DNA from: Eledone cirrhosa
Lineage: Eukaryota
Direction: 5' to 3'
Assembly: GCA_964016885.1 (NCBI GenBank)
Contig: OZ024742.1
Coordinates: 281,914,001-281,978,000, forward strand
Length of the DNA stretch: 64,000 nt
Below, one piece after another: positions 1 through 64,000 of the stretch. The translations under genes were made by a program, and so were the position numbers. How positions within the stretch are numbered: the first letter of the stretch is position 1; each line of letters opens with the position of its first letter. The notes under the pieces were generated by a model that was given only the letters and a program-made list of their open reading frames with translations, searched no databases and was not told where the DNA came from.

Positions 1-777
1 AACTTTGAATCTAATATATATATTAAACGAAGCATCGTGGAGAAAAGCATTAAACATTATATTCGCAGTGGTTAACTGTTAATTAAAGAAAACCAAACAC
101 GCTGAGGCAAGGAGCCTTCTCTTAAATAGCAAGAATGCGCAATACCATTTTGACAACATTTCGCTTCGGAAACCTCTGTAGTCTTGTTTCCTTATTTGCG
201 ATGCACCACTTACCCCATGTAGTCGGATGGAAAAGCAGCTGGATAATTATACACAATTACTTGGAAGCGTAGTCTGCCAAAGTAACTTTGTTTCCATGTC
301 ATGCCTATTCTACCAGGACCCATCAGACTACTTTTTCCTTATGTCCATCTCTCTCCTACGTCCTGACAACGCAATCGTTTTGTTTTGTATTGAAATACGC
401 GAGAGCTGTTTTTACTGCCATCACGTCAGCTGCAAAGCATTTTCAAATCACTCTTTTTAACTCTTAACATCTCTACCAAAATCATATTAGCAAGACATTC
501 TTGAGTAGTGCAAAACTGCTTTACATTAAATATTGACGTTTTCACTCAAATACTGCAAATTTTCATTAGTTATCCCTTTAATCCATTTGTCTGTATTTCT
601 AATTTTTAATATATTCTATCGATTCTACTGAATGATTCTTCTTCAAAGGGTCCAATCACCAGTTATTGTTTATCACTGCCCTCAACTCCCGTCCAAATAA
701 ATGGCCAATCCAGTCACAGAAAGATTACCGCGACTAGAACGAGAGGTTAACTTTCTAGTAACCGACCTGTACCTAGT

Positions 778-968
778 CAGACCTGCCAACTTCTAAAAAC
801 ACAAACGGGGAGTAACATAAAATATAGTGCCCCACAACAGGGAGAAATGAGGTAAAATTGGAAGATTTTACATGATAAAAGCTATACTCATTTTCCCAAG
901 AGAAGACATCTCTCACCCACCCCAAAGGCTATTGCAAATGTCTCCGTAAGACGGGGAGAGTTTGTAAA
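778..968. mobile_element. Short non-autonomous DNA-transposon-like repeat (MITE), copy 1
   Basis: Begins CAGACCTGCCAAC. Alignable along its length to 44020-44205. Right end GGGGAGAGTTTGTA is a degraded TIR. Confidence 0.5.
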
Positions 969-1039
969 TTGAGCACAAAAAATGTAGTAACAGTACTTCA
1001 TTTTATCATTCTGGAAGCTGAAAATCAAAATTGATTAGG

Positions 1040-1220
1040 GGTGTTTTGAACTCAGAACTTGTAGTTATGTAACTAAATGTCGGAAGACATCTAGTCATAT
1101 GCTCTACCGATTCTGCAAATCTCAGCTTTGTACCGTTAATAATAATCGACCCCAGTGCATTACTGGTGCTTTATTTTATCGACCCCGTAAGGATGAAAGG
1201 CAAAGTTAACCTCGGCTGTA
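1040..1220 (-). mobile_element. tRNA-derived SINE (family 1), partial/rearranged
   Basis: Carries the reverse complement of the recurrent family core GGTTAACTTTGCCTTTCATCCTTACGGGGTCGATAAAATAA, seen many times in the window. Confidence 0.75.
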
Positions 1221-1984
1221 CCGTTAATAATAATCAAAATGATTCTATCATTAACAATCCTACTAGGCAATGAGGTAGGTCCGAGTTCGATCCCACAGTG
1301 TGATAACATACAGAGAGAGAGAGAGGGAGATACTAAACAGTGTGAATAATGAGAGACTAAATAGTGAGAATAATGAAGAGAAAATATCTAAACATAATAT
1401 CGAGAAAGAAGGAAAGATAAATACTAACCTGTGTGATTAGAGAGAGAGGAGGAGACTAAAAATGTATGAATAGAGACAGAGCAGTGACAACACTGTGAAT
1501 AAAGAGAGAGAAAGAGGCTGACATACAGACAGACAGGTAGAGACAGTAACAAACAAGGAAATGAAACAATATAAAAATTATAGCTAAAATGTCGTTCAAA
1601 GAAAGTGAAATTCTCATAAGAAATTACGAAAGAAAAATAAGAAAATAACAATGTCTAACTGACATGAGAGAAAGATAGAGAGGGTGAGGGGGGAGAAAAA
1701 GAGGAATATATATATATAGAGAGAGAGAGAGAGAAATGTTTGTTTGATCAAATTTGGAAATACTGACATTTCACTATGGATTCTTTATTGGGTTAAATCT
1801 TGTGTAAACATTGTTGTTGTTAAATATTGTTGTTGCTAATGTTATTTTCAATATTGTTATTATTGTTGTTGCTATCTTTTCTTGCTACTGTTGTTGTTGC
1901 TGCTGTTGTTGTTAGTGTTATTGGTATTCTTATTATGACCATCATTATAACTATGGTCGTTATTTTTGTTTCCGTTATTGTAAT

Positions 1985-2120
1985 CCCGCCGAGGTTAACT
2001 TTGCCTTCCATACTTACGGGGTCGACAAAATAAAGTACCAGTAATGCACTGGAGTCAATTTAATTGACTTGCTCCTTCCCTAAAATTGCTGGCCTTGTGC
2101 TTAAATTGGAATCAAATAGT
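1985..2120 (+). mobile_element. tRNA-derived SINE family 1, 3' part
   Basis: TCCCGCCGAGGTTAACTTTGCC...GGGGTCGACAAAATAAAGTACCAGT...GCTGGCCTTGTGC. Confidence 0.8.
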
Positions 2121-2305
2121 ATAAGCATTATCATCATTATTGTTACTATTATTAGTTGTTGTTGTTGTTGTTATTGTTGTTGTTGTTGTTGTTGTTGATG
2201 CCGTCGTTGGTAGTGTTATTGATAATATTGCTTTATTGTTGGAAATATGGCGGAATTGGTACGTAAAATTATTCGTCTGGTTTCTGTTTTATGAATATAA
2301 AATGT

Positions 2306-2347
<42 letters not shown>

Positions 2348-2477
2348 AGCGCACGTGTATGTGCGTGCGCGCGCATGCGTGTGTGTGTGTATATATATAA
2401 AGTAGGTATGTTGAGAAAACGGTGAGCAAAATTTGGAAATTGAATTAGGTCTCGCGGTAAATTTGACTAAATAAATT

Positions 2478-2692
2478 AGTCTAATATTAATGGGGCGTAT
2501 AAGCCCAGTGAACGAAAAAAGATGAACATCAGCAATCATGAGTTTCAAACCCACTCTTCTTGTTTTGCAGGACAAGTGCGCTACCGTTTGTACGGCAAAG
2601 AATAGGCAGGGGATCGATCCCCTGTGGGCTGATGTTCAACTTTTTCCGGCTTATAAGCCCTGTTATTAGATTATCTATTTTCGTCAATGTTA
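2478..2692. repeat. Imperfect inverted repeat enclosing a tRNA-like head on the minus strand
   Basis: Arms TCTAATA..TATAAGCC..GAACATCAGC / GCTGATGTTC..GGCTTATA..TATTAGA. The centre reads GGTAGCGCACTTGTCCTGCAAAACAAG..GGGTTTGAAACTC on the minus strand (A/B-box-like). Confidence 0.5.
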
Positions 2693-2881
2693 CGGTGAGA
2701 TCATAGAATTCAATAAATTGTTATATTTGGGAAGTGTCGTATTGTTATAATATTGCCAGAAATAATAACAGAATACACTCGCTGTTTGGTGTGGGTTGGT
2801 TTTCGCTTCTGTATATTTTATATCTCCATAGTTAATTTATCTGGCAATCAATGTTTATCATTGATTGACCAACGCTTAAAA

Positions 2882-2922
<41 letters not shown>

Positions 2923-4184
2923 ATCAAAGTTCTTTCATCACACATCTGTGACATCATCAGTGGTACTATTTTGTTTCCTACTATTGTATTGTAATGCCTA
3001 CGCCGTTTTTTTTATTTGCAAAACAATTATATATAAATTGATATATATATATATATGTGGAGGGGGTCGGTGTGTGTGTGTGTGTGTGTGTGTGTAATTC
3101 CACCAATCTATTTCTCCTGATTAATACTTTATTTTATCGAAATCGAAATGCAGAGGAGAAGTAAATTTTACCTAGGTGGGATTTGAACCTAGAGCGCTGG
3201 CAAGAAATCCTGCAAGGCATATCATACAGCTCTTTAACAATTCATTAGAATCCAATTGCTCTGGTCTGTTATTTCGTTTTATCGACCCCGGAAACATAAA
3301 GGACAAATTTACCTCGGTTTAATTTGTGCAAAAAGCGCAGAGAGTTTTGATCAAACAATACAAAACATCTCGTTCGAGGCTATTACTGAACCTCAAATGC
3401 TGAACGGCACTTCAGCGCGATTTAAACTTCGAAGGCAGAAAACCAGGAAAAATATTACAATGCATCTAATCCAACGCTCTCACGCGTCAGTAAAGGAACT
3501 GGGATGGAATTATTACGATGAAGAGTGTTCCATTTGTTTAATCAACGGATCAGCCTACTCGTGAAATTAACATGAAAATTGCAGAATATTCCACAGAAAG
3601 GTGAAACTGTCAACTTAATTCTCAGGGAGATTCAGCGCAACTTACAAATCACGCGTAACAATAAAACTGGCACTTTGAATTACAAGGACAGTCGATCGTA
3701 TGGGCTTCCAAACAATTTTGGTCACACTAATTTCACTCATAATGTTGGGATTGACTCGATGCCACGATGTAGGATTGAATCGGAGAGCAAATGATTGCCA
3801 AGCGAAAGTTCTAATTATTTGACTATGCAGCGTACATAGCTGCTGTACTCTAATAATCGATTCACTATATTTCGTTACAACCGCAATCAACAACGACACG
3901 TAAGAGGCTCTTTTGTGGGTCCCTCAATACAGTGAGCTATATTGATCAGCATCGTCTTAAACTTCACGCTCTCCTTTCTTCATCTCTGCTTCATCAATAG
4001 TCCACAGCTCTTTTCTATTTCTTATGATGTTAAGTCGTTAGATATCGGACCTGTTGCGTGATGTGTAATAGGTTTTCAATAGATTCATAGCTTCACGGTC
4101 TATCGTTGTTGTTCTTGTTATCGATGTTGTTCTTAGTATTATAGATATCATTATTGGTAGTACCCGTCTTCGCTTTCTTAACTT

Positions 4185-4256
4185 TCTTCTTCTTCTTCCT
4201 CTTCTAGTGCCACTATTACATCTTCTTCTTCTTCTTCTTCTTCTTCTTCTTCCATT

Positions 4257-4317
<61 letters not shown>

Positions 4318-4355
4318 TACTACTACTACTACTACTACTATTACTACTACTACTA
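4185..4355. repeat. (TTC)n / (TAC)n microsatellites
   Basis: Directly visible. Confidence 0.95.
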
Positions 4356-4448
4356 ATCCATTTATGCGTTTCTTTCTATCTCCCTCACCCCCTATCACAT
4401 CATCACTACCCCACTCTCCCGCCCTGTCTTTTATTCTTTATGTATGTA

Positions 4449-4479
<31 letters not shown>

Positions 4480-5280
4480 GTGTATGTGTTTATATGTTTC
4501 TCTCCCTCCTTATCTCGTTCCTTCTACCTCTTACACCCGTCTCTCATTCTCCACGTGATATTATCTAATCTCTCCAATAAGATCATTGAACATTTGGTTA
4601 TATTTTATGTCAGTCATGTGACATTGTTATGTAATACTGCACTCTGTATTGATTGATTTATAGTTTTACATATCGATCTTCAATGTTTTCAGTAATCTCT
4701 GTTTTTCTCATTTCACAAAACACACACGCACATAAACATTATTTCTTTCTGATACACACGCGTACACACATTTTTTTCTCTGATTCTTTATTTGTGTAGA
4801 CGGAATTGGCTGTGTAGCTGCCTGGGAAGCGATAGACATACCATCAAAGATGGTACCCCTCCGAGTCAATCACTGGTTCAGGGACTGTGAATGAATGTGT
4901 GTGTGTGTGTGTGTGTGAACATCCAACTTTCTCGTCAGCCTCTCCCATGGCAATGTAGTTTCGTGCATAAAATTTGAGATTGCTAACTCCATATATAATG
5001 TTACTATATAATTATACCATATATAAATTGTGTAGAATTGTTATTTAACCCCAGGCCAACCTCTTCGAACAAACATAATAGCAAAGGCATTACTGCCATG
5101 TTCCTCACATTTCTGTAAATATATAGCAAGCAGCATTATCTAGTGTGTCCTTTCTTTATTTCAGTATGGAGAAATTGTTATTTCTAGCAGGTTGAACGAG
5201 CGCCTGTAAGTTACATTGTGCTAGGAATTATGTATTCATTTCATTTCTGACACACACGCGCGCATACACGCACACACTCA

Positions 5281-5490
5281 TATGGCTGAGTGGTTAGAGA
5301 ATTGGATTCACAATCTTGACGTTGTGAGCTCGATTCCCGGACCGGGCGATGCGTCATGTCCTTCAGCAAGACACTTTATTTCACGTTGCTCCTTCTACCT
5401 GGAGTTGCGACCGATAGATAGTATTAGCAATTGGAAAGACCAATGGAAGCATTGTTTCCTCGGCCCGATTTGACAAAAGGTGATCGACTG
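5281..5490 (+). mobile_element. tRNA-derived SINE family 2 with CORE-like central domain
   Basis: A box TGGCTGAGTGG, B box GAGCTCGATTCC, then TGTCCTTCAGCAAGACACTT. Homologous to 52305-52500 and 45458-45750. Confidence 0.75.
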
Positions 5491-5670
5491 TCGATATATA
5501 TATATTGCATTAAAAAAATATAGATGTCATGTTTCAGAAAATTTCAAATTTGCGCCTATCCCCTGTAGTATAAGCTCAAAGAAAAATTCAAGGAATAAAT
5601 CCGAAAATTTATATATATATAGATATATATATATTCGATGAAGAGGCTCGATAAGGATTATGTATATATA

Positions 5671-6750
5671 CTAGCAATGTATCCCGGCGTTGCACGCGTA
5701 AGAACATTGGTAGTAGCACCTCCAATGAGAAACGTTTATTTGTGAGTGCCTGTTAAAAACTCACGAAAATATACCGACACGAAACTTGTGTTATTTTGAG
5801 AAAATTAAGAAGTTGAAAATACAGTTTAGCTGTCTACGTGCATTGTTCATAGAAATATTGTTGAGAGCCTTCTTTTCATACTCCTGTTTTGGCCTTTTGG
5901 AGTAAATGCGAAAGAGAAAGTCACAGGTTAAGTTGGCAGAAGGTTCCAGTGTCATTGCAATAAGGCGTAGGCTACTTACCTCAAAAGTTCAATCGCACTC
6001 TTTCCACTAAGTTACTCTTGCTCTCTATCCCTCTCGGTGTAGTCCCTTGCGAATTTCTCGCGTAGGCCTGGTGTAGATTTGCACCCGATCCATCTGCCTG
6101 ATGCACATGTCCGCTTTGTACGGCTTTTGGAGGAAGGAGTGACCAGCAGTACGTTGTTCGGTATTATTACGAAAAGGTGTAGCAGAGAATCCCGCGTGAA
6201 CTAACAGCTCGGGAGGAAACTGCTTACCTCGAAGATTCATTTGCCATCGTTCTTGTCAACGCTCCGTTTAGTTGGTATTTGTTGGTCTACAGTTAGATGA
6301 ATGGCGCACAAGGGGTTAATGTTTATTGGCAAGAAGTGCAACTGGGCTGGGTTGCCTCGCTTATATTCAAATAAAAGATTAAAGTTTAAAGATTTAAAAA
6401 ATCAATATGTGACTGCAGAAGTAAATATTTCGAAAAACGTTGCAGCCGAAGGAAAACAGGAAGAAGATACTTTGGTTCGTGAAGACGTTCTTTGGCAATG
6501 AACGGAAAATAGCGAACATAATACGTCATCAATGTTTGTCAGAATGTCGTAATGCAGACAGCCAGGCATACATACAGATATTATAAGGGCGCGACGGAGA
6601 TGGATAACCGGCGCCTAACACCCGTTTAACAACAGAAAATTAAAAAATAAATGCTGCAGTTAATATCTTTAGACCACAAGGAATATATAAATGCAAGTTT
6701 GAAGTCAATCGGAGTAGAAATGTGGATTTGTATAGACTTTGCAAATATGA

Positions 6751-6784
<34 letters not shown>

Positions 6785-6789
6785 CTACA

Positions 6790-6790
<1 letters not shown>
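5671..6790 (-). mobile_element. Non-autonomous Helitron-like element
   Basis: Minus-strand 3' end ...CGCGTGCAACGCCGGGATACATTG-CTAG|T (GC-rich subterminal motif plus CTAG). The 5' part with a (GT)n tract matches the copy at 8971-9512, which starts A|TC. Confidence 0.7.
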
Positions 6791-6821
<31 letters not shown>

Positions 6822-6953
6822 GTGAGGTTTTTTTTTACAAAATGAAAAATAACCGGGGTGTCCTACACGAGTGGAAGTATAAAGAAAAAGAGATGAAATC
6901 GAAAATGCAACTGAAGTCTTATTTTTTTTTTAAATATATATATTTATTTGGTT

Positions 6954-6991
6954 CCTTTACCGGTTTCGCAGTTCTTCTGCTTTTCAAAAGG
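6954..6991 (-). ncRNA. Minimal type I hammerhead ribozyme, U3-A8 core variant
   Basis: Minus strand reads CCTT-TTGAAAA-GCAG(AAGAA)CTGC-GAAA-CCGG-TA-AAGG. Stem I CCTT/AAGG, stem II GCAG/CTGC, palindromic stem III ACCGGT, GUA triplet. Confidence 0.7.
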
Positions 6992-7131
6992 TGAGTTGAG
7001 ATGGAGGGTCTGTGGTTTTTCTCACATCTGTGGTTTTTCTCACATATATATATATATTTAAATATATACTATATATATATATATATATATATAATTATTA
7101 TTATTATGTAATAAACAACATAAGGCAATTA

Positions 7132-7191
7132 TTCCATTTACCAGTGGTTTCTTAAAAGCAAAAGGTTTTGCTTTCAATCCTCAGAATGAAA
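7132..7191 (-). ncRNA. Type I hammerhead ribozyme (intact core)
   Basis: Minus strand: TTTCATT-CTGAGGA-TTGAAAGCAAAA(CC)TTTTGCTTTTAA-GAAA-CCACTGG-TA-AATGGAA. Confidence 0.8.
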
Positions 7192-7227
7192 AATCCTGGT
7201 TTGTTTCAGTGGTAACAAACCAGGATT

Positions 7228-7287
7228 TTTCATTCTGCGGATTGAAAGCAAAACCTTTTGCTTTTAAGAAACCACTGGTAAATGGAA
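7228..7287 (+). ncRNA. Hammerhead copy with mutated core (CTGCGGA), likely inactive
   Basis: Mirror copy of 7132-7191 with an A6->C substitution. Confidence 0.65.
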
Positions 7288-7389
7288 TAATTGCCTTATG
7301 TTGTTTATTACATAATAATAATAATTAAGCTCTGTTGCATACAAAGAGCACTCTTTTTTCCTGGACTTTTCCGATGGAATTACTTCATT

Positions 7390-7459
<70 letters not shown>

Positions 7460-7676
7460 TAAAAGGAATTTCAACTTTGTCTGATTTACTCGTTTTATTT
7501 ACAATCCTTTAAAATTATAATGATATTATAATGAAATAGTATGGTAGAATATTAAATGTTAAGTGTTAATTGAACAAGTATTTTCATGCTTTCGCAATCT
7601 TCAAGTTCATATTCAGTGGTGACAGTCAAGTTTGCAATTTTATATAAATCCACATTCAATAAAAACACCAGCATTT

Positions 7677-7736
7677 TTTCATTCTGATGATTGAAAGCAG
7701 ATTTGTTTACTTTCTAGAAACGACTGGTAAATGAAA
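7677..7736 (+). ncRNA. Type I hammerhead ribozyme, diverged member of the same family
   Basis: TTTCATT-CTGATGA-TTGAAAG..CTTTCTA-GAAA-CGACTGG-TA-AATGAAA. Downstream tail ending GGAATTACTTCA-(TA)n is shared with 7290-7390. Confidence 0.75.
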
Positions 7737-7829
7737 TAATTATCTTATGTTGTTTATTACATGACTATTAAGCTCTGAAACCTACATAGAGCACTCTTTT
7801 TTCCTGGACCTTTCCGACGGAATTACTTC

Positions 7830-7868
<39 letters not shown>

Positions 7869-7875
<7 letters not shown>

Positions 7876-8674
7876 ACGTAACTGTCTTTATCCCATTGCA
7901 GAAACTAATTAGTTGGAGTGAAAATTTAAGTAAGTAAAAAATTTTTTTAAAAATTTTTTTAAAAAAAATATTTTCTTATTTTACGTCCTTTATATTATTG
8001 TTCTGCATTCTCCTGCATTGAACCACCTAGGTACTATGACATAACCTGTGTATTTGCTGGCATTGGCGTGCATCTGTGCGCTTATGTTAGTTGATATATT
8101 AAATTATCTATATTTATCTCCAAATCACTGATTTGTCGAGCAAACTTGTCAAAACCACTTCTAAAGAAAAATTTTTTTTGGGGTGTTAGTAGGCGTCAGT
8201 CATCTTACCATCCCATTCCTTCTAACTAGCCTCTGTGTCACGTGATTGATTCTTTAGAATCGGCCATTTGACTTGAAGCAGTGAGAATTTCGGTACATAG
8301 AATCCAGTCCTCGCAAGCTGTTCGATCTACCGAATTATTATTATTTTTATATGAGCCGCCAGTGTCCGCGCATTGCCTGGAGACTTAACTGAGAATAGAC
8401 TCCCTGATGACGCAATGAATTCTCGACAGTTGGATTACGTAACTGTCTTTATCCCATTGCAGAAACTAATTAGTTGGAGTGAAAATTTAAGTAAGTAAAA
8501 AAAATTTTTTTAAAAATTTTTTTTAAAAAAATATTTTCTTATTTTACGTCCTTTATATTATTGTTCTGCATTCTCCTGCATTGAACCACCTAGGTACTAT
8601 GACATAACCTGTGTATTTGCTGGCATTGGCGTGCATCTGTGCGCTTATGTTAGTTGATATATTAAATTATCTAT
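7869..8674 (+). mobile_element. Retrozyme-like / Penelope pseudo-LTR-like element with a 561-bp period
   Basis: 7869-8113 is repeated almost identically at 8430-8674. A hammerhead spans the start of the second repeat. Flanked by (TA)n; no ORF. Confidence 0.7.
8399..8480 (+). ncRNA. Type I hammerhead ribozyme with extended stem II
   Basis: ACTCC-CTGATGA-C-GCAATG..(GACAGTT/AACTGTC hairpin)..CATTGC-A-GAAA-CTAATTAG-TT-GGAGT. Palindromic stem III ACTAATTAGT. Confidence 0.8.
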
Positions 8675-8699
8675 ATATATATATATATATATATATTAA

Positions 8700-8938
8700 A
8701 AGAACAGATTAAAGGTTAAGCAAAGAATGGCTGCTTTCACCCTTAACGGGATCTTCTGAAACTAAATAAATCAATCTGTGAACGCATATATATATATCGT
8801 CTTCCTGTTTTCCTTCAGTGGTAACGTTTTTCGAAATATTTATTTCTGCGTCCACAGAATGATTTTTTTTTTTATTTTGAGAAGATCCTGTTAAGGGTGA
8901 AAGCAGCGATTCTTTGCTTAAACTTTAATCTGTTCTTA
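8700..8938. repeat. Inverted repeat of a sequence also present in the Helitron family
   Basis: AGAACAGATTAAAG..CACCCTTAACGGGATCTTC versus GAAGATCCTGTTAAGGGTG..CTTTAATCTGTTCT. Confidence 0.75.
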
Positions 8939-8970
8939 TATATTTGTTCTACGGGTTTATATATATATTA

Positions 8971-9042
8971 TCTATACATATATATAAAACTGTAGTTGTG
9001 TGTGGGTGTGTGTGTGGGGTGTGCGTGGGTGTGTGTGTGTGT

Positions 9043-9124
<82 letters not shown>

Positions 9125-9510
9125 TCATTTTTGCAAAGTCTATACAAATCCACATTTCTACTCCGATAGACTTCAAACTTGCATTTATATATTCCTTGCA
9201 GTCTAAACATATTAACTGCAGCATTTATTTTTCAATTTACTCTTGTTAAAGTGGTGTTAGGCGCCGGTTATCATCTCCGTCGCGCCCTTATAATATCTGT
9301 CTGTATGCCTGGCTGTCTGCATTACGACATTCTGACAAACATTGATGACGCATGATGTTCGCTATTTTCCGTTCATTGCAGAGAACGTCTTCACAAACTA
9401 AAGTATCGTCTTCCTGTTTTCCTTCGGTTACAACGTTTCTCGAAATATTTACTTCTGCGGTCACAGATTATTTCTTTAGTTTCAGAAGATCCCGTTAAGG
9501 GTGAAAGCAG

Positions 9511-9512
<2 letters not shown>
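8971..9512 (+). mobile_element. Non-autonomous Helitron-like element, 3'-truncated copy
   Basis: Starts A|TCTATACATATATATAAAACTGTAGTTG(TG)n. 9120-9470 is the reverse complement of ~6405-6755. Confidence 0.7.
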
Positions 9513-9566
<54 letters not shown>

Positions 9567-9974
9567 AAAGAACAAAACGAGGTTCCACATTAAGGTTTTT
9601 GTTGATTATCTACTATCACGACCGTTTCACAGATGAGTGGCTCAGGATTTATGTTAATGCTATAGACCCGACTCCACCCCAGTCTGCTCATTCAAATTGA
9701 TAATAAAAAAATGAATGTGAAAACTGTCATAGCATAGAGTGCTGATTTTGGTAGCTTCCCCAGAGAATCACGAATCTACTGAACCACTTTATATATATAT
9801 ATAACCCATGATATGTAACCATAGAAGTAGATGTATATATTTAGTGTGAGTGGAATAGTAGCTTCAAAGCCAACCTTTCCACAATTTGATTTGGAGATAG
9901 AATATAGTAATACTATATATATAGTATTGAGATTACATTGAGTACTTACACAAAGACAAAAAATAATTATTATA

Positions 9975-9975
<1 letters not shown>

Positions 9976-10022
<47 letters not shown>

Positions 10023-10067
10023 CAGCAGCAGCAGCAGTAGTAGTGGTGGTGGTGGTGGTGGTGGTTT

Positions 10068-10130
<63 letters not shown>

Positions 10131-10252
10131 CAGCAGCAGCAGTAGTAGTGGTGGTGGTGGTGGTGGTGATGGTGGTGGTGGTTTTAGTAGTAGTAGTAGT
10201 AGTAGTAAGGTAATAGTAGAAGAAGAAGAAGAAGAAGAAGAAGAAGAAGAAG
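9976..10252. repeat. Compound (GTA)n/(GCA)n/(GTG)n/(GAA)n microsatellite with internal duplication
   Basis: Directly visible. Confidence 0.95.
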
Positions 10253-10654
10253 CAGACTATGAAATCATAAAATATGAAGTCTCGCTTTTTATATATTTCA
10301 TGTGACAATGAAATGTAAAAAAGTTTGTGTTGTTTTTTTTATTGTTGTCGATATTGCTTAAAGTGTTGCTGTTGTATTTTGTTTTTTATGTTGATTTTGT
10401 TGATATTTTTGTTGATGCTGTTGTTAAAAAGTGATAGCTGAATATAAAACAAGCATTAGTTGAAAATATGAAACAACAAGAGTTAAATTATATATATGCA
10501 TGTGTTTTATGTGTGTGTGCGCATGTGTGTTGTGTGTGTATGTGTGGGTGTGTTTCTATATAAAGTAAATATAAATTAGAATAAAAAGATTATGATTTAG
10601 AATTATATGCAGAATAGATAATCAAATAATAAAACTAAGAAAATTATAATTATT

Positions 10655-10760
10655 TCTACTTTTGGCACAAGGCCAGCAATTATTCCAGTGTATTACTGGT
10701 ACTTTATTTTATCGACCCCGGAGGATCGATAAAATAAAGTACCAGTAATACACTGGGATA
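10655..10760. mobile_element. SINE family 1 fragment folded into a palindrome
   Basis: CCAGTGTATTACTGGTACTTTATTTTATCGA..TCGATAAAATAAAGTACCAGTAATACACTGG. Confidence 0.75.
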
Positions 10761-12359
10761 ATGATGATGATTATGATGATGATGATGAACGATAATGTGA
10801 GGATGGGTCGGATGAGAAATGTAGCGTTTTCTAATCTAGATAAAGGCCAGTAATTTGGGATGTGGAAGAATGTCGATTGTATAGTCTCCATTTCAGAACT
10901 AGTGCTTTATTTTATCAACCTCAGAAGGCAAAAAGCCAAAGTTGACCTCAGAACGTAAAGAGCTGGATCATTTGTCCGTCGCTCTACTGATTTTCCCAGT
11001 CAATTGCCTTGATGAGGATGAAAATCATTGTTTCTAATGTCTTATATTATATTATAAGAAAAATGGTTTCTAAATGAAGCACAAGCCCAGCAATTTGTGC
11101 GGTAGGGAAAGTCGAGGAAAATGATTATTGTCTGGTATATTATTTTATCGATATCGGAAGAATGAATAGTAAATTTGATCTCGGCGTGAGTTGCAGTCAG
11201 ATTGCAAAGTGTTAGAGCAAATAGTGCAATATAATAATGAAAATAACAATAACAGCAATAATAACTGTTAAAGATATTATATATACATTCAGTGACGGAT
11301 GTTTACCAGGCCTCCACTTCAGTATTCAACACCAACAGATTCAAACATGTAACTTACCTATGAATCTCATATTTATTTCAATAAATATCATCACAAAATT
11401 TCACAATTACGAAGGATCGACTGTCGGATTCAACAATGATGATTCAGTTGTTAGGTCAACGTATTTCTCCAGCAGAAGTAGCGTGACTCGATATATAACA
11501 ATAATGGACCTTTGAATCACAGGTACAATCTATGAGAAGAGCTGCTACACAGTTTCTGTCTACCAAATTTCGTTCACCGGACATTCGATTATTTCTTTAT
11601 TATGGTAAAAGATGTTTGCCAAATATACCATGCAATTAACTCGAATCTGGTGAAAGAAAGGACCCGATCGACCGATTGTACAAAGAAAACTGTGTTTCAT
11701 TGGTCTTTTCATTCCTGGCTGAAGGAGGCAGAATTTGAACTCAGAGCGCACAGCGCCAAACAATACTAGACAGCAACTTTAGTTATTGAGCCGAAGGGAT
11801 GAAAAAGAAGTTGAACTCAGATTGCAGTCAGCTGAAACATAGCGGGCATGTAATCCAACACCCTGCCCACTCTGCCAATTCGTTCTATTGGTGACTATAA
11901 AATAAACAATATTCGAATATTGACCACATATGTAGAGTAATACATTTTAGTAACACATAAATTACATAGCAACAACATTTCTTTCAAACAAGACATCGGA
12001 ATATATTTTTAATGGACATACAAGCTGGAATAACTTCATTATTCAATAACTATTTGTGTTTCTTTGAACATACTTCTTTTCTACACATTTTTGTTCTATG
12101 GCGTAAATTATTCTGTTTCTCCAATAAAATTATCACGCCAGACTCAGAATACCAAATTATATAAATCGGGTTTACCTCAACACATGTAAACGTGGTTTTA
12201 CTGTGTTTAACGTGTTTCAACATTACATAATTGAAAGTAGACATAGGGCAAAGTTGGACATAAATAGATTTTTTTCTAAATTTTATTTTAACTTTACTTT
12301 TAACAAAATGTTTATGTAACAATTTTTTTCTGCTTGTCATGTACTTATGTATTTCACCT

Positions 12360-12391
<32 letters not shown>

Positions 12392-13039
12392 CACACACAC
12401 ACACATATATATATACAGAGAGAGGGGGGAATAGAGAGGGGGAATAGAGAGAGAGAGGATGAATACGTAATGCAGATATAAATAACGGTTTTTAATTAGA
12501 AGCTTTTGTTGTAAAACGAGAGTGTAAACACTTTCAACTATTCTTCCGCAAACACACACAAATACAGAGAGTTTGAGATCAATCTGATGCTTTTCACATA
12601 CTATTGTGTCCTAATGAGAAGATAGTTGTGCCTGTAATTCTGTGATTGAGAAAATATTGATATAGCGGTGTATTGTTTCCTTGAGCAAGACATTTTTCCA
12701 GGTTGCTCCAGTCCATTCAGTTACATCTCTATTCATCACACACTGCGTCAGGTTAAATCTTACTGAGTACTACTAGTGGATAAAGAGTTCGCTTCAAGAT
12801 GTTCCCAATGTCTGGCATCGTGGGCAAGTATCCTTTCCACAGCTTTCGGGGGATACAGGTTTTGGGAGTTAATTTGTTTAAACACCTAATGGACTGTCTT
12901 TATACTTCAAATATCCAGATTTGTCATACACTATGTCTTACTCAAGCTCTCCAAAAGCGATATTTAATCATACACACGTTTCTGGAATGATGCATTACTC
13001 ACTTACATGATAATTTCCTGAGCGCCCTGTTCCCGCCAT

Positions 13040-13078
<39 letters not shown>

Positions 13079-13229
13079 CATATGTGTGTGTGTGTGTGTG
13101 TGTGTTTGTGTGTGTTTGTGTGTGTGTGTGTGTATGTGTGTGCGTGATAAAGTTGTCTATATAAATACAAAGTGTCTAACTGAAACTGCGCCAACGTGTA
13201 TAAATATATATATTTATACATACTTATAT

Positions 13230-13349
<120 letters not shown>

Positions 13350-13383
13350 TTACATACACACATAGAAGACTAAAATCCAAAAA

Positions 13384-13640
13384 GGGCTCGATAAGAATAA
13401 GTCTATATCAAATATATAAGAACCCTAGAGCAAATATTTATTAAAATAACAGATTAAAGTTTAAGCAAGGAATTGCTGCTTTCACCCTTCACGGGATCTT
13501 CTGAAACTAAAAAACATATTTTTTTTACTTTCAGAAGGGCCAAAGCAGTTATTCTTTGCTTAAACTTTAATCTGTTATTTTAATAAATATTTTCTCTAGG
13601 GCTCTTATATATTTGATATAGATTAATTCTTATCGAGCCC
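13384..13640. repeat. Fold-back inverted repeat (~120-bp arms), same family as 8700-8938
   Basis: GGGCTCGATAAGAAT..CTTCTGAAA / TTTCAGAAG..ATTCTTATCGAGCCC. Confidence 0.85.
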
Positions 13641-13664
13641 TCTTTCTATATATATATATGAATG

Positions 13665-13812
13665 TATAGTGTATTTGGTAATACACTGTATGCTTAATTA
13701 AAAGCCTTTTGAAGACCGTATGCTATTATTTTAAAGTAGTGATTATGTCACTTACTTCTTTTTTCAACAAACAAAGGGAGATAAACTGATAGATCTGTTT
13801 CATACTGTTGGT
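13665..13812 (+). repeat. Unclassified interspersed repeat (second copy ~54211-54366)
   Basis: Shared TATGCTTAATTAAAA..TTTTGAAGACC..TTAAAGTAGTGA.TATGTCACTTACTTCTTT. Confidence 0.65.
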
Positions 13813-13880
13813 ATTCCTCAGAGCTTAGCATATATATATATATATAGATATATACATACTTACACACACACATATATATC

Positions 13881-13913
<33 letters not shown>

Positions 13914-14020
13914 GTGTGTGTGTATGTATATATGTATATATATATATATGTGTGTGTCTGTGTGTGTATATGTGTGTGCGTGTTTATATATACATACATA
14001 TATATATGCATATATATATC

Positions 14021-14258
<238 letters not shown>

Positions 14259-14334
14259 TATATATATACATAAACAGAGAGGCAGTGCAAACAAAGGTTT
14301 ATTAGTTCCACGCTCTTGAGAGTGGAATGTGGAG

Positions 14335-14370
14335 AACGATGTTTCGGGCATAAGCCCTTCCTCAGGAGAA
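14335..14370 (-). ncRNA. Hammerhead-like core in the PLE 3' pseudo-LTR
   Basis: CTGAGGA-AGGGC(TTAT)GCCC-GAAACATCGTT. Stem I pairing is not evident. Confidence 0.5.
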
Positions 14371-15549
14371 AATTGGGTGGGAAGAGAGTTCCGAGGGTGT
14401 ATGGGGAGTGGTGGAGAGACATTTAGAAAAAAAGGAGGGGGAAAAGGGGAGGTAAACGGTGGAAGAGGTACAAATAAAAATAAAAATAAAAATAAACATA
14501 AAGATAAGGAAGTGGTGGAAGGGTGTGGGAAGTGTGAGGAGGGAGTAGGGAGAGGGAGGCGTGGTGTTCGAGCGGGGAGGGCTGAAAGTGAGGTTTGTGT
14601 ATGTGTGTAGGTGTACGTGTGTGTGTGTGTGTGTGTGTGAATGTGAGAGTTGGGGGGAAGAACGAGGTTCCACGTTGAGGAGAAGGTGTGTGTGTGTTGG
14701 GTGGGGTGTAGGTCGGTTTGTGCGTGCGTGTGGATAAGGAGGGGTCAGAGTGGTTGGGGAGGGGCATTCCGGAGGCTGAGTGTGTATATGAGGGGGTACG
14801 CACGTGTGTGTTGGTGTTTATACCTGGTGTAGGTGGCGTGGTCCGAAAAAGAATTGTCAGTGTATGTCCGTGGGTAAGTTCCTAAGGTAGTTCCGTAGAG
14901 GGTGCGAAGAGTGGCCGGATATTTTTCATGTTATTGAGTGGATAGCTGGAACGATGCCCGGTGGTGTGTAATTCGTTGGTTGTGGTGGTCGGAAGTGGGG
15001 AGATGTGGGGTACGCGCGCAACAGGAAGTGGTCAGAGATCAAGGCACGATGAAGGCATAATAGTAAAGGGGAAAGAGAGGTGGAGAAAGTCAGTGTGTGG
15101 GGGTGAGGACTGAGTGTCTGTGTGAGCGGAGAAGTGGTCAGAGGGTCAAGGCAGGATGAAGGCATAGCAGTAGAGGAGAATGACAGGTGGATAAAGTCAG
15201 TGTGTCTGTGTGTGCGGAGGTGCGGTGGACAGGGGAGAGGATGGGTAGGTTTGAAATGTGGAGTGGGGAGTTGTCATGTGGGGGGTTAGTAGTGGTGTTA
15301 GTGGGATGTCTGTGTGTGTGAAGAGATGGAGCTGGGAGAGGGAGAGAGGAGGTGTGGGGGTCGGTGGAGGGAGTGTAGTATACGGGTGTGTGTGTACGTG
15401 TTTGGATGAGTGTGTGTGTGGTAAAGGGGGTGTTAGTATTGTTAGTTGTGGGGTGGGCCAAGATGGTGGGCGGTGAAAAGGAGGAGTCTGTTAGTTGTAT
15501 TAGGGGCATAATTGTGTGTGGGGGAGGGGGGATACAGGGCCGTCGAAGG

Positions 15550-17130
15550 CTAAAGGAATAGAGGTAGGGAGTTCAGGTCGGGGTGAAGATGGTGCGTTAT
15601 TCGACCGAGGAGGAGGGTGGCGGGTGTTCTGTGGCATTGGAGTAGGCCACAGAATGTGAGGTGGTGGGCGGAACGTCCAGGGGAGCCAAAGTGGCGGGCG
15701 ATGGAGGAACTTGCACCGAGACGAATATCCCGGAGGTGTTCAGTGAAACGGTCCGCCAGGCGACGTCCAGTCTGTCCGACGTAGGTTGAGCTGCACTCCG
15801 TGCAGCGAAGTCCATAGACTAGATTGGAAGAGGTGCAGCGGAAGGCGTGCCGGACAGAGAGAGAGTGGCCGTTGGGACCCTGGAAGGTGGTTGCGTTGGT
15901 GATGTGGGGGCAGGTGTGGCAACGAGGCCTGGAGCAGGGAAGGGAACCGGGGGGGCATGGGTTGGGGGTAGGGAGCTGCGGACGAGGAGGGTGCGGAGAT
16001 TGCGTGCGCTTTTGAAGGAGGGGAGGGTGGGGATGGGAAAATGTGGAAGGTGGAGGGGTCGGACTGGAGGCGTCGGAAGAGGTGGAGGGTGGTGCGGTAG
16101 AGGGATGGTAGGTGATGAGGAGGGGGATAACGGTGGGTGGGTGTGTGATGGCGTGGGGTGAGGGTGGTGGAGCGGTGGACAACACGGGCGCGAGTGAGGC
16201 GGTGTGGACGAGGGAGGGGGAACCTCTGCGGATGAAATGGCTGACTAGGGAAAGGGCCTGGGACTCAAAGTCAGCATTTCGGCTACAGAGGCGGCGGATC
16301 CTGAGGAGTTGTGAGTAGGGAATAGCGTGTTTTGTGTGTGTAAGGTGGGAGGAGGTGAAGTCGAAGTAGGAGTGGGAGTCGGTTCGTTTGAAGAACGGCG
16401 GAGGTGACGAGGGAGCGGGGGGGAGGGGTCGATGGCGGCGGAGATGTCTAAGAAGTGGACGTGGGTGGTGGAGCTAGAGGTCGTGAAGTGGAGGGAGGGT
16501 GGAAGGAGCAGAAGAAGGTGAGAAAGGAGTCGTTCTGTTCTCGGATGAGGGTCGTGGCACCGATACAGTCGTCGATGTAACGACCGTACAGTTCGGGCGT
16601 GGGGCCGGTGTACTGGGCAAAGATTTGGGCCTCAACATGGCCAACGAAAAGGTTGGCATAGTTTGGGCCCATTCTTGTGCCCCTGGCTACTCCCGTGACC
16701 TGTTGCTAAAACTCACCCGAGAAGGATAAGCAGTTGAGTGTGAGCACCAGCTCGGCGAGGTGAAGGAGGAGGGGGGCGAGTCAAGGTAGTGCCTGAAGGC
16801 ACGTGGGCCGTCGGCGTGGGGGATGACAGTATAAAGCGACTTGATGTCTAGGGTGAAGAGGAGGGGGTGTGGGCCGGGTGGGAAAGTGATGAAGTCGAAC
16901 AGGCGAAGGGCGTGGTTGGTGTCGGAGATGTGGGAGGGGAGGGTGGTGACGAGAGGGGAGAGGATGGAATCGAGAAAGGCGGAGATGAGTTCGGTGGGGT
17001 TGTTGCAAGCGGAGACGATGGGGCGGCTGGTGTTGTCGGGTTTGTGGAGTTTGGGGAGGAAGTAGACGGCAGTGGGTGCGGGTGTACGGACGATGAAGTG
17101 GGAAGCGGTGGGAGGGAGGAGGAGACAAGG
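15550..17130 (-). pseudogene. PLE reverse transcriptase + GIY-YIG endonuclease, frameshifted
   Basis: YFLPKLHK..RPIVS..LDIKSLYT; MGPNYANLF..RYIDDC; PCSRPRCHTC linker; NLVYGLRCTECSSTYVGQTGRRLADRFTEH. Confidence 0.9.
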
Positions 17131-17178
17131 TGATATATATATATACATATATATATAGATATATACATATATACATAC

Positions 17179-17209
<31 letters not shown>

Positions 17210-17247
17210 TACATGTATATATATATATATATATACACATTATATGT

Positions 17248-17532
17248 CAACTCTCAGCAATGTCCAGCTAACCTCAGTCTACTCTGTGTCATTTTTGAGC
17301 TGACTTTTGGGAAGCTCCCATACAGCTCTGAGTTGCACTCAGTGCTCCTGTGCGAGCCCCTACATGGACACACTGGAAGAGGAAGAGCAAGGTTAACGTA
17401 TGTTGATGCCCTAAGGACAGACACTGGTCTGTTGGAGACGCAGGACATGGCAGCGATAATGAGGGACAGAGACCGCTGGAGAGACCTCGTCCATGGATCT
17501 TGGGAATTTTACCCGCCCTAGATAGATAGATT
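17248..17532 (+). mobile_element. RTE-type LINE 3' end with inverted 5' segment
   Basis: Plus strand LLCEPLHGHTGRGRARLTYVD..MRDRDRWR and a (TAGA)n tail. Minus strand ~17248-17335 encodes the upstream motif [18 protein letters not shown]. Confidence 0.75.
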
Positions 17533-17540
17533 CATTATAT

Positions 17541-17594
<54 letters not shown>

Positions 17595-18144
17595 TAGCAA
17601 AATTCTCCTGGCATTGAAATCAGTAAATATGTTAATGTGATTTCTGCTGTAGTTAGTACCATTTTCTAATTTTATTTTTCATGTTTGCTGGTGCATCTTA
17701 TCAGCTTCATCTACGCCACTCTAAGTACTTTTTATCGATGGTTCTCCTCTAATTCTCTGATTTCCAGTGTCTTGAAATAAATTAATGTCTCTCTTTTTAA
17801 TTAATTCACCTCCCCGGAGAATAAGTTTTGGCACATTTGTCGAACTTCACACTTATTTTCATATCACTATTGACTTCATGTATTATAGTTGCAGACTTAG
17901 TTTCCTTGTAGCGTTGTTTCAACTGGGCACTGTCTCTTTCTAAGTAATTATAAATTCTTCTTCACGCCAGTACATACTCGAAAACTTTTGTTTGTTTTAT
18001 TGTATGTTTTCACTATCGATTCTACGTAAAACCCCAATTGTTTTTCTGATTCGTACTTGTAATTTTCATTCATCCGACCCTCTTGTGACAAATAAAGAAA
18101 CGTTTCTCCTTCTTCTTGTTATTATTATTGTTGTTATTATTGGG

Positions 18145-18468
18145 TTACGGCTCTTTATGATCTGAGTTCAAATATCCCGCCAAGGTTAACGTTGCCTTTC
18201 ATCCTTATGGGGTCGATAAAATAAAGTACCAGTCACGCACTGGGGTCGATTTAATCGACCCCCCCCCCCCAAAAAAAAATTGCTGGCCTTATGCCTATAT
18301 AAGAAACCATTATTATTATTATTGGGGGTGGGGGGTCGATTAAATCTGTTATCGACCCCGTAAGGAAGAAAGGCAAAGTTAACATCGGCGGAATTTAAAC
18401 TCAGAACGTAAAGGGACATAACTCTATGTCATGAAGCATGGTGTGCAAGGCTCTACCGATACTGCCAA
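18145..18468. mobile_element. Two SINE family 1 copies, tail-to-tail
   Basis: Plus copy ~18145-18310 ending GGCCTTATGCC..GAAACC(ATT)n; minus copy ~18335-18468. Confidence 0.75.
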
Positions 18469-18474
18469 TAATAA

Positions 18475-18505
<31 letters not shown>

Positions 18506-18506
<1 letters not shown>

Positions 18507-20038
18507 ATTTCATTTATTAGCCACAAGGGCCGACATGTAGGGGACAATACAAAGACAGGGACAGTGGGGGTTTACAATAAGGTCGAGTAAAAGTGCACAA
18601 TGGCAAGACTAAGTTAACAATGAAGATATACAAAATATAAAATAAACTATGCATAAATATAACAAAATAAATTCCCCGATAGGGGGTGGACGACACTGGG
18701 GTGACTCGGGTACGCCACCAATCCTGAACCACCCTGCGCTTCTAGGGCACCCAGTGAGAGCACCCCTCTCCTCAAGTTAGCTAGACTATAGGCGCATGGT
18801 CAGAGTAGGCCAATTCACACGGGCCATTCTCGCCACATTCATCCACCTTTTAGCAAATGTACTGGGTGCAGAATTTCTCTCTCCACCCTCACCTTCCTTT
18901 CCAGGTGAAACTTGAAGGAGTTGATGAGGGATTGGCCGAAGAGAAAATTGTCTGTCTTCAGTCCTTTTAATCTGGTCCACCTTATAACCACTTTCGCAAC
19001 TGCCACCAGACAGAGGAAAATTTCCTGCTCTTCCTGACCTAAGAAAGGCGGCGGGTCGATCATCACTATGGACTCGGCCGATAGCCGGATTCGTTCCACA
19101 CGCGACAGTAGCTGTTCGACATAACACCACAAGTCAGTAATGCACGGACATTGGACAAGTGCGTACAGAACGGTTTCGTTGTTCTGTGGGCATCTTGGGA
19201 AGGTCCGTCTGACGGCACATCTGTGCCTGAAGAGTTTATCCCGAACCGGCAGTGCACCGGTAGCACTGCCAAGCGAGGGATTTCTGAAATTGTCCATCGT
19301 CCCCGGGTCGAAATTCCTCCGGTACAGACTGGTCAGTTCGACTTCGTCGAGGCCCAAAGCTTCCCCGAGTGCGTCCTCGCACTTGCCCACCACTAATCCT
19401 CTATAGAACTCGAGAGTGGAAGTTCCACTGATAGCATTGCCAGCTTGCGAGAGGGCAACATTCCAGGTGCCATCACCCAGTCACGGTCTCTTCTTGACCC
19501 AGGACTGCAGCTCAGTCAAAGAAACGAGCTGCGGAAAGGCCCGTCTGATAAACGGCGACCACACCTGTTCACCGTTTAGGCAGAATATCTGGAGATGTCG
19601 CAGCTTCAACGCATGTCTGCGCATCATTAGCCACGGCATGCCCAGCCCTCCGAGTAGAGGGTACTGAAAGCAGATGGACCACCTCACCAACGGAACTTGT
19701 CCCCTCCACAAGAATTTTAAGAGGAGCCGTTCCAACTTGACGAGGCGCGGACGGGGGCAAGACACGGCGGTCAGACGGTAGTAGATGACGGAGGCGATGT
19801 ACGCATTCGCCACCTCCGCGCGACCTTTCAGTGATAGCTTCCTCCCAGCCCATTTTTGGGTGAGACTGGCCACTCTGCTCGTTACCTTGTCCCAATTATT
19901 TTCCACCTGGAGGTCTGGTCCGAACCAAACCCCGAGCAACTTTACCGGTCCGTCCGTCCAGCGCCCCATGACGCTGTTGGACGGCATGGGCTTGCCTCTC
20001 CAGGTTCCGAGCTGCAAGCCGACCGTATGGCGCCTGTC
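18506..20038 (-). mobile_element. Tx1-type non-LTR retrotransposon family C, 5'-truncated
   Basis: Encodes the RT thumb and CCHC region homologous to ORF2 of families A and B. Ends CCCTTGTGGCTAATAAATGAAATC(ATT)n on its sense strand. (AAT)n on both plus-strand flanks. Confidence 0.9.
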
Positions 20039-20044
20039 AATAAT

Positions 20045-20233
20045 AATAATAATAATTGTTTCTGCTTTTGGCACAAGGCCACCAATTACACAGTGTATTA
20101 CTGGTACTTTATTTTATCGACCCTGTAAGGATGAAAGGTTAACTTTGCTTTTCATCTTTACGGGGTCGATAAAATAAAGTACCAGTAATGCTCTGGGATA
20201 ATTGCTGGCCTTGTGTTAAAAGTAGAAACAATT
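20045..20233. mobile_element. Head-to-head palindrome of two SINE family 1 3' halves, tails outward
   Basis: ~20045-20137 (minus) and ~20138-20233 (plus). Each tail runs into an (ATT)n tract that carries a Tx1 insertion. Confidence 0.85.
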
Positions 20234-20260
20234 ATTATTATTATTATTATTATTATTATA

Positions 20261-20317
<57 letters not shown>
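20231..20317. repeat. (ATT)n target tract
   Basis: Directly visible. Confidence 0.95.
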
Positions 20318-20525
20318 GGCGACCTACGTAGTAAATCGTATCATCGTGAGCTCCGCAAAGGTTTGTTATTTCCGTTTGTTAAAAATTGCCATTTATGGAA
20401 AATTTTTATTGTTAACCATATATAAGCGCACATACATTGTTTTCCGAAAAGGACACCCAAAAAGATTGGGGCCTTGTGCCCTAAATTTAAACTTTTATTA
20501 TTATCAAAAAATTTCTTTGAAAAAT

Positions 20526-22503
20526 ATGGCTAATTCACCTCTGCACCAAGCAGCTGAAAGCCTTTCTCACAAATTAACACCTCACACCGATACCACCATT
20601 GTAAATGTTACTACGTTTGCCAACACGACAAAAAATATAAGCAGTAGCAATATTTTAAATTTGTCTCAGGCAGACATTCATTTCCCGCCATTACCAATGA
20701 CTGCAGGTGTTAAAGCCACCACCACCACCCCCACCACCACCGAGACAACAGAAACAAAAGAAGAAAAAAATAAATTAACTCGTGATGTCGAAATGAAATC
20801 AAGCAAAATGGACTCTTCCCCACCAAAGACGACTGACGTTACCACAACCACAACTGAAACTAAAATTAATATTAACACAAATAACGATAGCAACAACAAC
20901 AACAATGACATTATAAAAACCACCCTCAGTTTCGCCAGAGTAGCAAAACAGTTCGAAGCATTTACGGTAACTCAGGAGGATTTAGAAAATGACAAACAAA
21001 TGGTAAAGAAAGATGGGTACAGGGTCAGCCTCCCCCCCCCACCTAATAAAATGGAGCATCGGCGCCTATGCACAGTGTCGTATCGAGCATTAAATGTAAA
21101 ATCGCGCCGAGTGGAACGGGCATCCGAGTCCCAAATCCAAAAAGCTTTGGGACATGTGTGGGTAAGAAAAACCCACATCAGACGTGGGCAGAAGTATGGA
21201 ACCGTGGACGTGTTCTTTGAAACACCAGAGGAGGCTAGAGAACACTCCATGGCCCCATTAAGAAGTGACGACTTCACACTCGTCCCAAGCTATTGTGGCC
21301 AGAGACTCGTAAAGATCAGGGTGACCCACGTTCCACCGGCCATCGAAATTCCCTGGCTAATAGCGGCCGTCCTCGCCGGCATCGAAGCCAACACAAAAAT
21401 AATAGCAATAGCAAAAGAAAAGCAGGAGAACTGGTCCGGATATGGGATGGAGCTCCTGATCCAAGCGGACCAAAAAAGCATTGAGGAGATCCCAGAGGTA
21501 ATAGACCTCACTGACGGCAGCCACCTCACGGTAATTGTCGAGGGCAGAAGACCTAGGTGTGTCGTTTGTGGTGAAGGAACCCACCTAAGGGCTTTCTGCC
21601 CTCAGGCTAAAAGGTTGAGGCCACCTCTCCTACCCACCCCAGTGACACAACCATCAACACCACCAGTAGCAGAGATGGCAGCAACAACTGTAGCAGCAAC
21701 AACAGAAGCAACTATAACAGCAACAACCCCAGCAACAGTAGCAAAACCAACACCACCACCACCACCACCAGCAAAACCAACACCACCACCACCCAACGCT
21801 TCAGAACTAGCACCAGCGCCTACACCATCCACCATGCCACAACCAAAACTAACGCCTGTGGAGGATTTTCCACTCCCCGGCCTATCACAACTGGAGACAG
21901 ATTGTGACGACGAGGAGTGGGAAACGATATCCGGAAAAAAAAAAAAGAAACCAAAAAAGAAAAAATTCTCTTCCTTCCCCCTCCAAAAACAAAATACAGA
22001 GGGAAACAAATAAACTAGGAAACAAAAAAGTTAGGACAGATATACCACCATCCACACCAGCATCACAAACCCCATCAACCCAAACACCAACACCATCACC
22101 ATCATTAACCCCAACACCACCATCACCTACACCACAAAAGTCACCCAAATGCGAAACAGAAACAAACCCACAACAAACGCAAACAAAACAATACAACCAA
22201 AACGATACACACTACACAGCTTTAAATTTGAACAACAAGCAATTATTACACTACATCCAACACAACACCAGCATCACCGAAAATGACTACACAACAACCC
22301 CAAAATTCACACCACCTCCGCACATACAAATCACTCGCATCACACAGAAAACGTACATGACACTAAAACAAAAATTCCCCAAAGACATCGGAGACTTCCA
22401 ACAAGCACTCTCCAGGAGGATTTATAAGGACATGCTTCCTGAGGAAGCCACAAGCAGTGAAAAGGATGGAAAAACCGTCCTTCCCCTACGAGAAGTAAGG
22501 TAA
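20526..22503 (+). pseudogene. ORF1 (gag-like, CCHC knuckle, Thr/Pro-rich tail), frameshift in A-run at ~21940
   Basis: RPRCVVCGEGTHLRAFC (CX2CX4HX4C). The C-terminus continues in ORF 21904-22503 and is homologous to family B ORF1. Confidence 0.85.
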
Positions 22504-22537
22504 GTGGTCTTTCCCATCTTTTCCACTCCTTTTCAAC

Positions 22538-25081
22538 ATGACCTCACTCAGAATAGGCAGCATAAATGCGCGTGGCTTGGGGTCGTCATGGAAGCAGGGC
22601 CACCTGCTCAACGACCTCAGGTCACTAAACATAGATGTAGTGGCCATCAGCGAGACCAGAATCTCCGAGGCACAGGCTTTCGCACCGATCTTCGGCGGCT
22701 ACGATGTGTACGCATCTCCCAGCCGTCCGGGATCGGGGGGAGGAGTTGCTGTGCTTTTCGGGAGAGGTTTGGATCTTGCCATACTGGCCATCTTCCTGGA
22801 CCCAGAAGGTAAGTTGGTGGTGCTGGACGTGACCAGCGGAGACGGGCAAGCTTTCAGGTTAGTGGCCGTCTATGCCCCGACAGGAGCAGGGCGGCCTGAT
22901 TTCTTCCGGCGTCTGGAGACCTTTCTTGGAACGTCCCGCTCTTTAGTGTTAGTGGGCGACTGGAACGGGATCTTAGATGCACGCTGGGATTGTGTGGGAT
23001 TAGTGAATAGGGAATGAGGGTGCAAGAGTCTCACCAACCTGCTCAGACGTTTTGAACTGTCTGACAGGTACCGAATGGATTTCCCGAATGTACCAATGTG
23101 GACTTGGACAAATCGCATAGGATCATCCAGATCATATCTAGATAGAGTATTTAGTAGGGAAATAGATAGGTCTAGCATAGGCTGTCCACAATTCAAGATA
23201 GTCAGCTTCAGTGGCGGGCCGGATCAAGGGATGGACTTTAGTGTCTACCTCGACGGACTGGCGCGGCTTTCGGCCACTGAGGCGGAGTGTTGCGAAAAGC
23301 CGATAACAACCGCTGAAGTACGGGATGCAATGACTAGTTGCACAAGGGGTAAATCGCCTGGTTTGGATGGTCTGCCCTATGAACTTTACGTACAAATACC
23401 AAACTTGTTCTGAGGCCTCTTGGCGGACGTCTACTGCAACTGGCAACAGAACGGGAGAATTCCCAGCTCCGTGAGCCGAGGAGTGGTGGCGCTGCTGAGA
23501 AAGGATCCGAACAAGGGGGATAACATAGATAATTTTAGGCCCATAACTCTGCTAAACACAGGGTTCAAGATTTTGGCCAAGGTGCTAGCAAAGAGGTTGG
23601 CGCTTGTCGTTGGTGGTCTGGTGGGAGAGGCACAGACATGCGCCATTCCCGACAGATCCATCCACGACAACCTCCACCTCATGCGATACATCGTAGAGAG
23701 GGTAGCTAGGGAACCTGGCACGGGTGGGTCTTTGATCAATTTAGATCAGTCGAAAGCCTTCGATAGCGTCGACCATCATTACCTAGCGGCAGTCCTGAGG
23801 GCGGCTGGCTTTGGGCCCGTCTTCAGAGGCTGGATCGCTGCCATGCACAGCGACATCTGCTCTGTAGTGAGAGTGAACGGTCACCTTTCGGAACCGTTCA
23901 ACATCATGCGCTCGGTCCGCCAAGGATCTCCCCTCTCGTCCCTATTGTACGTATTGACTCTCGAGCCATTACTGCACAAACTGGAGACGTTGAGGGGGGT
24001 CCCGCGCGAACTAGGATGCGGAAGATCCGTGTCAGGATATGCCGACGATGTCACCGTCACCGTCATCTACTACCGCCTGACCGTCGTACCTTGTCCTAAG
24101 CCCCGCCTGACTGCGCTGGAGCGTTTGCTCTTTCGCTTCTTGTGGAAGGGACGCGCTCCGATGGTCAGGCGGTCCATCTGCTGTCAACACCCACTACGTG
24201 GGGGGCTGGGCATGCCGTGGCTGATGATGCGCAGACACGCGCTCAGGCTACGACATCTCCACCTCTTCCTCGACGGTGATCAGGTGTGGTCGCCGTTTGC
24301 TAGACACGTTTTTCCCCAGCTCGTCTCCTTGACGGAGCTGCAGTCCTGGGTCAAGCGAAGACCGAGAGGGGGCGCTTGGAGACTGGAATGTCTTCAGGCG
24401 CTCACAGCCCTCGACCAATCGGGCAATGTGATCGGTGGAAACTCCACCTTGGCGTTCTATAGGGGATTAGTGGAGGGGAAGAGCGACGACGTACTTGGAG
24501 AAACTCTAGCCGTCGACGAAAATCAACTAGCCAATCTCTTCGGAAGGACTTTCGGGCCGGGGCCTATGGACAACTTCCAGAAATCCCTGGCCTGGCAGTG
24601 CTACCGGGGAGCTTTGCCAGTTCGGGATAAACTCTACAGGCATGGAGGTGCCGTCAGCCGGGCATGTCCGAGATGCGCGCAGGGCGACGAAACCGTCCTG
24701 CACGCACTCGTCCAGTGTCCGAGCATTGCTGACTTGTGGGTTTATGTCGAACACCTGCTGTCACGTGTAGGACGGATCCATCTATCAGCTGAGTCCATCA
24801 TGAGGATTAATCCGCCCCCTTCCTTTAGCCGGGAAGGGCAGTCAGTTTTTATCTGTCTGGTGGCCATGGCGAAAGAGATAGTATGGTGGACACGTTTGAA
24901 AGGGCTGAAGACGAGCACTTACCTCTTCGGTGATGCCCTGATTATCTTTTTCAAATTTCATCTGAAAAGGAAAATCAGGGTAGAGAGGGAAGTGCTCTCT
25001 TCCCAGCATTTTGTTGAAAGATGGGTGAGAGAAGCAAGTATGGCCCGAATGAATGGGCCTTCTCTGAGTATGTGTCTGTAA
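22538..25081 (+). pseudogene. ORF2 APE endonuclease-RT-CCHC, with stops and two internal deletions
   Basis: SINARGL, ISET, GDWN, YLDR; RPITLLN, LDQSKAFD, VRQG, YADD; CPRC..ETVLHALVQC. Deletions at ~23208 and ~24058 relative to copy 2. Confidence 0.92.
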
Positions 25082-25588
25082 ATTAAAGGTGGAAAACTAG
25101 GAGAGGGCACTTGCCCTGGTGGTCAGGGCCACTGTGGTCTTTTAATGGGCTTTCTCCACAAATGTCCCTTGGAAGTCTCCCCCCTATTGGGGAATTTTTC
25201 TTTGTTATTTTATTTCAACCTCTGTTTTTTTACGCGCAGAAATGCCCATTTGTACCGTCCTGTATTGTCCTGTACTGTCCTTAATGTCTACTTTATGTGA
25301 ACCCTTGTGGTTAATAAAGAAAACATTATTATTATTATTATTATTATCATTATTATTATTATTATTATTATTGTTGGTGAAGCCACGCTTCTTATCGCCT
25401 TCAGTTTTTTTCAACGTTTTACCTCGTTTTCAACCGTTCTAAACCTTTTATTCAAGTTTTAAATTTGATAAAAGTTTAGAAGATGTGACCCACCTAATAC
25501 AGGGGTTCACTCGTAAATAATACGGCACCCCTTTACGGGGTGTCGTATTCGTATTTGTGTAAAAATATTTTTTTTGAAAAATTTCAAC

Positions 25589-27685
25589 ATGGATAACACA
25601 AGAAAGAGAGAGAGCGCTGTCAGACAACACAGAGGGAGAGAGAGGGAGACTTTATCAGCATGTCAACAAGACAGGGTTCCAGCGGAGGTAAATATAAACG
25701 AAAATATTACAAAGGAAAAGAAGATTGTTATAGATTTAAAATTAACAAATATTTCTAACACAAACAACACCAACAATAAAACCAACAACAACACCAACAA
25801 TAACATCATCAATAATAACAGAAATAACAAAAATAACAGCGGTAAAGTCGAGAACGACAATAACAAAAATAACAGCGGTAAGGTCGAGAACGACAATAAC
25901 AATAACAATAACAACAGCTACAACAACAATAATAGTAGGAACAGTATCAACAAAAACAACAATAATAACAACAGCCACAATAACAGTAACAAAAGCAACA
26001 GTATCAACGAAAACAACAACAACAACACCAACAACTGTACCAACGGAAACAACAATAATGACATCGATACCTGTAATAGCGATCTCAGCACCACCAGTAA
26101 GACCAGTAGCGGCAGCAATAGTGGTGCTGCTGAAAAAGGGACCACTTCTTTTGCAGGTGTCGCCCGAAATATCGAGACAGTGTTAGTCACAGAGGAGGAG
26201 ATGGCATACGCAAGGGCTATGGTGACAAGTAGCGCCAATAGAGTTTCCCTGAAACCTCCACCCGATTTTTTCAAGGACCAACAGCTACGGATGGTGACTT
26301 ACCGCACCGTAAGCAAAATCTCACATCGGGTGGAGAGAGACACGGAGGCTCAAATCCCAAAGGCCTTGGGGTGCGTCTGGGCACGCAAAACCCACATCAA
26401 ACGAGGCGGAAAGTACGCCACAGTAGACGTACTTTTCGCCACCCCCCAGGAAGCAAAGTCTCACTCTTTGGAAACCCTAAAGAGTGAGGAGATAGTCTTG
26501 GTGCCCTCCTACTGCGGGCAGAAAATTGTGAGGGTCCAAGTGACCCAGGTCCCACACGACGTGCCCATACCTTGGCTGGCCGCGTCTGTCCTTGCTGGAA
26601 TCGAGAACAGGACGACCATGCTGCAAGTAGAAAAAATAGGGAGAGAGAACTGGTCAGGTATAGGCATGCAAATGCTTATAAAAACTGACCAGGAATGTAT
26701 CAACGCTACCCCCGATATCATAGACATCGAGGAAGGACTCCAACTGCCTATAAGTGTAGAAGGAAGACGGCCAAAATGTTATCTCTGTGGGTCGAAGGGT
26801 CACCTCAGGGACTTTTGCCTGCAGAAGACAGCGAAGAAGGCCCCTCTCCTTCCAATACCTGGTCCGCTGCTACCAAGAGCAGGGCAGGCAACAAACGAAG
26901 AAGCCCCTTCCACTGTGAGTAGGAGGGCAACGTCCGTAGTAACCGTACCAAGGCCACGGACAACTAAAGCAGCATCATCAGTGGCGGCAACACCAATAGC
27001 TACATTTGAAGTAGCTACACCAGCAACAAAATTGCCGAAGAGGGCTTCACTACCACCAGCAACAGCCGTGGAGCACATACCCCTCTCAGACGCCACAGAA
27101 TCCGACATGGAGTTTGAGGCGGGAGTGAAGTGGCTAACGGTCTGCCACAAAAAAGAAAAAAGAATAAAACCCTTAGATTCACCCTCCAAAAGCGAAGGCA
27201 TACAAAGAGGGGTAAAGGCAACAAGGAAACTTGCAGCAACACCACCACCATCACCACCACAAGCACCACTGACAACAACAACCACACCACCATCAGCAAC
27301 ACCAAAGACACCAACAACGCAAACACAAGACACACACACTAAACAGCAACAAGAGAAAATAGCAACAAAATCACCCTCCCCCAAAAAGGTACACATCCAT
27401 AAACATGGCAAAAAAGAACTCATACAATATATAAAGCAGCGCACAGCCATCACAGAAAAAAACTACTACACCCTACCAACACCAAGAACTCTCCCGACAA
27501 ACATAAGCATCATCGAAATCTCAATAGAACAGTACAAACATTTAAAATAAAAATTCCCCAACGCAGTTGGAGACTTCAGAGGTACGGTTACCAAGAGGAT
27601 ATACACTGACATCCTCTTGGAAACACCCATGACCAGCGAAAGGGACTGTTCTACTGTCCCATCACTACACGAACAAGGTAAGTGA
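25589..27685 (+). pseudogene. Family B ORF1 (Asn-rich N-terminus, CCHC knuckle), premature stop at 27548-27550
   Basis: RPKCYLCGSKGHLRDFC. Reading through the stop gives KFPNAVGDFR..RIYTD, homologous to family A KFPKDIGDFQ..RIYKD. Confidence 0.85.
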
Positions 27686-27716
27686 CCCTTCTCACTTGCC
27701 CCGTTTCTCATCCAGC

Positions 27717-30666
27717 ATGGCCGTACTCAGAATACGCAGTATAAATGCACGTGGCCTGGGGTCATCTTGGAAGCAGGGTCACCTGCTCAACGACCACAGG
27801 TCACTAAACATAGATGAGTGGCCATCAGTGAAACCAGAATCTCCGAAGCACAAGCCTTCGCACCAGTATTCGGCGTCTACGATGTATACGCATCTCCCAG
27901 CCGTCCAGAATCGGGGGGAGGGGTCGCCATCCTTTTTCGGAGAGGCTTGGATCTCGCGATACGGGCCATCTTCCTAGACCCAGAAGGTAAGTCGGTGGTG
28001 CTGGACGTGACCGGCAGCGAAGGCAATGCTTTCAGGCTAGTAGCCGTCTACGCACCAACAAGAGCAGGACGGCCAGATTTCTTCAGACGTCTAGAGACCT
28101 TTCTTGGAACGTCCCGCTCTTTAGTGTTAGTGGGCGACTGGAACGGTATCTTGGATGCACGCTGGGATCGTGTGGGGCTAGTGGATAGGGGAGGAGGGTG
28201 CAAGAGCCTCACCAACCTGCTCAGACGTTTTGAATTGTCTGACAGGTATCGACTGGATCACCCGAATGTGCCAATGTGGACATGGACAAACCGCATCGGG
28301 TCATCCAGATCGTATCTCGATAGTGTATTCTGCAGAGAAGTAGATAAGGCTAGTATAAGTTGTCCACAATTTAAAATAATCGACTCACAGCCCACAAATT
28401 TGTGATCTGTGAGATCGACATAGACAGACTTCATAGACAAGGGCCTGGTTACTGTAAGCTGAACGCGTCTTTCCCGGCGCGCAAAGCCTACAGAGACCGG
28501 ATTAGCGTATTAGTTAAGCGGGCGTTGACGGGAGCGATCGTCAACAACAGGTGGTGGTTCGCCCTGAATAGGGCAATTAAAGTAGAGTCGATTAGGTTTA
28601 GCAAAGGAGTAGTGATAGAGGAAAATAGAATAGAGGGAGAGCTAGTCAGAAAGCTAGAAGAGGCGATTAGGACAGGCATCGCAACCGACGTGCTTGCGGC
28701 GAGATTGGCACTCGACCAATTCTTCAACGCAAAACACGAAGGTTGCGTTGTCAGAGCTAGAGCGCGTGCTCTGAAACACGAGGGGACAAAAGCCGTCCAA
28801 TCGGCCCGGGTGGCAGAGGCGCGACGTGGCAACAAAGCCACAATTCGTTCTTTGTCTGACCAAAACGGGTGCGTGATGCTGGAACCCGAGCGGATGTGTG
28901 AAGCTTTTCAGCAGCACTTTGCTGAACTGTTCGGGAGCGGCGGCGGCCCGGATCGGGGCATGGACTTCAGTGCATACCTCGACGGACTGCCTCGGCTCTC
29001 GACGACCGCAGCACAGTGTTGCGAAAAGCCAATAATAGCCGGTGAAATACGGGAAGCGATGGCTAACTGCACAAGGGGTAAATCGCCAGGTTGGGATGGT
29101 CTGCCCTACGAGCTTTATGCATTTATGCCAGACTTGTTCGGTGACCTCTTGGCAGACGTCTAGTGCAACTGGCAGCAGAACGAGAGCATTCCCAGTATTT
29201 TGAGCCGGGGAGCAAGCAAGGGGGATGTTATCGATAATTTCAGGCCCATAACCCTACTAAACGCAGAGTTCAAGATTTTGGCCAAGGTGTTAGCAACGAG
29301 GTTGGCGCTTGTCGTCGAGAACCTGGTGGGAGACAGACAAGTCCAGATGCTCGGCACCGCTCTCAAGGAATACGAAGTGGTGACAGGAGCAAGTATAAAC
29401 CAGGAAAAGTCGGTGGGCTTGCAGCTCGGCACCTGCAGAGGCAAGTCCATGCCGTCCGACAGCGTCGCGGGGCGTTGGACGGACGAACCGTTTAAATTGC
29501 TCGGGGTCTGGTTCGGACCGGACCTCCAGATGGAGAAAAACTGGAACGAGGTCAGGAGAAGGGTGGCCTCCCTCACGCAGAAATGGGCTGAGAGGAAGCT
29601 GTCCCTGAATGGCCGGGCGGAGGTGGCGAATGCATACATCGCATCCGTCATCTGCTACCGCCTCACCGTCGTCCCTTGCTCAAACCCAACTCTGACCAAA
29701 ATGGAGCGCCTCCTCTTCCGCTTTTTGTGGAAGGGACGCGCTCCCATGGTCAGACGATCCATCTGCTGTCAACACCCGTTGCGTGGAGGACTAGGCATGC
29801 CATGGCTGATGATGCGCAAACATGCGCTGAGGCTGCGACATCTCTGGTGCTTCCTTGATGGTGAACAGGTGTGGTCGCCGTTCGCCAGGCACGTTTTCCC
29901 ACAGCTCATCTCCTTGACGGAGCTGCAGTCCTGGGTCAGAAAAAGACCGAGGGATAGCGCTTGGAAACTGGAATGTCTCCAGGCGCTCACTGCCCTCTCC
30001 TAGCTGGGCACCAGTATCGGTGGAACATCCACCTCGGCGTTCTATAGAGGACTAGTGGAGGGGAAGAGCGACGACATTCTCGGAGAGAACCTGGGTGTCG
30101 AAGAAGATCAGCTGTTTGCTCTCTTCCGGAGAACTTTCAGCCCTGGGCCTATGGATAACTTCCCAAAATCCCTGGCCTGGCAGTGCTACCGGGGAGCGCT
30201 GCCGGTTCGAGATAAGCTCTACAGGCACGGAAGTGCCGTCAGCCGAGCCTGTCCGAGATGCGCGCAGAGCGACGAAACCGTCGTGCACGCACTCGTTCAG
30301 TGCCCGAGCATTGCTGACATGTGGAGCTATGCCGAACAGTTGCTGTCGCGTGTGGGACTGATCCGGTTGTCGACTGAGTCCTTTGTGCAGATGGTGTCGC
30401 AGTCTTCCTTCGAGGAGGAAGGGCAGGCGGTTTTCATCTGCCTGGTGGCCATGGCGAAAGAGATTGTGTGGCGGACAAGGTTAAAAGGGTTAAAGACAGA
30501 CAATTTCCTCTTCATCGAATCCCTAATTAACTTTTTCAAGTTTCACTTGAAGAGGAAAATCAGGGTGGAGAGGCAAGTGCTGTCTTCTAGCAAGTTTGTT
30601 GAAAGGTGGGGGAATATAGCGAGAATGGTCCGAGTGAACAGGACCACTCTGAATATACGTCTGTAG
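27717..30666 (+). pseudogene. Family B ORF2 (APE-RT-CCHC), frameshifts/stops, RT catalytic core deleted at ~29338
   Basis: LALVVENLVGD joins directly to QMLGTALKEYE, skipping the DxxKAFD, QG and YADD motifs. Confidence 0.9.
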
Positions 30667-30989
30667 TTTGAGAGATGGAAAAATTGAGAGAGGGCGCTTG
30701 CCCTGGTGGTCAGGGTAGCCGTGGTCTTTTGTGTGGTTTTCGCCACGAGTAACCCTCGGAGGTTTCCCCCCTATTGGGGAATTTTTTATTGTTTCAATTT
30801 TCATTTTTATTGTTTATATATATATATGTTTCTATGTCTTTTTTTTTTTCTTTTCTTATATAAATAATAAAAATATTTACACGCACAAAACCCACATCGT
30901 ACCGTCCTGTTCCATCTGTGATGTTTTTCTTGATGTCAGCCCTTGTGGCCAATAAAGAAATCATTATTATTATTATTATTATTATTATT

Positions 30990-31646
30990 CCTTGAATCTC
31001 AGTCATTGATGTTGGTTAACTGGAAAGTCCGTTGGAATGAATATCAAGCCAATACCTGCAGCCTCAGATATTCAGGACGTATCGGAGGGTTCTTGCTGTT
31101 CCCAGCAAGCATGCCTTTTGAAGCGTTCCAAAAAGCGTGAAGGGGCCAATTTTCTTTAACCATCCCTGGAAACTTTTTGAGATAGTACCTAGTGCGCCTA
31201 TGACAATCGGGACCACTTTGACTTCATGGCAGTCCCAAATACTTTTTACCTCCCACTTTAAGTCCTGGTATCGGTTAATTTTCTCCCTCTCCTTCTCTTG
31301 CACTCTCGTGTCGAATGGGCAGGCCACAACCACAATCAGGCACGATCTTTTTTCTTTGTCCACAACCACCAGGTCAGGTCTATTGTATTCCAGTTTCTTG
31401 TCCGTCTGCATCCTAAAATCCCACAGCACCTTCACCTGATCGTTTTCTATCACCGACTCTGGCTTATGCTCATACCATTTCTCAGAATGTGGTAAATTGT
31501 TTACTTTGCACAGGTGCCAGTGGATCACCCTGCCCATCAATTCATGTCTCCAGCCCTTATAGTGAGTATGGGCTAGGTGTTTACACTCGGATACAATGTG
31601 ATCCACAGTCTCCTCTCTCTCTCCACAGATCCTGCACAGTGGGCTA
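30990..31646 (-). mobile_element. R4/Dong-type RLE retrotransposon 3' fragment, unit 1
   Basis: HIVSEC, WRH, RPDLVVVD..VACP..EKINRYQDL (PD-(D/E)xK). (TAA)n tail on its sense strand. Confidence 0.9.
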
Positions 31647-32473
31647 AACTCTAGGCGTCGACGAAAATCAACTAGCCAATCTCTTCGGACGGACTTTCGG
31701 GCCGGGGCCTATGGACAACTTCCGGAAATCCCTGGCCTGGCAGTGCTGCCAGTTCGGGATAAACTCTACAGGCATGGAGGTGCCGTCAGCCGGGCATGTC
31801 CGAGATGCGCGCAGGGCGACGAAACCGTCCTGCACGCACTCGTCCAGTGTCCGAAAATTGCTGACTTGTGGGTTTATGTCGAACACCTGCTGTCGCGTTT
31901 AGGACGGATCCAGCTATCATCTGAGTCTATCGTGAGGATTGCCCCGCCCTCCTCCTTTAGCCGGGAAGGGCAGGCAGTTTTTATCTGTCTGGTGGCCATG
32001 GCGAAAGAGATAGTATGGTGGACACGTTTGAAAGGGCTGAAGACGAGCACTTACCTCTTCGGTGATGCTCTGATTGACTTTTTCAAATTTCATTTGAAAA
32101 GGAAAATCAGAGTAGAGAAGGAAGTGCTCTCTTCCCAGCATTTTGTTGAAAGATGGGTGAGAGAAGCAAGAATGGCCCGAGTGAATGGGCCGACTCTGAG
32201 TATATATCTGTAAACTAAAGGTGGAAAACTGGGAGAGGGCACTTGCCTTGGTGGTCAGGGTCATTGTGGCTTTTTACTGGGCTTTCTCCACAAATGTCCC
32301 TCCGAAGTCTCCCCCCTATTGGGGAATTTTTCATTGTTATTTTCATTGTTATTTTTGTTACATCCTCTGTTTTTGTTTTTTTACACGCAGAAATGCCCAT
32401 TTGTACCGTCCTGCATTGTCCTGCACTGTCCTTAATGTCTACTTTATGTAAACCCTTGTGGTTAATAAAGAAA

Positions 32474-32475
<2 letters not shown>
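31647..32475 (+). mobile_element. Tx1 family A-like 3' fragment, unit 1
   Basis: CCHC region, 3' UTR and (ATT)n. Fused directly to the R4 fragment. Confidence 0.9.
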
Positions 32476-32550
<75 letters not shown>

Positions 32551-32557
32551 GTTATTA

Positions 32558-33215
32558 CTCCTTGAGTCTCAGTCATTGATGTTAGTTAACTGGAAAGTTT
32601 GTTGGAATGAATATCAAGCCACTACATGCAGCCTCAGATATTCAGGACGTATCGGAGGGTTCTTGCTGTTCCCAGCAAGCATGCCTTTTGAAGCGTTCCA
32701 AAAAGCGTGAAGGGGCCAATTTTCTTTAACCATCCCTGGAAACTTTTGGAGATAGTCCCTAGTGCGCCTATGACAATCGGGATCACTTTGACTTCATGGC
32801 AGTTCCAAATCCTTTTTACCCCCACTTTAAGTCCTGGTATCGGTTAATTTTCTCCCTCTCCTTCTCTTGCACTCTCGTATCGAATGGGCAGGCCACATCC
32901 ACAATCAGGCACGATCTTTTTTCTTTGTCCACAACCACCAGGTCAGGTCTATTGTGTTCCAGTTTCTTGTCCGTCTGTATCCTAAAATCCCACAGCACCT
33001 TCACCTGATCGTTTTCTATTACCGACTCTGGCTTATGCTCATACCATTTCTCAGAATGTGGTAAATTGTTTACTTTGCACAGGTGCCAGTGGATCACCCT
33101 GCCCATCACATCATGTCTCCAGCCCTTATAGTGGGTTTGGGCTAGGTGTTTACACTCGGATACAATGTGAGCCACAGTCACCTCTCTCTCTCCACAGATC
33201 CTGCACATTGGGCTA
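32558..33215 (-). mobile_element. R4/Dong-type 3' fragment, unit 2
   Basis: CRICGEREVTVAHIVSEC..RPDLVVVD. Same breakpoint as unit 1. Confidence 0.9.
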
Positions 33216-34007
33216 AACTCTAGGCGTCGACGAAAATCAACTAGCCAATCTCTTCGGACGGACTTTCGGGCCGGGGCCTATGGACAACTTCCAGAAATCC
33301 CTAGCCTGGCAGTGCTGCCAGTTAGGGATAAACTCTACAGGCATGGAGGTGCCGTCAGCCGGGCATGTCCGAGATGCGCGCAGGGCGACGAAACCGTCCT
33401 GCACGCACTCGTCCAGTGTCGAGCATTGCTGACTTGTGGGTTTATGTCGAACACCTGCTGTCACGTGTAGGATGGATCCAGCTATCAGCTGAGTCCATCG
33501 TGAGGATTGCCCCGCCCTCTTCCTTTAGCCGGGAAGGGCAGGGAGTTTTTATCTGTCTGGTGGCCATGGCGAAAGAGATAGTATGGTGGACACGTTTGAA
33601 AGGGCTGAAGACGAGCACTTACCTCTTCGGTGATGCCCTGATTAACTTTTTCAAATTTCATTTGAAAAGGAAAATCAGGGTAGAGAGGGAAGTGCTCTCT
33701 TCCCAGCATTTTGTTGAAAGATGGGTGAGAGAAGCAAGTATGGCCCGAGTGATACTCTGAGTATGTGTCTGTAAATTAAAGGTGGAAAACTGGGAGAGGG
33801 CACTTGTCCTGGTGGTCAGGGTCACTGTGGTCTTTTAATGGGCTTTCTCCACAAATGTCCCTCGGAAGTCTCCCCCCTATTGGGGAATTTTTCTTTGTTA
33901 TTTTATTACATCCTCTGTTTTTTTTACACGCAAAAATGCCCATTTGTACCGTCCTGTATTGTCCTGTACTGTCCTTAATGTCTACTTTAGAGAACTACTA
34001 AAGAAAA

Positions 34008-34008
<1 letters not shown>
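33216..34008 (+). mobile_element. Tx1 family A 3' fragment, unit 2
   Basis: Same junction GGGCTA|AACTCTAGGCGTCGAC and same small deletion (CAGTGCTGCCAG) as unit 1. Confidence 0.9.
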
Positions 34009-34047
<39 letters not shown>

Positions 34048-34054
34048 GTAATTA

Positions 34055-35997
34055 CTCCTTGAGTCTCAGTCATTGATGTTAGTTAACTGGAAAGTTTGTT
34101 GGAATGAATATCAAGCCACTACATGCAGCCTCAGATATTCAGGACGTATCGGAGGGTTCTTGCTGTTCCCAGCAAGCATGCCTTTTGAAGCGTTCCAAAA
34201 AGCGTGAAGGGACGATTTTCTTTAACCATCCCTGGAAACTTTTGGAGATAGTCCCTAGTGCGCCTATGACAATCGGGATCACTTTGACTTCATGGCAGTT
34301 CCAAATCCTTTTTACCTCCCACTTTAAGTCCTGGTATCGGTTAATTTTCTCCCTCTCCTTCTCTTGCACTCTCGTGTCGAATGGGCAGGCCACATCCACA
34401 ATCAGGCACGATCTTTTTTCTTTGTCCACAACCACCAGGTCAGGTCTATTGTGTTCCAGTTTCTCGTCCGTCTGTATCCTAAAATCCCACAGCACCTTCA
34501 CCTGATCGTTCTCTATCAACGCCTCTGGCTTATGCTCATACCATTTCTCAGAATGTGGTAAATTGTTTACTTTGCACAGGTGCCAGTGGATCACCCTGCC
34601 CATCACATCATGTCTCCAGCCCTTATAGTGGGTGTGGGCTAGGTGTTTACACTCGGATACAATGTGAGCCACAGTCTCCTCTCTCTCTCCACAGATCCTG
34701 CACAGTGGGCTAGCCTCCTCCTTGTAAATATGGTGTTTCAACCACTTCGTTTTGAGGGCCTGCTCCTGCGCAGCCATTAACATTCCTTCTGTAGCCTTTT
34801 TAAGGTCTCCTCTTTTCAACCAGTTCCATGTCTGTGGATCTCTAAATTCAGTTTTCTCAAAGAAGGTACTATGAAGGGATTTTTCCTGAAGGCTGCTCTT
34901 TCTCTTTGATGTTATTTCCTCCTTGACATCCCCTGGCCTATTGTTCCCTCCTTCAGTACAGTTCTGAGCATTGGCTCCTTACTATCAGTCACGTATGTGT
35001 GTAGGTTGTTTTTCTCCATCTGAACACAGTCCTCTATGCTGATAAGACCTCTTCCACCCTCAGATCTCCTTAAGTAGAGTCTATCGACATCATTCCTCTT
35101 GTGGAACATGTTGTAGATAGTCAATAGCTTCCTAGTCTTCCTATCCATTTCTTTTTGTTCAGCAACATTCCATCTCAGAATTCCCGCACTGTACCTAATA
35201 ATAGACACAGCTCGGGAATTTACTGTGCTTATGGCATTTCTGCTGTTCAGATGTGACTTCAATACGCTCCTAACTCTCCGAATGTATTCAGTTCTTAACA
35301 ATTCCTTCATTTTTTTTTGTTCGTGATGTCATCAGCCTCCAGAACGCCCAAATACTTGTATCCTTCCTCAGAGTCAATTTCCTTTATCATCTCACCTCTT
35401 GGTATCTGGATTTCGTTACTTCTGCTCAACCTACCCCTCCTCATCACAATGACTCCACATTTACTAATACCAAATTGCATACATATATCACTGCTGAAAA
35501 TACGGACAGCGTCATCAAGCACATCCAACTCCTTCTCACTCTTCCCGAAGAGCTTAAGATCGTCCATGAAGAGGAGGTAATTGATGGTAAGCCCTCCCTT
35601 TCCCAACCTGTATCCTGCTCTCACTTTTCGCAGTACACTGGTCAGGGGCATCAGGGCAAGGAAAAACAACAGAGGGGACAGGCTATCTCCCTGGAAGATA
35701 CCTCTCTTGATCTTCACGCTTCCCAAGGATTCTCCAGTTGATGTCAACTCTGTTTCCCAGGACCTCATACTTTTGCCCAACAACTGTCTGATGTTATCTG
35801 CCACCTTGAAGATCTCCAGGCTTTTGGTGATCCAAGAATGAGGCACCATGTCAAATGCCTTTCTGTAGTGTATCCATCCCATGGCAAGATCAATGTGTCT
35901 CCTCTTGCAATTCCCCATTACCATCTTATCAATAAGTAACTGGTCCTTTGTACCACATGACTTCTTTCGGCATCCTTTCTGTTCGTCCGGTAACAAG
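34055..35997 (-). mobile_element. R4/Dong-type non-LTR retrotransposon (RT + CCHC + RLE), 5'-truncated, frameshifted
   Basis: [66 protein letters not shown]. Flanked by (TAA)n on its sense strand. Confidence 0.93.
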
Positions 35998-36232
35998 TTG
36001 TTATTATTATTATTATTATTATTGGCGACCTACGTAGTAAATCGTATCATCGTGAGCTCCGCAAAGGTTTGTTATTTCCGTTTGTTAAAAATTGCAATTT
36101 ATGGAAAATTTTTATTGTTAACCATATATAAGCGCACATACATTGTTTTCCGAAAAGGACACCCAGAAAGATTGGGGCCTTGTGCCCAAAATTTAAACCT
36201 TTATTATTATCAAAAATTTCTTTGAAAAAAAA

Positions 36233-38240
36233 ATGGCTAATTCACCTCTGCACCAAGCAGCTGAAAGCCTTCCTCACAAATTAACACCTCACACCGACAC
36301 CACCATTGTAAATGTTACTACGTTTGCCAACACGACAAAAAATATAAGCAGTAGCAATATTTTAAATTTGTCTCAGGCAGACATTCATTTCCCGCCATTA
36401 CCAATGACTGCAGGTGTTAAAGCCTCCACCACCACCACCACCGCGACAACCACCACCCTCACCACCACCGCGACAACAGAAACAAAAGAAGAAAAAAATA
36501 ATTTAACTCGTGATGTCGAAATGAAATCAAGCAAAATGGACTCTTCCCCACCAAAGACGACTGACGTGACCACAACCACAACTGAAACTAAAATTAATAT
36601 TAACACAAATAACGATAGCAACAACAACAACAATGACATTATAAAAACCACCCTCAGTTTCGCCAGAGTAGCAAAACAGTTCGAAGCATTTACGGTAACT
36701 CAGGAGGATTTAGAAAATGCCAAACAAATGGTAAAGAAAGATGGGTACAGGGCCAGCCTCACCCCCCACCCACCCCACACCTAATAAAATGGAGCATCGG
36801 CGCCTATGCACCGAGTCGTATCGAACAATAAATGTAAAATCGCGCCGAGTGGAACGGGAATCCGAGTCCCAAATCCAAAAAGCTTTGGGACATGTGTGGG
36901 CAAGAAAAACCCACATCAGACGTGGGCAAAAGTATGGAACCGTGGACGTGTTCTTTGAAACACCAGAGGAGGCTAGAGAACACTCCATGGCCCCATTAAG
37001 AAGTGACGACTTCACACTCGTCCCAAGCTATTGTGGCCAGAGACTCGTAAAGATCAGGGTGACCCACGTTCCACCGGCCATCAAAATTCCCTGGCTAATA
37101 GCGGCCGTCCTCGCCGGCATCGAAGTCAACACAAAAATAATAGCAATAGCAAAAGAAAAGCAGGAGAACTGGTCCAGATATGGGATGGAGCTCCTGATCC
37201 AAGCGGACCAAAAAAGCATTGAGGAGATCCCAGAGGTAATAGACCTCACTGACGGCAGCCACCTCACGGTAATTGTCGAGGGCAGAAGACCTAGGTGTGT
37301 CGTTTGTGGCGAAGGAACCCACCTAAGGGCTTTCTGCCCTCAGGCTAAAAGGTTGAGGCCACCTCTCCTACCCACCCCAGTGACACAACCATCAACACCA
37401 CCAGTAGAAGAGATGGCAGCAACAACTGTAGCAGCAACAACAGAAGCAACTATAACAGCAACAACCCCAGCAACAGTAGCAAAACCAACACCACCACCAC
37501 CACCACCAGCAAAACCAACACCACCACCACCCAACGCTTCAGAACTAGCACCAGCGCCTACACCATCCACCACGCCACAACCAAAACTAACGCCTGTGGA
37601 GGATTTTCCACTCCCCGGCCTATCACAACTGGAGACAGATTGTGACGACGAGGAGTGGGAAACGATATCCGGAAAAAAAAAAAGAAACCAAAAAAGAAAA
37701 AATTCTCTTCCTTCCCCCTCCAAAAACAAAATACAGAGGTAAACAAATAAACTAAGAAACAAAAAAGTTAGGACAGATATGCCACCATCCACACCAGCAT
37801 CACCAACCCCATCACCCCAAACACCAACACCATCACCATCATTAACCCCAACACCACCATCACCTACACCACAAAAGTCACCAAAATGCGAAACAGAAAC
37901 AAACCCACAACAAACGCAAACAAAACAAAACAACCAAAACGATACACACTACACAGCATTAAATTTGAACAACAGGCAATTATTACACTACATCCAACAC
38001 AACACCAGCATCACAGAAAAAGACTACACAACAACCCCAAAATTCACACCACCTCCACACATACAAATCACTCGCATCACACAGAAAACGTACATGACAC
38101 TAAAACAAAAATTCCCCAAAGACATCGGAGAATTCCGACAAGCACTCTCCAGGAGGATTTATAAGGACATCCTTCCTGAGAAGGCCACAAGCAGTGAAAA
38201 GGATGGAAAAACCGTCCTTCCCCTACGAGAAGTAAGGTAA
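36233..38240 (+). pseudogene. Family A ORF1, frameshifted in C-run/A-run
   Basis: ORFs 36233-36784, 36741-37742 and 37779-38240 tile the copy 1 ORF1. Confidence 0.88.
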
Positions 38241-38274
38241 GTGGTCTTTCCCATCTTTTCCACTCCTTTTCAAC

Positions 38275-41200
38275 GTGACATCACTCAGAATAGGCAGCAT
38301 AAATGCGCGTGGCTTGGGGTCGTCATGGAAGCAGGGCCACCTGCTCAACGACCTCAGGTCACTAAACATAGATGTAGTGGCCATCAGCGAGACCAGAATC
38401 TCCGAAGCACAGTCTTTCGCACCGATCTTCGGCGGCTACGATGTGTACGCATCTCCCAGCCATCCGGGATCGGGGGGGAGGAGTTGCTGTGCTTTTTCGG
38501 AGAGGTTTGGATCTTGCCATACGGGCCATCTTCCTGGACCCAGAAGGTAAGTCGGTGGTGCTGGACGTGACCAGCGGAGACGGGCAAGCTTTCAGGTTAG
38601 TGGCCGTCTATGCCCCGACAGGAGCAGGGCGGCCTGATTTCTTCCGGCGTCTGGAGACCTTTCTTGGAACGTCCCGCTCTTTAGTGTTAGTGGGCGACTG
38701 GAACGGGATCTTAGATGCACGCTGGGATTGTGTGGGATTAGTGGATAGGGAAGGAGGGTGCAAGAGTCTCACCAACCTGCTCAGACGTTTTGAACTGTCT
38801 GACAGGTACCGAATGGATTTCCCGAATGTACCAATGTGGACTTGGACAAATCGCATAGGATCATCCAGATCATATCTAGATAGAGTATTTTGTAGGGAAA
38901 TAGATAGGTCTAGCATAGGCTGCCCACAATTCAAGATAGTCAGCTACACGGACCACAAATTCGTGATCTGTGTGCTTGACTTAGATAGGCTTCATAGACG
39001 AGGATCCGGCTACTGGAAGCTAAACGCGTCTTACCAGCGCGCAAGGCCTACAGAGACCGGATTAGAGAACTAGTTAAGCGGGCGTTGACGGGGGCCATCG
39101 TCAACAACAAGTGGTGGTTTGCTCTGAAAAGAGCAATTAGAATAGAGTCCATTAGGTTTAGTATGACTTTAGCAATAGAGAAAAATAGAGCAGAGGGAGA
39201 ATTAGTTAGAAAATTAGATGAGGCGCTTAGCAAAGGCATCGCGACCGACGTACTTGCGGCGAAATTGGCCCTTGACCAATTCTTCAATGCAAAGCACGAA
39301 GGCTGCGTTGTCAGAGCTAGGGTGCGTGCTCTCAGACACGAGGGGACGAAAGCCGTTCAATGGGCCCGAGTGGCGGAGGCGCGTCGTGGCAACAAAGGCA
39401 CGATCCGGTCTTTGGTGGACCACGACGGGCGCATGCTACTCGATCCCGGGCAAATGTGTGAAGCTTTTCAGCGACATTTCGCTCAACTGTTCGGGGGCAG
39501 TGGCGGGCCGGGTCGAGGGATGGACTTTAGTGTCTACCTCGACGGACTGCTGCGGCTTTCGGCCACTGAGACTGAGTGTTGCGAAAAGCCGATAACAACC
39601 GCTGAAGTACGGGATGCAATGACTAGTTGCAGAAGGGGTAAATCGCCTGTTTTGGATGGTCTGCCCTATGAACTTTACGTACAAATGCCAGACTTGTTCG
39701 GAGGCCTCTTGGCGGACGTCTACTGCAACTGGCAACAGAACGGGAGAATTCCCAGCTCTGTGAGCCGAGGAGCGGTGGCGCTGCTGAGAGAGGATCCGAA
39801 CAAGGGGAATAACATAGATAATTTTAGGCCCATAACTCTGCTAAACACAGAGTTCAAGATTTTGGCCAAGGTGCTAGCAAAGAGGTTGGCGCTTGTCGTT
39901 GGTGGTCTGGTGGGAGAGGCACAGACATGCGCCATTCCGGACAGATCCATCCACGACAACCTCCACCTCATGCGATACATCGTAGAGAGGGTAGCTAGGG
40001 AACCTGGCACGGGTGGGTCTTTGATCAATTTAGATCAGTCGAAAGCCTTCGACAGGGTCGACCATCGTTACTTAGCGGCAGTCCTGAGGGCGGCTGGCTT
40101 TGGGCCCGTCTTCAGAGGCTGGATCGCTGCCATGCACAGCGACATCTGCTCTGTAGTGAGAGTGAACGGTCACCTTTCGGAACCGTTCAACATCATGCGC
40201 TCGGTCCGCCAAGGATGTTCTCTCTCGTCCCTATTGTACGTATTGACTCTCGAGCCATTACTGCACAAACTGGAGACGTTGAGGGGGGTCCTGCGTGAAC
40301 TAGGATGCGGAAGATCCGTGTCAGCATATGCCGACGATGTCACCGTAGTGGTGTCGAACGCCAAACACAGCGAGGCGATCGGCACTACACTAAGAGAATA
40401 CGAAGCGGTGACAGGAGCAATGATCAACCAGGAAAAGTCAGTGGGCCTGCAGCTCGGCACCTGGAGAGGCAGGTCCATGCCGTCCAACAGCGTCGTCGGG
40501 CGCTGGACGGACGGACCGGTTAAATTGCTAGGGGTCTGGTTCGGTCCAGACCTCCAGACGGACAAAAACTGGGTCGAGGTGACGAGCAGGGTGGCTTCTC
40601 TCACCCAGAAATGGGCCGAGAGGAAGCTATCCCTGAAAGGTCGAGCGGAGGTGGCTAACGCGTACATCGTGTCCGTCATCTACTACCGCCTGACCGTCGT
40701 ACCTTGTCCTAAGCCCCGCCTGACTGCGCTGGAGCGTTTGTTCTTTCGCTTCTTGTGGAAAGGAAGCGCTCCGATGGTCAGGCGGTCCATCTGCTGTCAA
40801 CACCCGCTACGTGGAGGGCTGGGCATGCAGTGGCTGATGATGCGCAGACACGCGCTCAGGCTACGACATCTCCACCTCTTCCTTGACGGTGATCAGGTGT
40901 GGTCGCCGTTTGCTAGACATGTTTTTCCCCAGCTCGTCTCCTTGACGGAGCTGCAGTCCTGGGTCAAGCGAAGACCGAGAGGGAGCGCTTGGAGACTGGA
41001 ATGTCTTCAGGCGCCCACAGCCCTCGACCAATCGGGCAATGTGATCGGTGGAAACTCCACCTTGGCGTTCTATAGGGGATTAGTGGAGGGGAAGAGCGAC
41101 GACGTACTTGGAGAAACTCTAGGCGTCGACGAAAATCAACTAGCCAATCTCTTCGGAAGGACTTTCGGGCCGGGGCCTATGGACAACTTCCAGAAATCCC

Positions 41201-41694
41201 TGGCCTGGCAGTGCTACCGGGGTGCTTTGCCAGTTCGGGATAAACTTTACAGGCATGGAGATGCCGTCAGCCGGGCATGTCCGAGATGCGCACAGGGCGA
41301 CGAAACCGTCCTGCACGCACTCGTCCAGTGTCCGAGCATTGCTGACTTGTGGGTTTATGTCGAACACCTGCTGTCACGTGTAGGACGGATCCAGCTATCA
41401 GCTGAGTCCATCGTGAGGATTGCCCCGCCCCCTTCCTTTAGCCTGGAAGGGCAGGCAGTTTTTATCTGTCTGGTGGCCATGGCGAAAGAGATAGTATGGT
41501 GGACACGTTTGAAAGGGCTGAAGACGAGCACTTACCTCTTCGGTGATGCCCTGATTAACTTTTTCAAATTTCATTTGAAAAGGAAAATCAGGGTAGAGAG
41601 GGAAGTGCTCTCTTCCCAGCATTTTGTTGAAAGATGGGTGAGAGAAGCAAGTATGGCCCGAATGAATGGGCCTTCTCTGAGTATGTGTCTGTAA
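38275..41694 (+). pseudogene. Family A ORF2 APE-RT-CCHC, nearly intact (GTG start, frameshifts near 38475 and 39040)
   Basis: 869-aa open segment with all RT motifs (AYADDV). APE motifs include YTDHK and GYWKLN. Confidence 0.93.
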
Positions 41695-41939
41695 ATTAAA
41701 GGTGGAAAACTGGGAGAGGGCACTTGCCCTGGTGGTCAGGGCCACTGTGGTCTTTTAATGGGCTTTCTCCACAAATGTCCCTTGGAAGTCTCCCCCCTAT
41801 TGGGGAATTTTTCTTTGTTATTTTATTTCAACCTCTGTTTTTTTACACGCAGAAATGCCCATTTGTACCGTCCTGTATTGTCCTGTACTGTCCTTAATGT
41901 CTACTTTATGTGAACCCTTGTGGTTAATAAAGAAAACAA

Positions 41940-41970
<31 letters not shown>

Positions 41971-42632
41971 TATAATTTTGATACAAGGCCAACTAGCTTC
42001 ATCCCAGTGGCGTGAATAGGGATATCGACAACTAGAAATAGCAGCCGAGTCCTTTCAACTGAGTTAGCTCTACAATTAAGACGCCGTGTATATATCCAAA
42101 ATTAAATTAAGGGTGTCATGGTACGATGTGTGTATTTTAAAAAAATACGACAGGTGCTGCTAGTCATACGCAGATTTGAATTTGCTGTGTAAACAGAGAT
42201 AGTTAGATCTTCTCCCTTGTTGAAAATGCGGGCGGAAGAACTCATAAGAGTCAACGGCCATCCAAAAATGTGTAAATATGTATATACACATGTACCGCGC
42301 GGTTAAACCACTGGGGTTGAACGACCCCTATCCATTGTCAGGCCATTCTTCTAGGAGAAGGCAACTCAGGAAACTGGGATAACTCCGATATAAAACCTGC
42401 GGCTCAGTAGTTACCGATGATGTTGATCTTTTCTTCTTTTCGGGTTATAGCTACTGTCGCTCAGAGAGTGGGATTGGCTCAGTGCACAGTCTTTCCTCAC
42501 ATTAAAAAATATCTTCACGCACAGGCATTGCACGATAGAATTAATTAATAATTATTAATAATGGTTTATCGTGCAATGGCCATATTCGATAACGAGGGGG
42601 CAGCCATCGTGTATGTATATATGTATGTATGA

Positions 42633-42665
<33 letters not shown>

Positions 42666-42855
42666 TGTATGTATGTATGTATGTATGTATGTATGTATGT
42701 GTGTATGTATATATGTATATATGTATATATGTATATATGTATATATTTACGAATATATGTATGGGAGCGAGGAAAAGTAATTCAACGTAGAGCTTAGCTG
42801 TAACGTAAATATTTCAGAGTCACTATCTCTAAACTAACAACACATCGAGTAATGG

Positions 42856-42900
42856 AAGACGTTTCGGTTTACAGTTTGTCGTAAACCTTTCATCAACATC
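42856..42900 (-). ncRNA. Degenerate hammerhead-like motif
   Basis: TTGATGA-AA-GGTTTAC..GTAAACC-GAAA-CG-TC. Stem I is unclear. Confidence 0.35.
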
Positions 42901-43042
42901 TAATCTAGATTTTACGACTTCCACACTCACTGTAATGGATGTAGATAAGCGGTGGGGGAGGAGGGGGGTGATCTAAAAGTAAAGAACTAGTTTTATGTGT
43001 ATAAGTCAATTGTTCTGTGTATATATGTTTACATTTGTATGC

Positions 43043-43153
<111 letters not shown>

Positions 43154-43250
43154 TATATATACATATACGTATACATATATATATATGCATATACATACAC
43201 ACGCACAAATTTATATATATATATTTACATGTGTGAGTGTGTGTGTGTGA

Positions 43251-43322
<72 letters not shown>

Positions 43323-44019
43323 TTGTGTGTATTTATAAATTGTATATACCCACTTACGGATGTATATATGTACATGCGCGTGATTTAAATGAAGAATTAA
43401 GAGATATGTAGTACCTAATACAAATATGCAGATACTAAAGTAAATGTATACATAGCAATTAGAGCTACACATTACTTCAACTTTCATATAAGCGTCTCAA
43501 CATTTTCCTGAGTAAATTTTGAAAGAGTCAATTATCTCTGTTTACGTTAAGGACATAATTCTTTGTTGGTATAAATTTGTTGTTCTCACTTGACAGTGAA
43601 ACAAAACACCAACAGTTGAAATTTAAATGCAATTTTTTATGAAATTCTCAGCAATTGTCTATGCTTTTTTGTGGTTGTTCTGTCATCTTCTACAAGTGCA
43701 CTTTGTAGTAACTGTATAAGTGCACAGTTGATTTATGTGTCTTCTCCGTGTTTGCCTTTTCCTAATACCTTCCTAGTTGAAAAGAGAAGCAACCATTGAT
43801 GGCATAAAAAATGTTAAAACGACCATGTTGAGCGCATGTCTAATTTATTGAATTTTGATAGGCAGATTCATCCGTATACAATTAGTGAAGTAGATAGATA
43901 GACCTGCTGATGATTATATTCCAGTCCCTTGCTTATGCAATAGCTACAGATGTGTAATTATACACCTAAGCACATGCGCAGTCAATGTTATGAGAAACCG
44001 TTAGCCCAAGTAATCATGG

Positions 44020-44205
44020 CAGACCTGCCAACCTCTAAAACCCCAAACATGGAGTACCATAAAAAGTGCCCCAAAACGGCGAGAAATAAGGCAAAATTTT
44101 ACATAATGAAAGCTATACCCCACATTTTCGGAAGAAAAGATATCTCTCGCCCACCCCAAATTGGATGGGAGATCTCCCCGTTGGACGAGGAGAGTTGACA
44201 GGGTG
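44020..44205. mobile_element. MITE-like repeat, copy 2
   Basis: CAGACCTGCCAAC...GTTGACAGGGTG imperfect TIR. Homologous to 778-968. Confidence 0.55.
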
Positions 44206-44478
44206 TTATGGTTATACTTGGATATTTGGTGCTTAGACATAAACACGCATACATATATACTCAAATACAGAGTGACACAAGCAGTTACAGAAACATATAC
44301 GTACACACACAGATATGCACACATACACATATACACACATACGATTAAACTCACAGACAACAACAAAATCGCACCTACGGATCCATACGCTTTCGTATGT
44401 CTACATAAGCACACGTATATCTACAGATACAACACACGTATATCTACTTATACACACGTATGCTTTTATATATACTCG

Positions 44479-44594
<116 letters not shown>

Positions 44595-45120
44595 AATACA
44601 CACACACAATCATACGCATACACACACATATGCATACATTACCGCACAGAGGCATAAACAAATACATACATACAGATATATTGACGTACGCATATACATA
44701 GCCACTAATATGCACATACAGGCACGCAATGCTTGGCATAGAAATACACAGGCATATACGCATGCATACATCCACGCAGACAAGAAGGTCAAATACGACA
44801 AAGAAATTCCGGTTTAATTAAACCCGTGGCCATATGGCTTTAGAATTACATGACTTTGTGACTGTGTGACTTTACTCTTTGTCTGCTATGTAGCAGGGTG
44901 GGCTTCGAATTTAGATAGAGGCCATGGTTATTATAGGAGTGCAGGTGTGTTGTGGGAAGCTATTCAGGATATAGGTGGAGTCAACGCGTGGGAAAATATA
45001 TATGTAATATATATTATATATGTGTCTGTGTGTGTGTGTATGTGTATCTGTGTGTCTGTGTGTCTGTCTGTCTGTCTGTCTGTGTCTGTGTGTCTGTGTC
45101 TGTGTGTGTGTGTGTGTGCG

Positions 45121-45199
<79 letters not shown>

Positions 45200-45457
45200 G
45201 TGTGTGTATATATATCCTTGACGACACTTTTGTCAGACACGCATCAATGGATTTAGGAGAGAGAGCCAGACAGATAAATAGATAGATAGGTAGATAGATA
45301 GAAAGACAAACATAGAGAGACATCGTTTAGATATAAAATACACACCAGCCTACTGAAAAAAGCTTGACATGGAAACGTCGAAGGATGCACAGTAGATAAT
45401 GTTTGTTGTAGTTGTATAAATATGTCAGTTCTAATAGTCGTATATAGTTATGTGTAA

Positions 45458-45750
45458 AGGCGCGCGGCTTTGTGGTTAGGGTATCAGCTCTCAATCGTAA
45501 GATTGTGAGTTAGATTCCCGGCGGCGCGTTGTGTCCTTGAGCAAGAAACTTTATTTCACGTTGTTTCAGCCCACTCAATTCAAAGGGCCAGCCTAGTCAC
45601 ATTCTGTGTCACGCTTAATCTCCCTGAGAACTACGTTAAAGATATGTGTGTTTGTGGAATTTTCAGTCATTTTCTCATTAAGTTCACGAGGAGGCTGTTC
45701 CATTGATTCCTACTAGAACATTGTTCGTCGTAACCGACGGAGTACCAGTG
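45458..45750 (+). mobile_element. tRNA/CORE-like SINE, near full length
   Basis: GGCGCGCGGCTTTGTGGTTAG..GAGTTAGATTCC..GTGTCCTTGAGCAAGAAACTT..GTAACCGACGGAG. Confidence 0.75.
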
Positions 45751-45924
45751 GATATAGTTATGTTAGTATTAGTATGATGATTAATAGAGAGAATTAAAAA
45801 GATGCCGAATGAATTTTGAAAATAATCAAGAATTTGGAAGCATTTAGTGATATAACAAACTTTTTCATTATTGAGTTGGTGTTTTCGCTCCGACATAGTT
45901 GTATACATATAAGTAGGTGTTATT

Positions 45925-46110
45925 TATTGGCAGTATCGGTAGAGAGTCGGACACCATGCTTTGAAGCATAGAGTTACGTCCCTTTATGATCTGAGTTCAA
46001 ATCCCGCCGAGGTTAACTTTGCCTTTCATCCTTACGGGGTCGATAAAAAAAAGTACCAGTAATGCACTGGGTAATTGCTGGCCTTGTGCCAAAAAGTAGA
46101 AACAGTTATT
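45925..46110 (+). mobile_element. SINE family 1, near full length
   Basis: A-box-like TGGCAGTATCGGT, B box GAGTTCAAATCC, family core, tail GGCCTTGTGCCAAAAAGTAGAAAC. Confidence 0.85.
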
Positions 46111-46193
46111 TATATATCTTCGTAAATGTACTGTATATCATTAGATATACAAAACAAAATACACATACTTATAAATATATACCTTGTTATCCT

Positions 46194-46240
<47 letters not shown>

Positions 46241-46493
46241 GAGACACGCACGCATATATATATATATATATATATATATAGGATAACAAGGTATCGTTTA
46301 AGGTAATCCAGCTAGAGGTTATGGGTGTCTCGAGGATAGTTTGAACGTACGGCGTTGTTTGACTCAACAAGAAGTTTCCTTGTCGGGTGGCCGGTTTAAG
46401 GAAGCTCCTAGGCAGGCGGTTCTTGGAGTAATAATAGTAAAAGAATGAAGAATAACATAGTCGGCTGTAGAATAGGGTTTATTTACAGTATTA

Positions 46494-46542
<49 letters not shown>

Positions 46543-46828
46543 GTGTGTGTGTGTGTTTATCTGTGTGTTGGTGTGTGTGTGTTGGTGTGTCTGTTAATAT
46601 TTCAGAATTGTTTAATATATTCATCATTATCAAGTATCGTCTGCTTCCAGCAGATTTAATAATATAGATCACTACAATGCTAACCATGCTAAGTACGAGT
46701 TTTGTATATTGCTGGGTTCCATTCCCGGTAAACTGCGGTAAGATATGAACTCAAAGTACAAAGAATATGAACAGTGACTGTAAGACATATTTCTGCTCTG
46801 GCTTTCACCACCATAGAATAATACAATA

Positions 46829-47027
46829 CGAGAGTAGGCTGAAAAGTTCATAGGCTGACCAAGATGCTCTCATGGAATGACCAAATGAGGTTTATTTTTC
46901 AACATAGTCCCTAGAAAGTATCAATGCAGTTATTAATAGGAAAAACTCGAAATGAATGCATGCAAGATTTCACAGCCCTAGCATTACTACTTCATACTCA
47001 GCCTATGATCTTTTCAGCAAAACTTCG
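46829..47027. mobile_element. mariner-type MITE
   Basis: TA|CGAGAGTAGGCTGAAAAGTTCATAGGCTGA ... TCAGCCTATGATCTTTTCAGC..TTCG|TA. Confidence 0.8.
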
Positions 47028-48260
47028 TATTTAGCGACCTCAAAGGATGACAGGACATTGGCTTAAAGATATAGACTAAATACTACAAAGTATTTCTTCC
47101 GAAGCTCTAATGATTCCAATTCGCCGCCTTATATATTTTTTATATAGACAGAAGTTTTATATAAAAACTAGCATTTAAAGAAAATTCCCAACTTGCGTTG
47201 AAAGACAGTAAACACTGACCTGATTGTGGCTAGGTCAATCCTTCTAAATACTTCAAATATCAATTCATTATGTTTAGAAATATAACATTCTGTAACGTTT
47301 ATTGATTTGAAACTCTAAGGAAAAATAACAAAACTATTTTATTTTATTTTATATTTTTGGATATTTATTTTATATTTATATTTGATGTATTTCTTTTGTT
47401 TATTTATTTATTTATTTATTTGTTCAGTTGAAAGCCCAGGAAGTCACCTAACTCCCACGTATCATAAATACCGTGCTCACACAATTGACAACGACGAAAT
47501 GAATATAGCATCTAGACGTGGGAAAAGAGAGAAAGCAATGGCATTCTTAAACAAGTAATTTCTAAGTCTTTCATCAAATGACAATTTTAATCAATTTCCC
47601 CAGGGATGGATCAACCCCAGTACCGTATTCCAGGTCCACAGACTACCGTTTTCCTTCTCCAGATCCAGAAGATGGTACCATGCTTTAGGAAGGAGCCCCG
47701 TGATCTGGGATGTCTGATGTAGCGAATATCGTTGGCTGTTCATAGCGACAACGGTTTCACCATTTTCTCCTGGAGGCGCCACTATGTAGTTCACCCCAAA
47801 CCGTCATTTTGTCTTACTTTTCATTGTGGCCTATTTTGTTTATTAAATCACTGATTTATTTTCTTATTAAAGATAGATTCCGAGACTATAGGGACAAAAC
47901 CATTCAATTTCTAAGTGTCCAGGATAGGAACATACAGCACCAGTCCATAGGCTAAATTTCCGGCACTTCTAAAACTAATTGGAAGAAAGGAGAAAGATTA
48001 TCTCCAATCTAATGACCTGAGCCACTGAAAGCAAATGTGGCTGTTAAATCGGGTGAGGTATTAAGTCCACCACACCGTTTATTGATTAGGCCTCTTCTAA
48101 CAAACCCACATTACGTATTTTTTCAATGATTTGTTTGTTTTCTGACATGACATTCGATTGTCTCCACTGGGAAACAATAGAGACGCTAAACAACGGAAAA
48201 TGTTCACAATATAATGTATCGATTATTGGATCATTCTGTGTAATGCACGCGCACACACAC

Positions 48261-48332
<72 letters not shown>

Positions 48333-48339
48333 ACACACA

Positions 48340-48384
<45 letters not shown>

Positions 48385-49155
48385 ACACATACATACACAC
48401 ACACATACACACACGCACGCACACACATACATATACACACACATACATACACACACACACACACACACAAACACACAAACACATACACACACGCTCGCAT
48501 GAAAAGTGTAACGTTTAAACATATATATATATATATATATATACAACCCACTCACACATATACGTACATGCATACATACATACATAAATACATAAATACA
48601 TACATACATGCATACTTGCCTGCATACATACAAGCATACGCACATACATACATACGTGCGCACATATATAAATACATAACAACATACATCAGTTACTTAC
48701 ATAAACATACATGCATAAATATATACATACATACACATATACACACATACATACAATACATATATACATACATAACTGACGCTCCGTCGGTTACTTAAAT
48801 AAACATACATTCATACATATATACATACATATATACATACTTACATAAAAGTATTCCACTAGACGATGTTGATTTCCTTGTGATAGCTATGAGTGTAAGA
48901 TGGAAATATCAGTACCACAATGAGACCACGATGTGAACACAGAGTGAAAAGGTCTTCGTCTTATATATTATTAATTCAATTATATCAAAAGCGAAAGACA
49001 AGCCTAGCACAATCATACAAATAAACACGCTTGAATGGATAGACAATTTCAAGCCAGGTTCAGTAATTTTGGCCAGTCTCAGAGTTCATGTAAATGAAGA
49101 AAACGATTTAAACAGTCTTCTTTCTGTTACAAGCTCAATCAGATTTGAAACATTG

Positions 49156-49292
<137 letters not shown>

Positions 49293-49300
49293 CGCGTGCG

Positions 49301-49334
<34 letters not shown>

Positions 49335-49558
49335 AATGTATGTATGTGTGTGGGAAAAAATCATTAGCTTTGATCAGATTTTAGGTTGTTTCTGCTGAAT
49401 GATCAATATTTATTGTTTAGCGGGAGAAATCGAGTAATAATGTTTTACGCTATTTAATTTTTTTTCATATTTGTATGTTTTGAACTCAAAACTCTCTCTG
49501 GATTCATTTTACTTTTCGTCTCACCTGTAGCAAGGTGATAAAATGTGTACTAGCCGCC

Positions 49559-49990
49559 ATGGCTGTATAGTTATGAAGTTAAGCACAGTTATGACGCTGT
49601 TATTAAAAAGTTGGGCGCATGTATGGTCCTGTAAATTATGAAGTTGAACTTAAACGATACATTGTGTTTATGAAGCTGGACACAAATGTGATGATGTTAT
49701 TGGGCGTGGCAATGTGGTTAAAAAGCTGGACGTAGACAGGGCTGTGTGATTAATATGTTGAACATAAACATTACTGTGTGGTTAAGAAGATGGACTCAAG
49801 CGCTGTTAATGTTTAAGAAATTAGTCACAAGCGTTGTGGTGTGCTTAAGTTGTGAAAAATTTTTGCCGTGTGATCAAGTTAGGCTCATGTATTGATATAA
49901 GGTTAAAACGTCTAACGGATACGTGATTGATCTTTAATAAATTAGGCACAAGTGTTGTACTGTGTTTAAGTTGCTTGCTTCGCAACCATG
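49559..49990 (+). repeat. Degenerate tandem array, ~14 units of ~32 bp
   Basis: Approximate consensus ATGGCTGTGTGGTTAAGAAGTTGGACACAAGC. The last unit runs into TGCTTCGCAACCATG. Confidence 0.7.
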
Positions 49991-51579
49991 CAAACTTATT
50001 TTGAAACACCTTGGAAAATAGGCGTCTAAATTAGAGAAGCTAGTTAAGTAAACTTCTCTTGATCGTGTGTGGTAGACTTAATTCATGATATAGTTTAACA
50101 CCCCTACATGGTCCCCAGGAGACTTTGGTGATGTTCGAACTGTTGCAATGATCCGGACAAGTTCCATGGTTTTAGGATATCTTACACCCTACTTTTGATC
50201 AAGAATACAGCTCCTGTAAAGGGTTATAGACACTACCTTTATATTCAATCGTATCTCCTGAAGTATGGACTGGTATTCATATCATAACACCCAGCTTTAT
50301 CCTCAACAAAGATTAACACCAAAATTGCGCCCATCGAGATGAGAATTCAAAATCATATTAGGGAGGTACGGAATTTGTTTCATAGCTGTTGTTAAACCTT
50401 AGATCATACCTCCTAGCGCAGACCTAAAATCAAACGCAGGTAGCTCGTGATGTCTCATTGTTTTTGTATATGTATATTACTACACACATTATCCAATATG
50501 CCTTTTAAATCTTTTTAATGGTAAGATGCAAGGTCTAATTTGGAGAAATTTAGATGTTATTTCTTGCAAGCGATCACCTGTCAATATTTTGGAGTTAAAT
50601 ATAAATAAATGCTGTACGGTATTCTTTCTAATACACCATCAATTCTGTAATCATCCAAACATTCTTTATCGAAAGGGTGATCTTGCAATTAATGAGCAAG
50701 AGAAAAAGATCGATTGAGGCAATTAAAAAGAAAAACGAATAGGCTACTTTTCCGCTCCTGGTAAAATAGACAAACATGTTTTTAAGCTTACCCGTGCATG
50801 GTAAATAAAAAGATAGTGTTGAGTTTGGGTTTGGGTTAAATTGACTCAATAATTGGTGGTGAAAATAAATAAGCTTCTGTGTTAAATCTCAGTGTTATTT
50901 TTAACATTATCTGACAAAAACATGGAGGGAGGCCAAGCTAGTTGGTGAGCAGTGTGGTTTTCGCCCCCGATGCAGCAAAGCAGAGCAAATATTCACACTG
51001 TGGTAGATTTTTTAAAAATTATAGTACTGCCAAGAGATGTAGTCTTGTGAAATTGGGTTCTTCTAAAGGTTTTGTGGAGTAACATTACTCGATAGAGTAC
51101 GGAGCTCAGAGATCAGGGAGTCGCTGCAGGTACAGCCGCTACTTTTCCGAATTGAGAGATCAGAGCTGTGATATTACGGACATGTGGTTAGATTGTCTCA
51201 GGAAAGAATCGCTGGACAGATCTTACGCACAACATCAACCAGCAGGACACCGAGGGGTTATACCCCGAGCAAGATGGTTAGAGTAACCGTAAGTAAAGTT
51301 TGGATGAGCGGAGTAGAAAAAAAGAAGGGAGGCGCGGAGGAGGAGAACAGGAAGAAGCGGGAAGAGAAAGATGTTGAAGATGATGATGATAATAATTGTT
51401 TCTAATTTGGGTACAAGGCCAGCGATTATCGCAGTGCATTACTGGTACTTTAAAGAAGCGTAACTCTATGCTGCAAAGAATGGCATCCCACCCTCTACCG
51501 ATATTGCCAAATCGATAATAATAGTGATGATAATGATAGTAATGATAATGATGATGATGACGATGATAGTAAGAATGGT

Positions 51580-51765
51580 AATAATTGTTTCTACTTTTGG
51601 CACAAGGCCAGTAATTACCCAGTGTATTACTGTTACTTTATTTTATCGACCCTGTAAGGATGAAAGGCAAAGTTAACTTTGGCGGGATTTGAACTCAGAT
51701 CATAAAGGGCGGCAACTCTATGCTACAAAGCATGGCGTCCGACCTTCTACTGATACTGCCAATAT
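51580..51765 (-). mobile_element. SINE family 1, near full length
   Basis: Reverse complement of 45925-46110. An internally deleted copy precedes it at ~51395-51510. Confidence 0.85.
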
Positions 51766-52304
51766 GGTAATAATAAGTGTGATGTTGGAGTTGGTGACGA
51801 TGATGAGAATAAGGAAGGTAATAATGATAACAATGATAATGGTGACGATGATGATGATGATGTCGATGGTGATGATGGGGATGATAAGGAAGATGTGGAG
51901 GAGAGAGAAATGGTGAAGAGAAGATGCAGGAAGATACTGTATATATAGCATTTCTAACTAACGAAAGCAAAGAGAATAAAAAACACAAATATATATAGAG
52001 AGGGAGGCGGAGAGATAGACAGATAGATAGATAGATAAATATAATATAACAAAAACAACATCGATATCAAGTTTAAAAAATCTTAAGGAATGGTTCAAAT
52101 AGTTTTACGAAAGAAAACGAAAATGGAAAACAAAAACTAAAAATATATGGTGGATATTATAAAAATTAAAAAATAAAACAGAATGCAAAAAGTGTCAGCG
52201 AAAAATGTTGTGCATTGAAGACATAAACATACGAGAATATACAAATATAATTGTATGTATGAAGATATATATATATATATATGTGTATATATATATAATG
52301 TAGG

Positions 52305-52500
52305 CGCGTGGTTGAGTGGTTAGAGAATTAGAGTCGCAATCGTGAGTTTGTGAGTTCGATTCCCGGACCGGGCGATGCGTTATGTCCTTGTGAAAGACAC
52401 TTTATTTCACGTTGCTCTTTGTACCTGGTATTGCGACCGATAGAGAGTATTAGCAATTGGAAAGACCATTAGAAACATTGGAAACAATGGAAACATTGAC
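52305..52500 (+). mobile_element. SINE family 2
   Basis: Homologous to 5281-5490; B box GAGTTCGATTCC. Confidence 0.8.
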
Positions 52501-52534
52501 GATGGTCGATCGAATGTCAATATATATATATATA

Positions 52535-52666
52535 GAATGAGAAAATGAGATGTAGTTTCATGTTAAAATCCTTTATTTGTAATGCTGCGATACATATTTC
52601 GATACACATTTCGACAGTGGCCACACGATTCCGTGTACCCAGTGCAGTGACATCATCAGACAGCTT
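52535..52666 (-). mobile_element. Pseudo-LTR-like fragment with degenerate hammerhead and AATAAA
   Basis: Minus strand GCTGT-CTGATGA..CACTGTC-GAAATGTGTATC-GAAATATGTATC-GCAGC (12-nt duplication). The terminal ~45 bp recurs at ~53218-53265. Confidence 0.5.
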
Positions 52667-53172
52667 CTTATATAATAAGGTTACGTTCCCATGGCAATCC
52701 AGACAGAAATGACAAGGGAATGGACAAGGCGTTTGTTCTTGAATCGTCTGCCCGTTCCCCTGTGGTCAACAATTCACCTCCGCAAGTCTGCGCAGGCACA
52801 AACGGAAGCTGACTATCCACTGCACCAAACACACCAAAAGTAAGTCTAGGCAACCAAACGATCCAGGCTGGTAATATGACACTGTTAAAGTATACTGCGA
52901 TATGCCTTGCCAGTGGCAGCTGATCGAAATCTAGTGGTGGTGGCAGAGTATGAGTTTCAATAGGCCTTAATACTACCCCTAATCTATGCCTGGACAATGG
53001 GGTTGACCATCCCCGCTATGAGAATATAAACCTATTTCTAGAATATAAACCTATTTCACAGCGGAAATTAAGATTGAAAATTAGAAATTAAACGTTAAAA
53101 CTTGATTGAGTGAATAAATATATATATATATAAAGAGTAAATAGGGAGATGTTTAAATTAAAGTAAGAAGTT

Positions 53173-53225
<53 letters not shown>

Positions 53226-53359
53226 AAAATGAGATGTAGCTTCATATGTTAAAATCCTTTATTGGTGAAAAACCACAGACCCTCCATCTCAACTCTACTT
53301 TTGAAAAGAAGAAGAACTGAAAAACTCTTTTTTCCTGTACCTTTCTGACGGAAATACTT

Positions 53360-53407
<48 letters not shown>

Positions 53408-53408
<1 letters not shown>

Positions 53409-54072
53409 AACCCATTAGCAACCACGCAGCGCGTTTATTCTCATATTTACACATATTTTTTTCCCCGCTATGACCCGTCTATTTCGTTCTTACTGCTTCC
53501 TCTTTCTCTGTATCTTTACCCTCTCTAGCAGTCACTCTCTCTGTTAGCCTCTTCCTCACCCTTCACTCACTCATTCTCTGTTACTACCTCTCCTCCTCCT
53601 CCTTCTTCCCGTTTGACCTGTGCGTAATTCTTTTCTTTCGCACCCTTGGTCTGGCAGGTCGCTTTTTTTCTCTCTCTCGTCTACGATTTCACAGAACTTA
53701 CGTTCACCGAATTCACAGACTAGATCCCTTCTTCCTCCCGTTAGACCTGTACGGAATTCCTTCCTTGCTCACATTCCAACCAGGTTTGATGGTCTTTATT
53801 CTCTCTTGTTCACGATTTCACCGAATTTAAATTCATAGAAATTTGGGACTTGACTCCTTCTTCCTTACTTTTCGTTGCTTCACCTTCTTTGTTTGTTTAC
53901 ACTCGTGTCCCCTTTATTTACGTGTCCCAACGACTTCTTTTAGCCGTTACTCGCACCAACCGGAGGTATATGGTCTTTAAAGCGATGAAATACCAATGAT
54001 GGTTGGAAGATCACTGATGAAGGACTAACTTTCTTCATATGTAACCCATTAGCAACCACGCAGCACGTTTAT

Positions 54073-54080
<8 letters not shown>
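53408..54080 (+). mobile_element. Non-coding element bounded by ~38-bp direct repeats, with a truncated CTGATGA core
   Basis: TAACCCATTAGCAACCACGCAGC(G/A)CGTTTATTCTCATAT at both ends. CTGATGAAGGAC lies just before the 3' repeat. Confidence 0.45.
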
Positions 54081-54164
<84 letters not shown>

Positions 54165-54399
54165 GGTATTAGGATTGGTGCTCTGAAATAGCGATGTATA
54201 CATGTATGTATGTATAGTATATTTGGCAATATACCGTATGCTTAATTAAAAACATTTTGAAGACCATACGCTATCAGTTTTAAAGTAGTGACTATGTCAC
54301 TTACTTCTTTTCTTCGGCGAAATAAGGGAGAGAAGCTAACAAACTGTCTGTTTCACGCTGTTGGCGATCTTCTTAAAAGATGGATACCAGACTGTTGCA

Positions 54400-55450
54400 G
54401 CCAACGAGTCCCTCTCAAAAGAAACGTCAATAACAGCTGGTGTACCGTAGGAAACCGTCTTGGGACCACTACTTATTGTGACGGCTCTCTCAGATAAGCC
54501 CTCCGTAATACAGACAGCCTGCCTCACTAGCTATACTGGTGACACAAATCTAGTACAGGCACTCATGAAATCGGCTGATGCTTTTCTCTTACAAAATTAT
54601 TTAGATGCTATATACATATGGGGGGAAGAAAACAATCTGAAATTTAATGCCGAAAAATTTCAAGCCTTCAGCAATCAACCCGCAAACTCAAGGCCACTGC
54701 AACAAAGCTACACTGGACCAAGATAAATCAAAATCCTCGAGTCAAAACCAATAGAGCATCTGTGTATTGGCATGAGCAATGATGCATCGTTTTATACACA
54801 CATCACTAAAATAACGGCAATGTGCATATGTCTGGCAGATTGAATTCTGGTGAACTTTCAGGACAAATGATTGGGATACCATCTTGGAAGACTGGCGGAC
54901 TCTTGTCATCAGCCGGCTTGACTATTGCTCTCAGCTATGGTTACGCAACAGTTTCAAACTAACGACAGAACGTGAAGCAATCGAACGAAGCTACACCAAG
55001 GTGATTGACTCATTGAAGGAGATTAGCAACTGGGAGAGGCTGAAACAACAAAAGATCTACTCCATGGTTCGTAGGCATGCGAGTAATGCAGTGATATACG
55101 TATGGAAGATTCTTGTAGGGCTGGAACCAAACTTCGGCATTGTGAACAGGATTGTCAAAATTCCCATCGTTCACATCAAGAATTATGACCAGATATTGCA
55201 ATAGCCTGATATTCAAGGGCTCACAGATCTTTAATAAGCCGCCAAAATCTCTGAGAGATATATGGTGTGCATGTATATGTTTTCATGAAACATCTCGTCA
55301 TTCTGCTAACCAAGATCCCGGATGAACCTACAGCACGAGATGAAGCACAAATAAGGGAGGCAGCAACAAACTTTTACATCAATGGACAACCAAGGTAGGT
55401 TGGCTGAAAAAAGTGTAGCGTCAATGATGGTGCACCAGCATGGCCTTAGC
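54400..55450 (+). pseudogene. Decayed CR1/L2-superfamily LINE RT 3' half
   Basis: AGVP*ETVLGPLL, SYTGDT (degraded YADDT), WGEENNLKFNAEKFQ, LVISRLDYCSQLW, WERLKQ. Confidence 0.8.
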
Positions 55451-55482
55451 CAGTGGGTTGGAACACGTATAAGAGCAAAAGA

Positions 55483-55573
<91 letters not shown>

Positions 55574-56292
55574 CATATATATTTATATATATATATATGT
55601 GAGGGTTTGTGTCTGTGTGTGTGTGTGTCTGTATTTTTCAATGTGGTCTACCCTTGATGGTAGGGCCTGTTCCGTAGATAGAAGATAGAACTCAATGTAA
55701 TCTGATGGCGAGTAATCCAGTGAATTGATTGCGAAAAAGACGGTCAGATCGAACCTATATATGAAGTCTGTTATATAACTGCTATAAATCAGACAATATG
55801 CCAATATGTCAACCCTCCTCCGAAACGATCGTAAAACAATGATATGAATAGGTAAAATAACTCGACTTTGTTGCTATTATTTTCATTATTAAATTAATAC
55901 CTAATATATATATATATATATATATATATACAGTAAAGTGACCAGTGAAAAAACTTGGTACATCTACATATGTATACGTGTGTGTATTCATATACATACT
56001 AGTATTTCAGTATACATATATGGATGTACATCTTTAACTTAATTGTTTAAGCGTCAGTCATACAAAAGTGAGTTACAAATGAAACGAAATTTAATTTCGT
56101 TTCGTTATTTGTTTTTATCGTCTCCGTTGAACCGGTACTTACTCACACTCTATGCAAATTAGTATGCCCACTACTAATTTTCATAGAAAAAGCATATAAC
56201 GATATGTGCTTTTACGATTCTCTAGAGAGGCCGGAAGATAGGTAAATATTGCTGATGAGTTGTAACAACAACGAAACTAGTTCAATATTCCT

Positions 56293-56323
<31 letters not shown>

Positions 56324-56723
56324 GTGTGTTTCTGTGTGCGTGTGTGTGTGCCTGTGTATGTGTGTATAACATTACAAACACTATTTTCTCTGTCGCTATC
56401 TTAATATACACACATACATACATAGATACATACGTATGTATATAAATAGAGCGAACAGCCAGCAAGAATATGATATATTTAATGCAGAAAAAAGGTCATT
56501 TGGCTTAAAGCAGGGAACAAGGTTAACATTACGTCAGTAAATGCAGATATGTAAAAAGCAGATGATACAAAATGGCGACATTCATAAAGACGCTTTTTTT
56601 ATGTTTTCTTGTCAACTATTTCTGGCTTCCATTTTGTTATTTATTTCTTTTTGTGCAAACATCACAAACACACACGCACGCGCGCACACACACATGCACG
56701 CACACATGCACGCACACACACAC

Positions 56724-56830
<107 letters not shown>

Positions 56831-57617
56831 TATATATATATATAGAGAGAGAGATATAAAGATATAGATATATAGATATATAGATAGATGTGTGTGTATG
56901 GGGAGGTGTCATGGGGTGTTTGGTGTCTGTGTGTATGTGTATGTGTATGTGTCTGTGTCTGTATGTATGTGTGTGTATGTATTTGTATGTGTGTCTGTGT
57001 AAGTGTTTGTGTGTATGTATCTGTGTATGTGTATATATGTGTATATGTGTATGTATGTGTATGTGAGTATGTGTATGTGAGTATGTATATGTGTATGCGC
57101 GTGTGTGTATGTATGTATATGTGTGTGTGTCTGTATGTATTTTTAACTCGAAGAGGGAAATCATTATTAACAGTATACTGTAATATAAAAGAAAAGAAGA
57201 ATTTTGAAAAAAAATGTCTATCATCGCGTTAGATGTTCCACAAAACACCTTTCGCCCAATTTCTCATTCCCCACACGCCTCCGTTCTTTCCTTTATCCTT
57301 TCTTTCTCTTTTAATTCCTCATCTTTCTTTTCTTCTTATTTTTTATTAACTCACTCACCTCTTCTTCCTCACACTATCTCTCTCCAGCTCTTTCTCTTTT
57401 AGCTTTTGTTCTTTCTCTATTCCTTTCTTTTTTTTCTCTCTCTCTCTCTTCCTCTCTCTCTCTCTCTCTCTCCGTCTTTCTCTCTCTCTTCCTCTTTTAT
57501 AATATATTTCCCTTCCTCGTCTAATTGCTTTTATTAACTCACTCATGCACTCAACCCTTCTCTCTGTCTCCTGTTTCTCTTTTACATTTCATTCTTTCTC
57601 GTTCCAACCCTCTCTCA

Positions 57618-57677
<60 letters not shown>

Positions 57678-58125
57678 ATCTCTCTCTCTCTCTCTCTCTC
57701 TCTCAATCCCTCTCTCTCTATCTATCTATCTATCTCTATCTATCTATCTATCTATTTCTTTCTCTCTCTCTCTTTCTTTCTTTCTCTCGCTCTTTCACTC
57801 ACATATGCTGCATATCTTTTTCTCAGTCACCCCTTCTCATTTCTTTTATTAACTCACTATCGTTGTATTTACACATTTCTCCCCTCTGTTATCACCAGTC
57901 CTCTCTTTGACTATATCTTTTTCGCTGTCTCTTATGCTGCGTCTATTCATTTTGGTATTTTACGCTTTCCTGCACATCACAGCATGAAGCAAAGGTCAAC
58001 GGTGTCAATTTCTTTACGCAAGATTTCGTGTAAGATAATAATTGTTGCTTGTAGCGTTCAGGACTTGTATTGTAAGAAGCAAGGTCAAAGAACTGAAATA
58101 TTTTTCGTTTTCTTTTTGATCTCTC

Positions 58126-58214
<89 letters not shown>

Positions 58215-58635
58215 CTCTCTCTCTCTCTATCTCACTATCTATCTATCTCTCTATCTATCTATCACTATCTCTTTCTCTCTCTCCCTCTCTCTTTTTCTTT
58301 CCCTTTTTAACTATCTTTCTCTCTCACTTTATCGCAACCTCTCGCTCTCTCATACATAACCAACAAGCTGGGCTGTGCACCTGGATGTCCAACACACTCG
58401 ATACCATCCTGCGCTGAGTCGCCTTTTCCAATCAACAGGAATTTGCCTCGCGATTGATTTATCTGAATAAATATGAAGTAGAAGAGAAGGAAAAGAAAGA
58501 AAGAAGTAAATAACCTGACAGACTGACAGACAGATAGACTGACACACGAACAGAAGGACAAAAATACGACAATATGAAGTAGTTTGGACAGAATATGGTA
58601 GAAAAAAATTGAATAGAATATATATAGTGTGCGTG

Positions 58636-58694
<59 letters not shown>

Positions 58695-58765
58695 TTATTT
58701 ATTTATATGTATTTATATATTTATACATATATATATACCTATATATATATACACATACAGATATG

Positions 58766-58811
<46 letters not shown>

Positions 58812-59027
58812 CATACATATATGTATGTGTATATATATATATATACATACATATACATATGTAGAAAACGGAGAAAGTAACTAACAGGGGGAGGATCAAA
58901 TGAGATAGTGCATATTCAATAAAAACAGATTAAAAATCTTGTCTACATCCGTGTGTGTGTGTGTGAGTGTGTGTGTGCATATATGATATATATGTATAAT
59001 TACATGTAGATATATTCCTACATAGGC

Positions 59028-59076
<49 letters not shown>

Positions 59077-59469
59077 CATACATACATGTAGATATATTCC
59101 TACTTAGGCATATATATATATATATATATATTCTTATATACATATACAGTAATATATAAATACATCTACATATACAATGTTGAACAATATAGATTGAACA
59201 ATGTATATTGTGGTGTGTAGAAAGTATTAGGTATGCATCAGTAGATAGTTATATCCATATGTAATATATGTAATCAATAGGATCAGGTGAGTGTGAAATA
59301 TATATCTTCATAAATGAATGCTCAACATCTATGTACATTGATATGTACGATAGAGTATATGTGTTTTCTATGCTTACATTCTTATGTGCATATGTATTTG
59401 CATTTGTTCGCATGATACAACTTATATATTTCATTATAATATCTCTCTTTCTTTCTCACTCTCCCTGTT

Positions 59470-59503
<34 letters not shown>

Positions 59504-59732
59504 CATCTCTCTCTCACTCTCTCTATCTGTCTCTCTCCCTCTCTCTATATATACCTATATATCACAATATATATAAATATACATATATATATGTATACAT
59601 ATATATATATATATAAATATATATACACAGACACAAACAAACATGCATATATATATATATATATATTCTCATCACAAGGATATATATATGTACATCTGAG
59701 TGTGTGTGTGTTAGTGTGTATATATATAAATA

Positions 59733-59820
<88 letters not shown>

Positions 59821-59821
59821 A

Positions 59822-59887
<66 letters not shown>

Positions 59888-59914
59888 ATATATATATATA
59901 TATCCTTGTGATAA

Positions 59915-59966
<52 letters not shown>

Positions 59967-60461
59967 TCATATTTATATATACACACACTAACACACACAC
60001 TCATATATATATATGTTTGTGATAAGAATAAATCTTTTACAGATATGACAAGAATATTTCTTCGTGCAAGATTATGAAAGGGCTCAGTGAAGTAGAATAT
60101 GTACATGCATATATGCATTCAATTATATTAATGTATATAGAAATGTACGGCAGGTACGACTACATTTTAAAAACATACTGTTTGTGACTAAGTGTATAGG
60201 AATTGTTATACAATTTGTATCTTAATTCACACAAAGAAACTCTTTTTCCATAAACATAGAATGGCAAAAAAAAAAGTTGATATTCTAATATACACTCAAA
60301 TGGTAAAGTTTATGTATTATAGCAAGACACACATAATCACACACACACGAAAATATGTGTGGGTGATTGTGAGTGTATTACAGCTCTTTTACATCTGTAT
60401 TAAGCGTTATACTAATATAATTTTTTTTATTGTATGAGAGTATGTGTATATATATATATAT

Positions 60462-60690
60462 AACAAAGGAATTGTGGTAAGGAACCAGATGGACCATAAC
60501 CCACCAGATTACTCAATACTTAGGGTAGTAGAGTGGGAAATAGGAAAAAGTATGACCCCGAGAGCAGAGCTCAAGCCTTTTCGATGGCTATTTCTGGACT
60601 AAATTAGAATTTTTAGCCAGAGTCACCAGGTTAAAATTTCTAATTTAGTCCAGAAATAGAGTTATACCGTCGGGGTCATAATTGTTCCCA
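60462..60690. repeat. Repeat with internal fold-back; homologous to 61478-61690
   Basis: TATGACCCCGA..ATTTCTGGACTAAATTAGAA / TTCTAATTTAGTCCAGAAAT..TCGGGGTCATA. Confidence 0.75.
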
Positions 60691-60756
60691 TATATATATA
60701 TATTATACCTTCCATATACTGTAACGATTGTGTTGTTATTTCTGTTTACCTTTAGC

Positions 60757-60824
<68 letters not shown>

Positions 60825-60829
<5 letters not shown>

Positions 60830-60879
60830 TTTTTTAATATAAGGAACTGTTTCTTTGTTTTTATTCATTATTTTTATTA

Positions 60880-60927
<48 letters not shown>

Positions 60928-60945
60928 ACTATATACACACACTTA

Positions 60946-61009
<64 letters not shown>

Positions 61010-61064
61010 TAATAAAAATAATGAATAAAAACAAAAAAACAGTTCCTTATATTAAAAAATTCAT
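60825..61064. repeat. Inverted repeat (~60-bp unique arms) around (TA)n
   Basis: ATGAATTTTTTAATATAAGGAACTGTT.. / ..AACAGTTCCTTATATTAAAAAATTCAT. Confidence 0.85.
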
Positions 61065-61168
61065 CATTTTACGATCGCTTCTAGGATATATATGTGTATG
61101 TTGGTATGTATATCATATAGATCTATGTAAAATGTTTACAAACTATTAGAGGGAATATACATACCTAC

Positions 61169-61213
<45 letters not shown>

Positions 61214-61283
61214 CAGCGATTCTTTGCTTAAATTTTAATCTGTTAATTTAATAAATATATATATATGTATATATATATATATA

Positions 61284-61425
61284 CAGGGTACGAACGATAT
61301 TTGTTCGCAAGATTTCTGTCTAGGAAAAAATAACACTGAAGTTTTATTTGTTAAGATTTATTTATCAAACTTGGGCCGGTTTGTCTGTTAGCAGTTGAAA
61401 ATTGCGAACAAATATCGTCCGCAAC

Positions 61426-61428
<3 letters not shown>
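61284..61428. mobile_element. Tc1/mariner-type MITE (145 bp)
   Basis: TA|CAGGGTACGAACGATATTTGTTCGCAA ... TTGCGAACAAATATCGTCCGCAACCTG|TA. Confidence 0.85.
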
Positions 61429-61479
<51 letters not shown>

Positions 61480-61526
61480 CGAAGGAAATGCGGTAAGGAA
61501 CCAGGTTTAGGGTAGTAGAGTGGGTA

Positions 61527-61685
61527 ATAGGAACGAGTAGGACCCCGACGGCTGAGCTCAAGCCGTTTCGACGACTAATTCTGGACTAAAAAAAAATAAT
61601 TTAAAAAAAAATTTTATTTTTTTTTCTTTAGTGCAGAATTAGCCGTCGAAACGGCTTGAGCTCAGCCGTCGAGGTCCTACTCGTT

Positions 61686-61690
<5 letters not shown>
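61527..61690. repeat. Fold-back inverted repeat containing the 3' half of a hammerhead in each arm
   Basis: GAAA-CGGCT(TGAGCTC)AGCCG-TC forms stem III plus GUC. No CTGANGA is present. Confidence 0.7.
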
Positions 61691-61744
<54 letters not shown>

Positions 61745-61776
61745 AAATCAAAAGATGGTTAAAAGAGTTCCAAGTA

Positions 61777-61843
61777 TTTTATTATGGGCATTTCAAAAAC
61801 AAATATCATCATGGGATGATATCTGCGTTTTCATCAGATAAAA
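61777..61843 (-). ncRNA. Type I hammerhead ribozyme in the inverted terminal segment of the adjacent PLE
   Basis: Minus strand: TTTTAT-CTGATGA-AAACGCAGATATCATC(CCAT)GATGATATTTGTTTTT-GAAA-TGCCCA-TA-ATAAAA. Confidence 0.75.
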
Positions 61844-62897
61844 AAGGGATACATGATATGAAGCTTAAAAAACACTTGTGAATAGTGAAGTTTTAAATCA
61901 ACATATGAAAGATAATTTAAGACTGATGTATGAGATTGGGAAAAAGTGAAGGGGGGGGGGGGGTAGAAAAGGTAAGGAAGAGGAGGAGATGAGTGTAAAG
62001 AAGGAAGGAGATATGGGTGATAGAGAGAGATATCCTTTACAACTGAGAAAAAAATATATATTGTCTCACAGAGAGAAGTTAAAAAGCTAATAGATAATTT
62101 AAAAGAATTTGAAATTAAAAGTTAATGAGGTTTATGCATGAAGAGAAAAGGGATTAAGAATAATATTAAATTAAGGTTTGTATATTGAAGGGTTTAATAA
62201 TATGTGCGAGGAAAATAAAAATATGAATGTTATTAAGGATATAATGTGAAAAGAAGTAGAAGAATGAATGAGTTATGAATTTAGAGGAATTAGTTAGGGT
62301 TTAAGTTTGTTTTTATGTAATGTAATATGTGTGCGGAATATGTGTACGTAAATAGTTTGTTTAAAAATGAGCGCAGAAGGCAAAGAAGAAAAGAATGTTT
62401 AAGGAAGAAAATATTTAACATCAAAAAATATATATGTTTACGAAATATTTTCTAATGGTAATAATATAATACATTAAAAGAAATTAGTGAGGGTTTAAGT
62501 TTGTTTTTATGTATTGTAATATGTAAAAGTCAAACGAGCATGAAAGGATGAGATAAGGAGGATTTCTTCTAGAGTTAAATAAATGATCAAGAAAGTTATG
62601 TTTCCTTTTTGGCGCTGGTCGTGGAAAAAAAAACTCTTTTAACCATCTTTTGATCTTATATGGGGTCGATAGAATAAAGTACCAGTAATGCACTGGGTAA
62701 TTGCTGGCCTTGTGCCAAAAGTAGAAACAATTATTTATACTCCAGTCCTACAAACTGTAGAGTGTTATTTATCCGATATTTGCATTGCTTTATTGTGCTT
62801 CAATAAAACTAACCTCCTACATTAACTAGCTCAACTGTTTGAGCGCTAACCCTCATATCGGATACCTTTTGATGGTCTTTAATTTTTCTTCTACAAC

Positions 62898-64000
62898 ATG
62901 GATTATTACAACATAACCACTTCAACTAAAGACATTCCTATACTTTGTAAATCTGAATTCACCAAACTTCTGATTGAAAAAACTGACTCCTTTATGAGAA
63001 GTCTTAGATGGATAGCTTTTTTCCACGACCAGCGCCAAAAAGGAAATTTCTATACTAAGGAACATAACTTTCTTGATCATTTATTTAATTCTAGAAGAAA
63101 TCCTCCTTCCAACAAAAATCTAGTACAGTTCGAGGAAGAATTAACTAATATTATAAGAAATCTTAAATTCAAGAGAAACCCTTACAGAGGACAAGAGCAC
63201 CTTGTAAATCTCATGAATACGATTTTAAACCTTAATTCCTCTAAAAATGTCTTAGACCACTCCGATAAAACTAATAATTTATATGGTGTATCTAGGGATA
63301 ACTATAATAACCTTATCCTTAAGGAACTAAGGAAGAACTATCGTAAAACTAACCATGACAATTTGGAATCTATAAACTTTGAAGCTTCTGAGATTATGTC
63401 AAAACTTGGCATTGAAAAAAAGACCGAACCATTCCTCCCAAGAACTCCGAGGATAAATCTCAAGGATCATAAAAGTAATTTTCGAACGGCACTACCTGTT
63501 AGACTAATCGCCCCCTCTAAATCAGACCTGCGGTTTGTTATTAAAGCCATCTTGGATAGAATTATCCCACGGGTTCGTTCTAATTGCTCTATTTCTAACT
63601 GAAATTTATGGTTTGATACATCTGAAGTAATTGGCTGGTTCAACAACCTGAATAAGAAAAACAAACAAAAATGTATTCAATTTGATATTGCCAGCTACTA
63701 GAATATCAAACTTATCCTCTAATAAAAAATATCTTCGCCAATTACTATAATAATGCGCTTTCTAAAGCCGGTTATCATGATAAAATTAAATACAGTAAAG
63801 AAACCAATCCTAGAAGGTCTTACAGTAAAATAATTAATTATGATCATTCCAATAACTTAAATAAAAGACCTAGATATAAAAATATAATCTGGTATAATGC
63901 TCCTTTCTCTATTTCTAATAATAATAATATTCCTAAACTATTCTTTAGGGCCTTAGATAAATGCTTCACTCCCTCACATATCTATAGTAAAATATTTAAC
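62898..64000 (+). pseudogene. Naiad-like PLE ORF with RT core deleted at ~63700
   Basis: STKDIPI..LIEKTDSF..LRWIAFF; LKDHKSNF..VRLIAPSKS; WFNN..IQFDIASY, joined directly to RISNLSSN..NALSKAGY..NIIWYNAPFS..KIFN. Confidence 0.8.

What the first reader, a model, noticed from the sequence alone, without database searches (positions are those of the whole stretch)
18468..41970. Self-extending ~23-kb retrotransposon array built on (ATT)n: three Tx1 families plus an R4/Dong element sharing one microsatellite target on opposite strands
Seen: every element boundary, except the two chimeric junctions, is an (ATT)n/(AAT)n tract (about 18468, 20039, 20231, 25325, 30963, 32476, 34009, 35998, 41938). All Tx1-type pieces read (ATT)n on their sense strand, including minus-strand family C. 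All R4-type pieces read (TAA)n. Known: Dong (R4 clade) targets TAA repeats, and some Tx1 lineages (Kibi, Koshi) target other microsatellites. Inference: this is an (ATT)n-specific Tx1 lineage with an APE nuclease. Each insertion regenerates a tail that is a fresh target for itself and for the unrelated RLE element, so loci grow into mixed arrays. I am not aware of a described ATT-specific Tx1 group but cannot search.
Basis: partly seen in the sequence, partly recalled or inferred. Interest (0 to 1): 0.82.

Follow-up and report, generated by a model that had tools for sequence, protein, structure and literature searches.

The report
Tx1 and Dong share ATT repeats
A 23-kb pile of jumping genes in what is likely an octopus-type genome consists of two unrelated retrotransposon types sitting in ATT triplet repeats on opposite strands, which likely reflects a new ATT preference in the Tx1 group next to the known TAA targeting of Dong, and the same Tx1 group likely also moves a common short repeat (SINE) that supplies the ATT landing sites.

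Summary
Elements fill 23,117 of 23,504 bp; the other 387 bp are nine ATT/AAT tracts. Three Tx1-like families (19-24% apart) read (ATT)n on their sense strand at 6 of 6 3' ends and 4 of 4 non-chimeric 5' ends; the RT-plus-restriction-like (R4/Dong-type) pieces read (AAT)n. Raw reads of another individual show the same junction types at other loci, so this is no assembly artefact. Three corrections. (1) The nest starts from the tails of a head-to-head SINE pair. (2) About 2.9 kb grew by deletion and duplication, not insertion. (3) Tail-to-tail Tx1/Dong joints need only Dong's known TAA targeting. Genome-wide Tx1 flanks could not be counted: the case for ATT targeting rests on four 5' ends here and one in reads. 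New lead: the SINE shares the Tx1 3' hairpin (CUUGU loop, compensatory stem) and its target-site duplications start ATTATT-like, which points to an ATTATT preference, likely helped by tail-target pairing, and not strict microsatellite specificity. I found no ATT-targeting Tx1 in ten paper searches; Repbase and Dfam were not searchable. New variant of a known kind.

The parts
18467..18505 (-). (ATT)13 on minus strand, 3' tail/target of family C; followed by a SINE-like 5' head (18465-18349, minus)
18506..20038 (-). Tx1-like family C, 5'-truncated within ORF2, 22-24% from A and B; ends in CTTGT hairpin plus AATAAATGAAATC
20039..20056 (-). (ATT)6 on minus strand: tail of the left SINE piece and 5' flank of C
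20057..20230 (.). Head-to-head pair of SINE-like 3' pieces (palindrome); its two ATT tails seed both nests
20231..20317 (+). (ATT)29 with one ATA interruption: tail of the right SINE piece and 5' flank of A1
20318..25324 (+). Tx1-like A1, both ends present, ORF1 open (20526-22013), ORF2 broken by stops and deletions of 551 and 324 nt
25325..25372 (+). (ATT)16 with one ATC: A1 tail and 5' flank of B
25373..30962 (+). Tx1-like family B, both ends present, own 5' UTR, ORF1 51% identical to A over 242 aa, ORF2 broken with about 440 nt missing in RT
30963..30989 (+). (ATT)9 shared by B tail and R4 piece R1 3' end
30990..32475 (.). Chimeric unit 1: R4 3' piece R1 (30990-31646, minus) fused without ATT to A-type 3' piece a1 (31647-32475, plus)
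32476..32550 (+). (ATT)25
32551..34008 (.). Chimeric unit 2: R2 (32551-33215, minus) and a2 (33216-34008, plus); same junction and same 13-nt deletion as unit 1; hairpin lost at its 3' end
34009..34047 (+). (ATT)13
34048..36002 (-). R4/Dong-type element R3, 5'-truncated in RT; RT, CCHC finger and restriction-like motif; (AAT)n on both sides
36003..36023 (+). (ATT)7 between the 5' ends of R3 and A2
36024..41937 (+). Tx1-like A2, 5.9 kb, both ends present, frameshifts in ORF1 and ORF2; 2.4% from A1; 5' UTR holds a second CTTGT hairpin at 36175-36187
41938..41970 (+). AAT(ATT)10, right end of the array
45930..46103 (+). Reference copy of the dispersed SINE-like family (target-site duplication GTTATTTAT); further copies near 1151, 1982, 10653, 18144, 51398, 51587, 62649

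Best explanation
This is a nest of broken LINE copies inside two ATT tracts that are the tails of a head-to-head SINE pair, where a Tx1-like lineage likely inserts by priming reverse transcription at ATTATT sites in its sense orientation and a Dong-type element likely uses the same tracts from the other strand. Inferred steps: ORF2p grips a small 3' hairpin (CUUGU loop) of the RNA; APE nicks the AAT strand; the freed ...AATAAT-3' end pairs with the RNA's AUU tail and primes cDNA. Each insertion leaves (ATT)n behind it, a site for the next Tx1 or Dong copy. The same protein likely moves the SINE, which shares the hairpin and spreads new ATT tails. The preference is likely for a short ATTATT motif, with long tracts as rich targets, and not strict microsatellite specificity. 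After insertion, deletions and one tandem duplication reshaped the nest (shown by shared junctions).
For: 4 of 4 non-chimeric Tx1 5' ends, from three families 19-24% apart with third-codon excess (0.31-0.33 against 0.12-0.18), follow sense (ATT)6-29; background 0.084%. In raw reads of run X14 a 5'-truncated Tx1 starts right behind another Tx1's ATT tail (41952 to 41237, 123 reads). Same run: Tx1-tail/ATT/R4-tail joints in 5 of 15 listed rows (2,538 reads, five tract lengths); truncated R4/ATT/R4 joints in 3 of 15 rows; 10,664 reads with ATT beyond the R4 3' end. SINE 3' ends align to Tx1 3' ends (B against 9 of 9 SINE ends, p at most 0.0073 against random window 32-mers; R4 end p 0.59-0.78); the 4-pair stem has changes on both sides in 3 of 4 pairs, 87.5% cells paired against 34-51% when slid. 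Target-site duplications found for 4 of 8 SINE copies by script, a fifth by eye, all begin ATTATT, TTATT or GTTATT, three outside any long tract. Tail-steered priming is proposed for other LINEs (PMC6007223, passages); Dong on TAA incl. a snail (PMC3812793, passages).
Against: Only five Tx1 5' ends support targeting; A1 and A2 (2.4% apart, no codon signal) may be one event. The joint table can show only flanks lying within the stretch laid, and hid 1,876 joints and 8,838 loose ends, so no fraction can be given; the tool skipped 35990-36031. Two head-to-head R4/Tx1 junctions lack ATT (the window's chimera; 34666 to 39319, 191 reads). Tail-to-tail joints are about 1.8% of the 141,943 first mates from the R4 3' cut site and could come from Dong targeting alone. 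The hairpin is not more stable than shuffles (z -1.21 to +1.40), the SINE's best fold is a different one, the match is about 25 nt and was chosen after seeing it, and the rows are related. 3 of 8 SINE copies gave no duplication by script or eye. Other octopod LINEs (RTE, CR1) were not available for comparison with the SINE tail.
Confidence: 0.58

Rival explanations
1. The lineage is strictly (ATT)n-microsatellite specific through its APE domain, like Kibi on (TC)n and Koshi on (TTC)n; the SINE is moved by another LINE or is more relaxed in trans.
For: All 4 non-chimeric Tx1 5' ends here follow 6 or more ATT units, none a short motif. Tx1 target choice is credited mainly to the endonuclease (PMC4494074, passages). 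A contig of run X3 covering the A 5' end has 32 unaligned letters toward the tract (letters not shown).
Against: SINE sites with the shared tail are short ATT-rich motifs. The lineage is far from the one TC-flanked element on hand in the RT tree. The APE hairpin region aligns to human L1 without an insertion. No nuclease test.
Confidence: 0.27
2. ATT is only a 3' tail of these Tx1 elements; they insert broadly, and the array is a local pile made by Dong insertions, duplication and survival in a gene-poor region.
For: Duplication is shown for two units. Dong targeting explains the tail-to-tail joints. Two R4/Tx1 junctions lack ATT. Genome-wide flanks are uncounted.
Against: Families A, B and C have distinct 5' junctions that each abut ATT on the sense strand, one a mid-ORF truncation on the other strand; duplication cannot make these. 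A further truncated copy behind an ATT tail stands in reads.
Confidence: 0.12
3. The array is a misassembly of repeats joined through ATT tracts.
For: No read or contig laid spans the stretch; no long reads were listed.
Against: Copies differ by 1.7-6.5% with private indels; the same junction types occur in raw reads away from restriction sites.
Confidence: 0.03

Closest known systems
Microsatellite-targeting Tx1-clade LINEs: Kibi (TC)n, Koshi (TTC)n, crocodilian families on (TTCC)n/(TTTC)n (PMC4494074, passages and part 3 of 5)
   Same: Two ORFs, APE-RT-zinc finger ORF2, copies flanked by one repeat on both sides in fixed orientation.
   Different: Repeat is ATT, with no C; the element ends without poly(A) in a hairpin plus ATT; distant from the TC-flanked element L001 in the RT tree (32% identity); strictness untested.
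Dong (R4 clade) on TAA repeats: Bombyx Dong, DongAg, snail DongBg (PMC3812793, PMC3774820, passages); Dong-R4 active in Octopus vulgaris (PMC13282606, parts 1-2 of 3)
   Same: RT plus CCHC plus restriction-like motif, (AAT)n on the sense strand at both ends, tandem copies in reads.
   Different: Nothing new in the element; here it shares tracts with Tx1 on the opposite strand. No named Dong sequence was aligned.
SINEU with Tx1-Mar in crocodilians (PMC4494074)
   Same: A SINE and a Tx1 group with a shared target, found in tandem and mixed.
   Different: That pairing was inferred from target and 5' heads; here the lead is a shared 3' hairpin, and the target is the elements' own tail repeat.
Tail-steered insertion of RTE, CR1 and L2 elements and their SINEs (PMC6007223, passages)
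   Same: 3' microsatellite-like tail matches the start of the target-site duplication; SINE and LINE share a 3' stem-loop.
   Different: Here in an L1-group element; no T-stretch signature was tested.

Membership tests
Tx1 clade | ORF2 with APE endonuclease, RT and C-terminal zinc finger | tested here: met
   Pfam Exo_endo_phos, RVT_1, zf-RVT in A and B; APE aligns to human L1 EN
Tx1 clade | ORF1 with RRMs and a CCHC knuckle, unlike vertebrate L1 ORF1 (criterion recalled) | tested here: met
   Model pLDDT 91.5 matches tandem-RRM structures; CX2CX4HX4C in A and B; zf-CCHC in 12 of 45 relatives
Tx1 clade | RT groups with named Tx1 families | tested here: inconclusive
   299 bits against TC-flanked L001, 141-143 against human L1; the tree of 110 RTs held no named Tx1 reference; the Kibi-like label of L001 is inferred from its flanks
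Microsatellite-specific Tx1 (Kibi/Koshi type) | More than 20% of genomic copies flanked by the target repeat | not testable with these tools
   No genome; 4 of 4 in the window and 1 in reads, but unique flanks hidden
Microsatellite-specific Tx1 (Kibi/Koshi type) | Endonuclease nicks the repeat specifically | not testable with these tools
   needs a nicking assay
Microsatellite-specific Tx1 (Kibi/Koshi type) | Belongs to the Kibi/Koshi branch | tested here: inconclusive
   Window elements and Argonauta hians P0003 form their own clade (0.997), sister to unnamed proteins (0.995), apart from L001; root weak
R4 clade / Dong | Single ORF with RT, CCHC and C-terminal restriction-like endonuclease, no APE | tested here: met
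   Motifs in translation; nearest whole relative P0192, 1,158 aa, 64-70% identical, RT without APE and a weak restriction-enzyme-like Pfam hit
R4 clade / Dong | TAA repeats at both ends on the sense strand | tested here: met
   R3 in the window; 3 truncated copies and 10,664 3'-end reads in run X14
R4 clade / Dong | RT groups with named Dong/R4 | not tested
   no named reference sequence on hand
tRNA-derived SINE (dispersed 175-nt repeat) | Short dispersed copies with truncations, tail and target-site duplications | tested here: met
tRNA-derived SINE (dispersed 175-nt repeat) | Small-RNA-derived head with Pol III boxes | tested here: inconclusive
   no tRNA called, no Rfam match at gathering level in 17900-52000; boxes not scored
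Stringent SINE-LINE pair | Shared 3' sequence with a conserved stem-loop | tested here: inconclusive
   similarity and covariation above controls, but about 25 nt, 4 pairs, fold not significant, rival LINEs not compared

The most novel reading that the evidence does not exclude
One octopod Tx1 lineage recognises a CUUGU-loop hairpin, moves both itself and an abundant SINE, and so sows (ATT)n tails across the genome; these tails are the landing site for itself on one strand and for the unrelated restriction-like Dong element on the other. An APE element and an RLE element have converged on one self-renewing microsatellite niche, which builds mixed arrays of tens of kb and feeds the ATT microsatellite load of octopod genomes.
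Probability: 0.35. Interest if true: 0.7.

Novelty: new variant of a known kind. Interest (0 to 1): 0.52.

Why it matters
If true it adds a new target (ATT) to the Tx1 clade, apparently on a branch apart from Kibi/Koshi, and a candidate SINE-Tx1 pair with a shared 3' hairpin, which the papers read report for L2, CR1, RTE, Nimb and some plant L1s but not for Tx1. Because tail and target are the same repeat, the system separates two explanations of site choice, nuclease specificity and tail-target pairing, in a simple tail-swap test. It would also explain LINE hotspots and part of the ATT microsatellite load in octopod genomes, where L1-Tx1 and Dong-R4 are listed as recently active without target analysis (PMC13282606). 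The mechanism class, repeat-targeting LINEs that stack in arrays, is known.

Tried and rejected
No whole genome is held, so copies could not be tabulated. Related-locus scans: metagenomes gave 0 of 85 stretches and then 5 distant loci of 191 (only L001 was useful); viral contigs 0 of 7. Exact DNA motifs for the Tx1 and SINE ends found nothing in viral or prokaryotic collections. Contig joints 41955 to 34030 in runs X5 and X1 were dropped: their shorter side is 18 letters, only ATT. Loose ends at 34346, 34347 and 39278 in X14 were dropped as likely ligation products at AATT sites (agreement 0.34-0.35). Run depths were not used as copy numbers. Rows X4 (share 0.06) and X11-X13 (0.00) are no evidence. 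Rfam found no family at gathering level, so no ribozyme at the 5' ends. The weak MBD Pfam hit in ORF1 was rejected: the model shows an RRM there. The ORF1 word search found nothing but the profile search found 552 relatives, so ORF1 is no orphan. The idea that the chimeric R4/A unit is itself mobile was considered: its junction is not among the listed joints, and local duplication is simpler. Kojima and Fujiwara 2004 is not held; supplements of PMC4494074 could not be read and may list further Tx1 targets.
Full report
Observation. Self-alignment, Pfam and translations resolve 18467-41970 into ten pieces that fill 23,117 of 23,504 bp; the other 387 bp are the tracts. On the plus strand: A1 (20318-25324), B (25373-30962), fragments a1 and a2, and A2 (36024-41937), with APE, RT and zf-RVT. 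On the minus strand: the truncated relative C (18506-20038) and three pieces of an RT element with a CCHC finger and a restriction-like motif (R1, R2, R3). On each element's sense strand, ATT follows 6 of 6 Tx1-like 3' ends and precedes 4 of 4 non-chimeric 5' ends; AAT follows 3 of 3 R4-like 3' ends and precedes the one non-chimeric 5' end. Tracts of 4 or more ATT units cover 0.084% of a strand outside the array; three hits by uniform chance would be about 6e-10. That null is naive and the window was selected, but the pattern is real. Every copy is broken.

Identity. The nearest named ORF2 relative is from Argonauta hians (68%), so the host is likely an octopod; this is inference. A, B and C are 19-24% apart with third-codon excess (0.31-0.33 against 0.12-0.18), so they diverged as active lineages; A1 and A2 differ by 2.4% with no such signal. 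ORF1 is predicted to hold two RRMs before a CCHC knuckle (similar lead). ORF2 scores 299 bits against L001, a whole element flanked by (TC)n that I take as Kibi-like, and 141-143 against human L1. In a FastTree of 110 RTs the window element, P0001 and the Argonauta protein form a clade (0.997) sister to unnamed proteins (0.995) and far from L001; proteins covering under 290 residues of the RT region were left out, no named Tx1 was present and the root is weak. So Tx1-like is well supported and formal clade placement is open. The minus-strand element matches single-ORF proteins of about 1,130-1,180 aa without APE; the R4/Dong label rests on architecture and TAA flanks.

How the nest was built. 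20057-20230 is a head-to-head pair of 3' pieces of a dispersed 175-nt SINE-like repeat. Its left tail holds C; its right tail holds everything else. The two chimeric units share one R4/A junction and a 13-nt deletion, so they are one deletion product that was duplicated (R1-R2 3.5%, R2-R3 1.7%, a1-a2 5.9%, mosaic). A1 lacks 551 and 324 nt and B about 440 nt. About 2.9 kb of the array therefore grew without retrotransposition.

Evidence from elsewhere. No genome is held and collection scans gave no close loci. The stretch 34100-41900 is held at shares of 0.31-0.69 by 9 of 16 listed runs from six coded organisms. I laid 4 of the 16 runs on 34030-41955. X14 is a RAD library; reads begin at GCATGC and end at AATT sites, and it has many loose ends at AATT that I discount. 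Of 15 joints listed (1,876 hidden), five join a Tx1 3' end through ATT to an R4 3' end (326, 304, 418, 252 and 1,238 reads; the last class may include reads with only a long tail), and three join a 5'-truncated R4 through ATT to another R4 3' end (359, 258, 223 reads; side lengths fit AATT sites 70-81 nt upstream, so the joints are not at cut sites). 10,664 reads show ATT beyond the R4 3' end. Of 12 linker rows listed (498 hidden), one puts a 5'-truncated Tx1 right behind another Tx1's ATT tail (123 reads) and one joins truncated R4 and Tx1 head to head without ATT (191 reads). Mixed junctions thus recur at other loci, which argues against misassembly. But tail-to-tail joints are about 1.8% of the 141,943 first mates from the R4 3' cut site and need only Dong's targeting. 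The table shows only flanks that lie within my stretch, the tool skipped 35990-36031, and 8,838 loose ends were hidden, so the share of Tx1 copies in ATT is unknown.

The SINE lead. The last 32 nt of nine SINE copies align to the Tx1 ends better than random window 32-mers (B: p at most 0.0073 for 9 of 9; C: at most 0.0113; A2: 0.0013-0.051; R4 end 0.59-0.78). Both carry CTTGT inside a short stem: AACC/GGTT in A, GCC/GGC in B, GGCC/GGCT in C, TGGC/GCCA in the SINE. Of 127 CTTGT sites in the window 20 have a stem of 3 or more pairs, and 14 of these are Tx1 ends, SINE ends or the copy in A's 5' UTR. On 16 aligned ends, 87.5% of cells pair against 66.7% shuffled and 34-51% slid, with changes on both sides in 3 of 4 pairs. 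Limits: four pairs, chosen from these sequences, related rows, folding energy no better than shuffles and another best fold in the SINE. Target-site duplications were found for 4 of 8 SINE copies by script (GTTATTTAT, ATTATTACCAT, TTATTATTAACGGTACA, TTATTATT) and one more by eye (ATTATTATC); background for two ATT units is 1.2%. If the pairing is right, these sites report the Tx1 target as a short ATTATT motif.

Mechanism. Shown: the anatomy, orientation, duplication and recurrence of junction types. Inferred: hairpin recognition, a nick on the AAT strand, priming helped by pairing of the AUU tail with the freed AATAAT end, and regeneration of the site behind each insertion; Dong uses the same tract from the other strand. 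I put this at 0.58, strict nuclease-set (ATT)n specificity at 0.27, tail-only with no preference at 0.12, misassembly at 0.03.

Comparison with print. Tx1 targets listed are Tx1D, U2, (TC)n, (TTC)n, (TTCC)n, (TTTC)n and transposons, and SINEU is tied to Tx1-Mar by target and 5' heads (PMC4494074: passages and part 3 of 5; supplements not readable). Dong targets TAA in silkworm, mosquito and a snail (PMC3812793, passages; PMC3774820, passages). L1-Tx1 and Dong-R4 are recently active in Octopus vulgaris, with no target analysis in the parts read (PMC13282606, parts 1-2 of 3); Dong is noted in octopus and cephalopods (PMC9115989 and PMC10294476, passages). Tail-steered priming is proposed for RTE, CR1 and L2 (PMC6007223, passages). 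SINE partners in molluscs are CR1, L2, Nimb and RTE (PMC11481361, PMC4824008, PMC4758252, PMC5786205, passages); SINE pairs in the L1 group are described for plants and an alga (PMC3472496, PMC3747384, passages). PMC4640811 (passages) gave background only. Ten searches showed no ATT-targeting Tx1, no octopod SINE-Tx1 pair and no mixed Tx1/Dong array; most hits were seen as listings only, and Repbase, Dfam, the O. vulgaris library and Kojima and Fujiwara 2004 were out of reach, so prior annotation is possible. The ORF1 criterion for Tx1 is recalled.

Verdict. A real feature and a new variant of a known kind: a likely ATT-preferring Tx1 lineage sharing tracts with Dong, with a testable SINE partnership. 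Interest 0.52.

Noticed in passing
window 36168-36211 and 20462-20505: The 5' UTR of family A holds a second copy of the CTTGT hairpin followed by TTTATTATTAT, about 150 nt from the 5' end, like a SINE tail; B has no such copy. Captured SINE end or second protein-binding site.
   Followed up: partly
window 25373-25590: Family B 5' UTR folds far better than shuffles (z -5.63) with several hairpins; A's does not (z 0.72). No Rfam family at gathering level.
   Followed up: partly
window 18050-18143: An older Tx1-like 3' end (scores 32.5-35 against A, B, C ends) followed by a decayed TTC/TTG/ATT tract and a SINE; no ORF2 remnant upstream. May extend the cluster leftwards.
   Followed up: partly
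window 1146-1216 (minus) and 10653-10762: One SINE copy ends internally at GGGGTCG before an ATT-starting duplication, which suggests priming at an internal AUU; another forms a palindrome like 20057-20230, as twin priming might give.
   Followed up: partly
window about 15550-17130 (minus): Penelope-like RT and GIY-YIG remnant (weak Pfam GIY-YIG, E 0.0027) in strongly G-skewed DNA.
   Followed up: no
window 25756-26060: ORF1 of family B carries a long Asn-rich stretch coded by AAC/AAT repeats; A has Thr/Pro-rich stretches instead.
   Followed up: no
L001 1-5678: Whole two-ORF Tx1-like element flanked by (TC)n on both sides in a metagenome contig; used as Kibi-like reference.
   Followed up: partly
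window 7092-7327, 8697-8940, 13379-13645: Long palindromic MITE-like repeats; 7092-7327 has (ATT)4 and (AAT)4 at its two ends.
   Followed up: no
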